DNA of 64,000 nucleotides, taken from Ginglymostoma cirratum. Lineage: Eukaryota. Shown here piece after piece: positions 1 through 64,000 of the stretch. The stretch spans positions 248,001 through 312,000 of the forward strand of contig JAHRHZ010000282.1 in NCBI GenBank assembly GCA_024137785.1, written 5' to 3'. The notes under the pieces were generated by a model. That model was not told where the DNA came from. It worked only from the letters and a program-made list of their open reading frames with translations, and did not search any database. The translations under genes and the position numbers were made by a program. Position 1 is the first letter of the stretch. Every line of letters begins with the position of its first letter.

Positions 1-301
1 ACGGGCAGCAGATATCTGTGAATCCAACGATTTGTGAGTTCCTCGCCAAGACTCACACGATTCTGACTTGGAAATAGATCGCTGCTCTTTCACTGTCACT
101 GGGTCAAAACACGTGAATTTCCTTCTTTAGGGCATGGTGGATAAGCCGACTGCAGGTTGACTGCACCAATGCATGATTCAACCCATCACGAAATTCTCAA
201 AGGAAACTAGGAATGGGTAATAAATGCTGGTCAGCCAGTGTCGCCCACAACCCAAAAATAAATAAATAATAATAAAAAAAATCAAAGTTACGCAATCCAA
301 T

Positions 302-570
302 CATAGAATCCCGACAGTGTGGAATCAGGGCATTGGGCCCATCCAGTCTACAGCGAGCCTCTAAAGTATATGCCACCCAATCCCTTTAACGCTGCATCTC
401 CGATCGCTAATTTACTTAACCAGTGGACTGTGGAGGGAACCAGAGCACCCGCAGGATATCAAAGCAGCCAAACTGAGAGTGTGCAAGCCCCCCAAAGACT
501 GTCGCCTGAGTCTGATATCGAACCTGGGTCTCTGCTGATTTGAGTCAGGAGAGTTAAGCACTCAGTCACT
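302..570 (-). mobile_element. tRNA-derived shark SINE
   Basis: Reverse complement resembles the SINE at 15144-15440; paralogous copy at 51148-51420. Confidence 0.6.
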
Positions 571-2030
571 GGGCCTTCATCTCAAGAAAGCTTCCAGAAA
601 ATTCATCATTTGGTATTATCCCAAATATAAATTGTTAATTTCCTGACATCGCTAATTTCCTAGCGATCCCGCCAGAGAACAGTGTCATCACACTCACAGA
701 AAATGTAAACTTGTCATCTTGTAGACTCTTTGAGTCATTCTCACGGCTTGTCTTCTCATTAATTTTTTGAGACATCTGTATATCTGGTAATAGTAAAAAA
801 GATTCAATCAGGATTTGGATCGTGCATTCCTGCTGTTTCACCAATCCCGTTCAGATGAAGGAGACCGAACCACAATGTGTATTTTTTAAAAGCCCATTGT
901 TCTTATATCGGCGGGGCAGACAATGCTGGCACCCATCTCTAATAGTCAGTGACCATGTGGCGGTGTGGTCTCGATTTGACACATTGCAGTGCATCTGATA
1001 TAGATACAGGAGTTGCATTTACATTGACAACAAGTAAAGTAAATCAAATCTGGTTACAACGGATCTTACGAGTAAATGCAGCAAAAGCAACATTCGATTC
1101 TATGGCTTCATTCATTGGAAATTTGCTTGTTTTATTTATTTATTTGGTTACTTTTCTCATTATTGTATACAATCTCTCAGACCCACTGGCCCTCTGCATC
1201 AGCTGCAGGGAGATGTCAAAGTCCGCGAGCACCTTTTAGGTGGGGAACCACAGTTCTGACACTCGAACCAGATGAACTAACTCCCTTCTCTAGTTTTGCT
1301 GACAGAAATAATAACTATTATAGGATGACATTCGATTTAATGTCTGTCCAAAATCCTGCTTGCTCGTGAACAAATTTATTTTGTTCCGGAAATAACTGCA
1401 CAGAGGTCGATATGCCGTCACCAAGTCACCCTTCGTTTACATGTGTACACTACACTGGCTGTGGCCAGGCCGCTCGAGTCAATCCCTGAAGTAATGAGAT
1501 TCAGCATCGCCTGTTTTAACCTATCGCCCAGGGCTCCCTGACTGGCAGAAGTTAACAACTCCAATCAAGGATCTCATGGTCAATGAGATCCACCTGTCTC
1601 CAAACGCTACAGTTCCCTGAACAAAAATAACAAAGAACTGCGGTTGCTGAAAATCTGAAACAAAAACAGAAACAGCTGGAGAAACTCAGCAGGTCTGGCA
1701 GCAACTGTGAAGAGAAAGCTGAGTTAACATTTTGGGCCCAGCAACGCTTCTTCAGAACTTTGTTCCTTTCTTACAACTGAGCTCCTCGGATGCTATCTGA
1801 CCTGTTGTGTTCCCCCAGCTCCACATGATGTTGTCAAAGGACCTTGAAACTGCTTTGTTCGATTGAAAAGCAATGGATCGTGAAACTCATTGGCTGTCAC
1901 CTGATGTGTTTGCAAACAATGAACCAATGAGTCGAGATCCTGAAATGACTCAACCTCTTTGCAACTCTTGCCGAAAACCATCTGATCTTCGGCCAGTTTT
2001 GCTCACTTGCACCGTGATCTCTCTGCAAAC

Positions 2031-2837
2031 ATGTCATCTGGAGATGTGTGTTTTCTGCTCACAGCTGCATCTCTTGTAACCAGTAGGTTGAAAAATTATC
2101 TATTTCCGTGCTCAGTTCTTTACCGGGAATTACATTTATTCGAGCAGTTCGTGCAACATGGAGGCAACAACATATTCTCCCCAAATGGACAACACTTGTA
2201 TCAAAACATGTCCCCAACAATGAGCAGATTTTGGTAGAAATTAGCGTCTGTACTTGACTGAATGACAGTGGAAGAGTTAAACTGGAAATCCAGACAGGAC
2301 TGAGGCCATCGAGATGATTCCACAGAGGGAGAGTTTAAATCGAAAAGCAGTTTTCAGTTTTCCATTCAAGTTTCAAGGAAAGAAATGGGAAATTACTTCC
2401 CCGTGCGAAATGGATTCTAATTCAGCTTCCCTGATTTATTTCTTATGTTATTGATCAAGGTAAGTGGACTATTTCTGGGCAAAAGAACATTGAAGTGCTT
2501 TGTTTAATTTTCTATAAATCCTGGTTCTTACAGGACTTTGTCGTGGTGATTCTGTCTCACAAACAGCGGCTGCAATTTCATGAAATGAGGGGGATGATGT
2601 CCAGTTATTCTGTAATTGCTCTACAATCAGCAACAATCCTGACCTGTTATGGTATCGTCAACATACCAGCAGCTCCATACATTTTGTGCTCCTCAAAAAC
2701 CAATATAGCGAGACACCAGCGAGTTTTCTCCGGGACCGACTTTCCTCGGATTTTGATCACGTGATCTGCACTATCTCGCTGAGACTGTTGAAAACAGAAC
2801 TGTCAGACTCCGCTGTGTATTACTGTGCATTGAGCCC
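2031..2837 (+). pseudogene. TRAV: TCR alpha/delta V segment pseudogene (leader 2031-2082, V exon 2534-2837)
   Basis: Leader MSSGDVCFLLTAASLVT then a GTAGGT donor. After the CAG acceptor the exon reads DSVSQTAAAIS*NEGDDVQLFCN...LLWYRQH...DSAVYYCALSP, with an in-frame TGA at 2581-2583. Paralog of the intact V at 53467. Confidence 0.9.
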
Positions 2838-2876
2838 CACAGAGACTTTGACCGGGGCTGACGCTGCGCAAAATGT
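2838..2876 (+). other. 23-spacer recombination signal sequence (degenerate)
   Basis: CACAGAG + 23 nt + GCAAAATGT directly after YYCALSP. Confidence 0.8.
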
Positions 2877-4019
2877 CTCAGGGCACCACTGAGCACCACA
2901 CTCCGTCAGACAAACAGTGAGATAGGAACGGATCTGAAGTGGTTCCCGAATTGATGGTGATATTTCAGACTTCTCAATCGGACACACAACTTTAATCATT
3001 ACAAAGCTGTTATTGAAATGAAATAATGCCGCCAGTTTCGTCAACTTAAAACAAATAATTTACGTTGTGTCTTTCATGATGTTCCAAAATATCACTCTTA
3101 CAGCGATCAAGCACTACCAAAAATTCAGCAACTGGTTCTGATCCAGCAAAATCCTCCAGTTAAACACCGAACTGGTTTTGAGTGACAATGACCTTGCACA
3201 GGATTCTAATAATGAAACGCTGGAGCAAACTGAATAATATGAAACACGCCCTGGTTTATTGCGAGTCTCCCTTCACATTAAAGTTCTAGATTGAGAAGTG
3301 AAAAATACACAGGTCCAGGATATTGCAGACTTGCTCTAAAATATCAGGAAGGAAGTGGTATGCAACTTATATCGGAACAACACTAATCAATTAAAAGCAT
3401 TTTATAGCGGCTGATTAATGAAAGGGCCGCCAGTGAAAGTCTCAGTCACTTGAGTCTTTTGCTGTTTGGCTGGACAGAAATGAACATTTTTCATTCTCTG
3501 TGTAAATTTGTTCATTCTTTGCTAGCAATTCAGATCTGAACATTTCAGTTGTGCAACCACCAGCGGGTTCCACTTATCTCTCTGGCGACATTTGAGACAA
3601 ACCGAGTCCTGTTTTGATAGTGAGTCACAAAAGAGACATTCCTGACTTTGGGTGATCGAATGCAGTGAAATTTGTTTCTGCACATAAGAGATGCACATAA
3701 CAGGATGCACGTGGGACGTCACATCCCTCAGGAGATCGTGCATTCTGCACCGTAAAAATGCCACTTTCAATGTAAAACTTGTGAAAGCTGTTGATCTGAT
3801 CACACATGACAGGTGACATGTTGAGAAGTGAACAATCGCGGAAGTTTATGATAGGCACCTTCTCAGGTAGCTTCTCGGGGTGTTCAGTATTTGTCTCAGT
3901 GCACCATTGTACAGTGATGCATTGCAGTTTCTGACCGTTCACTTCTAGCATCACCAATAATGTCATCACTTCTTGTTGATTAAGCAGATATTTCGGCAGT
4001 GACAGTCGATTATATAACA

Positions 4020-4500
4020 GTGAAGCACAGTAACAGTCCTTTCGGCCCACCTTGTCTCTGCTGTCTCTGTTGCCTTTCTAAACTATTCCTATCTACTTAC
4101 CCATGGTCTGTATCTCTTATTCCTTGCCGATTCATGTAAAAGCAAAACACCACTTAAACATTACTATTGTATCTGCTTCTAGCCCCTTCTCTGCTCGCAC
4201 CAACCAGCCTCTGTGTGAAAAAAATGTGACTCGCACATTTCCTTTGAACTTTTCTCCTCTCACCTTAGACCTAAGCCCCTTAGTATTTGACATTTTCTGC
4301 CGGGGAAAACTTTTCTGACCATCTCCCTAATCATGCTTGTCATAATGTTATATACTTCTATCAGGTCGTCTCTCACTTTTGACGCTAATTCAAAAGTAAT
4401 GCAGGTCTATGCAGCCTCTCCTTACAGCTGATACACTCCGACCAACTTAACATCGTGGTAAATCTCTTTTGAACCCTTTCCTATTGTGTGTCGACCAGTA
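4020..4500 (-). mobile_element. CR1-type LINE 3' fragment
   Basis: Similar to the 3' end of the CR1 at 45313-45800; paralog at ~54935-55435. Confidence 0.6.
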
Positions 4501-5221
4501 CTGTACAGTCAGTGGTGGTGCCACTGACAGCACGTAGAATGCAATTTTCGTGTTTAACCTCTCACTGTATTAGTGTCATGCTACGCCATCAATTGCAAAA
4601 ATCAATGATCCCCTTTTATATTCCCACCTTTCTCCTGGATTCCATCCAAAGGTTTATTTCACAGACTAGTCATCCTCAGTGTGACAAAAGGAATTATCTC
4701 ACAGCATCGAACCAGATTCGGAAAACTGACAATTCATCGTAATAATGTTGCAGTTAAAAAAATGTGCTTTTCTTTCATTTTTAAAATAAGGCTGCATTTT
4801 TTCTGCGGCTGTTCCTTCGTACATCATTCTCTTCAATATATTTCCTGAACACTGTTGTGACTCTGGAACACCAGAGAGATCGTTGTGTCCATTTGAACTC
4901 GGATGTTGAGGACATAGTGATATTACACGTGCTCCTGTCACAAGACAGTATCAAGCTATCTTCCATTCCAAACACGACAACAACTTATTTATTTTCGATT
5001 CTGCCCTTTGGACGTTGCCCAGTGGTGATGAATATGTTTTTCACAGCTGCACTGTGGTTAGCTATGCAAGAGACTTTCTCGCCACTTCACTTAAACTTCA
5101 TACGTTGAAGTTTTTTGGAAATCTGAGCAGTTATAAAGATCACCACATAACAATCACTCAGAAAATCTAAACGCACATGGTTAACGGCTGCAGCAGGTAT
5201 GGCTGTATTACAACAGAGCAT

Positions 5222-6770
5222 GTAAAACAGACAAAGGTGGAGAAATCCTCGAGACTGGATGAGGTATACACTGGAACTCTATAGGAAACTGGAGACGGGA
5301 TTGCTGGGCCCTTTGCTGAGATATTTGTGTAATCATTAGTCATGGGTGAGATGCCGGAAGACTGGGAGTTGGCTAACCTGGTGTCATTAATTAGGAAAGA
5401 TGGTAAGGAAAAGCCAGGGTACTATCGACCGATGAGCCTAACATCAGTGGTGCGCAAGTGTTTGGAGGGGGAGTCTGAGGGACAGAATTTATTTGGAAAG
5501 GAAAGCATTGATTGGGGACAGTCAACATGGCTTTGATGTTGGGAAATCGTGTCTGACTAACTTGATTCAGTATTTTGAAGAAGCAAGGAAGATGATTGTT
5601 GAAGGCAATGCGGTGAACACTGTTTATATGGCCTTCAGTAAATCGCTGGACAAGGTTGCTTATGGTTGATTGTTTAACAAGGTTAACCAGGAAGAACCAC
5701 CCTTTTGGATACAAAATTGGCGAGAAGGGTGGAATGGTGGAGGGTTGCTTTTCGGAATGGAGTCTTGTGACCAGTACTGTGCTACAAGGATCTATGCTGG
5801 GTCCACCACTTTTTGTCATTTATATAAATGGTTTGAATGAGAATATAGGAGGATTGGTTAGCAAGTCTGAGATAAAATCAAAATTGGTGATGTAATGGGC
5901 AGTGGGCAAGTTTATCTCATATTACAATGGAACCTTACTCAAATGGGCCAATAGGCCGAGTCGTGGAGTGTGCACTTTAATTTTGATAAATGTGAAATGT
6001 TTCATTTTGTTAAGGCCAAAAAGTCTGGGCTTATGCCCTGAAGCGCTTGGGTCCTGGTGATTCATGCTGAACAAAGGAACCTTGGGATGCAGGATCCAAA
6101 GTTACTTGAAGGAGGAGTTGCAAGTTGACAGGGTCGTGAAGAATGCATTTGGCATGCTTGCTTTAATAGGTCAGGAGGGTTGTAGTTGAGAGATCATGGT
6201 GTGGGTGTACAGGACATTGTCGAGGCCACTTTTCGAATATTGCTTTCAATTCTGATCTCTCTGCGGCAGTAAAGATCTTTTTAATCGTTGAAGTGTTCAG
6301 AAAAGTTGACAAAGATGTTGCTGGGATTAGAGGATTTGAACAAGAGGGAGAGGCTGAACAGGTTGGCACTATTTTCTCTGGAACATCAAAGGCTGAGAGG
6401 GTACCTTGCAGACGTTTATAAAATCATTTAGGGCATGGATAGGGTGAACAGCCAAAGTCTTTTCCCAGGATATGGGTGTCATAATCAGAAGGAATGGGGT
6501 TAAAGTGTGTGGGAAAGAGTTGACAGTCACCCAAGGAGCACATTTTTCAGACAGATGGTGGGTAAATTATGAATGAGCTGCCAGAGGAAGCAGTGGAGGC
6601 TGGTACAATTACATTAAAAAGTCATCTAGATGCAGACATGAATAGGAAGGGTTTAGAGGGATGTGTGCAAAATACTGCTAAATGGCACTACATTAATTTT
6701 GGATATCTGGTCTGCTTCGACAATGTGGAGTGAAGGGTCTGTTTCCATGCTGTAAATCCCTCTGAACCTA
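5222..6770 (+). mobile_element. CR1-type LINE, 5'-truncated (RT C-terminal part), degenerate
   Basis: Remnant ORF2 motifs (MPEDWELAN, PGYYRPMSLTSVV, QGSMLGPPLFVIYIN) with frameshifts. Absent from duplicate copy B at ~56145. Confidence 0.88.
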
Positions 6771-9388
6771 TGTTCATCTCTGACCCACTCACTCATGTTA
6801 TTGGCTGAACAAGTCATTTGTATTTGAACTAGCTTATTGTTATTCAGCTCTCTCACTGTTACTTCCTTGCATTGGCCTCATTGGGAAAAGCTGATTTTGT
6901 TGCTTTATTAACAGCCACAATTTGGATATTGCAATCCCTTTATCTTGGGATTTGCAAAGCACTGTGCATCCCTTCTTCCTTCTTTCCCCAATATGGTAGG
7001 AATAAGTAGAGGGAGTGGGTTGTTTGAGAAACATTAGAATAATGGTGCGGACACATCTGGTGGATGGCTCGTTTTTACCGTTTGCGTCATTGTATCATTA
7101 TAGACCAAATATATTAAGATCTGTTTTTGGTCATGCCTGCATCGAAGGGCAATGCCTGTGGTATCCTTGCAGACGTTGGTATCGTACCGGCTATACTTCA
7201 CATCAGCCCTTCACTTGAAAACTGTCTGCAGAGTGCACGAAAAGCTGCCCAGATGGGCATTGAGTTTGTAAAATGGACTGGAGACACGTAGACATCAAAC
7301 ATGAAGTCTCTTGGTGCAGCGGAAGGCACATTACCTGTTGCAATAAGGAGAATGCAGGGTATTAGTTCGCATCCTGCGAGTTGTGCCCTTGTGAACAGAG
7401 ACTTGAGATGGAATGGCAAAATTGACAAACTGAAGAATCAGCATAGGTAATTGCTCTCACTGCTTAACTTCAATGGTTCGCTTTCAAAAGTGGGGAAATC
7501 TACAGAAAAATACTGACCTTCGGAAATTTTCTGCTTTCTTCTCCACACCAAAAGACACTCGTTGAAATTTGTATATGGAAGAAGATTATTGTAAACCAAT
7601 AGGACCTTCCTATCCTACCTACTGATTCAAAACATTTTTTTTCCCTTTGTTCATTCAGGGCATGAGGGCATTGCTGGCTCGGCAGCATTTATTGCACATC
7701 CCTGATTGCCCATCGGGCTGTTAAAAGTTAAACACGTTTCTGTTGTTCTGGAGTAACATGTAAGCCAGACCAGATAAGGATGGCAGTTTCCTTCCCTAAA
7801 GGTCATCTGTAATCCTGATGTGTTTTTCCCTGACAAACTGCAATGGATTCAGAATCATCATCAGATGCTTAATTCCAGATATTTGACTGAATTCAAGTTC
7901 CACCATCTGCCATGGTGGGATTTAAAGCCAGGTTCCCAGTCCTTTACCTGGGCCTCTGGATTTACAGTCCAGCGATAACACCACTACGCCATTGTCTCCC
8001 CCATCGTTACTAATGAATGATTTTCTTTCCACTACTCATTACACAGATCCAGCACCTTTATCGTCCTGTATGTATATACACTTACCGGGCACCTTCTGAA
8101 ATCCTTTCTTACTTTTCCTCCCTAAAAGTAACTTGGCCATGTATTACAGATCTTAACAACTCGCTGCATACAAGTTCACATTCTCACGCCGAGTGTACAA
8201 TTTGGTTGCAATCAATCCCCCCAAAACATCGATCGAAGCGGAGAAAACTCTTTTCCCGCTGAGTTAAGGTAATGAAGGGGGCTCTCGGTAATGTCTTCTC
8301 GTTAAAGTTAGGCAGTACTGTCCTCGTAATTGAATGTGAAAAATACATTAAAAATGTTCAAATACAGTTATTTTCTAATGGTCTTCATATTTGGCCACTG
8401 TTATAACTGCCTTCAGTTTGAAAAGACCTGATCGACAAAATGGTGGGATGCGTTTTGGATGCTGAAACCATTTTTGTTTGTGTTTTTCAGTTTTAGGAGT
8501 GTTCTGTGCTGTGCGCCAGATGCAACAGAGAAATGATTAAAATCGTGCACTTCGTCAAATCATAGAATTTTACAAACAAAAACTAATGGATTTTGTCGAT
8601 GTCCGTTTTTTGTTCAGAATCATATTGTTCAATTTTCCGTCAGAATGATTGTTAAATGTGTTTCCAATTATCAACTGTACCATAACAATAAAACAAGGAA
8701 CTACAAATGCTGCAGGTTTGAAAACAAAACACAAATTGCTTGCGAAACTCGACAGGTTCTGCAGAAGCTGCAAGGACAAAAGAGAATTAACTTATCAAGT
8801 CCGTTGACTTTTCACCAGAACTGTCGGCCCAGTTGACTATCTGTGAGAAATTGAAGTCAGCCTTACCGTCCCATTTTCAAACTTTACGAATATTGGAACC
8901 TCCATGACTCCAATCTCTACTTGAGTATAAACAATAAGCAGCAGACTTGTCAGAGACGTTCAATTCCCAAGAATACATGGCACATTTTAAAGTTATTTTT
9001 AAGTATTTATACATGTAATTTAATGATTTAGTGTCAGTGAAAACAAATAAATAACAATGTAGATGTGTGCAGCAGTTGCAATAGAGAAGGGATAATTTCC
9101 CCTCAGGATAATATAGCCTTCATTGAAGAATGAACAGCAGACTGAAACATTTCTGTGACCGGAGATCGATGCACCTAATTTATCCGAACCAACCACTAGA
9201 AGGTGTACTTACCCCATCAGGAACATTTCGAGAGTGAGAGGAGAGAAATGACAACCAGAAACTGGCAAATGTATTTAACAGTGTAATGTAGAAGCAAAAT
9301 ATCCTTTCTGTTTGCCTTGAATAATATTGATCACCTCAATATATAACCTTGTTTTTTTTATGGTAGAGGGAAGGTGGAGCACGAACTC

Positions 9389-9407
9389 TGTGTGTGTGCG
9401 TGTGCGT

Positions 9408-9450
<43 letters not shown>

Positions 9451-9455
9451 TGTGT
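9389..9455. repeat. (GT)n/(GTGCGT)n microsatellite
   Basis: Directly visible. The paralogous position in copy B coincides with the N-gap at 59090-59457. Confidence 0.95.
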
Positions 9456-10015
9456 GGGATGGGGGTCGATGGCAGCAAGAAGGTGTCTGGAACTGCTGGT
9501 ACTATGAAAGACTTAAACTAAATCTGAGCTTTATCCAACTGTGGCATAGATTGCACGATTCGGACATAAAATAAAAACTTCCAAGGTCATTGTTGATGAC
9601 ATAATGGGCTTTTCATCAGGACCGTATCAAAGTGAAGGACAACGTGAGAGATTTCGATAAATAGATGCGATCGTCCTGAGACATGGATGAGGGAGACGGA
9701 ACAGGAAGTGACAGAAGAATGGCTGCTCAGAGGGAAGGACAGAAAGAACTGAATATCAAATGAAAAGTCCTTGAACATTGGAAATTTATAATACTGATCA
9801 CGAACGCAGACCGTTTAGCATCTCATCCTGAAATACACAACTTATTGTAATTTTACATTCCGTTAGTTTTAGCAGCAATGGGTGTCAAGAATAGAAATTG
9901 TACTGTTCATTTCTCCAGTGGAAAAGCATAAACGCATAAATATTATTCAATTTTGAGAGAGAGAGAGAGCGTTGCAAGCTGATCCATCCTGATGGAAGAA
10001 AAACAACATGACAAA

Positions 10016-11457
10016 ATCATTTGCACCCACTGAGAGTTGTGAAGGGAGACAACAGAACCCTTTTCAGCTCGTCTCGAACTTGTTCTGGGATATTGCATAA
10101 ATGAAGACGTTGTTGCACGAACTGAGTATCTGCAGCATGTTTGTCGTCTCTTGGAGAATGAATTGTGGGTCAGTGAAATCCAAGCCACTGAAGGATGTCT
10201 CACCAGTAACCCACACATCGAGGAATCGCCCGACATAGGTGACCCATAGAAGGAGGAAGCTCAGCGAGATAGTGAAGAGCAGGATAATGGACCTCTTGCA
10301 GTTGGCCATCTCTGGGTCTGCTTGGCTCGTCCTGCCCCGGAGCATCCCTCGAGCACTGCTGGCCACTAAGATGTATTTGACAGTCAAGACGTTGAGCAGC
10401 AAAATAAGGAGGAATGGGAGAACAAGCATCAAGATGTGATTCAGCCAGTCATAGGATTTCCATGCAAGTGAATTATAGTATGTGTCTCTGAAGTCACAGA
10501 ACCAGGACACCCCGTCCACGATGTACAAGGGCTAGTAGACGAAGTAGGAAGGTAGGTTCTTGACGCAGCTCAGGACACAAACCACAATAAGACCGTTTTC
10601 TCTGTGTAGTATCTGGTCTTCAGACTCTGGGAGCAGATGGCGACAAATCGGTGAATGGTGAAGGCCACTGTGAGCCAGATTGAACCATCTCGGCTGGCAT
10701 AGATCATCACAGTGCTGAATGCACAGGCATTTGTCGTGGACAGGGCACTGTGCCGGAAGTAAATGCCACCAATCCGATTTAGGATGCACCCAGTGATGAT
10801 AACCAGAAAATCGCTCAGTGCTATCCCCACCAAATAATAAATTGTACATCGAGAGAGTCCACACCGTCCTCGTAATAGTACAACGATCGCCAGCAATTTG
10901 GCTGTGAGAAATTGCAAACTATTATTGAGCTGGCTTGAGTAATCATTACATACAGTTTTAAGCTTTAGCGTAATTACAGATCTGCAATAATTTTCTTTGA
11001 AATACTCTAGATATCTGTGCATGAAACTGTCGAACACAATGATAGCTGATTATTCCATATAACCCCAAAAACTTTAGATTGTAGTTTCCAGCATTGCAAC
11101 AGAATTTAATCTTCAGCAGCATATCTGATCAATATTCAGTCAATGCTATCCATTACAATCCACAAATCAATAATGTGACAAACAATTGTTACGTAAATTC
11201 TCAGTGGGATATAATCTTGCTGCATCTTAAAAATGTGAAGTACAACTCAACATTCCCTGTATGTATATCGTGATCTGTGCTGAGGTCCCTTCAGCTGGGA
11301 ATATGAAAAAATTCAAAAGGTGTTCCTAAAATGGAACAGAAAGATTTTGTTGCACTGAAAAACAAATATTTGGAACCTGTTACTTACCAGGGACACCAAT
11401 AACTGCAAGAGCTGGATAATAAATGGCATAGAACGGGCCATTTGCTGGGCCATGCAT
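10016..11457 (-). pseudogene. GPR139-like rhodopsin-family GPCR pseudogene (exon 1 11388-11457, exon 2 10016-10901)
   Basis: Exon 1 MHGPANGPFYAIYYPALAVIGVP with a GTAAGT donor. Exon 2 is nearly colinear with the intact copy at 60014 but has a frameshifting deletion near 10585-10592, a TAG near 10532, a frameshift near 10075 and DRF->HRF. Confidence 0.9.
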
Positions 11458-11959
11458 CACTTGTAATGAACTAATGGAATTCTCGAAATTCCTCACGTCA
11501 GCTCTGAGTCACAGTTAAACGTCTCTCATTTATCCAACATCAGGGTCTCGAGAGGAACAATTAAATTCGTACATGTATCTGGCTTTCAGTTCAGTGAACA
11601 AACAGCGCAAATCACGGTTTCATGTCTTCTATGTAACACTGGTAAGAAGCACAATTACATACACTTTTTACCTGAACCACTATGTAGAAATTCTGAAGCT
11701 CCCTTTCATGCGTTTTGATGTCGCTACTAAACTGAGTGACGATGGCAAAATTGGAGCTGAGGCCTTATGCCTAATTTGAATGAAATCTCAGACGTTAGCT
11801 GCGACTATCCCAAGTGTTTCAAATCTTTAGCTGTCAGATTAGTTAAATATTTTCGTTCTACGGTGCTGCTGTGTTAACATTCGTCTATATTTACAATTGA
11901 ACAGTTTGAAATAATGGTTTACCAATATGGTATGATGTCTGAGGAGGAGGCAGCGCTTG

Positions 11960-13100
11960 TAAATTCTTTGGCATATGAGAACAGAATATTTCTTGTACAA
12001 AAGGTTGATACATCCCTGCACAAGATGGGCTGCATTCCACAGTCTTGAACGAGGTGGTCGGAGAGACCATCAGTGCAATGATTGTCATCGTTGGAAGCTC
12101 GAGAAATTCCCTACATTTTCCTGTAGATTAGAAAGACACCATGATTTAAGAATGGCGGGCAAAGTAGTAATTGTCTAAGACCTGTTCAGTGTCAGCAATG
12201 GGAAAAGTGTCAAATCATATAAAAATACAAGTGATAAGTCGGCAATTCGAAAATAACTACATAATTGTGCTGAGCCAATATGGAGTTATGAAAGGGAAAA
12301 CAGTTTTGCCAAACTCACTCGAATTTGTTTGAGGCAGTTATATGGAAAGCCAATAAATGTATACCAAAAAGGTTGATTCAAACTTTTGAAAGCTCTGCAT
12401 AACATCCCACAAGGAATCCAGAAAACAAAATTAGAGAATGCGAGATTGATGTTACTATATTGCCATTAATTAATACGGGGAAATCAAACAGCAGAAATAA
12501 GCTGCTTGACCTGCTGTGTTCATCCAGCCCCATGCTTGTTATCTCGGATTCTCCAGCATCTGCAGTACCTTTTATCTCTGAGCAGAAATAAATTGACTAT
12601 TTTGAGGTCGGCCAACTATTAATAGTAGGAGGGCCACAAACATCTTCATTGGGCAAAAGAGTTTGACATTCGACATCATGATTGTATGTGGGAAGCAATC
12701 ACAAGTTTTCTAATTTTATTGATGACATAAAACTGGGTGGTAATGTAATTCCCGTAAGCCACAGGGAGGCTGAAATGGGGCCGAGACAAACTACTTATAT
12801 GGGAATGAACCTGACAGATGGTACATAACATATTAATTGCGACTTTATCCACATTAGTAGTTAACACACGAGGTAGAATGTTTCTCACGTTGTGAATTCT
12901 GGGAAGCGCAGGTGTTGAAAGGGATCGGGAGCTCCTTCTTCATGACTCACTAGAAGCTCGAACTCTGGTGAAGGATGCAATTAGGTCAGCAAATGAAAAT
13001 TCGGTCTTCATTACAAGATGAATTGAATACAAGATTGACGATATCTTGCTGAAGTTGATGTAATTCAGCCTTGATGTAATTCTGGGACCTCAGCAAAAGG
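11960..13100 (+). mobile_element. Old, highly decayed CR1-like LINE fragment
   Basis: Remnant similarity to CR1 ORF2 DNA (e.g. gatgacataaaactgggtgg, approximately the FADDTKLGG motif); paralog at ~62150-63190. Confidence 0.55.
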
Positions 13101-14940
13101 CCATCGCAGATTGGCCACTTCGCACTCCTGGGTAAAGTTGGGTGTAATGATTTGAAACTTGCCTTCAGCACTGACTTTCTGGCCTCCTCCAGTTTTGACT
13201 ATAGGGAGCTTGTCTGCACCTACCTCATGTGCACCAGATTAAGCATCATTAACGATTTCTTCGTGTCTGTCTAAAAATAAGTGCAAATTTCACATTGTTA
13301 GCAATTTGTCTACTTTCGGCTGGTTGATAATTTAGACTGGAATAATCTGAAAAAAAAACAATCATTTTGGATTCACTTTTCTCCAAAATTAATGTAATGT
13401 AACTTGGCAATGAAATGTGGGCCCTTGTTAATGTTGGGACAAGCCCTGATTTCATTGCACGAAATCTCTGGACTCTGCCTGTGTTGGTTTTTCACCTAGC
13501 CTTGAGTATTATTAAGCAATGAATAGTATCTGAGATTCATCTAGGATATTCTGCGTTTGCTTGCATTTTAACTGACTCTGATGATGTGGTACCAATTGCT
13601 TACACTAAGTGAATTTCAGCCAGCACTAATTCTATCAATGTTGTACTCGTCCCCATTATTATTTAACTTTTGCCAGCATCCTTGATTTGTCGGCATGGTC
13701 GTGTGAGTGTTTGTAAGGCCTGGTAATTGTTTCACGAATCCCTGTCTCCTTCTTCATCAATTTAGCTTTGGTCTGTTTCGGTGTTTCAACAAACCCTAAT
13801 TTAAACAAATCTGAATATTCCACCCCACTCCCTCGCACATTGCACATATGTCTGTGCCTCGGATTGTATTCTTCAAGGAGTGGAATATGGTTTTAATCAT
13901 CCCAATCTCCTTGACCTTCCATTGACCTCATACTGTGCAAATATTGCTGTGGTTCTTCAAGTTATATTGCTCTTTGGCATAATTGTACATGTTTGTCCTT
14001 TTTGATTATTATCGAGGTTCGATCTCACTTTCTATTCACAGAGTCTTTGAGTCATACAGCATAGATGCAGCCCCCTCAGTCCACCATGTCTACACCTATC
14101 ATGTTCTCAAACTAAACTTGTCCCACCTGCCTGCATTTGAAACATATCCATCCAAACCTTTCCTACTCATGAGCGTACCTAAATGTCTTTTCAACTTTGT
14201 AATTGTACCTGTATTCACCTGACGATTTTTGTCGAAGTCTGGGGCTCCTTGGGTAATTCCACAGACACCAGTCAACGGTCTGCTGCATAAAACTGTCTAT
14301 CTTTAAAAATTAATGATGTCTCAAGTTTTGCCGCATTAATTCCTGTTTCTGCTTATGCAAAAATCCGAGTATTAACAGTTGTTGCAAACTAGACGGTATC
14401 ATTTTTTCATTACACAGGCATCATGTTAATTTAATAATAGTGTGAAAGAGACACAATGCTACGTAAGTGTTTATAGCTGAATTGTTTTAAGCATTGATTT
14501 GGCGCTGGGAAAATCTCCATGTCTGGACGATCAGAAACTATTTTGTACAATAGAGGAATGAAACAAAATAAATATTCTTTTTCAATTGCTTGTTTCCAAC
14601 GGCATTGACTCAGAGCAAAATGCATCTTTCCCTGCGCTGTCGCATGAAAAATAGATGCAGGATACGAAACAGGAGACAGCTACAGGATAAGTTCTCGGAT
14701 AACTTTCTGATCAAAGTTTCATAGAAAATTACAGCTCTGGTCAAGCACCGGGATATTTTGTTTTGGGCAGGGCTGATTATGTAAAAAATTGTGGAAACAG
14801 GACTCGTTGCTGTAAAAAATTATAATTCTTTAAATTGCACATGTTTGACGCATTTTAGTCACATATTGAAATGTTCTTCTTGCCTTGAATTCGATTCCAC
14901 AGTTGCTGTCTTGTCGTGTCCTCAATCCTCGGAACGAATA

Positions 14941-15143
14941 AGTTCTTGTACAGCCTCATACTTTTTGTTTCGTTGTGTTTCACGGCACTGTAATACATCG
15001 AAGCATCTGACAGCTGGGCTGTGTTAATAGTGAGAGTGGTGGAGTCTTTCTCACCATTCGCAGATACTTTAAACATTGCTTCAATGTTTTTATCCTTAAA
15101 TGTGAAGACGATGTATTCAGGAGCGTGATTGGTGAACTGACTT
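14941..15143 (-). pseudogene. TCR V segment 3' fragment with degenerate RSS, 5' part displaced by a SINE
   Basis: QFTNHAPEYIVF...DSTTLTINTAQLSDASMYYSAVK (YYC->YYS), then CACAACG + 21 nt + ACAAGAACT. Confidence 0.8.
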
Positions 15144-15440
15144 ACAGCGCCAGGGACGTGGGCTCAATTTAGGCCTCGGGTGACTCTCTGTGTCGAGTTT
15201 GCGCATTCTCCCCCTGTCTGCATGGGTTCTCTGGTTTCCTCCCACAGTCCAAAGTTGTGCAGGTTACGTGGATTTGCCATGCTAAATTGCCCTTGGCGCC
15301 CAGGCGTGTTTAGGTTAGATGGATTAGACAAGGGAAATGTCGGGGTGGGGAAATGGGTTTGGGTGGGATGCTCTTTGGAGGGGCGGCGTGGACTTGTTGG
15401 GCTGAATGGCCTGTTTCCACACTGTCGCGTTTCTATAATT
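15144..15440 (+). mobile_element. tRNA-derived shark SINE
   Basis: Starts acagcgccagggacgtgggctcaatt (B-box-like) and ends in a CR1-like 3' tail (gcctgtttccacactgt...ttcta). Truncates the adjacent V. Confidence 0.7.
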
Positions 15441-15689
15441 CAATCTATCTATTACTTATGTTGCATATATCTCTGTCATGGTATGCTAAAAGCAAAGATA
15501 TTTTTATTTCCATCACTTTATTTTAAATGTAAGATACTTCCCACACTTTGTCTAGAATAAAAAGGTTTTGTAGCTTCATCCCAATGGACGCTTCAGGAAT
15601 AGAAAGCGAGTTTTTGCAATATCTCTGTCGTTTGTAATACTGAGCTGATAGAAAATGTTAAATGTGCCAGCAGAGACACGGCACTGCCA

Positions 15690-16009
15690 AGATATTGCAC
15701 AACGGGTTTCACATTTTGTCTCACTGTGCCTGCTTTGCACAGTCGTACATTATGTCATCGAGATCATGGTGCCATCTGCACAGATGACGTTGGACGTATT
15801 TGATTGGTGAATGGACAGCGTGTGGCGGTCAAGAGACTCGTTGCCCTGGTGTATGGAACCGATCAATGTCAGAGGCCCTGTCATTGTTTGACTGTACCAG
15901 GCTACCGTGTCTGTCGTACCAAGGGAGAGATGCCAGTCCAGTTCAACACGGTCGCATTCTATAGATGCGAACTGATATATCTGTCTGCTTTGATCCTCAC
16001 ACTGGACAG
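15690..16009 (-). pseudogene. TCR V segment pseudogene with 23-RSS
   Basis: AVQCEDQSRQ...VELDWHL...VAWYSQ..., then after a frameshift DDIMYDCAK. RSS is CACAGTG (15728-15722) + 23 nt + GCAATATCT (15698-15690). Confidence 0.8.
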
Positions 16010-17136
16010 CTGCAATAAAAGAAACGTCACTCAAACAGTAGGAGATATTACGGGATTGGTAAAACAAGGCATCTGGTTAGAAGAATAACGTCACAAAACA
16101 TCAAGAACATCAGAGCTCCAACTGGAAAAAGGTCATTGCAGTTCTTTGTGTTCATGACGAGGAAAACAGACAGGAGGCGAATAAATCAGTCTCTGGTTTC
16201 TGGACCAGGACGCCCTGCTGAGAACAAAACTCTCAATGATGGTGATGGGGAAGCAGAGAGGAGAACTTTAGATTCTCTTGATCCAGAGAGATTCTGAATG
16301 ATGGAATCTTCAACAACAGATTATTATGCTACATTGTCACAAGACCTCATTTCGCATCATACTCAGTGGCTGGTATGCTCCAAATGTGGAGCCTTTGAAA
16401 AAACAAAGGAAAAAACAAGCTCTCTCTCTCTCTCTCTATGTCTACCCCACCTGTCTTTCTCTTTGTCTACTTCTCTGTTTATCTCACACTCACTTCTCTC
16501 TCACTGTAGGATAGCGGATTCAATTCTACATGCAGTAATGATCTCCGTCATATTTCCAACTGAAATAGTCATTGCCATTTTGGAATTATTGAGCCTGATG
16601 TAAATTGTTGTTTTTTCTTGAATAGCTGTCACAGAATCCCTGAAAACTTTCACTGCCTTGCCTTTAATTATGTGCTTGCTGACTGTTCCCTTTCCTAACT
16701 TACCCAGTCCATATTTGGTTTCCTTTCCCTATGGCTTTAGTAATTATTACCTTTTCCGATTTAAAGAAACAGAAAGAACATTTATCGATGGACTTTGAAC
16801 TGGTAGTCTAAGTGTAAACTCCACAATGGCATTCACGTTACCTGCTGGTTGAATTGGTCTAATCTGTCAAACTGTGTATTCACTCCCAGGATTACTTGTA
16901 TAGTGCTCATTGCCAAACATTTTACTGCAGAGAGGATGCATATTTCAGCGAGACGTTTATCAGGGACAGTGATGGAGGTAAAAAAGATACAGACAAAGAG
17001 GCACTGAGAAAACCAAAGAAATAATCAGACGATATTAAAGTCTTCAGTTTTTTTTTGATTGGTGTGCAGCTGTCATTTGTTCTGACAGAGCAGCCAATTC
17101 AGTCTCTGGGAGGCACCTGTCAGTAAACCAGGCACC

Positions 17137-17600
17137 ATGTCCTGTTTATATTATTTACAGATATAAATGATGGTGCTAACTGGTGAGTTTGCTTTAAATA
17201 GTTTGCGTGTCTTTCAGGCGTTATATTTACACTATGACTGCTGAGACATGGTGCTTGCACTTTCAGGCACTAGTTACAGTGACTCACTGTCGCAAACTCC
17301 GCCTGATGTAACAGTACAGGAGGTAGAGAGCTTAAAACTAGACTGCCGTTAATCGATGATGACGCTGCCGGAGCCTGTCGTGATACTTTCAGTGTTTCCT
17401 GAAAACTCAGATATTTACTGAAGTTACACAGAGTTGAGGATGAACACACGCCTAGAGAATTAAAAGACATTTTTTCACAAAGAAAATAAACCCGTTCCCT
17501 TAAGTAACTATAGGTCTTTTGTCTGTGAAAGTTTTGATTATTTGTCTCTTTTGAAGTTCTTACTCTGCTCCAGCGTAACAGCGGACACTGCACAAAAGCC
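17137..17600 (+). pseudogene. Decayed TCR V segment (leader 17137-17182, V exon from 17267)
   Basis: Leader with an internal stop and a GTGAGT donor. After TTTCAG the exon reads TSYSDSLSQTPPDVTVQEVESLKLDC...LRYLLK with stops and frameshifts. Nonamer-like ACAAAAGCC at 17592; heptamer decayed. Confidence 0.7.
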
Positions 17601-18569
17601 AATCCTCAGAGTCCCAGCTAGTGTCCACTAGAGGGCCCCCTCAATCTGATTAGCCGAGGAATTTCTCAGCCTCCACAGTGAGTCTCAGGAACCTTCCGAA
17701 AAATCACAGCAGAAAACAAGACTCAACAGAGATAGGCGGGAAGCACTCGCAATTTTATATTCATTGATTTTATTTATCACTTGCCATTAACAGATTTTCA
17801 TCAATCTATTCGATCACTTTCGATGACATTTGATTCTTGTTTCTGTTTTCGTGCTCCCAACCATTTTATGCAGCAATACCCCATCTCCACTGAAGGTTTT
17901 GTGGACACTTTGACGCCATCCTGTTCACGACGTTTAGTTGATCTGAGCCTGTTGCTCGATCAGAAACTGCTTATACACAGTCATCAGATTGTACAATGGA
18001 GTGACTGTGATACCTATAACAAAAGCCATAGGCAGATGATCTTCAGTGATCACTGATCTTCAATAATGCTCCCATATTACTGGACCGTTCCATTTCAGGG
18101 TTAGAAATCTGGATTTTGCGCATGACGATTAACAAATGCGGATATCAGCAACACTCATCTTTACCCTGTTCTCTAGCCTCAGGACAGCAATTGAAACTCT
18201 GCTTATCACATTGCCATTCAAGTGTAGTCAGCTTCCCACTGAAGATTTCCCAGTCCTAGAGAGGCACAGGAATCGACTCGAGGACTTCCTGAGACATGGC
18301 AGCAAATAATAGAAGGTGGAAACGAGAGCCGTTCTCCTCACATCTGGTTTTCTGATTGATCGATCAGGCTGAGTGAATGCTGCACATCATTTTCAGACTT
18401 GCTTCAGGAACAGTCCTGTGATTGTTCGAAATTGTGTTAATTTGAATACAGGATATTGTTGCATTGAGCAGCTGCCAGCGGATTGAACATTGTAACTACA
18501 TCCGCCCATGATTCCACAAAACACGCCTAAAGACTGGAGATCTCCCCACGTCAGGTCCAAATTCCTGAC

Positions 18570-18832
18570 GGAAAGGGCTGTCTTCCACGCCTCAGAGATT
18601 TGTAAAAGACAGAAACTGCAGTTGAGGTGGAGAAGCAAAATTCCAATCGAGGTTTGGAGCTCGAACTGTTTTTCCTGAGCCACTTCTGTGATTTATATAT
18701 ACTGATTCTGGCTGTTGATAACACTCGCGTAAAATATTGTCACTCATTATGTATACAGCTTGGAGACAGGCTTCTCCTTCTGCATCAACATCTGAGAGTA
18801 ACAGCTGAGTCACCAAATCGCCATGGCACAGA
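18570..18832 (-). pseudogene. Decayed TCR V segment
   Basis: LCHGDLVTQ...AEGEA...CYQQP...GSGKTVRAPNL...SFTNL*GVEDS follows V-domain framework spacing. Cys/Trp are lost and no clear RSS is present. Confidence 0.55.
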
Positions 18833-21156
18833 TATTGAGAAAAAACAGGTTTGAACAAAAAACATGAAGGGAGTGATGAGTGCTCAAAAATCGGATTTGA
18901 ACAATTTGGAAAACAATGTTTTGTTAACTATGACCTATGACCTATTCACACAAAACATTCAGAGGCAAGATATCTCCAGGACATTGATGACAAATTGCTT
19001 ATTTCATTTACACCGGAGTCTCACTGTCTCACTTCTAGAAATATTCATCATCTATAGAATGACGATAGTTGTCATTTGGATTTATTCCACTGACCTATAG
19101 ACAGGGTGAATTTTTCCAGATTCAACTCCGCGTGAGATTTTCTCCATCTTTTAATCTAAAATGGGAATTCTGCAATTCATTATTCTGTTTCATTCAGGAC
19201 AGCTGGAGGAACTTTACTGAAAAGAAAATACTGCGCAAGCATGGTGTTATGGGTCCACTACCCCTCAAGTTGTCACAGTGCTGGGGGGTCTGGCATCGCA
19301 TGTCAGCTCGAGCAGACCAGGTAAAGACTACAGCTTCCTTAACTAAAGGACTCTTTCGTGACAAACGATTCGTGATAATCATTAATTCTTAATCCTCACG
19401 TTTTTCTTGAGTTGAATTTCACCATGTCAGAACTTGAACCGGTCCCCCTGGATGAACAGATCAGTGACAATACACGAGGCCATCACATCCCTGCAGGGAT
19501 CTGACTTCGGCGAAACCCATATATATGAAGTCAGAGATGCTGACAGATAAGTTCGAGTTTGAGTTCCAAGATGCATGAAATGTTATCTGAAGACCTACAT
19601 TTTGAAATGGAAATTTTGTGGGGCCACAGGGATTTTTGAGTGGAATGGAACTAATGGACGTGTCGTGCATGAGGAATTTGAGTGCATACATTAACTTTGT
19701 AACAAGGTAATCTGCAGCAAAATGAAGGAGAGGGGCAGACAAATCGGGGGACTTGGGAATAGGACTAATGGCGATATGAAGAATTGCTTATCATGGATGG
19801 AAGACAGTGTGCTAAAATACTTGGTAATCCATTTTAATGAGTGTGACCAGCTCAGCATGTGACATTTAACTGAGCCTCAACTCTATTCGTCAGGCCCTCA
19901 AAAAATTTCTGCCGACATGTAAGAGTGAGATCGAAGCATCAGGTGCAAGACAACTTATTGAAGGCAGGGTTTTTTAATGGGTATCTTCAAATACCTGATT
20001 CCCTTGCTACACAGTGGATAATGCAATGCAGCCAGTCAGCATCTTGTTTAACTGTGGAGGAATTCTAACAGGTAAATATGAAAGAAATACAGTTCATATT
20101 TCTTTTCAAGTTGTATTTTGAACTTGCTCCATGCTGACAGTATGGTTTCTTCTCTTGACTTATTTCCTCATCTCGGCGAAATAAGGGCTTAAAATTGTGT
20201 TTGTCAATATCAATAAATACAAGAATGGGCAATCAAGTGGGGCACCTGCACGATTAGAAATGTTCACTTGTGTAAAAGAGAGCGAAACAGACAACCAGTG
20301 ACGGCCAGACGCGTAAATTAGCTCGTAAAAAAGCGTATAAAAGCTCAACTTTGACCAAAAATTTGGATTCTCCCTTTCTCAAAACTGTAAAATAAAATCC
20401 AGTAAAACGAATTGATGGTGGAAGAAACTATGAGTTCAACGAAGAATCCTGAAGAAGTGACACTGAGCTCAATTTTCTCTCCACAGTTGTTGACAGATCT
20501 GCTGTGTTTCTCCAGAAAATCAATTTTTTTGTTGGTGCTTAATTGGAAAAAAAATCTATGAAGATAAAACAAAATTCTAATCCAAGGGTAATCAACAGGA
20601 GAAGGGAATGTAAAACGCACACAGTCAACAATAAAAAACTCACATCATTATCGATGACACAGTTCAAATACTTGGACTGTGCTGTAGGTCTTCTTTAGCA
20701 GCATGTTCCGTTGCAGAATTCGTGAAATAGAGAGTATGATGGATCGAAATGATAACCCTGAAAAATGAAAGAACGTCAAGAATGGAGACAAAAGTGAAAC
20801 AAGTCTGGAAGGAAGGGAATGAGTAAGCAATAGGAATGGATGGGAAAAAATAGAAAGAAAATAATCAGGAGGGAAAGAAATGAATCAACAAATGCTAGCA
20901 GGACGAGACAAGTGGGGATTGAAAACAGGGAAGGTGGACAGAAATCCCGTGTTCACCTTTGGTCCAGCAGTCAAGCGTTTCCAATAGTTCTGCGTTCCCT
21001 CAGTATGAGTAAAGCAGAAGAATGGGTTTTATATCCCTTTACGACTGGAACGCCTTTTTATCAGATTACTGAATCGAAAGTATATGGGAGAAGTGAACAC
21101 TGGGTCACTTTGGTGGGAAAAAAAAAACATATGTGAAAGGATTTTCCAACCTCATA

Positions 21157-22062
21157 TCATTTCAAGAAAATGGTGAGAGTGGCGACGGGGTATATCAGAA
21201 CTGTCTTCAGCTCCCCTCGAAACACACACAGAGACACCGCATAGATGAAGACGTTGTTGCAGGAATGAAGCAAACAAAATGGTTTACGTGTTTCTTGGAG
21301 GATGTATTGAGTGTCACTGAAATTCTGCCCACCGAAGTAACATTCAGCTTTAAGTCGCGTGTAAATAAAATGTCCGACAAGGAGGGACCAGAGGAGGAGG
21401 TAGCTCAGCGAGATGGAAAACAGCAGGACAATGGACCTCTTGTGGTTGGCCATTTCTGGGTATCGTCACTTCTCGGCGCCCCAGAGCTTCCTCAGTGTTC
21501 TGTTCACCACTGGATGGGTCTTATTGTGAGGAAGTTACGCAGCAGGAAGAGGAAGAACAAGACAAAAGGAGTAATGATGTGAAAGAAACAACCATAAGCC
21601 TGACAAGCTGGCCAGATGTAGAAATTGGCTTTGAAACTGCAAAACCAGGGTGTCTCGTCCAAAATGAAAATGGACTGGAATGCAAACTAGTGAAGGGATG
21701 TTCTTGATATAGCTCAGGGCACAGATCTGTACAATGATCAGTGATGCAGTTTTCTTGCAGTCTCTGGTTTCCAGCCTCTGGTGGCAGATGATCATCAAAC
21801 TGTCAATGGCAAGGGCGACTGTCAGCCCGAAACGGAATCAATGGTGGAATAGACCATCAAGACGTTGAGAGCACACACAGTCGTGATGGGCAACATACTT
21901 TCCCTGATGATGATTCAGCTGATTCGGTTGACGATGACTGTGGTGACAAGGATGCTTGTGATGACAAGGAAATCACTCACTGTGATCGTCACCAGGAAGT
22001 AAGTGATGCAACGGGAGAGACCGCACCATCATCATGTTGGATGAGGAACCAAATACAAGCTC
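21157..22062 (-). pseudogene. Third GPR139-like GPCR pseudogene (main exon; more divergent)
   Basis: DPEMANHKRSIVLLFSISLSYLLLW...DTQYILQET...HSCNNVFIYAVS matches TM6-TM7 of the intact copy. TM2-TM5 remnants have many frameshifts. Exon 1 not confidently located. Confidence 0.85.
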
Positions 22063-23524
22063 ATTGTGAGTTAGATAGATATTAGTGAGACAGATATTAA
22101 GAGACAGATATTAGTGAGCTCACTCCAAACACTGGCTGCTATCTCCTGCAAACTTTTACAATCCCCCAAAATTACATTGCCCCTTCTAGTCTCCGCCTAT
22201 TTTGTATCTGTTCACAAGTGTTGGATATTCAATGCAGCTTAACACAACTTTATAACACATCTGTTCTTGCGATCAGACCTGGGAATAGATATTCTCTGGT
22301 CACCAAGTAAATGCCAGTGGCAACTTGGCCAATTCAGGATATATGGAACAGTGTGGTGCCCAAGAACTAACATATGCCAAGCACCAGCCATCCTTCAAAC
22401 CATAACACGGTGACCAAAATTGGCTTCACGCCAGTGATGTATCAAACTTTACAATCTCATGTTTCTCAATTGCAAAAGCTCCAGCGTCTCTCCACAACCA
22501 TTCCAGTAATATCAAAAAACTGTCTGAAACCTCATTTTAGCTTCTGTTCTGTTTCCCTCGTATCCCTCACATTGGCACTTCTAACGAGATTTAATGAGGA
22601 AAGCCCTAATCGTTGGAATTATCACTTCAGCTGCTCCGCTTCTGTCACCTCCTTTCAGACGTTCCTTTGATCAAACATTTTGACAATATTTCATATTCTT
22701 CGGACTAAATTGGTTTTCTAAATTCTTCTGGTGTTTTATACTTGCGGTGAATTGGCTCTAGACGAATGTGCATTTTCTGGCTTTTATTTAAAATACAAAT
22801 ATCCAAAATTGTGAAACTTCGCAGCAGATTAAAAGTCTTGCGTCTTTGGACTAAACTCTAATTAATTTCAAAGACTACATTAATAATGGTGCCGTCCATG
22901 AGGAACGCTATTATATCCTAACATGGAACGCACTGTACACTCATGTGATCACTGAATGCACGTTTACATGACAAACCATCTCATAAGATACGGTCACAAA
23001 GTAAATCATATTCAAATATTGCAATGAGACCCACGAAAAGTAGGCATTTTACAACAATGATAAACTTTTAATCCAACAATGGATTAAAACTCTCGTTTGC
23101 ATTTTACTGAATTGTAATGGAGCCTAATCTGTGACAATATTATAGTTTAATGTTCATGCAAATTCATTCAACACAATTGGTAGTTCAGCATCTAATCAAC
23201 AAATTTTCTGTAAATACAACACGTAAAAAATCAAGAGCAGCTTGCCTTTCATTACAATGAAATTGTAGTTAACGCACCATTATTTGGCATAACAAAAGTA
23301 GTATCCAATAAAGTAATATATGCACTGGAGACGTGTTGCAGTCCCTTAAAATCAAAACGTTGCATTTTGGAAAAACGCTGCCGAATCATGAAAGGGAAAG
23401 GAATAAATTTATAGAAATAGACAAATATGACAAGAATTTTCTGGAGCATCAGTGACTGACCAGGGGCCGGATTTACAGCGAGAATTGATTTGCAAATGCT
23501 AGAAAGGGGAACATGGACCGTTAC

Positions 23525-24848
23525 AGAGATAGTAGAAACTGCTGATGCTGGAGAATCTGAGATAACATGGTGTAGATCTGGATGAACACAGCAGGCCACG
23601 TAGCATCAGAGGAGCAGGAAAGCTGACGTTTCGGGTCTAGACCCTTCTTCAGAAATGGGGAAGGCGAAGGGGATTCTGAAACAAAGAAGGAGAGAGGGGG
23701 AGGCGAAGAGAAAATGGATAAAGTAGAAGCTATTTGCTGAGGAGACAGACCGGTCAAAGAGACGGGGTTGGAGCCAGTAAAGGTGATTTTAGGTGGGGAG
23801 TTTGGGAGGTGGTAGGTCGGTCCAGGGAGGATGGACAGGTCGAGGGGGGCGGGATGAGGCTCGTCGGTCGGAGATGGGGGGGGTGGGCTTGAGGTGGTAA
23901 GAGTGGATAGGTGGGAGGAAGTACAGGTTAGGGAGGCGGGGACGAGCTGGGCTTGTTTTCAGATGCGGTCAGGGGAGGGGAGATTTTGAAGCTATTGAAG
24001 TTCACATTGATACCATTGGGGGGGTGGGCGCAGGGTTCCCAAGCGAAATATGATGTACTGTTCCTGCAACCTTCGGGTGGCGTCGTTGTGGCACTGAAAG
24101 AGGCCCAGGATGGACTTGTTGTCCAAGGAGTGGGAGGCGGAGTCGAAATGGCGCGCAACTGGGAGGTACAGTTGTTTGTTGCGAATCGAGCAAAGGTGTT
24201 CCACAAAGCAGTCCCCAAAACTCTGCTTGTTTTCCCCGATGTAGAGGAGGCCACATTGGGAATATCGTTGCCTCCTCTACATTGGGGAAATCAAGCGGAG
24301 GCTTGGACCGCTTTGTGGAACACCTATGCTCAGTTCACAACAAACAACTGCACCTCCCTGTCACAAACCATTTCAAATATCCCTTCCACCCCTTGGACGA
24401 CAAGTCCATCCTGGGCCTCTGGCAGTGCCACCACGATGCCGCCCGAAGGTTGCAGGAACAGTATCTCATATTTCGCCTCCCTAACCTGTCCTCCCACCTA
24501 TCCACTCTTCCCACCTCAAGCTCCAACACCATCTCCTACCTGCGAGCCTCATCATGCCTCCTTGACCTGTCCGTCCTCCCTGGACTGACCTACCCCTCCC
24601 TAACTCCCTACCAACACTCACCTTGACAGGCTCCAACCCCGTGTCTTTGACGTGTCTGTCTCCTCTCCACTTATCTTCTCCTTTATCCATCTTCTATCTG
24701 TATCCCGCTTCTCTCCCTCTTTATTTCAGAATCCCCGTCCGTTCCCCCATTTCTGAAGAAGGGTTGAGACCCGAAATATCAGCTTTCCTGCTCCTCTGAT
24801 GCTGCTTGGCCTGCTGTGTTCATCCAGCTGTACACCTTGCTATCTCAG
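23525..24848. mobile_element. Penelope-like retroelement foldback (two inverted 3' ends)
   Basis: Left arm (minus) and right arm (plus) are reverse complements meeting near 24260. Both encode a GIY-YIG C-terminal-like peptide (EHLCS...LPVARHF...RRLQEQY.IFRLGTL.P). Confidence 0.8.
23622..23656 (-). ncRNA. Minimal hammerhead ribozyme core in a Penelope terminal repeat
   Basis: The minus strand reads CUGAAGA-A-GGGUCUAGACCC-GAAA-CGUC: hammerhead core boxes, a stem II hairpin, and a palindromic ACGU stem III with a GUC triplet. Stem I is weak. Confidence 0.6.
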
Positions 24849-25399
24849 GGAACAATGAGCATGTGCATCTTCGTTCAGACACAACTGGAGTAGCTGTCGT
24901 GGTAGACGTTTCTCTCAGCTACACTTCAAATGTGCTCTCACTTATTTTTTGTGATAGTCTTGCAATGGACAATTATGATAATAACATGAACCTTGCTCAC
25001 ATTTCGCTGAAGAAAGACGTTACCTTCCTGCTTCGGTCTTCCAACCAGGTGAATCATAGTATTCCACTTTTGGGACATTTGGGACATTTGGGTGTTTTAA
25101 ATTGTTTGGCTCATCCAACTCGCAAAATATGACGTTGTAATTTTATCATTGAGTCCGCTAACTGTCGACACTGAGCCAAGCCCTCTCTCAAAAGTTTCTG
25201 TTTCTGTTTTTCTGATATTTCCCAATTCGAATGTTATTTTAAGAGTCTATTTACTTCAGCATTTGCGTTCATAAATACATATTTTAGTGGCTAAGACTTC
25301 AAAACTGCTTAAATATTTCCAAAAATTTACAGTTGAACTTTTGGAAAACACAGTTATGAAACATGGGAGGTCAATATGGCAGGGATCACTAAACGCAAA

Positions 25400-26460
25400 G
25401 TTTTGTCACGTTAAATATGAAAACTCCTGGATTTGATTAGATCAATCACAAGTGCGGGAAGGGAGTTCAAGTGCTGAAGTTCGTGGTCAGAGCTTCTGGT
25501 GCAGAAACAGTTGACCAATGTCAATGTTTAATATAACGACCAAAGAGTAGTATCAGGTTAATGAATGATTGGAAGATGGCTGAAAATTAAAATACCAAAT
25601 TCATCGACAACACAGACATGGTTGATGCAATGCAGGAAGACTCATACTCCAGTGGAGTAGCAAATGAGATACAGCCAATGGCAATGTTCACAGTTACAGA
25701 CAGAGTGTAACATTACAAGTGGCATGTAATGCTGCAGGGACAATTAAAGCACCTCAGGGTGCAATATGGACCCAGATAGAGCCGAATGCAGTAACCGACA
25801 TTTGATTGTATCATGCCATTGACACAGTTTGGAGAAAGAACAAATAAATAGGACCCGATTTGATAGAAGTAGAGACACGGTACAACTTATTGTAAACAGA
25901 TACAGGGTGCAGAGTAATATCAGCAAAATATGACCTAAGCGATACAGCGAAATTAAGTGCGAACAATGGCTCATCTGTCATAGTACTATCTGATGCAGCG
26001 TGCAGTCTCATTGGAAATAAATTGATCGACAGTTTGAGCGATGGTCAGTTGTTACACAAATATTAATAGGATCACGTGCATTTATTAATTGTGCGGTCAG
26101 TCTGTTTATCAAGGGAGCACGGATTAGTCCAAAGACAACAACCGTGGACTGGTGAAACCTAAAGTGGAACAGATCATACATATGTGTATAATAAGTTAGA
26201 TCGAGTCCGACAAAAGCCTGGGCGCATCAACGTTATAACACTGGCATCAAAGGAGATAGAACTTGTAAAATAATGCTTAGTGCCTGGTAAAGTACACTGG
26301 AGGCACAGCCATAACAGTACATTGAGTTGACAGACGTTAGCAAAATAAGAATGAGGACTGGCAACTCACTAAGTAAGAGAGAGCCACATCTATAATTCAA
26401 AATATTTACGTTTGTTCCTATACTAATCAAAATTTGTGAACAGACCAAAAGAAGCTCACT
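25400..26460 (+). mobile_element. Possible highly decayed LTR-retrotransposon pol (RNase H-like) remnant
   Basis: Faint motif resemblance only; no open frame. Confidence 0.25.
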
Positions 26461-28173
26461 TACGTTCCAATTTTCTATGCTTCTGCAATGCATCGTGTAG
26501 ATGGTAACACTTCTCTTACTGAGTATCTGTTATGCAGAGATTGAACACTTCTGGAGGCATTGCACATCAACATTTTTACGAGATGATATCGAGTTTCTTG
26601 AGTCAAATTGGAGTTTTACTCATCCAGGCCACTCCATGAGCCATGGAAGATCAACTACGATCATAGGAAATGGCAGTACAAGCTTGAAGTTGGAATCTCC
26701 TCTTGTGTTTCTAAATTTTATGTCCGTGCATGATCAGCGATGACGTATTCTCAGGCCAAAATTGGGACAAGCAGCAATTGATATCCTTCTAACGAGTTTG
26801 AACAGGTTGGCTTTCTTTTCTACGCTAAACATGGAACCAGGAACCAGGGCTTGAACAGGAATATGTTAAATGGTGCACGAGATAAGTGAAATGAATTCGG
26901 AAAATCGTTCTTGTGCATGACTCCACGACAAACAGCCATGAATACCAAAGTTTACTAAAAGAACAGATAGCGATATTAAGAATAGTGTACTCGTAAAAAA
27001 GACACATTAGAGCAGAATAGAACACGACAGAATGGGAAAGTCCTAGAGGGCTACATGGCAGTACGCATTATCGGAGAGCAGAGAGGGGCTAATGTGACGT
27101 AAAAACACTGGCTCTGTCAAGTTGGGCAAGTTTCCTTTCCCTGCTGCGAAGGTTGTGCATGTTATAAATTTCAGAGGAAACTCGTCCCAGAGAACACGGG
27201 AGAGAATCAGACAATGCTTTGGAGGGAACTGAAAAGAGGCATCTCCCAGTAAGTAACAGTAAATCCACAGCACAACCTGCATAAACTGAAGCCAAACGAC
27301 AACTGAGAGACTTTGGGACAAGCTTCCACGATGTCCAAAACCACAAGTAGAACAAACTAACTTTTGATATAAAATGGAACAGACTGAAAATTTGAATTAA
27401 TTTGAAATTAATACAGTCGTGCACCTTTATAGCCAAAACGTAAAGTCAAAAATAACTAATAGAACACTCCCAAAAGTATTGATCTGTCAAAATTATTGAT
27501 CTTTGGAAGTCAATATTCAATTTGAGTGAATTTATGCTTTTGGTTAGATCTTCCTGGGAGCAGTGACAGAACCTAATGAGGTCATGCTTGAAAACATGGT
27601 TTTTGGAAAGTAAGTTTCTCATTTATGTCAAAATGTTTATTTACATGCATTTTTATTTCATAAAAAGAAGTGAAAATTAAAATCATGCAGCCATAGAGCA
27701 CAGAGGAATGCTATTTGACTATCTATGTACCCCCTCTACGAAGGCAGAAACCAATTAGTTCTCAAAACTTTGCTGTTTTCCAATAGTCCAGTTTGCATTT
27801 CCTCTTCCAATTATTATCCAATTAGAACACGCAAGTTATTGATGAATCCACTCAGGATAACCGCCCCTTACGTAAAACGTAATATGACATCTCTTTTACT
27901 GATTGATTTCCCGTTAAAGCATGTAAAATGCAGCAAGGTACAGAAGACACTAATTTAAGGTAAAATCAGAACTCTTCCAACGAATCAGACTTTTTCTCGA
28001 TAACCAGTGCATTGCCGAACAATAAATGCGATTGAATATGCAGAATTTGACCACAAACCATCCCACGCTCTTCACCCCAACCCCGGGCTCAGAGTTCAGC
28101 TGTACAAACCTCTGCAAACATGATTTTATGCCGCTCTATCTGTGAAATGCGTCTATAACCTTCACCAAGTTCA

Positions 28174-28326
28174 GACTTTTGGACAGCTCTCTCTGTGTCA
28201 CTATGTCTGGAATCGCACCATGTTCATGTTCTTATTCATCTCTTCCCCTGTTCTGTATCACTGTGCCTGTAATCTTCACCATGTTCAGGTTCTTGTGAAA
28301 CTCTCTCCGCGCTCTATATCACTGTG
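28174..28326 (-). repeat. Tandem ~60 bp repeat of 23-RSS units downstream of the supporting V-delta
   Basis: RSS1: CACAGTG (28326-28320) + 23 + ACAAGAACC. RSS2: CACAGTG (28265-28259) + 23 + ATAAGAACA. RSS3: CATAGTG (28205-28199) + ~16 + degenerate nonamer. Confidence 0.85.
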
Positions 28327-28615
28327 TGTGCTGAGCGCCGTCTCCATGCACAGTAATAAGCAGCAGAATCACTCAGTTGTGTTCGAGAGATTATTAACAG
28401 ACCGATTTTCGCCTCAGGATCAATAAAAGCAGAAATTCTTCCCTCAGAAACAGAAGTGCCTGTTTGAAGAAGGAATTTCGGAACCTATCCTGGAGACTGA
28501 CTATACCAGTAGACTGTGTACTGACACAACCCTGAATATTCAGAGTTTAAAGTAACAGTGTCAGTAGCAAGAGGCGTTTGCGGAGGCGGACTCTTGGACA
28601 GCAGGTAATCGGAAT
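28327..28615 (-). pseudogene. TRDV: NAR-TCR supporting TCR delta V segment (leaderless, CDR1 Cys), pseudogene
   Basis: After a CACAG acceptor: (D)SDYLLSKSPPPQTPLATDTVTLNSEYSGLCQYTVYWYSQSPG*VPKFLLQ...GRISAFIDPEAKIGLLIISRTQLSDSAAYYCAWRRRSA. Extra Cys in CDR1, first canonical Cys->Ser, TAG at 28485-28487. Splice phase matches the J donor at 31394. Confidence 0.85.
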
Positions 28616-31394
28616 CTGTGGAATGATATTCAACACCATTACTTATTCAGCCTCTGTTTCTCGGAGAAATTGTAAATCACTGAAATTGTTCTTTTTTTGT
28701 GGCAATTCAATCTGTTGATAGCCCATTTGAACCTATTCTCTTTTATCGAAATAATAAGCTGATTAGGTGATGAGATGACCCTTTGTTTTACTTACTTTAT
28801 TCGAATGATGAGCAATACACTTTCAAAACTGATGGGAGAAACTGATTCAACTGCAAGCTTCAAATGGGCAATCGCCAGCAGCAGAATCAGGCAGAAAATA
28901 AAGGGCTATGGGAAGTAAACAAGTACCATGGGAGCAATTGCAAAGGATTCTGAAGAGGACAGGAATCATATGGGGGGCGGTGGTGGTGAATGGTATCGTG
29001 ATTGATTCTGTGACGTATGTTATACGTCTTCTACTGAAGGATAAGCCCGAGGGAACTTGTTATCCTATTTATTCTGTTGGCAGATAAATCCGAGGGAACT
29101 TCTTAAAGTTCCATTCAAAGCAGGAGGGCGAAGGTTTAAGGTGAAATGGAAAAGATTTTTAACATTCCTGAGGGGCAGCTTTGCACACAGAGAGTGGCGC
29201 GTATATGGAATGAATTCCCAGAGTTAGTGTTCGAGGCAGGTGCAGTTAAAGCAAAGAAAGCATATTTGGACAAGTAAATGAATGCTCAATGTTTAGAGGA
29301 ACACAGGCCAAAGGCAGGCAAATGATATTACTTCAGTTTGGGACACCTGGTCGGCGGGGACCATTTGGATGAAAGCTTACATTTCAGCGCTGTCTGACTC
29401 TATCACTCTATAATCAATATCTACAATTAAATGCCCAAAAGTCATCCAAAAGTTTTGCACGGATGTGTGCGTGTTTGATCAACAGAGATGAGCTCAATCA
29501 TTTCCTGCAGTTTAACTTTTCACAGGAGATTCTACCCGAGTTTTGATCTGCATTATATTTTATTTGCAAATCATGTCACTTTCTTATCCGTTTACCACCA
29601 ACGTGCATAATTTTCGATTAGTATCATTTTATTTCTGCTTTTCCTTTGTCCCTTTTTGTTTTCTTGCAATCGTGGCGCTCGGTGCCAACATCGTTCAGTC
29701 ATCGTTTGTGTTTCGTCTGTATTGTTTCCTAAGGGGTTTTGCTGTTACTGATGGGATCTCCCCTCCAGCTCTCCCTCAGTTTCAATTCTTTGAACAGATT
29801 TATTCTCTGTTGGGTATTTTGACTGAAGATTTTTCTGTTTTAATTTTGCATTAAATATTAAGACAAGAGTCAGGTCAATCGGCCCCAGTGATTTGCCCGC
29901 CCCATCCTGAAATCTAATTTACATTGTCCATCCAGCGTGCTGTGGAGGTGTATTCTATTCTCCTCCCTGCATTTTCACATCCTTCCATTAATGACACAAT
30001 AGAATGTGCTCCAATCTCTCATGAGACAAGTTCTACATTCTGCCATCTCATTTTATATATTTCTCCATATTCATGACTTGATTTATTCTGTTATTGAGCA
30101 TGATTTATTAATGTTTCGATGCTCTTGGCTCCGTCTCATTCACCCCATTCGCTGGATCATGGTACTAAGATTTCCAAGAAGTCTCGTGGTTCTTCCCTGG
30201 CTCTCAGAGAAGAGAGCGACCCATCGAAAATTATTAGGCTTTGAGCCTCCGCTATTTTCTGAATAACAGAATGCCACAGTATCACGACAATGGCTTGACT
30301 GAATTAGTTTATGTCTTAGTTATATTTGCTGATCTCTTAATATTAAACTGTGACCCCTCTGTATACTTTTTAGAGCGGGTAAATTCCACTGAACAGCTCT
30401 CCCTTAACAATTGCGTATGTTTAAATTAGATCACTTTTCCTTCTTCTGAACGCCGACCAATGCAGCTCAGACTTCACAATCACTTCACAAAGGTGAACAA
30501 TGTTATCGTCAGTGACTGCATGATGAATCTTCGCTGCACTTGCTCCAAAATAAACCGTTCCTTCCTCAAGTAAGGCGAGCAAACTTTTACCCACAACTCC
30601 AGGCTGGAACCCATTCCAGCCCTTCCCTCCAGAGAGCTTACGAAACACCCTGGTGAGGGGTTGTACTTTGATTGATGGCCCAGAAATTGCCATAAATTTC
30701 TTTTGAGGAACTTTTACTTTTTTGTTCTAAATGAGTATTTCTTCAGTTTGCATTGATTACCTTCAGCAGCTACATTACAGCAAAGCAACGTCTCAAAAAA
30801 CTATTTAAAATAAAAACGGGCTTACAGTTTTACATCCATGTATAAGGCTGGAATGTTAGGAATATTATTGGCTATATAAAAGCATACATAAAAACTATTG
30901 AAAAAATGCCATATCGATCATTCATCTCAAGGATTCCCCAACGACAAACATTCATCTACCATACAGCCGGATCACGAATGCATGATGTTCGCTGAGTGAT
31001 GCTATCAATTTTTTCGTGAGGCAAGTGTTTTTTGTCATGTTTTCCCACCCGGGACCTGACACGGACTTTAATTCCTGCCCCGTTTGGAGCTCTATGATGC
31101 CACTCCTCTGACCTAAGCTATACACTGTGCCCCATCTGTCACATGTTACTGTTAACTGTTAGACTAATAATGCCCCAGATGCAGTGAAATAGTCAACTCG
31201 GAGCCAGGTTCCATAGCCTTCCGCCTGATCAAAGTGGGACCCAGATCCCCGATTCTGCTTACAATCCAGACACTGCAATGCAGATGATTTTTTCCAAAAT
31301 TTTTGTTTTAATTTCGATGCAATTAAAGATCACAGGAATAAACTGAACATTCACCACGACAGTGTATAGAAAGGCGAAGTGTGAAGTTACTTAC

Positions 31395-31482
31395 CAGCTG
31401 TGACAATCAGCACCGATCCGGATCCATCTACATAGCCATAAACCACAGTAATGCTCCTCTCAGTCTCCCCTGTACAAGAACC
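31395..31482 (-). other. NAR-TCR J segment (31395-31443) with 5' 23-RSS (31444-31482)
   Basis: GGTTCTTGT + 23 nt + TACTGTG, then VYGYVDGSGSVLIVTA and a G|GTAAGT donor. IgNAR-like DGxG motif and IgH-type 23-spacer. Confidence 0.88.
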
Positions 31483-31789
31483 AACGCTACCTCAAAGAGA
31501 AATGGAATCATCATCACGCCGTTTGAATAGTTCATTTATTTTGGAGATTTAGAGAAATAACCAATACTCTCCGTGTCCAAGTTTTCTTTGATTCAAGCTC
31601 ATTTTCTGACCTTATTGCAAATAGTGCAGAGTGCAGGAGGCAGATGTTCACTTCACACAAAAGGAGGAGAATCTAAAATAAAATTAGTTGCTGGAGAGTG
31701 AAAGTAAATTAACCCATACTATAACGAAGGGAATTTCAGGCCCTCAGTTGACTATTGGGGCTGGAGAATTTATGTATTATCAATCCAGA

Positions 31790-31861
31790 GAAATTTCGTT
31801 GGCACCCTCTCACTGTGCATTCTCTCAATCTTACACAATGTTCCAAGCCTGTGTAAATGTT
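31790..31861 (-). other. NAR-TCR D segment (31818-31833) flanked by 12-type RSSs
   Basis: On + strand: aaatttcgt + 11 nt + CACTGTG, 16 nt core, CACAATG + 12 nt + gtaaatgtt. Lies between the V and J; nonamers are degenerate. Confidence 0.7.
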
Positions 31862-32177
31862 CTTAGAACTGATGTGGGGACATTACTGAAACAGCCGGAC
31901 TGTATTTCTGGATTCCAGTTGTAAGAACAAGATCCCGGCTCATGTGAGCATCCTTTAAATGTGGTCAGTCTTTCCGAAATTGCAATCACCTACAGTAATC
32001 CTGGGAAAGACTGCGCCATCTGAATATACTTGGAACCTGTGAAACTCAAGATGCTGTTTAAAATTATCCAATCTCAGTATAAATTGTACTGGAGGGTAGA
32101 GCTGTGAGGCAGAACTGTTTGAATTGCCAGAAGATTAACTTGGTTTTCAATTTGTTTCTGAGATGATCTCCAGTGAG

Positions 32178-32688
32178 AGATTTTGTGCGACGTGAAGCCG
32201 AGGTCCATCACTGTGTCTGTCGTACTGAGCCTTACATTAATAGGTGGCAGTGTCTTCAACTCTGATATCCCGAATTTCCAACGAAAATGTCTTTTGTGCT
32301 TCAGTCGTGGACACAACAAACCTCCCGCCGCTGGTGATCCGCTCCCACTCCTTCGCTGTCCGCGTTTTTTTGAAGAAATGTCCACGCCTAAAATAATCAT
32401 CTGAACAGGGACTACTAAACTCACAGCTGATGCTGACGGACTGGCACTCCTTCCCGGTCACCGTCTCTGTGTCACCGACTGACTGAAATAACCTGGACAT
32501 CAAACAGAGTGAGGCTAGTGAGAATTAGAAGAGACTCTCACAAATGGGTTAAAACCCCAGTCCATGTCTGCAATTCGGACGAACTCGGGCAGTAATGTAT
32601 TTTTAATTACACACATTATCGGTTTCTGTGATCAGTATCTACTGGGTAAACAGAGACACAGGATCAAAACAAGAAGATTATCCATCAT
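32178..32688 (-). pseudogene. NAR-TCR (IgNAR-like) V segment pseudogene: leader 32643-32688, V exon 32216-32492, RSS 32178-32215
   Basis: Leader MMDNLLVLILCLCLP. V reads YFSQSVTQ/frameshift/VTGKECQSVSISCEFSSPCSDDYFRRGHFFKKTRTAKEWERITSGGRFVVSTTEAQKTFSLEIRDIRVEDTATY*CKAQYDR, with the VNAR-type short FR2-CDR2 region and an FR1 Cys. RSS is CACAGTG + 22 nt + ACAAAATCT. Confidence 0.88.
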
Positions 32689-34337
32689 TACCGCGCTTGG
32701 AGTTGATGATTTTGGTGATGGGAAAGAACAGACTACTCTACGAGACTGGGTCGTGATCTGCAATGACTTGGTGGAGAAGGATGTATTTGAGTTGCATTTA
32801 TCAGTGTCCATTGAGGTGATTGATGGGCCAATGGATTCATGGTCTCTGGACTTGCCTTATCTGAACAAACAATATGTTTTAAAGAGCGAACCTCGAGTTT
32901 TACGTCACTTCATCATCTGTGTGATCTGATTATGTAATCCCCTCTCACATTGACCCAATGCACAGGGGTGGAGTTGTGGCTGAATGTGGGTAGATGTTCT
33001 GTCAGCAAACGCTGCAGTTCTCCTTGGTCCCGCATGAATGAGCCGTGTGCTCGGTCCGTGTTTCCATTGAATGATATGTGTTGAGCAAAGAATGTGGAGG
33101 TGGGATTCCTGGAGAAACCAAAGTCAACATCCCCCACTCCACTATGCCCACCATTACGTTCTATTACACCTTGCCCGCACAGTCCTCATTTTAATTCATC
33201 GGTACTGATGATTATTCAATGCTGACCAGGTTGATGGGACCTCGATCAAAGATCTGATCAGGAAAACTGTACCTCAAACCAGGCAGCTTCATTCATGCTT
33301 GCAACTGATCACCAGATTACAAGATGATATCGTCCAGTGAGAATATTGTGGTGAACATATATACTTTACGAGACAAACAAACTTTCCCAGACATTTAAAC
33401 AAACATTTTCTGCAACAACCCTTTCTGCCTGTTGGTATAATTTAAACCTAGAAAGATTTTATACGTTTGAATGAGATTATTGCCCGTTTTTCTAAACTGG
33501 AGAGAATACAGTCTGACACTCTTCTAGGGACAATCCATCTGTTCCACTAACCGTTAGTGAAGCACCTTTGCTTTCCCTCTCTGTAACAGGGCCTGGTTCT
33601 GGTGGTGGAATCTTTTGTTTCTGAAAGAGGCTCATCTCAGACTTTATCAGTAACTCATGATGTGTGACCTGCTGTGAATATCCACATGTCTGTTCTTTTC
33701 AGTTTTTTATGTTACTGAATTTTGTTCTTTTCTTTTCCTGAAACTTCTGCTAAGACGTTTTCTGTGTGTAACACTGAGATCCAGAGGAGTTTAAGTCTGT
33801 TAAAGCCAATTCCTACACATAGCAGGAGGATTCGACTAGTTATCAGTTCGTATCAAATCAATAAAGAAGAAGCTTTCACGATGTCTATGAAATGTGACTG
33901 GCAGCATTCACAGAGACAGAAAGAGTTACTGTTCCGATTTCAACGAGTCTCCTTTGGAACATGTTCCAAAGATTCTGCCAGACCTGCTGAATTTCAACAG
34001 CACTGCGATGTCATTATTTCAGACCTCCAGTATCTGCAGCAATTTGGACTATGGGCGTACATACATGAAGCACCATTTGCGGATACTCTTCACTGCTGAT
34101 TTTAAATAATGTACCATTGAAGCCCATGCATTCACCTGCCTGGACTCTAGAACTTGGAATTTCCGACCGAAATATTTGAAAACGTTTTACTTTGTTTTCC
34201 TCCTTGAAAACACTCCTTTTAACTGATAAATTTGGCCAAGCTTTGGGTCATGTGATTTTATATGGTCCAAAGATCCCGCGAAGCTCTGAGACATTTTGTT
34301 AGATTAAAACTGCAGTCTTTAAGTGTTTACCGTTCAG

Positions 34338-35780
34338 TGAGACGTGACCACTGACTGAGTGGAAGAGGCTTTACCAATGTAAGTCACAAGAGACAGCTTG
34401 TTATAACAGAGTTGACAATACGTGAGCTCTGAATCCACTGTATTATTCCTGTTGTCTGGATCAGGTTTGGTGATGCTGTAACTTTTCAAAGGTTATTTTA
34501 TGCTGGGATTTTTAAGGCATGTTGTAAAGGCAGAGATACCTGAATTTTCACTGGATCCTCCCTGAGTCACTAAATTAAGAGAGATAACAAGTCGTAGAGC
34601 TGGATGAACACAGCAGGCCAAGCAGCATCATAGGAGCAGGAAATCTTGACGTGTCGGGCCTAGATCCTTCATCAGAAAAATGGCTCCTATGTTGCTGCTT
34701 GGCCTGCTGTGTTCATCCAGCTCTCCACCTTGTTATCTCGGATTCTCCAGCATCTGCAGTTCCTATTATCAGTAAATTAATAGGCGTTTGCATTTCTTTT
34801 TCTGACAAAAAGATGGAACAATGGAAGGTGAGTTACCTGTTCGCCCAGATCAGGATTTTTAAGTTTATTTTAGCTATAGCTGTTGAAGCTGTTAGGATTC
34901 CAGAAGGTTTGCAAGCTTCAGTAAATATTCCTTAACCATAACTTTGTATGGAATCTCTCTTCGTGCTGTTTCCTTCTGGAGTTGAAAACTGCACGTAATA
35001 TTTGTGTATGAATTTACCATTTTGCCAAGTGTTGTGTTTATGTGAAATTGCTATTTTGGAGCAGTTAATTATTAATAGGTACTGTTTCTAGTTTTCCAAA
35101 ACTTAAGTTATTCTAAATTCCTTTTTATTTTGTTTGTATTTTAAATACAGCGTTTCAATAATTTGTGTTTTTGTTCACGTCGAGTGCTTTGACTACTTGC
35201 CTCACATCTGGAAGACTCAGTTCACATCTAAATTTAAAAGAAGAAAAAGTTGGGGCTCAGTGTTCTTAAAATATTTTGAGAGGGACTGGTCTGCTGCGTA
35301 ACAAACTGGGGTCTCGTGCGATATCTCATTCTATAATTTCAATTTGGGTTTAGGGTTGTTGACTGAAAGGCAGCGAATGATATGTGTTAAGAGAGAGGGA
35401 GATAACCAGGTGTCGAGCTGGATGAACACAGCAGGTCAATCAGCTTCAGAGGAGCAGGAAGGCTGACGTTTCGGGCCTAGACCCTTCTTCGGAAATGGGG
35501 TAGTATGTGTTAGTTATGGAATAATATGTGTTAGTGTCTTTTGTTTTGGGTGCTGAATTTGGGTGTTTCGAACAGGGAATGCTTTGTGTAGTAATGGCCC
35601 TTTCAGTCACTCAGAGCGTTTTGGGGGTGGAAGAAGTGACTTTAGGAGTTTTACGAAATGTGAGCAAGGCAAAGCTGTTGGAATTGGCAGACAAGCTGGA
35701 GTTTGAGTTGTCTTTATCTATGAGAAAAGGGAAGGTATTTTCAACAACAGCTCGTCATTTAAATTTGCTGGAAATGCACA
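34338..35780 (+). mobile_element. LTR retroelement 5' end: LTR (~34338-35303), tRNA-Pro-like PBS (35307-35324), gag N-terminus from ATG 35594
   Basis: Termini tgagacg...cgtaaca. TGGGGTCTCGTGCGATAT matches the tRNA-Pro PBS TGGGGGCTCGTCCGGGAT at 14/18. ORF MALSVTQSVLGVEEVTLGVLRNVSKAKLLELADKL. Penelope-repeat insertions near 34580-34770 and 35400-35500. Confidence 0.65.
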
Positions 35781-35787
35781 CATTTGA

Positions 35788-36120
35788 TTGGCCGTTCACA
35801 TGCTGTGAGTGTGGGAATGTATTTCCCCAGTCGTCTGCTCCGCCCACTTGACAGCGGATTCACAGTGGAGAAAGGCTGTTCATTTGTTCCAAGTGTGGGA
35901 AGAGATTTTCTCAGTTGTTCAACCTGCAAACACAGCAGCGAGTTCAAACCGGGGAGAAACCAATCACCCACTCCGAGTGTGGGAAGCAGTTCAGTCAATC
36001 ATCCAACCTGCTGCCACAGCAACGCATTCACGCTGGGGGGAGACCGTTCATCTGCTCTCAGTGAGAGATACAAATCGCTCAATTGTCCAGCCTGCAGAGA
36101 TACCAGGGAGTTCGCAAATG
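35788..36120 (+). pseudogene. C2H2 zinc-finger array pseudogene (about 4 decayed fingers)
   Basis: PFTCCECGNVF...[37 protein letters not shown]...[29 protein letters not shown] with TGEKP-like linkers, stops and lost His residues. Confidence 0.85.
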
Positions 36121-37574
36121 ATGACAAGAGTACGTTATGCTGTTATTGCCGCTGGTAATCACATCCAGAAATGAGCCACATTCATTCTGATAGTGGGTGA
36201 CATGGGAGGGTTAGAAGATTTCGTTCTGCTGGACTGGCCGCTCTCTCCGCTTTGCTGTTCATGGCCTGATTTGTCTAATTTCATCTGAATAACTGAAATA
36301 AAGGAAGGTTCAGAAAATAAAAAATAAAAAAAAAAGTTTGCATGTCATTTTCTCCAACAGTTAGCATGGGACTGATCTCGTTGTTTTGTTTAAATCATGT
36401 GGATACTTCTCACAGAATGTAATTGTAGATTTGTAAAGTTTGCAGCTTATTTATTGTCGCCGAGGGGAAAGGAACCTGGAAGGCTTGCTAAGCTTGAAAC
36501 TGGAGGAGGAACTCTCCAGTGACCCTCTCAATTAAAGGCAAAGAGTCTTGTGGCAGAAAGCTGTCATACCTGGGACAAATGAATGAGGTGCAGAAGGGTC
36601 AATGAAACACTTTGAAACTACTTTACCACGTGAAAAGTTCATGATTGATCTGATTGACAGGAACATGGAGTGGAGTTTACAAGAATTTGGTGTAGAAGAT
36701 GGAACTGTTTAATGGATTTGCTATGTTTTCACTGTCATAGATTAGAATTGAAAGAAAAATTGCTGGAGATCAAGAAATAAAAAGATTTGAAAAAAAAATC
36801 ATGAGGGTCGAAATTTATACACATGGTGGTTCGGATGCGGAATGAATCTCCTTTCGACTTGGTGGATGTGGGCAATATTACGTTTAAATGACACTTAGAT
36901 AAGTACGTGAATTGAAAAAGTTCTGAAGGATATAGGTCAGGAGAAGGCAGAGGTGACTAGTTTCATTTCGGATTATGTTCAGCATGGGCTAGTTGGACCA
37001 AGGGCCTGTTTCTGAGCTGTGTGACGACAAGTAACTCAGAAACAGAAACAGAAATTGCTGGAATAGCTCAGCCTGTCCGGCTGCATTTGTGGTGAGAAAT
37101 AAACTAACGTTTTGGGTCAAGTGACCGTTCCTCAGAACCTGCTTAGCTTTTCCAGCAATTTCTGTTTTTGTTTCCTGATTTACAACATCCGCAGTTCTTT
37201 TGTTTTTCATTGTATAAGTAAGTCAGTTTTCTTACAAGTGTTTCGTGTTGATGCACAGAATGTTCTCCCACAGAGAGAAACTGTGAGGAACCAATCCGTT
37301 CGAATTCATTTTCCATGTGTGAAAATAGATGTGAGGCATTGTGAGGAATTTATATTTTCAGGGAAGCCAAAACCATTTTTAGTCTGGGTTGCTGTCACAG
37401 CTCCAACCTTATGTGTAAAACGTTTGTATCTTTCTCCAAATAAGTTCATTCTATTAACACAAAGCATTGTTAAAAAAAAATGTCAAAGTTACTAGTCGGA
37501 CCATAGCTGGAAAACTGCAAACAGTGTTGAGCAGCATATAAATGGAAAGTTATATTTGCATTGGAGGCAGTTTC

Positions 37575-40500
37575 CAAAGAACAATGAACAATGCAGCACG
37601 GGAACAGGCCTGTTCGCCCTTCAGTTGTGCACCACCACATTTTGCCCATTCATACTAAAACTGTCTTCACTTACAGAATCCATATCCCTCTATTCCCTTC
37701 CTATTCACGTAGTTTCCCAGGTGCTTCTTGAATGCTGCTATTGTGTCTGCTTCCACCATTTACTCTGGCAGCGCATTCTGGGAACTCAACTCCCTTTGTG
37801 TGAAAAACATGCCTTGCAGGTCTGTGTTAAACTTCCACCCTCACACCTCGAAACTGTGTTCTCTTCTAATTGACACCTCCATTCTGAGAGAAAACCTCAT
37901 TCATTCCACTCTATCCACGCCATTTACAATCTTACAAACTTCTGTCAGGCCGCCCTTCAGCATCCTGCATATCAATGAAAACAAACCCAGTCTTTCCAAT
38001 GATTCTTCATATCTAAAAATCCCTATTCCCTGTACCCTCTCCAAAGCATCCACATCCTCTGTTAGTGTGATGACCAGAATGTACACAATATTCCAAATGT
38101 GGCCAAAAGTTCTATAAAGCTGCAGCTTTTCTTGTCTATCCTTATACTCAATGCCGCTTCCAATGTGGGCAAGCATGCCCTATACCTTTTTTACTGCCCT
38201 CTCTACCTTCGCTGTCGCCTTCAATGATCTGTGTACCTGCACACCCAGATCCCTGTGCATATCAATACTCCTAAGCGTTCTGGCATTCACTGTATAATTT
38301 CCACCTGCATTTGATCTTCCAAAATACATCACCTCACATTTGTCCGGAATAAATTCCATTTCCCTTTTTACTGCCCAAACCTCCATAAGATCTATATCCT
38401 GCTGAAATCTCTAACAATCCTCCTCACTAACCACAAATACATCAATCTTTGTATGGTCCATTCGACCAGCCATGTTTTCCTCCAAATTATTTGTGTAGAC
38501 CATGAATAGTAGATGTCTCAGAACTGATACATGTGGAACACCCCTAGTCACAGCCCTCCATTGGGAAGAACATCCTTCCACCGCTACGCTATGTCTACTA
38601 TGACAAAGCCAGTTCTGTATCCATTTTGACAGTTCATCCCGATACCAAGTGACTTCACCTTTTGTACGAGCCTTCCATGACAGACCTTGTCAAAGGCTTT
38701 ACTGAAGTCCATGTGGAAAACATCAACCACTTTTCCCTCATTAATCATCTTCGTCAACTCCTCGGAAATGTTGATCAACTTACTGAGGTATGAACCCCTG
38801 CACAAAACCGTGCTATCTATCACTAATAAGTCCATTTGCTTCTACATGAGTACAGATCTTTTGCATGAGAATCTTTTCCAGTAATTTCCCTGACACCGAC
38901 CAAAGGCTTACAGGCCTGCAATTTCTTGGATTATCCCTAGTAACCTCTTAAACAATGGGACAACATTGGCTATTCTCCAGTTCTCTGAGACCTTACCTGC
39001 TGCCAAAGAGGATACAAAGATGTCTGTCAATGCTCCAACAATTTGTTCATTTACCTGTCTCAATATTATGTGATAGACCCCCTTCGGACCCGGGGACTTA
39101 CCTACCTTAATACTTTTTCAGACACGCATCATGTCTTCCTTTCTAATAGCACCTCGGATTAGGAATTCGACACTCCATTCCCTGAGATCACCCTCCACCA
39201 ATTCCTTCACTTTGTTGAATACCGACACAAAATAATAGCTTAGAACGTCACCATCTGTTTTGGCTCGCTCCTTCGTCCTTGACTGAGGCAACTCTTTCCA
39301 TGGATACCCTCTTGCTTTTTAAATATGTATAAAAAGCCTTGGAATTCTCCTTATTACTATTTACTAACTACTTGTCATAACACCTTTTAGCCATTCTAAT
39401 TACTTGTTTAAGTTCTTTCTTACATTCCATATACTTCAAGGCATTGTTAGTTGCCATCCTCCAGGACCTTACGCATGCTTTCTTTTTCTTTTTGGCCCAG
39501 GTCATTACATCCCTAATCATCCAAAGTTCACTTAGCTTGCCATACCTATCCTTCATTCTTTCAGGAAAGTGCCGCTGCTGAACTCTTATCAACTGCCATT
39601 TGAAATGCTCCCAAATATTTGATGTGGATTTAGCAACAAGCAGCCGCCTCCAATCAAAATTCTCCAGTTCCTGCTTAATATTGTTGTCGTTCACTTTGCT
39701 CCAGTTTAACACCTTTACACGAGGACTGCAGTGACCTCACATCCATTAATATCTTAAAACTTATAGTATGATGATCAGTCCTTGGCAGATGCTCGCTTAG
39801 CCGGGCTCATTTCCCAAAACCAGATCCAATATAAACTCTACTTTTGTTGGACTGTTTTTATACTGTGTCAAGATACCTTGCTGAATGGTCCTTACAAATT
39901 CTCCCTGTCCAACCTCCGAACACATAGCGAGTCCCAGTCTACACAGGGGAAGCTGAAATCACTCACCACAACAACCTGCGGATTTTATATCTTTCCAAAA
40001 TCTGTCTACATATTCTGTCCTCTATCTCCTGCTGCAGTTGGGAGGCACAGCATTGTGATTTCATATTGCATATTCCTGAGTTCTACTCATATTGCCTTGT
40101 TGCACGAATCCTCTGATGTGTCCTCCCTCGGTACAGCTGTGAGATCCTCCTTTCCCAGTAATGCAACTCTCCCACCCCTTTCATTTCTCTTTCTTTCACA
40201 GCAAACCAAATCTAAATCATTGGGCATTCTTTGAATCCTGTCCCTCTTTCAGCCAAGTCTCCGTAATCAAAATAATTTCATGGCTCCAAGCAATAACCGA
40301 AGTTCTAATTTAATCTACCTTGCCTCTTATTCTTGCATCGAAACACATGAATTTCAGACCACCTCCCCTGCTCTTTTCAGCGGTGTTTACCTGCCTGTTC
40401 TTGTTCGTAGTCACTTTTGCCTTGGTTTCTACCTCTCCCTCAATTTCTGCATTGACTGCCCTACTACTTTGGTTCCCATTCCTCTGTGATGCTACCAAGT

Positions 40501-41010
40501 ATGTCTCCGCACCCGCTCTCGCAGTAATCAGCCCTGGTCATGCCCAGGTGTAACCCATCAGTAACCCACCTCCCGCACATATGGTCCCAATGCCCCATGA
40601 ATTTGAAACCCTCTCCCTCACACCATCTTTTCAGCCACATGTTCATCCTATTTCTCCTGCTGTTTCTAATCTGACCAGCTCATGGCACTGGTCGTAATCC
40701 CGAGATAACGACCTTTGAGGCATTATATTTCAACTTTCCTCCAAGTTCTATATATTTTCTTTTTATGACCTTGTTTCTTTCTTTTTTACCTTTTTCGTTA
40801 GTACGTATCATGACCATGTATCATGACCACTGGTTGTTCGTCCTTCCCTCCCAGATTGTGCTTGATCTGTTTCAAGACATCCAGGTCCCTAGGATCAGGG
40901 AGGCAACACACCCTCATGTATATATTCCCCCTACAATTGAATCCCCTATAACTCTTGCATCTCTATGCCTATTTCTACCTCCCTCTGCAGCAGAGCCAAC
41001 CATGGTGCCA
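37575..41010 (-). mobile_element. CR1-type LINE, long degenerate copy
   Basis: ORF2 remnants (VDVFHMDFSKAFDKVCHGRLVQK, MEFIPDKCEVMYFG, LERVQG) and esterase ORF1 remnants (WLKRWCEGEGFKF, DGLHL). Confidence 0.88.
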
Positions 41011-41476
41011 TGAATTTGCCTGCCTCAAAATCGTTTCCTCTCATGTATGCCTGAAACGATGGCTCCTTAGTTTCAGTCTATGCCCCTTAGTTTTAGCTCT
41101 GCTCCACTGCAAATTAGCCCAATAGAAAATTCCCAAGAGGATTCCTCAGGGGAGAAGAAAGGCCTTCTTAAAAATCCATTCCATGTGAAACAGCGTAGAA
41201 CCGCCAGCAGGTGGTGGCATTATATAATTTTTATCAGAAGAGAGCAACAGGGAGAGACGCTTTGGCACTGATTCATTCAGCCTTCACTCACATTCTCCCA
41301 TTGCGCACAGACATAAACCTCCAACGAAATACACATATAAAAATAGATAACTACGCACAGACAGAATTGCACATGCAGACAGACATTCCAAGATGCATAT
41401 TTGCAAACACACGTCGGTAGATGCACACAGATGGAAACTCAAAGACACACACATACAAGCACTCAGACACAAAATG

Positions 41477-41479
41477 CAC

Positions 41480-41517
<38 letters not shown>
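41477..41517. repeat. (CA)n microsatellite within a CA-rich tract
   Basis: Directly visible. Confidence 0.9.
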
Positions 41518-41639
41518 GCACAAATGTTAATCTTGGCAAGTATACGAGTGTGACTAGATTAGACATGGATGCCTGAATGGCATGGATGGGTTTGAACCAA
41601 GGGCCTGATTCCGCATGTATGCCTCTCTGAGCTAGCAAT

Positions 41640-42245
41640 TAGTGAGACAAATGCAATTTTCGCATTCGTTTTGAGAGAGAGAGCATGCAAGAGCATGAAT
41701 GTATTCCTATGGCTTTATAAGGCTTTTGTAAACAGCAATTGGAATGTTGTGAACATTTTTGAGCCCCATATCTAAGGAAGGACGTGTTGGCCTTGGAGGG
41801 GCTTTACAGGAGATTTACAAAAATGATCCCACTGATGAAGGAATTGTCATGTAGGAGGTGGTTGAGGACTGTGGATCTTGATCAATGGAGTTTAGAAGGA
41901 GGAGGGGAGATCTGACGAAAACTTACTGAATACTGAGAGACGTGAATAGTGTGAACGTGGAGAAAATGTTTCCACTACTAGGAGAGACTGGGACCAGTCG
42001 GCACAGCCTCAGACTGAAGGGACAACCCTTGAGAACTGAGATGAGGAGGAATTTCTTTAGCCAGAGCTTGGTGAACCTGTGGAGCTCATTACTGCACAAG
42101 GCAGTGTAGGCCAAATAATCGAGTGAACTTAAGATAGAGAAAGTTCGGCTCCTGGCTAGTAAGAGGATGAAGGGTTTCATGAAGAATTTAGAAGAATGGT
42201 GTTGAGTAACATATTAGCCATGGCCAAATGGCTGAACAGGCTCAA
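41640..42245 (+). mobile_element. CR1-type LINE 3' fragment
   Basis: Decayed ORF2 C-terminus followed by the typical CR1 3' UTR. Confidence 0.7.
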
Positions 42246-42385
42246 AGGGCCAAATGCCTGATCAAATAGCCTGATTCTGTTCCTCGACTCCTGCTCCCTT
42301 TCAGTTCCACACCATCCATGCCTCCATTTCTGCACCAATCCTGCCAGATCCGCCATAATCACAAGTATAAAAGAGTTCTGCCTGT

Positions 42386-42523
42386 NNNNNNNNNNNNNNN
42401 NNNNNNNNNNNNNNNNNNNNNNNNNNNNNNNNNNNNNNNNNNNNNNNNNNNNNNNNNNNNNNNNNNNNNNNNNNNNNNNNNNNNNNNNNNNNNNNNNNNN
42501 NNNNNNNNNNNNNNNNNNNNNNN
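42386..42523. other. Assembly gap (N run)
   Basis: Run of N. Confidence 1.
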
Positions 42524-42634
42524 AGATCCCAGCTGAATTATTTACTGTAATGAACTGCCAATAAAGCTCTTCCTGTGGAAACGCTGTACATAACAGAAAT
42601 AAATATTCACTTTCTTATTTCAATATTATACTTT

Positions 42635-43340
42635 ATTTAGAAAAACATTTCTGTATATATACATTGCCACATTTCAGTTCTGTGCAGTTGTTTACGAAGT
42701 ACATAAACAAAACATTGGACTTTGACTCTGTCCAAAAAACCAAAGACAGCTCTTACACACACAATATTAATACTTACACATATTTGACGCACTAGGAGTG
42801 TTTGATAACTGAACAGACCCCCATTTACCTGCAGCAGGAAGACCTCAGACAGTGGTCTTTCTCCATTGCACCTTGGCAGAAGCTGCCCCAAGCTTTAGTG
42901 CTTCCTGCAGCATGTAGTGCCAGATCTTGGAATGTGCCAGTCTGCAACACTTGGTCGAGGTCAACTCTTTGCATTGGAAGACCAAGAAGTTTCTGGCAGC
43001 CCATAGAGAGTCTTTCAACGAGTTGATGGTCTTCCAGACACGGTTGTAGTTTTCCTTGGTGTGCTTCCCGGGGAAAAGACCATACAGCTCAGAGTCCCGA
43101 GTCACAGAGCTGCCCGGAAGAAACCTCGATTTAAAAAAACCCACTGCATCTTCCTCCAGACTTCCTTTGCACATCTACATTTCAGAAGGAGATATGTGAC
43201 AGTCTCAAACCCTACACAGCCACTTGAAGTGCAACGTGAGGTGACGCAGACTGACCGGGAGCAGAGAAATCATCTCGTCGGTCGTGCCCTTCTTAACACC
43301 AGCCAAACGATATTCTGGTGGGCTTGTGATCAAAGATATT
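42635..43340 (-). mobile_element. Tx1/L1-clade LINE ORF2 3' fragment
   Basis: LYGLFPG...WKTINSLKDSLWAARNFLVFQ...CCRLAHS resembles the Tx1 C-terminal region. Confidence 0.7.
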
Positions 43341-43464
43341 TTTCTTTGCAAATTTCCCAGAACACTTTCGTTGGAACGATATAAATATTCACATTGAATC
43401 AGTCTGATGATGCACACAATTTCAAAGCACGAATGGATATTTTAAGACGAAATGTGGGGATATT

Positions 43465-44900
43465 TGAGATAACAAGGCGTAGAGCTGGATGAACACAGCA
43501 GGCCAAGCAGCATCATCAGAGCAGGAAATTTGACATTTCGGGCCTAGACCGTTCATCAGAAATGGGAGAGGAGAAGAGGGTTCTGAAATAAATAGGGAGA
43601 GGGGGGAGGCGGATAGAAGATGGATAGAGGAGAATATAGGTGGAGAGGAGACAGACAAGTCAAAGAGGCGGGGGGATGGAGCCAGTAAAGGTGAGTGTAG
43701 GTGGGGGCGGGGGTAGGGAGGAGATGTGTCAGTNNNNNNNNNNNNNNNNNNNNNNNNNNNNNNNNNNNNNNNNNNNNNNNNNNNNNNNNNNNNNNNNNNN
43801 NNNNNNNNNNNNNNNNNNNNNNNNNNNNNNNNNNNNNNNNNNNNNNNNNNNNNNNNNNNNNNNNNNNNNNNNNNNNNNNNNNNNNNNNNNNNNNNNNNNN
43901 NNNNNNNNNNNNNNNNNNNNNNNNNNNNNNNNNNNNNNNNNNNNNNNNNNNNNNNNNNNNNNNNNNNNNNNNNNNNNNNNNNNNNNNNNNNNNNNNNNNN
44001 NNNNNNNNNNNNNNNNNNNNNNNNNNNNNNNNNNNNNNNNNNNNNNNNNNNNNNNNNNNNNNNNNNNNNNNNNNNNNNNNNNNNNNNNNNNNNNNNNNNN
44101 NNNNNNNNNNNNNNNNNNNNNNNNNNNNNNNNNGAGGTGGAGGGCGTGGGTGGTGTCACGGACGTAGGTAGGGAGTTCCTTCACCAAGGGGGAGAAAATG
44201 GAGTCGAGGTAGATGGAGATAAGTTCGGTGGGGCAGGAGCAGGCAGAGACAATGTGCCGACCAGGGCATTCAGGTTTGTGGATTTTGGGAAGGAGATAGA
44301 AGCAGGCGCTGCGGGTTTGGGGAACAATGAGGTTGGAGGCAGTGTGTAGGCGGTCGCCTGAGGTGATGAGGTTGTGGATGGTTTGGGAGATGATGGTTTG
44401 GTGCTCGGGGGTGGGGTCATGATCCAGGTGGCCGTAGGAGGAGGTGTCGGAGAGTTGGCGCCTGCCCTCAGCGATGTCGAGGTCAGTGCGCCAAACTCCA
44501 AATGTGCCTCCCTTGTTTGCGGGATTTATGGTGAGGTTGGGATTGGAGCGGAGGGAGCGGAGGGCTGCATGTTCTGCGGGGGAGAGATTGGAGTGGGTGA
44601 GAGGAATGGAGAGGTTGAGGCGATTGATGTCTCGATGGCAGTTGGAGGTGAAGAGGTCGAGGGAAGGTAGGAGGCTTGGTGGTGGTGTCCAGGTGGAGGG
44701 TTTGTGTTGGAGGCGGGAGAAGGAGTCAGTAGAGGGAGGGTTAGGACCACGGTTGAAGAAGTAAGCGTGGAGGCGGAGGTGGCGGAAATACTGCTCAATG
44801 TCCAAACGTGACCGGTATTCATTGATATGTGGGTGTAGGGGGACAAAAGTGAACCCTTTACTGATGACTGACCATTCGTCCTCAGTCAGGGTCTCTCGTT
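43465..44900 (-). mobile_element. Penelope-like element (RT N-terminal region plus terminal repeat), spanning a gap
   Basis: SKGFTFVP...NLSPAEHAALRSLRSNPNLTINPANKGG...YLLPKIHKPECPGRHIVS...ELPTYVRDTTHAL is a Penelope-type RT. Terminal repeat with a hammerhead-like core at ~43531-43562. Confidence 0.85.
43734..44133. other. Assembly gap (N run)
   Basis: Run of N. Confidence 1.
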
Positions 44901-44953
44901 GCACTGAGAGTGATCACAGTGTGGAGTAAGGCTTTGGTGCAATGCGGCAGGAA
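44899..44953 (+). pseudogene. Possible 3' end of a TE-disrupted V segment with an RSS heptamer
   Basis: gcactgagagtgat (A-L-R-V) followed by a perfect CACAGTG at 44915-44921; nonamer poor. Confidence 0.4.
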
Positions 44954-45312
44954 AGTAGTCTCAAGTTTTTGAATGATTCAATTGAAGTTGAAATGCAGAA
45001 TCTCGCAGGGTTATACCGGGAAGCAGGATATATCTGCTTTTATTGAGCAGCATGCGATGGACTCTAATTTGTTTGTGAATTTGTACGTCGCAATTACTTG
45101 TACACGCCACTAGATAGTAGTGTGCATCTGAATTAATATTGAAGGTGAGTGCTGAAGGAAGAATGACCTTGCAGACAGTGTGAGAAACTACCACGGTGAG
45201 AGGTTTGTTACAAAAACAAACGCCAAGCCTCAGCTTCTTCTGCAACTTCAACGAGACAGCTCTAAGTTAGATGTGAAGCGAAGCATTCTTCAAGCTGTTT
45301 ACTCTTATTGAC

Positions 45313-48300
45313 AGAACATAGAACATCGAACATTACAACGCAGTACAGGCCCTTCTGCCCTCGATGTTGCGCCGACCAGTGAAACCAATCGGAAGCCCAC
45401 CTAACCTATACTATTCCATTATCATCCATATGTCTATCCAACGACCATTTAAATGCCCTTAAAGTTGGCGAGTCTACTACTGCTGCAGGCAAGGCATTCC
45501 AAGCCCTTACCACTCTGTGAGTAAAGAATCGACCTCTGACATCTGTCCTATATCTACCACCCCTCAATTTAAAGCTATGTCCCCTTGTTGCTAGCCATCA
45601 CCATCCGAGGAAAAAGGCTCTCACTGTCCACCCTATCTAATCCTCTGATCATCTGGTATGTCTCTATTAAGTCACCTCTTAGCCTTCTTATCTCTAATGA
45701 AAACAGCCTCAAGTCCCTCAGCCTTTCCTCATAAGACCTTCCCTCCATACCAGGCAACACCCTGGTAAATCTCCTCTGCACCCTTTCCAATGCTTCCACA
45801 TCCTTCCTACAATGCGGCGACCAGAACTGTACGCAATATTCCAAGTGCGGCCGCACCAGAGTTTTGTACAGCTGCAACATGACCTCACGGCTCCGAAACT
45901 CAATCGCTCTACCAACAAAACCTAACACACCGTAGGCCTGCTTAATAACCCTATCAACCTGTGTGGCAACTTTCAGGGACCTATGCACATGGACACCGAG
46001 ATCTTTCTGATCGTCCACACTACCAAGAACCTTACCATTAGCCCAGTACTCTGTGTTCCTGTTACTCCTTCCAAAGTGAATACCTCACACTTTTCCGCAT
46101 TAAACTCCATTTGCCACCTCTCAGCCCAGCTCTGCAGCTTATCTATGTCCCTCTGTAACCTGCAACAGTCTTCAGCACTATCCACAACTCCACCGACTTT
46201 AGTGTCATCCGCAAATTTACTAACCCATCCTTCTCTGCCCTCATCCAGGTCATTTATAAAAATGACAAACAGCAGTGGCCCCAAGTCAGATCCTTGCGGT
46301 ACACCACTAGTAACTGAACTCCAGGATGAACATTTCCCATCAGCCACCACGCTCTGTCTTCTTCCAGCTAGCCAATTTCTGATCCAAACCTCTAAATCAC
46401 CCTCAATCCCATGCCTCCGAATTTTCTGCAATGGCCTACCGTGGGGAACCTTATCAAACGCTTAACTGAAATCCAAATACACCACATCAACCGCTTTACC
46501 CTCATCCACCTGTTTGGTCGCCTTCTCAAATAACTCAATAAGGTTTGTGAGGCACGACCTACCCTTCACAAAACCGTGTTGACTATCCCTAATCAAATTA
46601 TTCTTTTCCAGATGATTATAAATCCTATCTCTTATAATCCTTTCCAACACTTTACCCACAACCGAAGTTGTGGTCTATAATTACCAGGGTTGTCTCCACT
46701 CCCTTTCTTGAACAAGAGGATGACATTTGCTATCCTCCAGTCTTCTGGCACTATTCCTGTAGACAATGACGACATAAAGATCAAAGCCAAAGGCTCTGCA
46801 ATCTCCTCCCCAGCTTCCCAGAGAATACTAGGATAGATCCCATCCGGCCCAGGGGACTTATCTATGTGCACACTTTCCAGAATTGCTAACACCTCTTCTT
46901 TATGAACCTTAATCCCATCTAGTCTAATAGCCTGTATCTCAGTATTCTCCTCGACGACATTGTCTTTTTCCATTGCGAATACTGACGAAAAATATTCATT
47001 TAGCACCTCTCCTATTTCTTTGGACTCCACGCACAACTTCCCACTGCTGTCCTTGACTGGCCCTAATCTTCCTCTCGTCATTCTTTTATTCCTGACATAA
47101 CGATAGAAAGCTACCTGCCAAAGACTTCTCATGTCCCCTCCCGGCTCTTCTTAGCTCTCTCTTTAGGTCCTTCCTGGCTAACTTGTAAGTCTCAAGCGCC
47201 CTAACTGAGCCTTCACGCCTCATCTTTACATAAACCTCCTTCTTCCTCTTCTCAAGAGATTCAACTTCTTTAGTAAACCACTGTTCCCAGGGACCACTTC
47301 CTCCCTGCCTGACAGGTACATACTTATCAAGGACACGCAGTAGCTGTTCCTTGAACAAGCTCCACATTTCAATTGTGCCCAGCCCCTGAAGTTTCCTTCC
47401 CCATCCTATGCATCCTACGTCTTGCCTAATCGCCTCATAATTGCCTTTCCCCCAGCTATAACTCTTGCACTGTGGTATATACCTACCCCTTTCCACCGCT
47501 AAAATACATGTAACCGAATTATGGTCACTATCACTAAAGTGCTCACCTACCTCCAAATCTAACATCTGGCCTGGTTCATTACCCAGTACCAAATCCAATG
47601 TGGCATCGCCTCTTGTTGGCCTAGCTACATACTGTGTCAGGAAACCCTCCTGCACACATTGGACAAAAACTGACCCATCTAAAGTACTCGAACTATCGTG
47701 TTTCCAGTCAATATTTGGAAAGTTAAAGACCCCATAACAACTATCCTGTTTCTTTCTCTACAAACGGGATGGTCTGCACCTGTACCAGAGGGGTACCAAT
47801 ATCCTGGGGAAGAAATTTGCTAAAGCTCTTCGGGAGGGTTTAAACTAATTCAGCAGGGGGATGGGAACCTGCTAAATTGTTACTTTTGCTCCTATCCAGA
47901 ATCACCTTTGCTATCCTTTCCTATGCATCTCTGGAACTATTCGGAGGCCTATAGAAAACTCCCAACAGGGTGACCTCTCCTTTCCTGTTTCTAACCTCAG
48001 CCCATACTACCTCAGTAGACGAGTCCTCACCAAACGCCCTTTCTACCACCGTAATCCTGTCCTTGACTAACAATGCCACACCTCCCCCTCTTTTACCACC
48101 TTCCCTGATCTTGCTGAAATATCTAAACCTCGGAACCTGCAACGACCATTCCTGCCCCTGTTCTATCCACGTCTCCGAAATGTCCACAACAAGTCCCAGG
48201 TACTAACCCATGCTGCAAGTTCATCCACCTTATTCCGGATGCTCCTGGCATTGAAGTAGACACACTTCAAACCACCTTCCTGCCTGCCGGTACACTCCTG

Positions 48301-49620
48301 TGACCTTGAAACCTTATTCATGACCTCACTAGTCCTAACTTCCTGTACATTGGAGCTACAACTTGAGTTGTATCCCCCTGCTGAATTAGTTTAAACCCTC
48401 CCGAAGAGCGTTAGCAAATTTTATCCCCAGGATATTGGTACCCCTCTGGTTCAGGTGCAGACCATCCCGTTTGTAGAGGTCCCACCTACGCCAGAATGAG
48501 CCCCAATTACCCAGGTATCTGAATCCCTCCCTCCTGCACCATCCCTGTCGCCACGTGTTCAACTGCAATCTCTCCCTATTCCTAGCCTCGCTAGCACGTG
48601 GCATGGGTAACAAACCAGAGATAACAACTCTGTTTGATCTAGCTCTAATCTTCCACCCTAGCTCCTTGAATTTCTGCCTTGCATCCCCATCCCTTTTGCT
48701 ACCTATGTCGTTGGTGCCTATGTGGACCACGACTTGGGGCTGCTCCCGCTCCCCCTTAAGGATCCCGAAAACATGATCCAAGACATCACGGACCCTGGCA
48801 CCTGGGAGGCACCATACCAACTGCAGTCTCTCTCGTTTCCACAGAATCTCCTATCTGTCCCCCTAACAATGGAGTCCCCAATGACGAATGCTCTCCTCCT
48901 CTCTCCCCTTCCCTTTTGAGCAACAGGGACAGACTCTGTGCCAGAGACCTGTGCCCCATGGTTTACCCCTGGTAAGTCGTCCCTCTCAACAGTATCCAAA
49001 ACGGTATACTTGTTATTGAGGGGAACGGCCACAGGGGATGCCTGCACTGTCTGCCTGTTCCCTTTCCGTCCCCTGACAGTAACCCATCTACCTTTTTCTT
49101 GTACCTATGTTGTGACTACCTCCCTGTAACTCCTCTCAATCACCCCCTCAGCATCCCGAATGATCCGAATTTCATCCAGCTCCAGCTCCAGTTCCCTAAG
49201 GCGGTTTCCAAGGAGCTGGAGTTGGGTGCACTTCCCGCAGATGAAGTCAGTAGGGACACTAGTGATGACCCTTACCTCCCACATTCTACAGGAGGAGCAT
49301 GCAACTACCCTAACATCCATTCACATTACTATGAATTCCCAAAAACGGACTTTTGGAAAAAAACTAGTAACTTGCCAAATCCGCGCTCAGAACATTTTTT
49401 GGTTAGAGGAGGAGGATGGGTGGGAGACAATACCTAACTACTGTTTCGGGTAAAGCAACTGCCCCAATATATTACTTCACTTACTCAGCCATCCCGTGTC
49501 TGCTCCTGCTCGTGCGCGCTCCGCCAATTCATGAGGTAAGTTTTTAAAGGAAAAGCTTACCTTCCCAGGCTGCCCTCGCGCCTCCTTCTGGACTCCCGCT
49601 GCTGAAACTACTGAAATATA
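45313..49620 (-). mobile_element. Near full-length CR1 LINE (ORF1 zinc-finger/coiled-coil/SGNH esterase; ORF2 endonuclease-RT), frameshifted
   Basis: ORF1: CSSCRMW...CGKC, IGDSIVRG, HIGTNDIG, DGLHL. ORF2: [34 protein letters not shown]. (TTCTATG)n-type 3' tail at 45313-45334. Confidence 0.95.
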
Positions 49621-49692
49621 TATTATTAATCCTCGGCTCCTCAACAGAGCTCTGTAGCCAACTGCTTTTGCCTCTGTTCCTGCAATCCGATA

Positions 49693-50028
49693 ATGCTCCG
49701 AATTTGCAGAGTCATCCTGCTGTTTTATACTCTGATGTCCACGGAGGTGACTGGAGAAGGCGAAGTGACGCAACTTCAACCAACGAATGTTGTTAGTAAA
49801 ATGGGAATTACCTTTCATGAATTGCTCCATTGCCACTACATTTAACACCGTGCATTGGTACAAACAGCAACCGAATATGCCACTGCAAAATCTGGTGATG
49901 GCCAAAAGAGAATCTGACCAGCCTGAGAGGATTACTATTTCAATCAGTGGAGATTACAAACTTAGTATCTTGACTGCGAAAGACGCCAGACTTAATGACA
50001 CTGCCACCTATCTCTGTGCCAATGATAG
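49693..50028 (+). pseudogene. TCR V segment with intronless leader; single frameshift near 49805-49815
   Basis: ATG 49693 reads MLRICRVILLFYTLMSTEVTGEGEVTQLQPTNVVSKMG. A shifted frame continues FMNCSIATTFNTVHWYKQQPNMPLQNLV...ERITISISGDYKLSILTAKDARLNDTATYLCAND. Confidence 0.85.
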
Positions 50029-50067
50029 CACAGTGTCACAAACAGAGGGAGAGTCCATACTAAAACC
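50029..50067 (+). other. 23-spacer RSS
   Basis: CACAGTG + 23 nt + ACTAAAACC (near consensus). Confidence 0.92.
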
Positions 50068-52966
50068 GACAGATTGGGAGTTCCGCTGGGCTGATTTTGA
50101 GATATCTGTTTCCTAACTCTGTGCTCCAATAAACCAAGATAAATGAAACGAGAGTAAAATACAACAGAAAGTTTGGAGCAGCAAAAGTTAAAGATGGTCA
50201 GACGCGAAGACAATTGGCTGTGCGGATGGAGGTGAAGGAAGCGTTTTTGGGAAGCCAGAGACATTGACGGAGGAAACGGAAAGGATGGACAGCAATAATA
50301 CTTGCAGAGGATAGAATGGTGTGAAATGGTTGAGGAAGAAAAGGAACGATGTGAAAAAAATAATCGAACATGATGCACAGAGTTTAAAGATCAAGCTAAA
50401 TCACAATTGAAGGAAACATGAAGAAAATGCACTGGCCTTTCCTTTAACATGGCTCTACTTCACTAAATACCCCACTGTCAACATTCTATAGGTTTCATTG
50501 ATCAGAAACTCATCTGGACTCACTGCAGAAACACAATAGCTACAAGAGCAGGCCAGAGGCGAGGAATCCTGCAACATTTCTCCTGACTCCCCAAAACCTC
50601 CCTTCCATCTAAAATGCACAGGTCAAGAGTATGATGGAATACTCCCCACTTGTCTGAAAGAGAGCAGCCCAACAACACTCCAAAAGCTTTACCCCATCGA
50701 AGACAAAGCAGCCTGCTTGATTGGCACAACATCCACAAACATCTGCTGCTTCCACCGCCGATGCTCAGTGTGTGCTATCGACAATATGCACTGCTGAAAT
50801 TCACCAGACAGCAACTTCCAAACCCACAACGACTTCAATCTGGAAGAACAAGGGACAACAGATATCTGGGAACATCACAATATTTAAGTTCCCCACCACG
50901 CCACTTACCATCCTGACTTGGAAATATATTGCTGTTCTTTCATTGTATCTCGGTCAAAATCCTAGAATTTCGTCCCTCAGTGCATTGCAGGTCAAACCAC
51001 AACAGGTGGACTGCACCTGTTCAAGAAGGCAAATCACCATCACCTTCTCAACGGAAACTAGGAACGGGTATAAATTCTTGTCTGGCTGCCACGCTGAAAC
51101 CCCACAAATTAATAAATAAAGCTAAAATCAATAGTAACACGATCTAATCATCTAATCCCTACAGTGTGGAAGAAGGGCATTGGGCCCATCGAGTCCACAC
51201 CAAGCCTTTGAAGAACATTCCACCAATCCCTGTACCCCTGAATCTCCTCTGGCTAAAAAACTTAACCTGTCGACTGTGGGAGGGAACCAAAGCACCCGCA
51301 GGAAATCCAAGCAGGCAAAGGGAGAGTGTGCAAACTCCCAAAGGCTGTTGCATGAGGCTGGTATCGAACCTTGATCTCTGCTTGTGTGTGGCAGGAGGGC
51401 TAAACATTTAGTCACTGCGTCTTAATCGAAAGAACGCTTCCATAAAATTCATCATTTGGTATTGCTCCACTCATAAATTGTTAACTTCCTGGCACCGCAA
51501 TCTTCCTAGAGGTCCAGCCAGAGTATGTTATATTCACATTCACTGAAACAGTATACAACGTTGTCTTCTTGTAGGCTCTTTGAGTCAGCTTCACCACTTT
51601 TCTTCCGATTTATTCTTGCGTCATCTGTAAACCGGGCAGTGGTACCTTCACTTCAATCAGACTTTGGATTGTGCACTGACGTATATCTCTACTGTTTCAC
51701 CATTCCCATTCAGATGAAGGAGACTTTCCCACAACGTATTTTTTAAAAAAAAATCAATTATTCTTTTATGGGCGTGACTGGCCACGCGAGTCTCTACCTC
51801 TAATTGCCCGTGACAATATGGCAAAGAGGCATCGATTTGAGCCACTGTAGTGCATCTGATACAGATACTGGAGTTACATTTACAATGACACTAAATAAAT
51901 TTAATCAAATCTGGAAACAATGGATCTTACCAGTAAGTGCATCAAAAGCAATATTTGATTCTACTGCTTCGTTGATTAGAAGTTTGCTTGTTTCTTTATA
52001 TATTTGGTTATTTTTCTCATTATTGTATCCAATCTCTCAGGGCCTCTGGTCCTCTGCATCAGTTGCAGGGAGTCATCAAAGTCCAAGAGCACCTTTTAAG
52101 TGGGGAAACACAGTTCTGATACTCGAACAAATGAACTAATTCCCGTGCCTGGTTTTGCTTACAGAAATAATAACTGTTCCGGGAAAACATTCGATTTGAT
52201 CTCTGTCGAAAACGCTGTTTGCTAATGAACAAATTTATTGTGCTCCTGAAATAACTGCACAGAGGCCGATATCCCGTCACCAAGTAACCCTTCATTTACA
52301 TATGCAGACTACACTGGCTGCTGCCAGCCAGCTTGGTGTCAGTCCCCTGAAATTAGAAGATTCAGAGCCTCCTGCTTATACCAATTTCCCAGGGCTCCCT
52401 GACTAGCTCAAGTTAATAAGCCCAACCATCGATCTCATTGTCAATGAGATCCACCTGTCTCCAAACGCTACAGTTCCTTAAGCAAAAATAAGAAAGAACT
52501 GCGGATGCTCGAAATCTGGAACAAAAGCAGGAATAGCTGGAGAAACTCAGCGGGTCGAGCAGCAACTGTGAAGAGAAAACTGAGTTAACGTTCCGGGTCC
52601 CATAAACCTTCTTCAGAACTTTGGTCCTTTCTCACAACAGCCATGATATGGAGTGTATTGAAAATAACAATTACTGCAGATGCTGAAGTCAGACACAACA
52701 ATGTGGAGCTAATGGAACTTCTCTGATGCTGCCTGACCTGTCATGTTCCTCCAGCTCCACACGGTGTTGTCAAAAGAGTTCGAAACTACTTGGTTCAATC
52801 GAGGAACAAAGGATCTTGAAGCTTATTGGCTGTCATCTGATGTGTTTGCCAACAATGAACCAATGAGTAGAGATCCGGAAATTACTCAGCCTGTTTCCAA
52901 CACTTGCTGAAACCCATCTTGTCTTCGGCCAGTTCTGCTCACTTTCATCGTGATCTCTCTGCAAAC

Positions 52967-53018
52967 ATGTCGCCTGGAGATCTATGTATACTTCTCACAA
53001 TAGCAGCTCTTCTAATCG
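52967..53018 (+). CDS. TRAV: Leader exon of the intact TCR alpha/delta V segment
   Basis: MSPGDLCILLTIAALLI + G|GTAGGT; phase 1, compatible with the acceptor at 53466. Confidence 0.85.
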
Positions 53019-53466
53019 GTAGGTTGAAAAGTTGTCTATTTCTATGCTTCAGCTCTTTGCCGTGAATTACATTTACTCAAGCAGTTCGGGCAACATGGAG
53101 GCAGAAATACATTCTCCCCAAATAAAAACCAACTGGATATAAACATGTCCCAACAATGAGCAGAGTTTGGGAGAAATGGGCAAATGCACCTGAGTGAATG
53201 ACAGTGGAAGAGTTAGGCTGGACATTCAGACAGGACTGAGGCCAAAGAGATTATTCAACCGAGGAGAGAGTTTTAAATCCACCAACAGTTTTCAGCTTTC
53301 CTTTTCAGTTTCAGGAATGAACTTGGAAATGACCTCCACATAATGGATTGTCGTTAGACTTCCCTGATTTATTTCTCATGTTAGTGGTGAAGGTTAACGG
53401 GCTGATTCTGAGCGATAGAATGTTGAAGTGTGTTATTCAATTTTCTAAAACTCTATGCTCTTACAG

Positions 53467-53770
53467 GACTATGTCTTGGAGATTCTGTCTCACAAACAGC
53501 GGCTGCAATTGCAGTGAATGAGGGTGATGATGTCCTGTTGTCCTGTAATTACTCTACAACAAGTAGCAACCCTTACCTGTTCTGGTACCGCCAACATTCC
53601 AGGGGGTCCATGCATTTTCTACTCCAGAAAAACCGATATTGTGAGAAACCGGCGACTTTTATCAAGGACAGGCTTTCCTTGGATTTTGATCATGTGAACC
53701 ATACTATCCAGATGGGATTGTTGAAAACAGAACTATCAGACTCCGCAGTGTATTTCTGCGCACTGAACCC
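53467..53770 (+). CDS. TRAV: T-cell receptor alpha(/delta) variable segment, apparently functional
   Basis: Open frame GLCLGDSVSQTAAAIAVNEGDDVLLSCNYSTTSSNPYLFWYRQHSRGSMHFLLQKNRYCEKPATFIKDRLSLDFDHVNHTIQMGLLKTELSDSAVYFCALN with canonical Cys, Trp and YFC. Confidence 0.92.
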
Positions 53771-53809
53771 CACAGACACTCAGAACTGAGCTGACCCTGT
53801 ACAAAAACT
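53771..53809 (+). other. 23-spacer RSS
   Basis: CACAGAC + 23 nt + ACAAAAACT. Confidence 0.9.
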
Positions 53810-56724
53810 CTGAGGGCGCCACTGATCACGATACTACGTCAGGCAAACAGCGAGATAGGAATGGATCTGAAGTGGTTCCCGAATTCACGGTGATGAATCA
53901 CACCTCTAATTCGGACACAAAACTTTAATCATTAGAAATCTATTCTTGAAATAAACTAATATCATCAGTTTCGTGAATATAAAACAAATTATTTACTTTG
54001 TGTCTTTCACGTTGTTCCAAATTACAGCGATGAGGTGCGATCGAAAATTCAGCAACTGGTTTTGATCCAGCAAAATCCTCCACTAATATAGAGAACTGGG
54101 TTTGAGAGACAATGACGTGGCTCGGGATGCTAATAATGAAACACTGGAGAAAACTGAATATTGTCAAGCACATTGTGGGTTCTTGCCCCTCTCCCTCACG
54201 TTACGGTTCCAGAATGGCAAGTGAGAGATGCATAGGTCCAGGATAATGCAGACTTGCTCGAAAATATGAGTAAGGGAGTGTGATGTAACTCATACCTGAA
54301 AAACTCACACAAATAATTAAAAGCATTTTATCGCAGCTGATTAAAGAGTCAGGTCCGCCAGTGAAAGTCTCAGTCACTTGAGTCTTTTGCTGTTAGGCTG
54401 AACGGAAATGAACATTTTTGATCACAGGTATAAATTTGTTCATCCTTTGCTAGAAATTCAGATCTGAACATTTAAGTTGTGCACAGACCAATGTGCTCCT
54501 CTTTTTCCTCTGGCGACATTTAAGAGAAACAGACTCATATTTTGATCGTGAGTCACAAAAGAGACGTTCCTGACTCTGGGTGTTCAAATACAGTGAAACC
54601 TGTTTCTGCAGATGACAGGATGCATGTGGGACATGGCATCCCTCAGGAGATAATGCATGCTGCACAGTCAGAATGCCACTTTCATTGTAAAACATGCTAA
54701 AGCCGTTGATCTGGATCACACATGTGAGGCGACATTTTGAGAAGTGAACTATCTTGAGAGTTTATGATCGGCAGCTTCACAAATGATTAATAGGAGTGCT
54801 CAGTCTATGTCTCAGTGCGCCATTGTACAGTGATACACTGCAGTGTCTGACAGCTGAGTTGCCACCAGCAATATTGTCATGACTTACTTTTGAATAATTT
54901 AAGTGAAAATGAACCAAGTGACGTTCGGTCATCGAGCAGTACAGCACAGAAACACAGAACGTCGGCCCACCATGTCTCGACTGACTACATTGCCGTTATA
55001 TACTAATTCTATTACCTACTCATAGTCCGCATCCTTTATTCCTTGCCGATTTGTGCACTTGCTAAATGCATATTAAACATAGTTAGCATATTTGCTTCTA
55101 CCCCTTCACTGTTAGCACATGCTTGGCACCTCGCACTCTCTGTGTAAAGTAAAGTGACTCGCACATCTCCTTTAAACTTTCTTCTCTCACTTTAGACCTA
55201 TGCCCCATAGTATTTGGCATTTTCTGCCGGGGAAAATGTTTCCAAATATCTACTCTTTCGTGCCTGTCATAATTTTATATACTTTTATCAAGTCGTCTCT
55301 CACATCTGACACTAATGCGAAAGTAATCTGGGCATATGCAAGCTCTCCTTCTCGCTGATACACTCCGACCAACGCAACATCCTGGTAAATATCTTTATGC
55401 ACCGTTTCCTATTGCGTGGCGACCAGTGCTGCACACAGCCAGTGTTGTTGCCACTGAGAGGTCGTAGAATGCAATTTTCGTGATTAATCTCTCACTGTCG
55501 CAGTGTCATGCTTCAACATCAATTGCAGAAAGCAATGAACCCAGTGTATATTCCCATCTTTTTTCCCGGATTCCATATAAAGCATTATTTCACAGACCAT
55601 TCATCCTCAGCACAACAAAATGAACGATCTCACAGCATACAATTAGATTCTGAAAACTGAAAGCTCATTACAATTTGTTCTGGTTAAAAAGAGTCCTTTT
55701 CTTTCAGCTTTAAAATGAGGCTGCACGATCTTCGTCTGTTCCTTTGAACATCTTTCTCTTCAATATTTTTTTCAGAACACTGTTGTGACTCTGGAATATT
55801 AGAGACACCATTCTCTCACATTGAACTCTGATGGTGAGGACATAACGATACTACATGCATTCCCGTCGCAAGAATGTACTGGCCTTTCTTCTGTCTCAAA
55901 CACTACAGCAGTTTATTTATTTTGTATTCTGCCCTTTAGACGTTGCTCAATGGTGATGAAAATATTTTTCATAATTTTACCATGCTCAACGCTGCTGGAG
56001 TTATCCTTTTCACTTAACATAAACTTCTTACATTGAAGGCATTTGGAATGCCAAGCAGTTATAAAGATTACCACGAAACAATCGCTCAGAGAATCTGAGT
56101 GCACATAGTCAATGACTACAGCAGGTATGTCTGTCTTAAAGCAGAACACAATTTGCTGATACTGCCATCCCTTTCCCTTGGGATCTACAAAGTACGGTGT
56201 TTCGCTTCTTCCTTTCCTTCCCAATATGTTAGGAATAAAGAGAGGGTGTGGGTTTTTTGAGAAATATCAGATAATGGCGCGGATACGTCTGATGGATTTC
56301 TCGTTTTTACTTGTGGGATAATTGTATCATTTTAGATCAAATTTATCAGCGTCCGTTTGGTGTTCATGGCTGAATTGGCAAGACAGTGATCTTCGTCACC
56401 TTGCAGATGTTGAAATCCTACCGGCTATGATTCACACCAGCCCTTCACTTGGAAAATGTCTAAGTAGGACAAGAAAACCCGCCCAGTTTGAGACGTGATG
56501 AGCACCGAGTTTGTAACATGCACTGGAGACATGCAGAAATCAAACATGATATCTCCCGGTGCAGCATAAGGCAGATGACCTGTTGCACTAGCAAGCATGC
56601 GGGGATTAGCTCATATCCGGCGATGTGTGCCTTTTGTGAACAGAAACATTTGATGGAATGGTAAAATTCACAAGCTGCAGAATCAGCAAAGATAATCGCT
56701 TTCACTGCTCAACTTCCATGGTTC

Positions 56725-57153
56725 TGTGGACTAATTGTATGTTGAGACTGTTTAATTTTGGCTGAGCAGTAATGAGTTAAAATAATACATGACTAGGAGC
56801 ATGAAGTAGAGAAACTTTGGCGTTACGAAACAATGCACATTGCTGTAATTGCAACCTGCCTTTCCCTCGCCTGTGAAGTCACGTAAGATGGATAGTAAAA
56901 AGGTAGAGCTCGAGCATCTGTGCACTCTTATCTGTTTGTCTAAGTAATGACCTTGCCTTGCTCAAACACAATACAAATGCTGTTTGTTTGAACTTGTTTG
57001 TACCACTGGATAAATTCTGCTTCTTTTTTATGCTTGTTGGAGTCTTCAGACCTGACCTTTTGTCAGCGTTGACGCTCCCCAAAACCACGAATAAAATCTC
57101 TTTACCTCGAAGTCTGGACCTTTGGTGTGTAATTTAATTCAGTCTCTTCGACA
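56725..57153 (+). mobile_element. Solo LTR (429 bp)
   Basis: TG...CA ends (tgtggac / ttcgaca), 5-bp TSD ggttc/gattc, AATAAA near 57090. Absent at the paralogous site in copy A (~7478). Confidence 0.75.
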
Positions 57154-59089
57154 GATTCTCTTTGAAAAGTGTGGAAATCTATGAATAAAAACTATCCGGA
57201 GGAAATGGAGTTTTTACTGATTTTCTCTACACACTAAAATACACTCGTTTGCAGATGTACATGGAAGATGATTGTCGCAAACTACACTAGGGTACCATTT
57301 GGACCTTCATATCCTGCCTACAGGTTCAAAACCTTTTTTCCTTTATTCGTAAAGTGGATGAGGGCGTTCCTGGCAAGACAACATTTATTGCACATTCCTA
57401 CTTGCCCAGAGGACAGTTAAAAGTCATCCACGTTGCTGTGGGTTTGGAGTCACATGTCGCCCAGACCAGGTAAGGATGGCAGGACACTTCCCCAAAAGAC
57501 ATCAGTGAACCAGATCGGTGTTTCCCCAACAATCGACAATAGATTCAGGGTTATCATTAGATTCGTACTCCCCGATATTTTACATAATTTAAACTCTACA
57601 TTCTAGCTTGGTGCGATTCGAACCTATGTCCCCAGACAGTTACGGGGGGCTCTGGAGTAACAGTACAACGATAACATCAGTACACTACTGCCTCCCCCAT
57701 AATTATGGATGAATGATTTCCTTTCCACTACTCATTCCACAGAACCCGCGTCTCCATCCTCCAAAGCATCCAGACTTATCCGGGCACCTTCTGAAAGCCT
57801 TTCTTTCTTCTCCTCTTTACCAGTAACTTAGCTGTATATCCCAGATCTTAACAATTCGCTGCATACAAGTTCACATTCTCACGACTAGTGTACCATTTAG
57901 CTGCAATCAATTTCCCCGAAATATTGATTGAAGCTGAGAAAATTCTTTTACAGCTAAGTTAAGATAATTTAGGGATCTCAGAGTAATACGCTTTGATTAA
58001 AGATAGGCAATACTTTCATCGTAATTGAATATGAAAAAAAATCTGTTACAGGTATGCAAATGCTTTTATTTTCTGATGGCTTTCATAGTTGGCCTCTGTT
58101 ATAACTGACTTCAGTTATAAAAGTCCTGATCGACAAAATGGCTGGGATGAGTCTTGAATGCTGTAAGTATTTTTATTTGTGTCTCTCATCTGTAGCAAAA
58201 AACTTCACTGTGCGCCAGATGCAACATAGAAATGGTTAAAATCGTGCACTTAGTCAAATCGTAGAGTTGTGCAAACAAAACTAATGGATTTTGTCAATGT
58301 ACACATTTTGTTCATTATCTTTCAGTTTACCATTAGATTATCATTAGTTGTGTTTCCACTTATTACCTGTGCACCATAATAATAAAACAAGGAACTACGG
58401 ATGTTGTAGATTTGAAACAAAACACAAATTGCTTACGAAACTCAGCAGGTCTGTCAGCAGCTGTGAGGAGAAATGAGAATCAACTTATCAAGTCCGGTGA
58501 CTCTTCATCAGAACAGTATGCCCCAGTTGACTGTCCATGAGAAATTAAAGGTACGTCTTGAGGTCAACCCTACAGTCCCATTTTCAACATCTACGAGTAT
58601 TGGAGCCTCCATGGTTCCAATTTCTACTTGAGTTCGAACAATAACCACCAGACTTCTTATTCACATTCAAATCCCAAGAAAAGATTACACAATTTTTAAT
58701 ATACTTTTTTAAATAGACTAAACATATGTTTTAATTATTTAGTGATATTCAAAACAAATAAATGACAATGTAGATGTCCACAGAAGTTTCAATAGAGGAG
58801 GAAGAATTTCTCCTCATCATAATATAGTTTTCCTTGAAGAATGAATAGCAGTCATTCAACATTTCAGTGACTGAAAATTGACGCACCTCATTTGTCCGAA
58901 TCGCCCACTAGGTGGTGCACTTCCCCCATTAGGAATATCCACGCAGGGACAAGAGAGAAAAGGTTGTTGGGAACTGGCAAAAGTAATTAATTGTCTAAAA
59001 TACACGCAAAAAATACTTACTGTATGACTTGATTAATATTTATCACCTTAATCAATAACATTGATTTTTTTTTGTGGTGGGGGAAGGTG

Positions 59090-59457
59090 NNNNNNNNNNN
59101 NNNNNNNNNNNNNNNNNNNNNNNNNNNNNNNNNNNNNNNNNNNNNNNNNNNNNNNNNNNNNNNNNNNNNNNNNNNNNNNNNNNNNNNNNNNNNNNNNNNN
59201 NNNNNNNNNNNNNNNNNNNNNNNNNNNNNNNNNNNNNNNNNNNNNNNNNNNNNNNNNNNNNNNNNNNNNNNNNNNNNNNNNNNNNNNNNNNNNNNNNNNN
59301 NNNNNNNNNNNNNNNNNNNNNNNNNNNNNNNNNNNNNNNNNNNNNNNNNNNNNNNNNNNNNNNNNNNNNNNNNNNNNNNNNNNNNNNNNNNNNNNNNNNN
59401 NNNNNNNNNNNNNNNNNNNNNNNNNNNNNNNNNNNNNNNNNNNNNNNNNNNNNNNNN
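59090..59457. other. Assembly gap (N run)
   Basis: Run of N. Confidence 1.
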
Positions 59458-60013
59458 GGTCGTGAGACTTTATCTGGATCTGCTGATAGTGTGAAAGATA
59501 TAAGCTAAATCTGAGCATTACTGAATTATCGCACAGATCGTATGATCAAGACATAAAATGAAAACGACCGAGATCATTGTTGATGACATAATGGGCTGTT
59601 CATCAGTACAGTATCAAAGTGAAGTTAAATGTGAGAGATTCAGATAAACCGATGCAATAACCCCGAGACATGAATGAGGGCGACGGAACAAAGGATTGAC
59701 AGAAGAATGGCTACTGAGAGGGAAGGACATAAAGAGATGAATATCAAATGAAATGTCAAAGACCATTAGAAATCTGAAATACTGATCACGAACACAGGCT
59801 GTGGTTTAGCGTCTCACCCTGAAATACACAGCTTCTGGTAGTTTTACATTCTGTTAGTTTTCGCAACAACGGATTTCAAGGCTGAAAATGTTAGTGTTCA
59901 TTTCTCGAGTGGAAAAGCATAAACACACAAATATTTTTAAAATTTGAGTGAGAGAAAAAGAGAATGCATTGCACACTGAGCCAATCTGACAAAAGCAAAA
60001 CAACATGACAAAA

Positions 60014-60909
60014 TTATTTGCACCCAGCGAGAGATGTGAAGGGAGAGAACAGAACCTTCTTCAGCTCGTCTCGGAACGTCTTCTGGGATACTGCGTAAAT
60101 GAAGACGTTGTTGCAGGAACTGAGTATCTGCAGCATGTTGGTCGTCTCTTGGAGAATGAACTGTGGGTCAGTGAAATCCAAGCCACTGAAGTAGGTTTCA
60201 CCGGCAACCTGCACATAGAGGAAGCGCCCGACATAGGTGACCCAGAGAAGGAGGAAGCTCAGCGAGATAGTGAAGAGCAGTACAATAGACCTCTTGCGAT
60301 TGGCCATCTCTGGGTCTCCGTGTCTCCCTTTGTTCCGGATCTTTTTTCGGGCACTGTTGGCCACCAAGATGCATCTGACAGTCAAAGCATTGAGTAGCAG
60401 AACAAGAAGCAACGGGAGAACAGGCGTCAAGATGTGATTCAGCCAGTCATAGGATTTCCATGCAGGTGAATTATAGTATGCATCTCTGAATTCACAGAAC
60501 CAGGACACACCATCCACAATGTACAAAGGTTGGAATACGAAGTAGGAAGGCAGGTTCTTGACGGAGCTGAGGACACAAACCACTCCGATGAACAATGAGG
60601 CCGTTTTCTCAGTGCAGTACCTGGTCTTCAGACTCTGGCAGCAAATGGCGACGAATCGGTCGATGGTGAAGGCCACTGTGAGCCAGACTGAACCATCTCG
60701 GCTGGCATAGATCATCACAGTGCTGAGTGCGCAGGCGTTTGTCGTGGACAGGGCACTGTGCCGGAAATAAATGCCGCCGATTCGATTGAGGATGCACCCC
60801 GTGATGATGACAAGAAAATCACTCACTGCTATCCCCACCAAATAATAGGTGGTGCACCGAGAGAGTCCGCACCGTCCTCGTAAAAGTACGACGATCGCCA
60901 GCAAGTTGG
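60014..60909 (-). CDS. GPR139-like class A GPCR, exon 2 (intact; 321 aa with exon 1)
   Basis: Open 7TM frame: ANLLAIVVL, IAVSDFL, SVWLTVAFTIDRFVAIC, ECL2 WFC, LNALTV, SIVLLFTISLSFLLLW, TNMLQILSSCNNVFIY. The motif pattern resembles GPR139/GPR142 (SIWITVPLTIDRY, ANMLALL..AINFFLY). CTCACAG acceptor. Confidence 0.92.
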
Positions 60910-61225
60910 CTGTGAGAAATTTCAAAATATGACTGTACTAAATCGAGTGTTCACTAGATATAGTTTTAATGCTTAAAATAACGACAGATCTGCAGTGAAT
61001 TCCTTCGAAATTATCATGAAATCTGTGCCGAAAAATGTCGAGCACAATGATAGCGGATTATGCCAAATAACACCAATAACATTAGATTTCAGTTTCCAGC
61101 ATAACAATGGCATTTAATCTTGAGCAGTTCATCTGCTTAATGTTCAGTCAATGCTACACTTTGCAATTCAAAAATCAATAATCAAACAATTGTTCTCTAA
61201 TTTCTCAGTGTAACAGTTAGATATA

Positions 61226-61405
61226 ATAAAAACTAAAAGAACTGCGGAAGCTGTAAATCAGGAACAAAAACAAAGTTGCTGGAAAAGCTCAGCAGGTCTG
61301 GCAGCATCTGTGGAGGAGAAAACAGAGTTAACGTTTCGGGTCCAGTGACCCGTCCTGAGGGAGGGTGACCGGACCCGAAACGTCAACTCTGTTTTCCCCT
61401 CCACA
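61226..61405. mobile_element. Small Penelope-repeat foldback in the GPCR intron, with a hammerhead-like core
   Basis: Inverted arms centred near 61355; ctgagga-gggtgaccggaccc-gaaa-cgtc. Absent from the copy A intron. Confidence 0.6.
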
Positions 61406-61583
61406 TTTTAGATATAATCTTGCGTCTTGTAAATGGGTGCCATTCAGTATAACTTAACATTTTGCATGTGTATATATGAACTTGGGCCGAGGTTCCTTCA
61501 ACTGGGAATATCACACAAACCCTGATATTGAACAGAAAGATTTTGTTGCACTTAAAAACAAATATTTGGAACCTGTTACTTAC

Positions 61584-61653
61584 CAGGGATACCAATAACA
61601 GCAAGAGTTGGATAATAAATGGCATAGAACGGGCCATTTGCTGGGCCGTGCAT
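61584..61653 (-). CDS. GPR139-like GPCR, exon 1
   Basis: MHGPANGPFYAIYYPTLAVIGIP + G|GTAAGT; phase 1, joining in frame to exon 2 (G+CC = Ala) inside TM1. Confidence 0.9.
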
Positions 61654-64000
61654 CTGTTGTAACAAACTGATAGTCTTCTCGAAAGCCCTCACCTGAGCTT
61701 TGTGTTTGAACTGAAACTTCCCTCATTTATTCAACGTCTGCGTCTCGAGAGGTTCAATTAATTTCGAACATATACCTGAATTTCGGTTCAGTGAACAAAC
61801 ATTTTAACTCATGGTTTCACATATTCCATATAACATTGGGAGGATGCACAATTACATACACTTTATATGCAAACAGCTGTGTGCAAATTCTGAAGCCCCC
61901 TTCCACGTGTTTTGTTGCCTCGATCAAACTGAGTCCCGATGGCAAAATTTGAGCTGAGGCTCGATGCCTAATATGAAAAAAATCTCAGACGTTCTCTGCG
62001 ATTATCCCAATTGTTTCGTATGTTTAGCAGTCAGATTATTTAAAGATTTTCATACCATGGTAGTGTTATTTTAACATTCGTCTGTATTTACAACTGGACA
62101 GTTTGAAATAATGTTTTACCAATATGGGGTGATGCCTGAGGAGGAGGCCAACTCTTGCAAATTCTTTGGCAAGTGAGAACAGAATACTTCTTGCATGAAA
62201 GGTTGGTAGATCCCTGGACTAGACGAGATGCGTTCCAAATTCTTGAACGATGTGTCTGGAGAGACGATGAGTGTCTTGATGGTTATCGTTGGAAGCTTGA
62301 GAAATTCCAGAAATGTTCCTGGGGAGAGGAAAGGTACAACTATTTAAGAAGGGCGGGTGAAGATATATTTAACTAAGATGGGTTCAGTGTCAGCAACAGG
62401 GAAAATGTCAAATCATATAATAAAGCAGATGATAAGTAGGCACTTCGAAAATAATGACATAACAGTGCTGAGTCAACGTGGAGCTATAAACAGGAAATAG
62501 TTTTAGCCAAACTCACTCGAATTCGTTTGAATTGGTTAGTTGGAGATCTGATAAATGTACACCGATTTCGTATATTTGAACATTTGAAAACTTTGGATAA
62601 CATCCCACAAGGAAGGCGGGAAATAAAATTAGAGAATCCTAGATTAACGTTAATACACTGCCATTAATTAATACGTCGAAATGAAACAGCAAAAATAAAT
62701 GTATCATTTTGAGGTCGCCAACCACTAATAGTGGGAGTGACACAATTACCTACATTGGGAAACAGAGTTTGACTTTCTACATAATGATTGTGTGTGGGAA
62801 TCAATCATAATATTCCTAATTTTACTGACGCCATAAAACTGGTTTGAAACCTACTTCTTGTAAGCCTCAGGGAGGATTGAATGGGACCAAGGCAGACTAC
62901 CTATATGGAAATGAACCTGGCAAATGGTACATAATATGATTAATTGCGACGTTATCCACATTAGTTTCAAATACAGAAAGCAGAATTTTCTCAAATTGTG
63001 AAATATGGGTAGTAGAGGCGTTTAAAGGGATCAGGGACTCCTTGTCCATGAGTCACTATAAGCTAGCTGTCTGGTGAAGGATGCAATTAGGTCAGCAGAT
63101 GAAAATATGGTCTTCATTGCAAGATGAATAGAATACAAGAGTCAAGGCATCGTGCTGAAGTTGTGCACAGCCTTGGTGTATGCTGGGAACTCAGGAAAAA
63201 GCCAACACAGATTGGCTACTCAGCACGTCTGGGTAAAGATGGGGGCCAACAGTTCAAACTTGCCTTCAGCACTAATTTTCTGGCCTCCTCTAGTTTTGAA
63301 TAAAGGGACCTTTCTTGCCTCTATCTAATATGAACTAGATTAAGCACGATTAACGATTTATTCATGTCTGTGTAAAAATAACTGCAAATTTCACATATTC
63401 AATAACTTGTCTCCATCTAGATGATTCATACTTTAGTCTGGAATATATTGAAAAACCAAATCATGCGTTTTGGATATACTTTCCTCCAAAATTTATGTGA
63501 TGCAACTTGGGAATGAAATGTGGGCCCTCGGTAAAATTGAGACGAGCCCTGTTTTAATCGCCCAAAATCTCTGTTCTCTGCCTGTGTTGGGTTTTCACCT
63601 CGACCTGAATAATTTACGTAATCTTTACCCTCCGAGATTTTTCGAGGATATTCTGTGTTTGCTTGCGTTTTAACTCACCCTAATGAAATTGCACTAGTTA
63701 CTGACACTAAGACAATTTCAGCATGTACTTATTGTATCAGTGCTGTACCAGGTCCCCATTATGATTTAACCTTTCCCTGCTTCCTTGATTTGTAGGCATG
63801 GTTGTGCCAGTGTTAGTAAGGCCATGATACTTGTTTTATGAATCTCTGTCGCCTTTACTATCAATTTAGCTTCGGTCTGTGTTGGTGTTTGAACCAAACC
63901 TTCTAAAAAAATTGATTAATTCTTGCCACACACTCGTGTGCATTCTACATATGTCTTTGCCTCAGATTGTGTTCTTCAAGGAACAGATTATGTTAGTTGT

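Follow-up and report, generated by a model that had tools for sequence, protein, structure and literature searches.

The locus described here raises the question of why class-A GPCR genes lie within an array of TCR V segments in a shark, and whether their position ties GPCR expression to V choice, as an earlier note on this DNA had proposed. The window, which is the whole 64-kb stretch of DNA that was analysed, contains the following V segments.

2545-2835, plus strand: Valpha/delta-type V with an in-frame stop; 23-RSS at 2838-2876 (CACAGAG-23-GCAAAATGT); partner of GPCR copy A in a duplicated block
17281-17346, plus strand: V fragment
28347-28562, minus strand: supporting Vdelta-type V behind the NAR V, with an in-frame stop; 23-RSS beginning at 28326 (minus strand)
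32237-32503, minus strand: NAR-type V of a NAR-TCR cassette, matching Pfam V-set; RSS heptamer starting at 32215 (minus strand)
49787-50026 (to 50067 with its RSS), plus strand: second V with a canonical 23-RSS (CACAGTG-23-ACTAAAACC)
53478-53768, plus strand: intact Valpha/delta-type V; 23-RSS at 53771-53809 (CACAGAC-23-ACAAAAACT); partner of GPCR copy C in the duplicated block
54818-54880, minus strand: V fragment

The intact V at 53478 matched Pfam V-set with an E value of 1.1e-12, and its best matches among solved structures in PDB were mostly TCR alpha chains (E about 1e-15). No C or J region was found in the 64-kb window. NAR-TCR partners TCR delta, and the presence of a NAR-type V thus marks the locus as TCR delta-associated. 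Judged from the TCR alpha-like V together with the NAR-type V and its supporting V, the array is that of TCR alpha/delta.

Three GPCR copies were found in the same window.

60014-61653, minus strand: copy C, an intact two-exon class-A GPCR gene with an open frame and a Pfam 7tm_1 match
61584-61653, minus strand: copy C exon 1, with the ATG, the N-terminus and the first half of TM1, ending in phase 1 at a GTAAGT donor
60910-61583, minus strand: copy C intron, 674 nt, GT..AG, with the AG at 60910
60014-60909, minus strand: copy C exon 2, running from the second half of TM1 to TM7 and on into the C-terminal tail; stop codon at 60014-60016
11388-11457, minus strand: copy A exon 1, frame still open and GT donor retained
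10019-10901, minus strand: copy A exon 2, decayed, with 86.9% DNA identity to copy C
21175-22033, minus strand: copy B, an old GPCR pseudogene of another subclade than A and C

The GPCR genes are located among RSS-bearing V segments (Valpha/delta-type V, NAR-TCR V and supporting V), which confirmed the placement claimed in the earlier note; sequence, Pfam and tblastn also bore out its reading of 60014-61653 as intact and of the other two copies as decayed. Its statement that everything lay on the minus strand was correct for the three GPCRs but not for the three conventional V segments, which lie on the plus strand, so that V and GPCR converge here and do not share an orientation. A tblastn search found no fourth GPCR copy in the 64-kb window, and exon 1 of copy B was looked for in the window and not found.

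The assembly gaps are as follows.

42386-42523 and 43734-44133: assembly gaps in a LINE-like region
59090-59457: assembly gap between the V at 53478 and copy C, 556 bp 3' of the copy C stop codon

None of the gaps in the window falls inside a GPCR or V exon. Since bases 1-42385 are free of N, copies A and B, which sit between the V at 2545 and the NAR-TCR cassette, establish the V-GPCR linkage in gap-free sequence. The flanks of 59090-59457 were collinear, in the same order and orientation, with the sequence flanking a (GT)n run in the block that holds copy A, which is free of gaps, and this gap replaces a (GT)n microsatellite.

The coding length of copy C is 70 + 896 nt, giving 321 codons plus the stop. 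Exon 2 matched Pfam 7tm_1 with an E value of 1.4e-21 (77.6 bits against a cutoff of 30.5) over model positions 2-260 of 260, and the assignment of copy C to class A follows from this full-length match above the curated cutoff. The class-A hallmark residues were found as PANLL (N1.50), SDFLV (D2.50), DRF, NAC...WFC (C3.25-ECL2), LLWVTY (W6.48) and NVFIY (N7.49/Y7.53). In an alignment of 40 family members, the columns with D2.50, DR(F), W6.48, the TM7 N and Y and the C3.25-ECL2 cysteines were invariant, while the NPxxY proline is missing in copy C and likewise in GPR139. The predicted copy C protein carries the residues expected for a signalling class-A receptor.

The short first exon was matched by the Hemiscyllium RefSeq model P0002, which is also 321 aa long, has the same first exon, and in tblastn aligned to copy C exon 1 with its residues 1-25. 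The family consensus MHGPxxGxxYAIYYPxLAAIGVPAN aligns with TM1 of human GPR139, and the copy C exon junction falls between GIP and AN in the shark protein. Copy C exon 2 was 95% identical to the whale-shark sequence P0010/XP_048475047.

Self-BLAST of the window showed that copies A and C belong to a repeated block.

1-13879: block copy 1, gap-free, with the V pseudogene and GPCR pseudogene A
50853-63982: block copy 2, with the intact V and copy C, 50.85 kb downstream of copy 1

The two block copies were collinear at 75.5-82.8% identity. Since V and GPCR share a block, 13.9 kb or longer, that was duplicated 50.85 kb apart, the two were amplified together. Between copies A and C, dN/dS was 0.25 over 291 codons (bootstrap 95% interval, 0.16-0.40), which indicates a coding gene kept under constraint, and dS was 0.316, about equal to the divergence of the flanks (0.26-0.30). 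In the tree, copy C paired with whale-shark P0010 (SH-aLRT 99) and copy A with whale-shark P0001 (94), and the five-row clade of C, A, P0010, P0001 and Hemiscyllium P0002 had support 100. The whale-shark counterparts XP_048475047 and XP_048475053 are on the same 11.73-Mb scaffold. From these pairings, the copying of the V and GPCR block predates the split from the whale-shark lineage. The earlier note had the GPCR family expanding with the V array; the duplicated block upheld the co-amplification, but not the idea that it is still under way, as the event is old (dS 0.32) and each copy has its own whale-shark counterpart.

The copies have had different fates. Exon 2 of copy A has a 10-bp deletion (at about 10585), a 1-bp deletion (at about 10076), one in-frame stop, and the substitutions N1.50>K and DRF>HRF; its whale-shark counterpart P0001 is 91% identical and has an open frame. 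Selection constrained copy A through most of its history; it later died along with its V. Copy B, with 65% DNA and 50% protein identity to copy C, at least 14 indels and several stops, died long ago, and grouped in the tree with Hemiscyllium and Chiloscyllium genes (clade support 99). Copy C remained constrained and intact, and the copies as a group have undergone birth-and-death evolution.

These genes are members of a large family, which comprises about 100 clusters at 50% identity and forms a clade with support 95. All 25 of the 25 named or looked-up members came from cartilaginous fishes, to which the family appears confined as far as sampled. The family extends beyond this locus, with other subfamilies in clusters on many different chromosomes. 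Members of the closest subfamily lay on a single scaffold within each species for 10 of the 11 matches listed in Rhincodon, 6 of 6 in Cetorhinus, 5 of 6 in Stegostoma and 3 of 3 in Carcharodon.

Annotation pipelines label the family "probable GPR139", and the earlier note had likewise called the genes GPR139-like. As family resemblance the label held. The family profile searched against PDB hit human GPR139 first (E 1.2e-18, 70.4 bits), followed by the PrRP receptor (47.5 bits), and is thus closer to GPR139 than to the other class-A receptors in PDB, in a comparison that ran without GPR142, which was absent among the PDB matches listed. The single copy C sequence was not discriminating, as its match to GPR139 (E 1.4e-5) was no better than those to CCR5, GPR21 and MT2. 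As orthology the label failed: one-to-one orthology with GPR139 was rejected by the size of the family (about 100 clusters) and by its position, in a tree built without true mammalian GPR139, in a clade apart from a conserved single-copy GPR139-like orthogroup, which is present in sharks as well. The family members are distant relatives of GPR139 and GPR142, by resemblance and not by orthology. Only a salamander group, at 34% identity, was a nearer bony-vertebrate relative than that orthogroup.

We then consider how the arrangement arose. The reading that we favor, with a probability of roughly 0.7, is that these are cartilaginous-fish GPCRs in a TCR alpha/delta V array that were amplified by block copying, then went through birth and death, and are passengers in V(D)J recombination. 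The V array would have grown through tandem copying of multi-kb blocks, with a period here of 50.85 kb, and each copying event would have duplicated the block contents, namely a V and a convergent GPCR 6-7 kb downstream; the second GPCR and the NAR-TCR cassette were probably also copied in each block. With respect to V(D)J, we infer from lack of evidence that the GPCR genes are passengers. Deletional rearrangement of an upstream V would remove GPCRs from the rearranged chromosome of the T cell concerned, and we know of no consequence of such removal, as for other excised DNA.

V(D)J recombination loses or inverts the DNA between V and J, and such loss or inversion matters only if T cells express the GPCR genes. 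The earlier note had proposed that they do: with expression in the T lineage, deletion or inversion would remove the genes or reposition them relative to TCR enhancers, and each clone would acquire a V-dependent complement. The geometry permits this, since copy C lies 6.2 kb past the RSS of the V at 53478, and copy C would be lost when that V, or one lying further upstream, is joined by deletion; GPCRs A and B would stay and be brought nearer to the J-C end. Purifying selection on the gene also implies some function. However, the copy C exons collected zero reads in polyA RNA-seq (1.9 Gb, 24% of the run) and in a second RNA run, both of them libraries of coded tissues with no positive control on the same stretch, so that the result is absence of support and does not prove silence. 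Within the gene, RNA reads fell only on a multicopy SINE/hairpin-like repeat in the intron (about 61204-61407); these reads were 95-99% alike and in many cases had loose ends or opposite-strand joints. In the literature, no paper was found that ties the shark GPCR family to lymphocytes, and no V-GPCR fused gene model was found in the protein database, which holds no V segments. The subfamilies clustered on many chromosomes have no known link to an antigen-receptor locus, and for the olfactory-receptor genes in mammalian TRA we know of no coupling of expression to V choice. The coupling was thus unsupported, and we regard it as very unlikely. Fainter still is the prospect that one subfamily is built into an approximately 50-kb TCR delta/NAR-TCR V repeat in many sharks and transcribed in developing T cells, with clone-specific, V-dependent gene sets; if true, recombination would be diversifying a non-antigen receptor somatically.

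The zero exon reads could also mean that copy C is a silent relic, its frame open owing to slow sequence change in sharks and its expression now lost everywhere. Of the three copies in the window, A and B have already died, and pipelines annotate the whale-shark first exon differently, a disagreement that suggests little transcript support. Nevertheless, dN/dS was 0.25 over the 291 codons though one of the compared lineages is now a pseudogene, the 95% protein identity with the whale-shark counterpart goes with retention of every hallmark residue, and over the same time copy A picked up three disabling lesions, an indication that unconstrained copies do break. These data make such a relic decidedly improbable. 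Somewhat better placed, although also unlikely, is the idea that V segments and NAR-TCR cassettes invaded an older tandem cluster of chemosensory or other non-immune GPCRs, into which the V array then expanded. The family is large, clustered and pseudogene-rich, with lineage-specific subclades, in the manner of chemoreceptors, and gave weak, sub-cutoff Pfam matches to 7tm_4 and to the nematode Srx chemoreceptor; the subfamily is older than the split between sharks and rays, and mammalian TRA also has class-A chemoreceptor genes among its distal V. On the other hand, many genes have 1:1 orthologues across orectolobiform sharks, a slower turnover than that of typical odorant receptors, and the order in which V and GPCR arrived is unreadable from one window. 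This idea overlaps with the block-copying account that we favor, because both make the GPCR a V(D)J passenger.

The nearest precedent for the shark arrangement is the olfactory-receptor genes between mammalian TRAV1 and TRAV2. In humans, OR10G2 lies between TRAV1-1 and TRAV1-2, and OR4E2 between TRAV1-2 and TRAV2; in mice, Olfr1507-1509 lie between TRAV1 and TRAV2 (PMC4574546). These are likewise class-A GPCRs without TCR function between RSS-bearing V segments of a TCR alpha/delta locus, and their synteny is conserved across species. The mammalian genes number two or three and are found only at the far 5' end, whereas the shark genes lie within the approximately 50-kb repeating block and adjoin NAR-TCR cassettes. 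The shark genes also fall outside the olfactory receptors, unlike their mammalian counterparts, as the 7tm_4 (olfactory receptor) score of copy C was 21.9 bits, below the cutoff of 27.

Human GPR139 is brain-expressed and is activated by L-Trp and L-Phe. It and the shark family share YY..L...G.PAN in TM1, W.TV..TIDR(Y/F)(I/V)A(V/I)C in TM3 and the TM7 N-x-x-x-Y without the usual proline. The shark GPCR is encoded by two exons that meet within TM1, and the GPR139 intron presumably also splits TM1 just before PAN. The two differ in the pocket, where the shark family has W-V-T-Y and GPR139 has W-A-P-R: position 6.50 is T and not P, and 6.51 is Y and not R, at sites that we take to be agonist-binding in the published GPR139 structures. 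The GPR139 pocket residues P6.50 and R6.51 are thus lacking in the shark family. GPR139 is moreover a single conserved gene, against the many clusters of the shark family. As an orphan class-A receptor of solved structure (7VUG-7VUJ, 9M42), it aligned through all seven helices with the family profile, of which it was the best match.

The conserved single-copy "probable GPR139" orthogroup includes Latimeria XP_005988539 and members from sharks, sturgeon, teleosts, amphibians and reptiles. This orthogroup and the shark family share one wider GPR139/142 neighbourhood, although identity between the orthogroup and copy C is only about 31%. Within the orthogroup, conservation is 52-66% from shark to reptile, and sharks keep it besides the expanded family. 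This orthogroup may correspond to one of the "GPR210" orphans (PMC6504862).

The V segments of the window were located by motif search and tblastn. For the recombination signals (RSS), a strict consensus search gave none, and a relaxed scan together with direct reading located them. The features are listed below, with the three GPCR genes named copies A, B and C.

V segments, GPCR genes and the retroelement of the window (coordinates, strand, feature)
2545-2835, plus: V segment with an in-frame stop; 23-RSS at 2838-2876
10901-10019, minus: copy A exon 2, disabled by deletions of 10 bp and 1 bp and by one in-frame stop
11457-11388, minus: copy A exon 1, intact
17281-17346, plus: V fragment (motif search, tblastn)
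22033-21175, minus: copy B, DNA 65% identical to copy C, with many frameshifts and stops
28562-28347, minus: supporting V, Vdelta-type, behind the NAR V (motif search, tblastn)
32503-32237, minus: NAR-type V (motif search, tblastn)
about 42300-49100, minus: LINE-like retroelement; reverse-transcriptase domain 45976-46431, GDSL-esterase domain 48389-48820
49787-50026, plus: V segment with a canonical 23-RSS (motif search, tblastn)
53478-53768, plus: intact V segment; 23-RSS at 53771-53809
54880-54818, minus: V fragment (motif search, tblastn)
60909-60014, minus: copy C exon 2, preceded by a polypyrimidine tract and an AG ending at 60910
61653-61584, minus: copy C exon 1; ATG at 61653, 70 nt coding, donor GTAAGT from 61583 (sequence reading)

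The coordinates of the RSS-bearing V segments around copies A, B and C confirm that GPCR genes are interleaved with V segments, as the earlier note had claimed. Its "all on the minus strand" holds for the GPCR genes but not for the conventional V segments. These have plus-strand orientation, so that each V-GPCR pair is convergent, with a spacing of 6-7 kb. When compared with solved structures, the V segment at 53478 matched mostly TCR alpha chains among its top matches (about 1e-15), and that at 49787 matched TCR alpha as well as antibody light-chain and scFv V domains. Since both have TCR-alpha matches and a NAR-type V is present, we identify the locus as TCR alpha/delta. The supporting V (28347-28562, minus strand) has an in-frame stop, tblastn reading ...VYWYSQSPG*VPKFLL..., and therefore the NAR-TCR cassette in the window may not be fully functional.

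Copy C appears in the ORF list of the window as a 303-codon open frame on the minus strand (60014-60925). With the translated frame, that is, exon 2, as the query, Pfam 7tm_1 was matched over the whole model (E 1.4e-21; 77.6 bits, cutoff 30.5). Exon 1 was recognized by sequence reading and by tblastn with P0002, a RefSeq protein of Hemiscyllium ocellatum, while the protein searches used exon 2. The splice junction is in frame (...GIP|ANLLAIVV...), and the exons sum to 966 nt, or 321 codons and a stop, in agreement with the 321 amino acids claimed before. P0002 also has 321 amino acids and the same first exon. The N-terminal consensus of 40 family members, MHGPxxGxxYAIYYPxLAAIGVPAN, pairs with TM1 of human GPR139 in the alignment. 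With copy C open and lesions read in copies A and B, the description of three paralogous genes, one intact and two pseudogenes, is correct; tblastn found no further copy within the 64-kb window. In copy A hallmark positions are also altered (N1.50 to K, DRF to HRF).

Self-BLAST showed that 1-13879 (block copy 1) and 50853-63982 (block copy 2) represent a single duplicated block at an offset of 50.85 kb, with an identity of 75.5-78.6% in the flanks and 82.8% across the GPCR gene. Because the one block contains both, the V segment and the GPCR gene were copied together. The offset may reflect a higher-order tandem repeat of about 50 kb, with a V segment, two GPCR genes and a NAR-TCR cassette per unit. 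Across an alignment of 291 exon 2 codons, copies A and C differ with a dN of 0.079 and a dS of 0.316, giving a dN/dS of 0.25 (bootstrap interval 0.16-0.40), and the dS was equated with the neutral flank divergence of 0.26-0.30. The low dN/dS and the agreement of dS with the flanks indicate that, through most of their history after the duplication, both copies were coding genes under constraint.

The duplication was placed in a family tree of 123 proteins. Copy C pairs with the whale-shark protein P0010 (support 99; 95% identical) and copy A with the whale-shark protein P0001 (support 94; 91% identical), and these four form a clade with Hemiscyllium P0002 (support 100). The two whale-shark counterparts, XP_048475047 and XP_048475053, lie on one 11.73-Mb scaffold, and the A-type gene of the whale shark is still open. 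Since each copy pairs with its own whale-shark protein, the duplication is older than the split from the whale-shark lineage. Copy B falls in a separate orectolobiform subclade (support 99). Many subclades hold one gene per species in Rhincodon, Stegostoma, Chiloscyllium and Hemiscyllium, which indicates that most of the expansion is old and stable. The proposal that the GPCR family is expanding with the V array therefore stands as to duplication together with V segments, given the shared block, but not as to an expansion still under way, since the duplication predates the whale-shark split. We conclude that the arrangement is real, that V segment and GPCR gene were duplicated together long ago, and that the GPCR genes evolved under purifying selection; copy A was lost late and copy B long ago.

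In block copy 1, the V segment (in-frame stop) and copy A (two frameshifts and a stop) are both dead, while in block copy 2 both genes are intact. With this single pair, a joint death of V and GPCR cannot be told apart from coincidence.

The window contains three runs of N, all of which leave the GPCR exons and V exons untouched. One of them, 59090-59457, lies between the V segment at 53478 and copy C, 556 bp past the copy C stop. It is bordered on the left by a flank ending ...TTTTTTTTTGTGGTGGGGGAAGGTG and on the right by one that starts with GGTCGTGAGAC, and the same two flanks enclose a run of (GT)n repeats at about 9390-9450 in block copy 1. BLAST found both sides of the gap collinear and co-oriented with the paralogous block. 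The gap therefore takes the place of a microsatellite and shows no sign of a misjoin. Furthermore, bases 1-42385 are free of N, so that the V-GPCR-GPCR-NAR-TCR linkage is proven independently of this gap. Misassembly as the origin of the arrangement was rejected, as V and GPCR are joined without a gap at copies A and B and, at copy C, collinearity with copy A continues past the gap. The remaining two gaps (42386-42523 and 43734-44133) are inside the LINE-like element.

A word-index search with the GPCR gave 737 matches, and the best 120 of the 737 were all from sharks and rays. Among these 120, the automatic labels were mostly "probable G-protein coupled receptor 139", the others including "sex peptide receptor-like", "FMRFamide receptor-like", "GPR15-like" and "galanin receptor 2a-like". 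In a single-sequence PDB search, GPR139 (E 1.4e-5) ranked after GPR21, MT2 and CCR5. With a profile of 40 members, GPR139 was matched at 70.4 bits (E 1.2e-18) and the next receptor at 47.5 bits; the alignment covered all seven helices, with motifs in common. The pocket positions 6.50/6.51 are P/R in GPR139 but T/Y in the shark family. NCBIfam, whose families are bacterial and archaeal, gave no match.

When 1.84 billion representatives were searched exhaustively, 101 clusters reached E <= 1e-30, beyond which full-length matches fall to 23-31% identity; the family thus comprises about 100 clusters at 50% identity. The 25 members of the large clade that were named or looked up all come from cartilaginous fishes, Callorhinchus included. 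Beyond the clade, the nearest sequences belong to a salamander group (34% identical) and to a conserved single-copy orthogroup found from sharks to reptiles (31% identical), and a 71-row tree set the large clade apart from both (support 95). "GPR139-like" is thus apt as a statement of resemblance, in view of the profile match, but not of orthology. The single-copy orthogroup, labeled "probable GPR139" (P0242, P0295, P0298), had no mammal or bird among the 120 best matches, and some of its gene models are fused to TMEM183A. Unnamed orphans ("GPR210") have been described beside GPR139/142 in coelacanth and fishes (PMC6504862), and the orthogroup may be one of these.

Other subfamilies are clustered on many chromosomes (for example, those of 226 Mb and 98 Mb in S. 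canicula and of 67 Mb and 94 Mb in C. punctatum), so that the family overall is not bound to the TCR locus. In each species, the members of the subfamily nearest to the window are concentrated on a single scaffold. None of 20 long gene models scanned in other species carries a V-set domain fused to the GPCR; one of the 20 has hemopexin repeats.

Mammals offer a precedent for unrelated class-A GPCR genes in the V array of a TCR alpha/delta locus, since olfactory-receptor genes lie between human TRAV1-1, TRAV1-2 and TRAV2, and between mouse TRAV1 and TRAV2 (PMC4574546). However, the receptor family differs, and the shark GPCRs, unlike the mammalian olfactory receptors, are part of an amplified repeat unit, multiplied with V and NAR-TCR segments. 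IgH clusters have been mapped near TCR alpha/delta in elasmobranchs, and GPCRs go unmentioned in that account (PMC12227049). Our literature search found no description of this family in sharks or of GPCRs in shark TCR loci, in keeping with the earlier note, which knew of none.

The GPCR genes are probably passengers of block duplication in the V array. Deletional joining of an upstream V to J would remove them from the chromosome, presumably a loss without functional role. As V segments in the window face both ways, some joins would need to be inversions, and these would retain the GPCR genes. It was also proposed that V(D)J choice is coupled to GPCR expression, so that the GPCR complement would vary between T-cell clones. 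The geometry permits such coupling, but no evidence speaks in its favor, and we regard it as a very improbable speculation. Among public sequencing runs, those containing the stretch were of DNA type, and several RNA runs carry the same species label. When four public runs were compared with 59470-62500, X4 (polyA RNA-seq, 1.9 Gb read) and X5 (RNA), both from coded tissues and without a positive control, gave zero reads on the copy C exons, leaving the claim unsupported. This is an absence of support for expression, not proof of silence. All X4 and X5 reads at copy C sit on a multicopy intron repeat at about 61204-61407. On the passenger reading, the locus is a dated and internally controlled case of array growth, in which duplicated blocks enlarge an antigen-receptor array and take passengers with them.

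The analysis also points to a large family of GPCRs, confined to cartilaginous fishes as far as sampled, that carries only automatic "GPR139" labels. Cartilaginous fishes are described as very poor in classical odorant receptors, which makes the expression of this family of interest.

The intron repeat has internal inverted symmetry. In each RNA run compared, reads fell on it by the thousand, with 95-99% likeness and frequent opposite-strand joints. The repeat resembles an abundant, transcribed shark element of SINE-like or hairpin type. In X1, a run of uncertain type, possibly RNA, the exons were empty and contigs at a depth of about 7 lay upstream of exon 1, at 61685-61770 and 61807-62455. 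The whale-shark model XP_048475047 has an alternative first exon that matches 62104-62340 at 76% identity, its frame being stopped in the nurse shark. The stretch 61685-62455, whose counterpart in copy A is 11894-12142, may be an upstream non-coding exon, a promoter transcript or an annotation artefact. Elsewhere in the window, open frames at 35528-36174 (plus strand) overlap one another and contain C2H2-zinc-finger-like strings (HTF..C.ECG). Pfam had no match for one of these frames, and the stretch probably represents either a zinc-finger gene in decay or a repeat.

What the first reader, a model, noticed from the sequence alone, without database searches (positions are those of the whole stretch)
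28327..32688. Complete NAR-TCR cassette (L-V-D-J plus leaderless supporting V-delta)
Seen: an IgNAR-like V (22-spacer RSS), a 12/12-type D and a J with a 23-RSS whose phase-1 donor matches the acceptor of a downstream V-delta. There are extra Cys in NAR-V FR1 (GKEC) and V-delta CDR1 (GLCQY). Established: this is the doubly rearranging NAR-TCR of cartilaginous fish, with a predicted inter-domain disulfide. Both V exons are disabled here, yet the J and the V/J RSSs look usable. The J, D and supporting V are invisible in the ORF track.
Basis: partly seen in the sequence, partly recalled or inferred. Interest (0 to 1): 0.7.

Follow-up and report, generated by a model that had tools for sequence, protein, structure and literature searches.

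The report
Dead copy of shark NAR-TCR cassette
This is a broken duplicate of a known shark T-cell receptor gene unit, in which an antibody-like domain sits on top of an ordinary receptor domain; intact sister copies are cut, joined and spliced as expected, while this copy carries stop codons and likely makes no protein.

Summary
Confirmed: leader, IgNAR-like V, D, J and a leaderless supporting V-delta lie on the minus strand at 32688-28327. It is a NAR-TCR cassette, a system described in 2006. This copy is broken: a 7-base deletion and a TAA in the NAR V, an altered leader donor, and a TAG in the supporting V. It arose in a large segmental duplication and is one of 11 paired cassettes found in this genome, 5 with both V exons intact. 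RNA-type contigs show V-D-J joints and the J-to-supporting-V splice for intact sisters. The D nonamers here are poor, and the stops could not be checked in reads. Two family-level extras: (1) a stack of 61-base units, each holding a 23-RSS, lies behind 11 of 12 supporting Vs. The scan noted this before on other DNA; new here is weak, post hoc evidence that the third unit is conserved in intact cassettes, and this copy lost that unit. (2) The canonical first cysteine of the supporting V is lost here and in 10 of 57 public gene models, about four separate times, always keeping the extra CDR1 cysteine. Known system, dead copy, moderate interest.

The parts
32643..32688 (-). Leader exon (43 or 46 bases, phase 1); donor changed to GTAGAT
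32216..32492 (-). NAR-TCR V exon, broken: 7-base deletion between 32465 and 32464, TAA at 32239; A-B-loop Cys codon at 32446; Phe at the canonical Trp position (32377)
32178..32215 (-). V RSS, 22-base spacer, 0+2 mismatches
31834..31861 (-). 5' D RSS, 12-base spacer; heptamer keeps CAC, nonamer has 6 of 9 mismatches
31818..31833 (-). D segment, 16 bases
   Evidence: aligned with the Ds of paralogues; a paralogue's D is seen in a V-D-J joint
31790..31817 (-). 3' D RSS, perfect heptamer; nonamer has 5 of 9 mismatches at spacer 12 (4 at spacer 11)
31444..31482 (-). J RSS, 23-base spacer, 1+1 mismatches
31395..31443 (-). NAR-TCR J (VYGYVDGSGSVLIVTA), open, phase-1 GTAAGT donor at 31394
28616..31394 (-). 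J-to-supporting-V intron, 2779 bases, no leader exon found
   Evidence: the matching intron is spliced out in a paralogue
28327..28615 (-). Leaderless supporting V-delta exon, broken by TAG at 28487; canonical first Cys is Ser (28544), 21-base in-frame deletion at 28453/28452 (both shared with the sister copy), CDR1 Cys at 28526
28288..28326 (-). First 23-RSS of the supporting V (unit 1 of the stack), 0+1 mismatches
28160..28287 (-). Rest of the RSS stack: two further, worn 61-base units (heptamers at 28265 and 28205); two middle units (about 123 bases) present in the sister copy are missing

Best explanation
The window holds every segment of one NAR-TCR cassette (leader, IgNAR-like V, D, J, leaderless supporting V-delta) on the minus strand, and both V exons carry stop codons, so this copy likely makes no receptor. 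How the family works: RAG joins the NAR V to its own D and J (joints seen for intact sisters), the J is spliced to the supporting V (seen), and the supporting V is separately joined at its first 23-RSS to downstream delta D/J segments and a constant region (two contigs end at that RSS; the partner segments are inferred from the literature). The result is a delta chain with two V domains. This copy arose when a block of about 160 kb was duplicated; its sister lies at contig position 44-48 kb. The supporting V of this copy then drifted at the neutral rate, gained a stop and lost part of its RSS stack, while the sister stayed open (inferred). The remaining signals could still be cut by RAG, but the product would be non-productive (inferred).
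For: Anatomy and lesions. Tree: the window V sits among 15 NAR-TCR V rows, which join IgNAR V at 100/98; the supporting V sits in a 6-row supporting-V group at 96/91, apart from 9 conventional V rows. The best PDB hits of the open part of the window V are shark VNARs. No leader in the intron. Public shark and ray gene models show the same V-J-V splice layout; 55 of 56 keep the A-B-loop Cys, 57 of 57 have Phe at the Trp position, 54 of 57 keep the CDR1 Cys. On an intact paralogue (L129), contigs of 3 of 4 runs guessed to be RNA (3 studies) skip 5253 bases from the J donor to the supporting-V acceptor with GT..AG ends; 2 of 4 show V-to-J joints with inserted letters, one holding 11 bases of that cassette's D. 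Duplication: collinear blocks, mostly 88-94% identical, between contig 240-400 kb and 4-176 kb; exons 96% and 95% identical to the sister. Non-coding changes are equal on both branches (131 vs 124 of 3436 sites); coding changes on the window branch are 3 silent and 10 replacement or stop, on the sister branch 7 and 5.
Against: The stops and the deletion are seen only in this assembly; the deep run that holds 80% of the stretch's words mixes paralogues and the listed rows did not include those sites. The silent/replacement contrast between the two branches is not significant (Fisher p=0.11). The window's NAR V has only 3 base changes plus the deletion, fewer than the about 10 expected if it had been neutral since the duplication, so it died later or was partly converted. 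No TCR constant exon was found on contig C282; the one match lies on another contig, so linkage to C-delta is not shown. The names NAR-TCR and V-delta rest on features quoted in secondary papers; no named nurse shark reference sequence came back from the searches.
Confidence: 0.93

Rival explanations
1. The broken cassette still serves as a donor: its intact J and RSSs are used by the V (and D) of upstream cassettes, and the J is spliced past the dead supporting V to a rearranged supporting V further downstream, adding J diversity.
For: The J, its 23-RSS and donor are intact; all cassettes on C282 face the same way, so deletional joins are possible. This J differs in sequence from the other Js.
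Against: The nearest acceptor is the supporting V with a TAG. RSS and J survival needs no selection at about 3.8% neutral drift since the duplication. The splices seen fit each J going to its own supporting V (the inserted letters of the odd joint match the k565 supporting V behind a J ending like that of k569).
Confidence: 0.08
2. The lesions are assembly errors or a rare allele, and the cassette is functional in the species.
For: Lesions were not confirmed in reads. A related species holds a gap-free contig across the supporting V with the same 21-base deletion (run X3, 28351-28639, 18 differences), so that deletion at least is old and not a decay mark.
Against: At least five private changes of different kinds (7-base deletion, TAA, TAG, donor change, loss of two stack units) and a neutral-rate load of replacements in the supporting V (10 changes vs about 11 expected). 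The X3 contig may be the orthologue of the open sister copy.
Confidence: 0.04
3. It is an IgNAR or other Ig minicluster V-D-J that happens to lie beside a conventional TCR V.
For: The V is IgNAR-related, and the NAR-TCR group alone has only 85/89 support.
Against: The three IgNAR-type Vs of this genome keep the Trp motif and form their own group (98/96). The V-D-J is followed by the same leaderless V in 11 cassettes, and J is spliced to it.
Confidence: 0.01

Closest known systems
NAR-TCR of nurse shark and elephant shark (Criscitiello et al. 2006, not held; described in PMC1845163, PMC12227049, PMC5931798, PMC6795676, PMC3457774, passages seen)
   Same: Leader, IgNAR-related V with an A-B-loop Cys and no canonical Trp, own rearrangement, leaderless supporting V-delta with a CDR1 Cys, J spliced to that V.
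   Different: This copy is a pseudogene. Its supporting V lacks the canonical first Cys and 7 residues, and an RSS stack follows it; neither trait is mentioned in the passages I could read.
IgNAR V (shark VNAR; PDB 7FBK, 2YWY, 7SPO among the best hits)
   Same: Sister group in the tree; short CDR2 region; similar J motif; 22-spacer V RSS.
   Different: IgNAR-type Vs of this genome keep the Trp (WYRK or WFRK) and lack the A-B-loop Cys; here the J splices to a second V.
TCR-mu of marsupials and monotremes (PMC3457774, passages)
   Same: Three-domain TCR chain with an antibody-like outer V on a supporting V; tandem cassettes.
   Different: Both TCR-mu Vs are VH-like and the system is described as convergent; its supporting V is germline-joined or lacks D segments.

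Membership tests
NAR-TCR cassette | Outer V related to IgNAR V rather than VH or TCR V | tested here: met
   Tree, NAR-TCR + IgNAR 100/98; best PDB hits are VNARs
NAR-TCR cassette | Typical leader on the NAR V | tested here: met
   Leader exon 32688-32643, donor altered
NAR-TCR cassette | Cys in the A-B loop of the NAR V (PMC1845163) | tested here: met
   Codon at 32446, out of frame in this copy; 55 of 56 gene models
NAR-TCR cassette | No canonical Trp of the WYRK motif (PMC1845163) | tested here: met
   GHFFKK; Phe in 57 of 57 gene models
NAR-TCR cassette | Own D and J with RSSs for a separate rearrangement | tested here: met
   One D and one J; joints seen for paralogues; this D's nonamers are poor
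NAR-TCR cassette | Supporting V-delta without a leader, in phase with the J donor | tested here: met
   No leader in 2779 bases by a scan that found 5 of 7 controls; splice seen in a paralogue. The same scan gave two weak candidates more than 4 kb upstream in each of two longer paralogous introns
NAR-TCR cassette | Cys in CDR1 of the supporting V (PMC1845163) | tested here: met
   Codon at 28526; 54 of 57 gene models
NAR-TCR cassette | Supporting V rearranges to delta D/J and splices to C-delta | tested here: inconclusive
   Two contigs stop matching 3-5 bases before the first RSS of a paralogue, one going on with 63 other letters that were not shown; no C exon on this contig
NAR-TCR cassette | Inter-domain disulfide between the two extra cysteines (putative in the literature) | not testable with these tools
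Functional NAR-TCR gene | Open reading frames in both V exons | tested here: not met
   Frameshift and TAA in the NAR V, TAG in the supporting V
IgNAR cluster | V keeps the canonical Trp and groups with IgNAR V | tested here: not met
IgNAR cluster | J followed by IgNAR constant exons | not tested
   No IgNAR constant query was run; the exon in phase after J is a V, and a paralogue splices to it
IgM/IgW VH or conventional TCR V | Outer V groups with VH or TCR V | tested here: not met
   (2 VH rows, 9 TCR V rows)

The most novel reading that the evidence does not exclude
The supporting V-delta of NAR-TCR is a specialised segment in two undescribed ways. First, the third unit of its RSS stack, about 120 bases behind the first, is a selected second RAG target: a first, non-productive join there docks the whole cassette next to the delta D/J segments and leaves the first RSS for the productive join; dead cassettes such as this one lose it. 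Second, the domain no longer needs its canonical intradomain disulfide, which has been dropped at least four times (to Trp, Tyr or Ser) while the CDR1 cysteine that would tie it to the NAR V is always kept.
Probability: 0.17. Interest if true: 0.65.

Novelty: new member of a known kind. Interest (0 to 1): 0.33.

Why it matters
The cassette itself adds one pseudogene to a known locus; its value is as a natural control. Compared with its open sister and the intact cassettes it shows what decays once the gene is dead. If the stacked RSS is a real second target it would be a built-in two-step V(D)J route, which bears on the open question of how two independent rearrangements are coordinated on one chain, and it is testable by PCR on thymus DNA. 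If the supporting V works without its canonical disulfide it would be a rare natural exception for a V domain and indirect support for the long-proposed inter-domain bond. Most of these cassettes are mislabelled or unnamed in public annotation, so the map is useful for curators.

Tried and rejected
Papers: Criscitiello 2006, Criscitiello 2010 (35), Deiss 2019 (37), a 2021 Immunogenetics paper by a recalled DOI (69) and PMC12010099 are not held, so I cannot say that the RSS stack or the cysteine loss is unpublished; searches gave no paper whose listing or read passages describe them, and figure alignments are not visible. Expression of this copy: no RNA holder listed. Raw RNA runs X14 (24% read; 64 reads, all on a repeat at about 29.1-29.3 kb) and X15 (0 reads) gave nothing on the exons, but tissue is unknown and no positive control was laid, so this is no test. 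Confirming the stops in run X1 failed because paralogues are mixed and only 40 of 455 difference rows were shown. In one search, runs X16, X21 and X24 did not cover the stack beyond the first RSS; uncovered parts are no evidence, and non-productive transcripts would be scarce. Pooled test of RSS conservation in all 31 downstream units: heptamer plus nonamer 0.74 vs other positions 0.73, p=0.45, no support; six lineages including two broken ones, unit 3: p=0.26. A CDR3-lengthening role was rejected for this genome: the V frame hits a stop before unit 3 in 7 of 7 cassettes translated, although three Hemiscyllium gene models read through to unit 3. The sawshark tail P0008 did not beat shuffles (36 of 200). 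An AlphaFold model of homologue P0005 (pLDDT 81.9, pTM 0.67, two V domains) gave no cysteine distances. A first reading of the NAR V from an upstream acceptor, which hides the frameshift, was rejected after alignment with paralogues.
Full report
Setting. The window is G000:C282:248001-312000 in a 4.36-Gb genome. The closest named proteins are from carpet sharks and other sharks. I fetched all of contig C282 (1.16 Mb) and 40 kb each of C115 and C116. An iterative search found 108 V-like loci in that DNA: this is a TCR alpha/delta-type V region, mostly pseudogenes.

Observation. Near-consensus RSSs number 5 in the window against 0.13 in matched random sequence (the consensus itself is recalled). 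The D's heptamers are good but its nonamers miss at 6 and 5 of 9 positions; the 12/12 geometry is clear in paralogues at contig 372 kb and on C115.

Lesions. Alignment with 12 paralogous NAR Vs shows a 7-base deletion in FR1 that puts the V out of frame with its leader, a TAA in the YYC motif, and a leader donor changed to GTAGAT. The supporting V has a TAG in FR2. It also has Ser for the canonical first Cys and a 21-base in-frame deletion, both shared with the sister copy at contig 44 kb. I could not confirm the lesions in reads.

Identity. PMC1845163 (passages) lists the marks of NAR-TCR: leader, Cys in the A-B loop and no canonical Trp on the NAR V; no leader and a CDR1 Cys on the associated V-delta. 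All are met. In a 35-row tree the window V lies among NAR-TCR Vs (group support 85/89), which join three IgNAR-type Vs of the same genome at 100/98, away from 2 VH and 9 TCR V rows; the second V lies in a supporting-V group at 96/91. PDB hits of the window V are led by VNARs; those of the second V are weak and unspecific. A leader scan found 5 of 7 control leaders and nothing in the 2779-base intron. Other passages read: PMC12227049, PMC5931798, PMC6795676, PMC3457774, PMC3149040, PMC5192425 (45, nothing on NAR-TCR). The primary papers were not held.

Family in this genome. There are 13 NAR V and 12 supporting-V loci, forming 11 pairs: 5 pairs have both V exons open with both canonical cysteines (contig 145/139, 229/226, 372/365, 569/565 kb and one on C115, whose J my pattern did not locate), 1 is open but lacks the first Cys (48/44), and 5 are broken, the window's among them. 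More may exist outside the fetched DNA. Contig 240-400 kb repeats 4-176 kb in collinear blocks, and the window's cassette is the copy of 48/44 (96% and 95% in exons). With 229/226 as outgroup, non-coding changes are equal (131 vs 124 of 3436 sites). Coding changes are 3 silent and 10 replacement or stop on the window branch, 7 and 5 on the sister branch (difference p=0.11). The window's supporting V has 10 changes (about 11 expected if neutral); the sister's has 4 (about 10 expected, p=0.024). No TCR constant exon was found on C282; one lies on C115 at 2.63 Mb.

Mechanism shown on sisters. Four contig sets guessed to be RNA, under the same species label, were laid on the intact 372/365 cassette. 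Three of four (three studies) skip 5253 bases from the J donor to the supporting-V acceptor with GT..AG ends. Two of four join V to J with 17 and 27 inserted letters; the 17 include 11 bases of that cassette's D. Two contigs stop matching 3 and 5 bases before the first RSS of the supporting V. One run (X22) also covers introns, so it holds unspliced RNA or DNA. This shows both the first rearrangement and the splice; the second rearrangement is only hinted at, and its partners are taken from the literature.

Extra 1, the RSS stack. Behind the supporting V lie 61-base units, each with heptamer, 23-base spacer and nonamer. A profile built from first units finds 2-5 units behind 11 of 12 supporting Vs and none behind the other 96 V-like loci, with one weak stray hit; that profile would miss stacks of other sequence, and one conventional V family does have a second RSS-like site about 115 bases on. 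Gene-model tails from Rhincodon, Stegostoma and Hemiscyllium, and an unnamed Mustelus-like protein with five units, match the translated stack (0-1 of 200 shuffles for 11 of 14 segments tested). A related species' contig skips 57 bases in it. The window's copy lacks two middle units that its sister has. Pooled, downstream units show no excess conservation of the signal (p=0.45). Split by position, in four intact lineages unit 3 has 4 of 64 signal mismatches against 18 of 92 spacer mismatches (p=0.020), like unit 1 (5 of 64, 16 of 92) and unlike unit 2 (15 of 64; unit 2 vs 3 p=0.011), whereas two broken cassettes show no such contrast and all six lineages together give p=0.26. This split was chosen after seeing the data, the numbers are small, and my aligner undercounts mismatches in units 2 and 4. 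The V frame closes before unit 3 in 7 of 7 cassettes, so a join there would be non-productive. My odds: passive repeat 55%, helper for RAG recruitment 28%, two-step docking 17%. I saw the stack; the scan had noted it earlier in this genome and two others, which is not independent support.

Extra 2, the first cysteine. Among 57 public gene models with a supporting V, 10 lack the canonical first Cys (7 Trp, 3 Tyr), against 0 of 56 for the NAR V domain (p=0.001, uncorrected for relatedness); all 10 keep the CDR1 Cys; all 5 Scyliorhinus models from two species have Trp, and 2 of them also lost the partner Cys. A 64-row tree needs 4 changes (bootstrap 4-5; at least 2 forced by well-supported branches). 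With the open, apparently constrained sister copy, this suggests that the loss is tolerated and is not what killed the window's copy. These are automatic gene models, and none was shown here to be expressed.

Verdict. The system is known, so the locus is a new member of a known kind. Interest 0.33, carried mostly by the two family-level leads; the most novel reading has probability 0.17.

Noticed in passing
G000:C282:44037-48400 (L132, L002, L015): The sister cassette is fully open, yet its supporting V lacks the canonical first Cys and 7 residues; it shows fewer changes than neutral (4 vs about 10, p=0.024) and has a perfect RSS in unit 2 of its stack.
   Followed up: partly
Proteins P0018, P0022, P0023, P0026, P0029, P0034, P0037, P0043, P0047, P0048: Recurrent replacement of the first canonical Cys of the supporting V by Trp or Tyr in horn shark, smoothhound, epaulette shark and two catsharks; two catshark models lack both canonical cysteines.
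   Followed up: partly
window 15762-15965 and 14984-15139, minus strand; also C282 about 31.4/30.6, 69.0/68.3, 214.2/213.1, 315.3/314.5, 503.5/502.7 kb: A recurring pair of two different short V-like exons about 0.6-0.8 kb apart, each with a 23-type RSS in the copy read in full; all copies seen are broken. Whether the second has its own leader was not settled.
   Followed up: no
window 53484-53807 (+), RSS at 53771 and 53886; also C282 63.3, 107.5, 340.6, 599.4 kb: A conventional V family carries a second RSS-like site (22 spacer) about 115 bases behind its first one, a spacing close to that of unit 3 in the supporting-V stack.
   Followed up: no
window 2551-2874 (+) and 49784-50074 (+): Two more conventional V segments facing the other way; the first has a stop, the second has a near-consensus 23-RSS at 50029.
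   Followed up: no
G000:C282 about 240-400 kb vs 4-176 kb: Large segmental duplication (mostly 88-94% identity) that doubled three NAR-TCR cassettes and many V segments; an older, more diverged copy lies near 207-240 kb.
   Followed up: partly
G000:C115:1240450-1244300 (-) and C115:2625818 (+): An intact-looking NAR-TCR cassette lies 1.4 Mb from a TCR alpha/delta-type constant exon on the opposite strand, so it would rearrange by inversion if that is its constant region.
   Followed up: no
G000:C116 about 73.1-73.7 kb (L122): In this relic cassette an insertion of about 350 bases splits the RSS stack after unit 1.
   Followed up: no
G000:C282:1103243-1103536 (-); C115:261397; C107:60254 and 163194: One IgH-type V at the far end of the contig, and three IgNAR-type Vs on other contigs.
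   Followed up: partly
window about 29100-29330: Fragment of an abundant repeat inside the J-to-V intron; it drew all 64 RNA reads of run X14.
   Followed up: no
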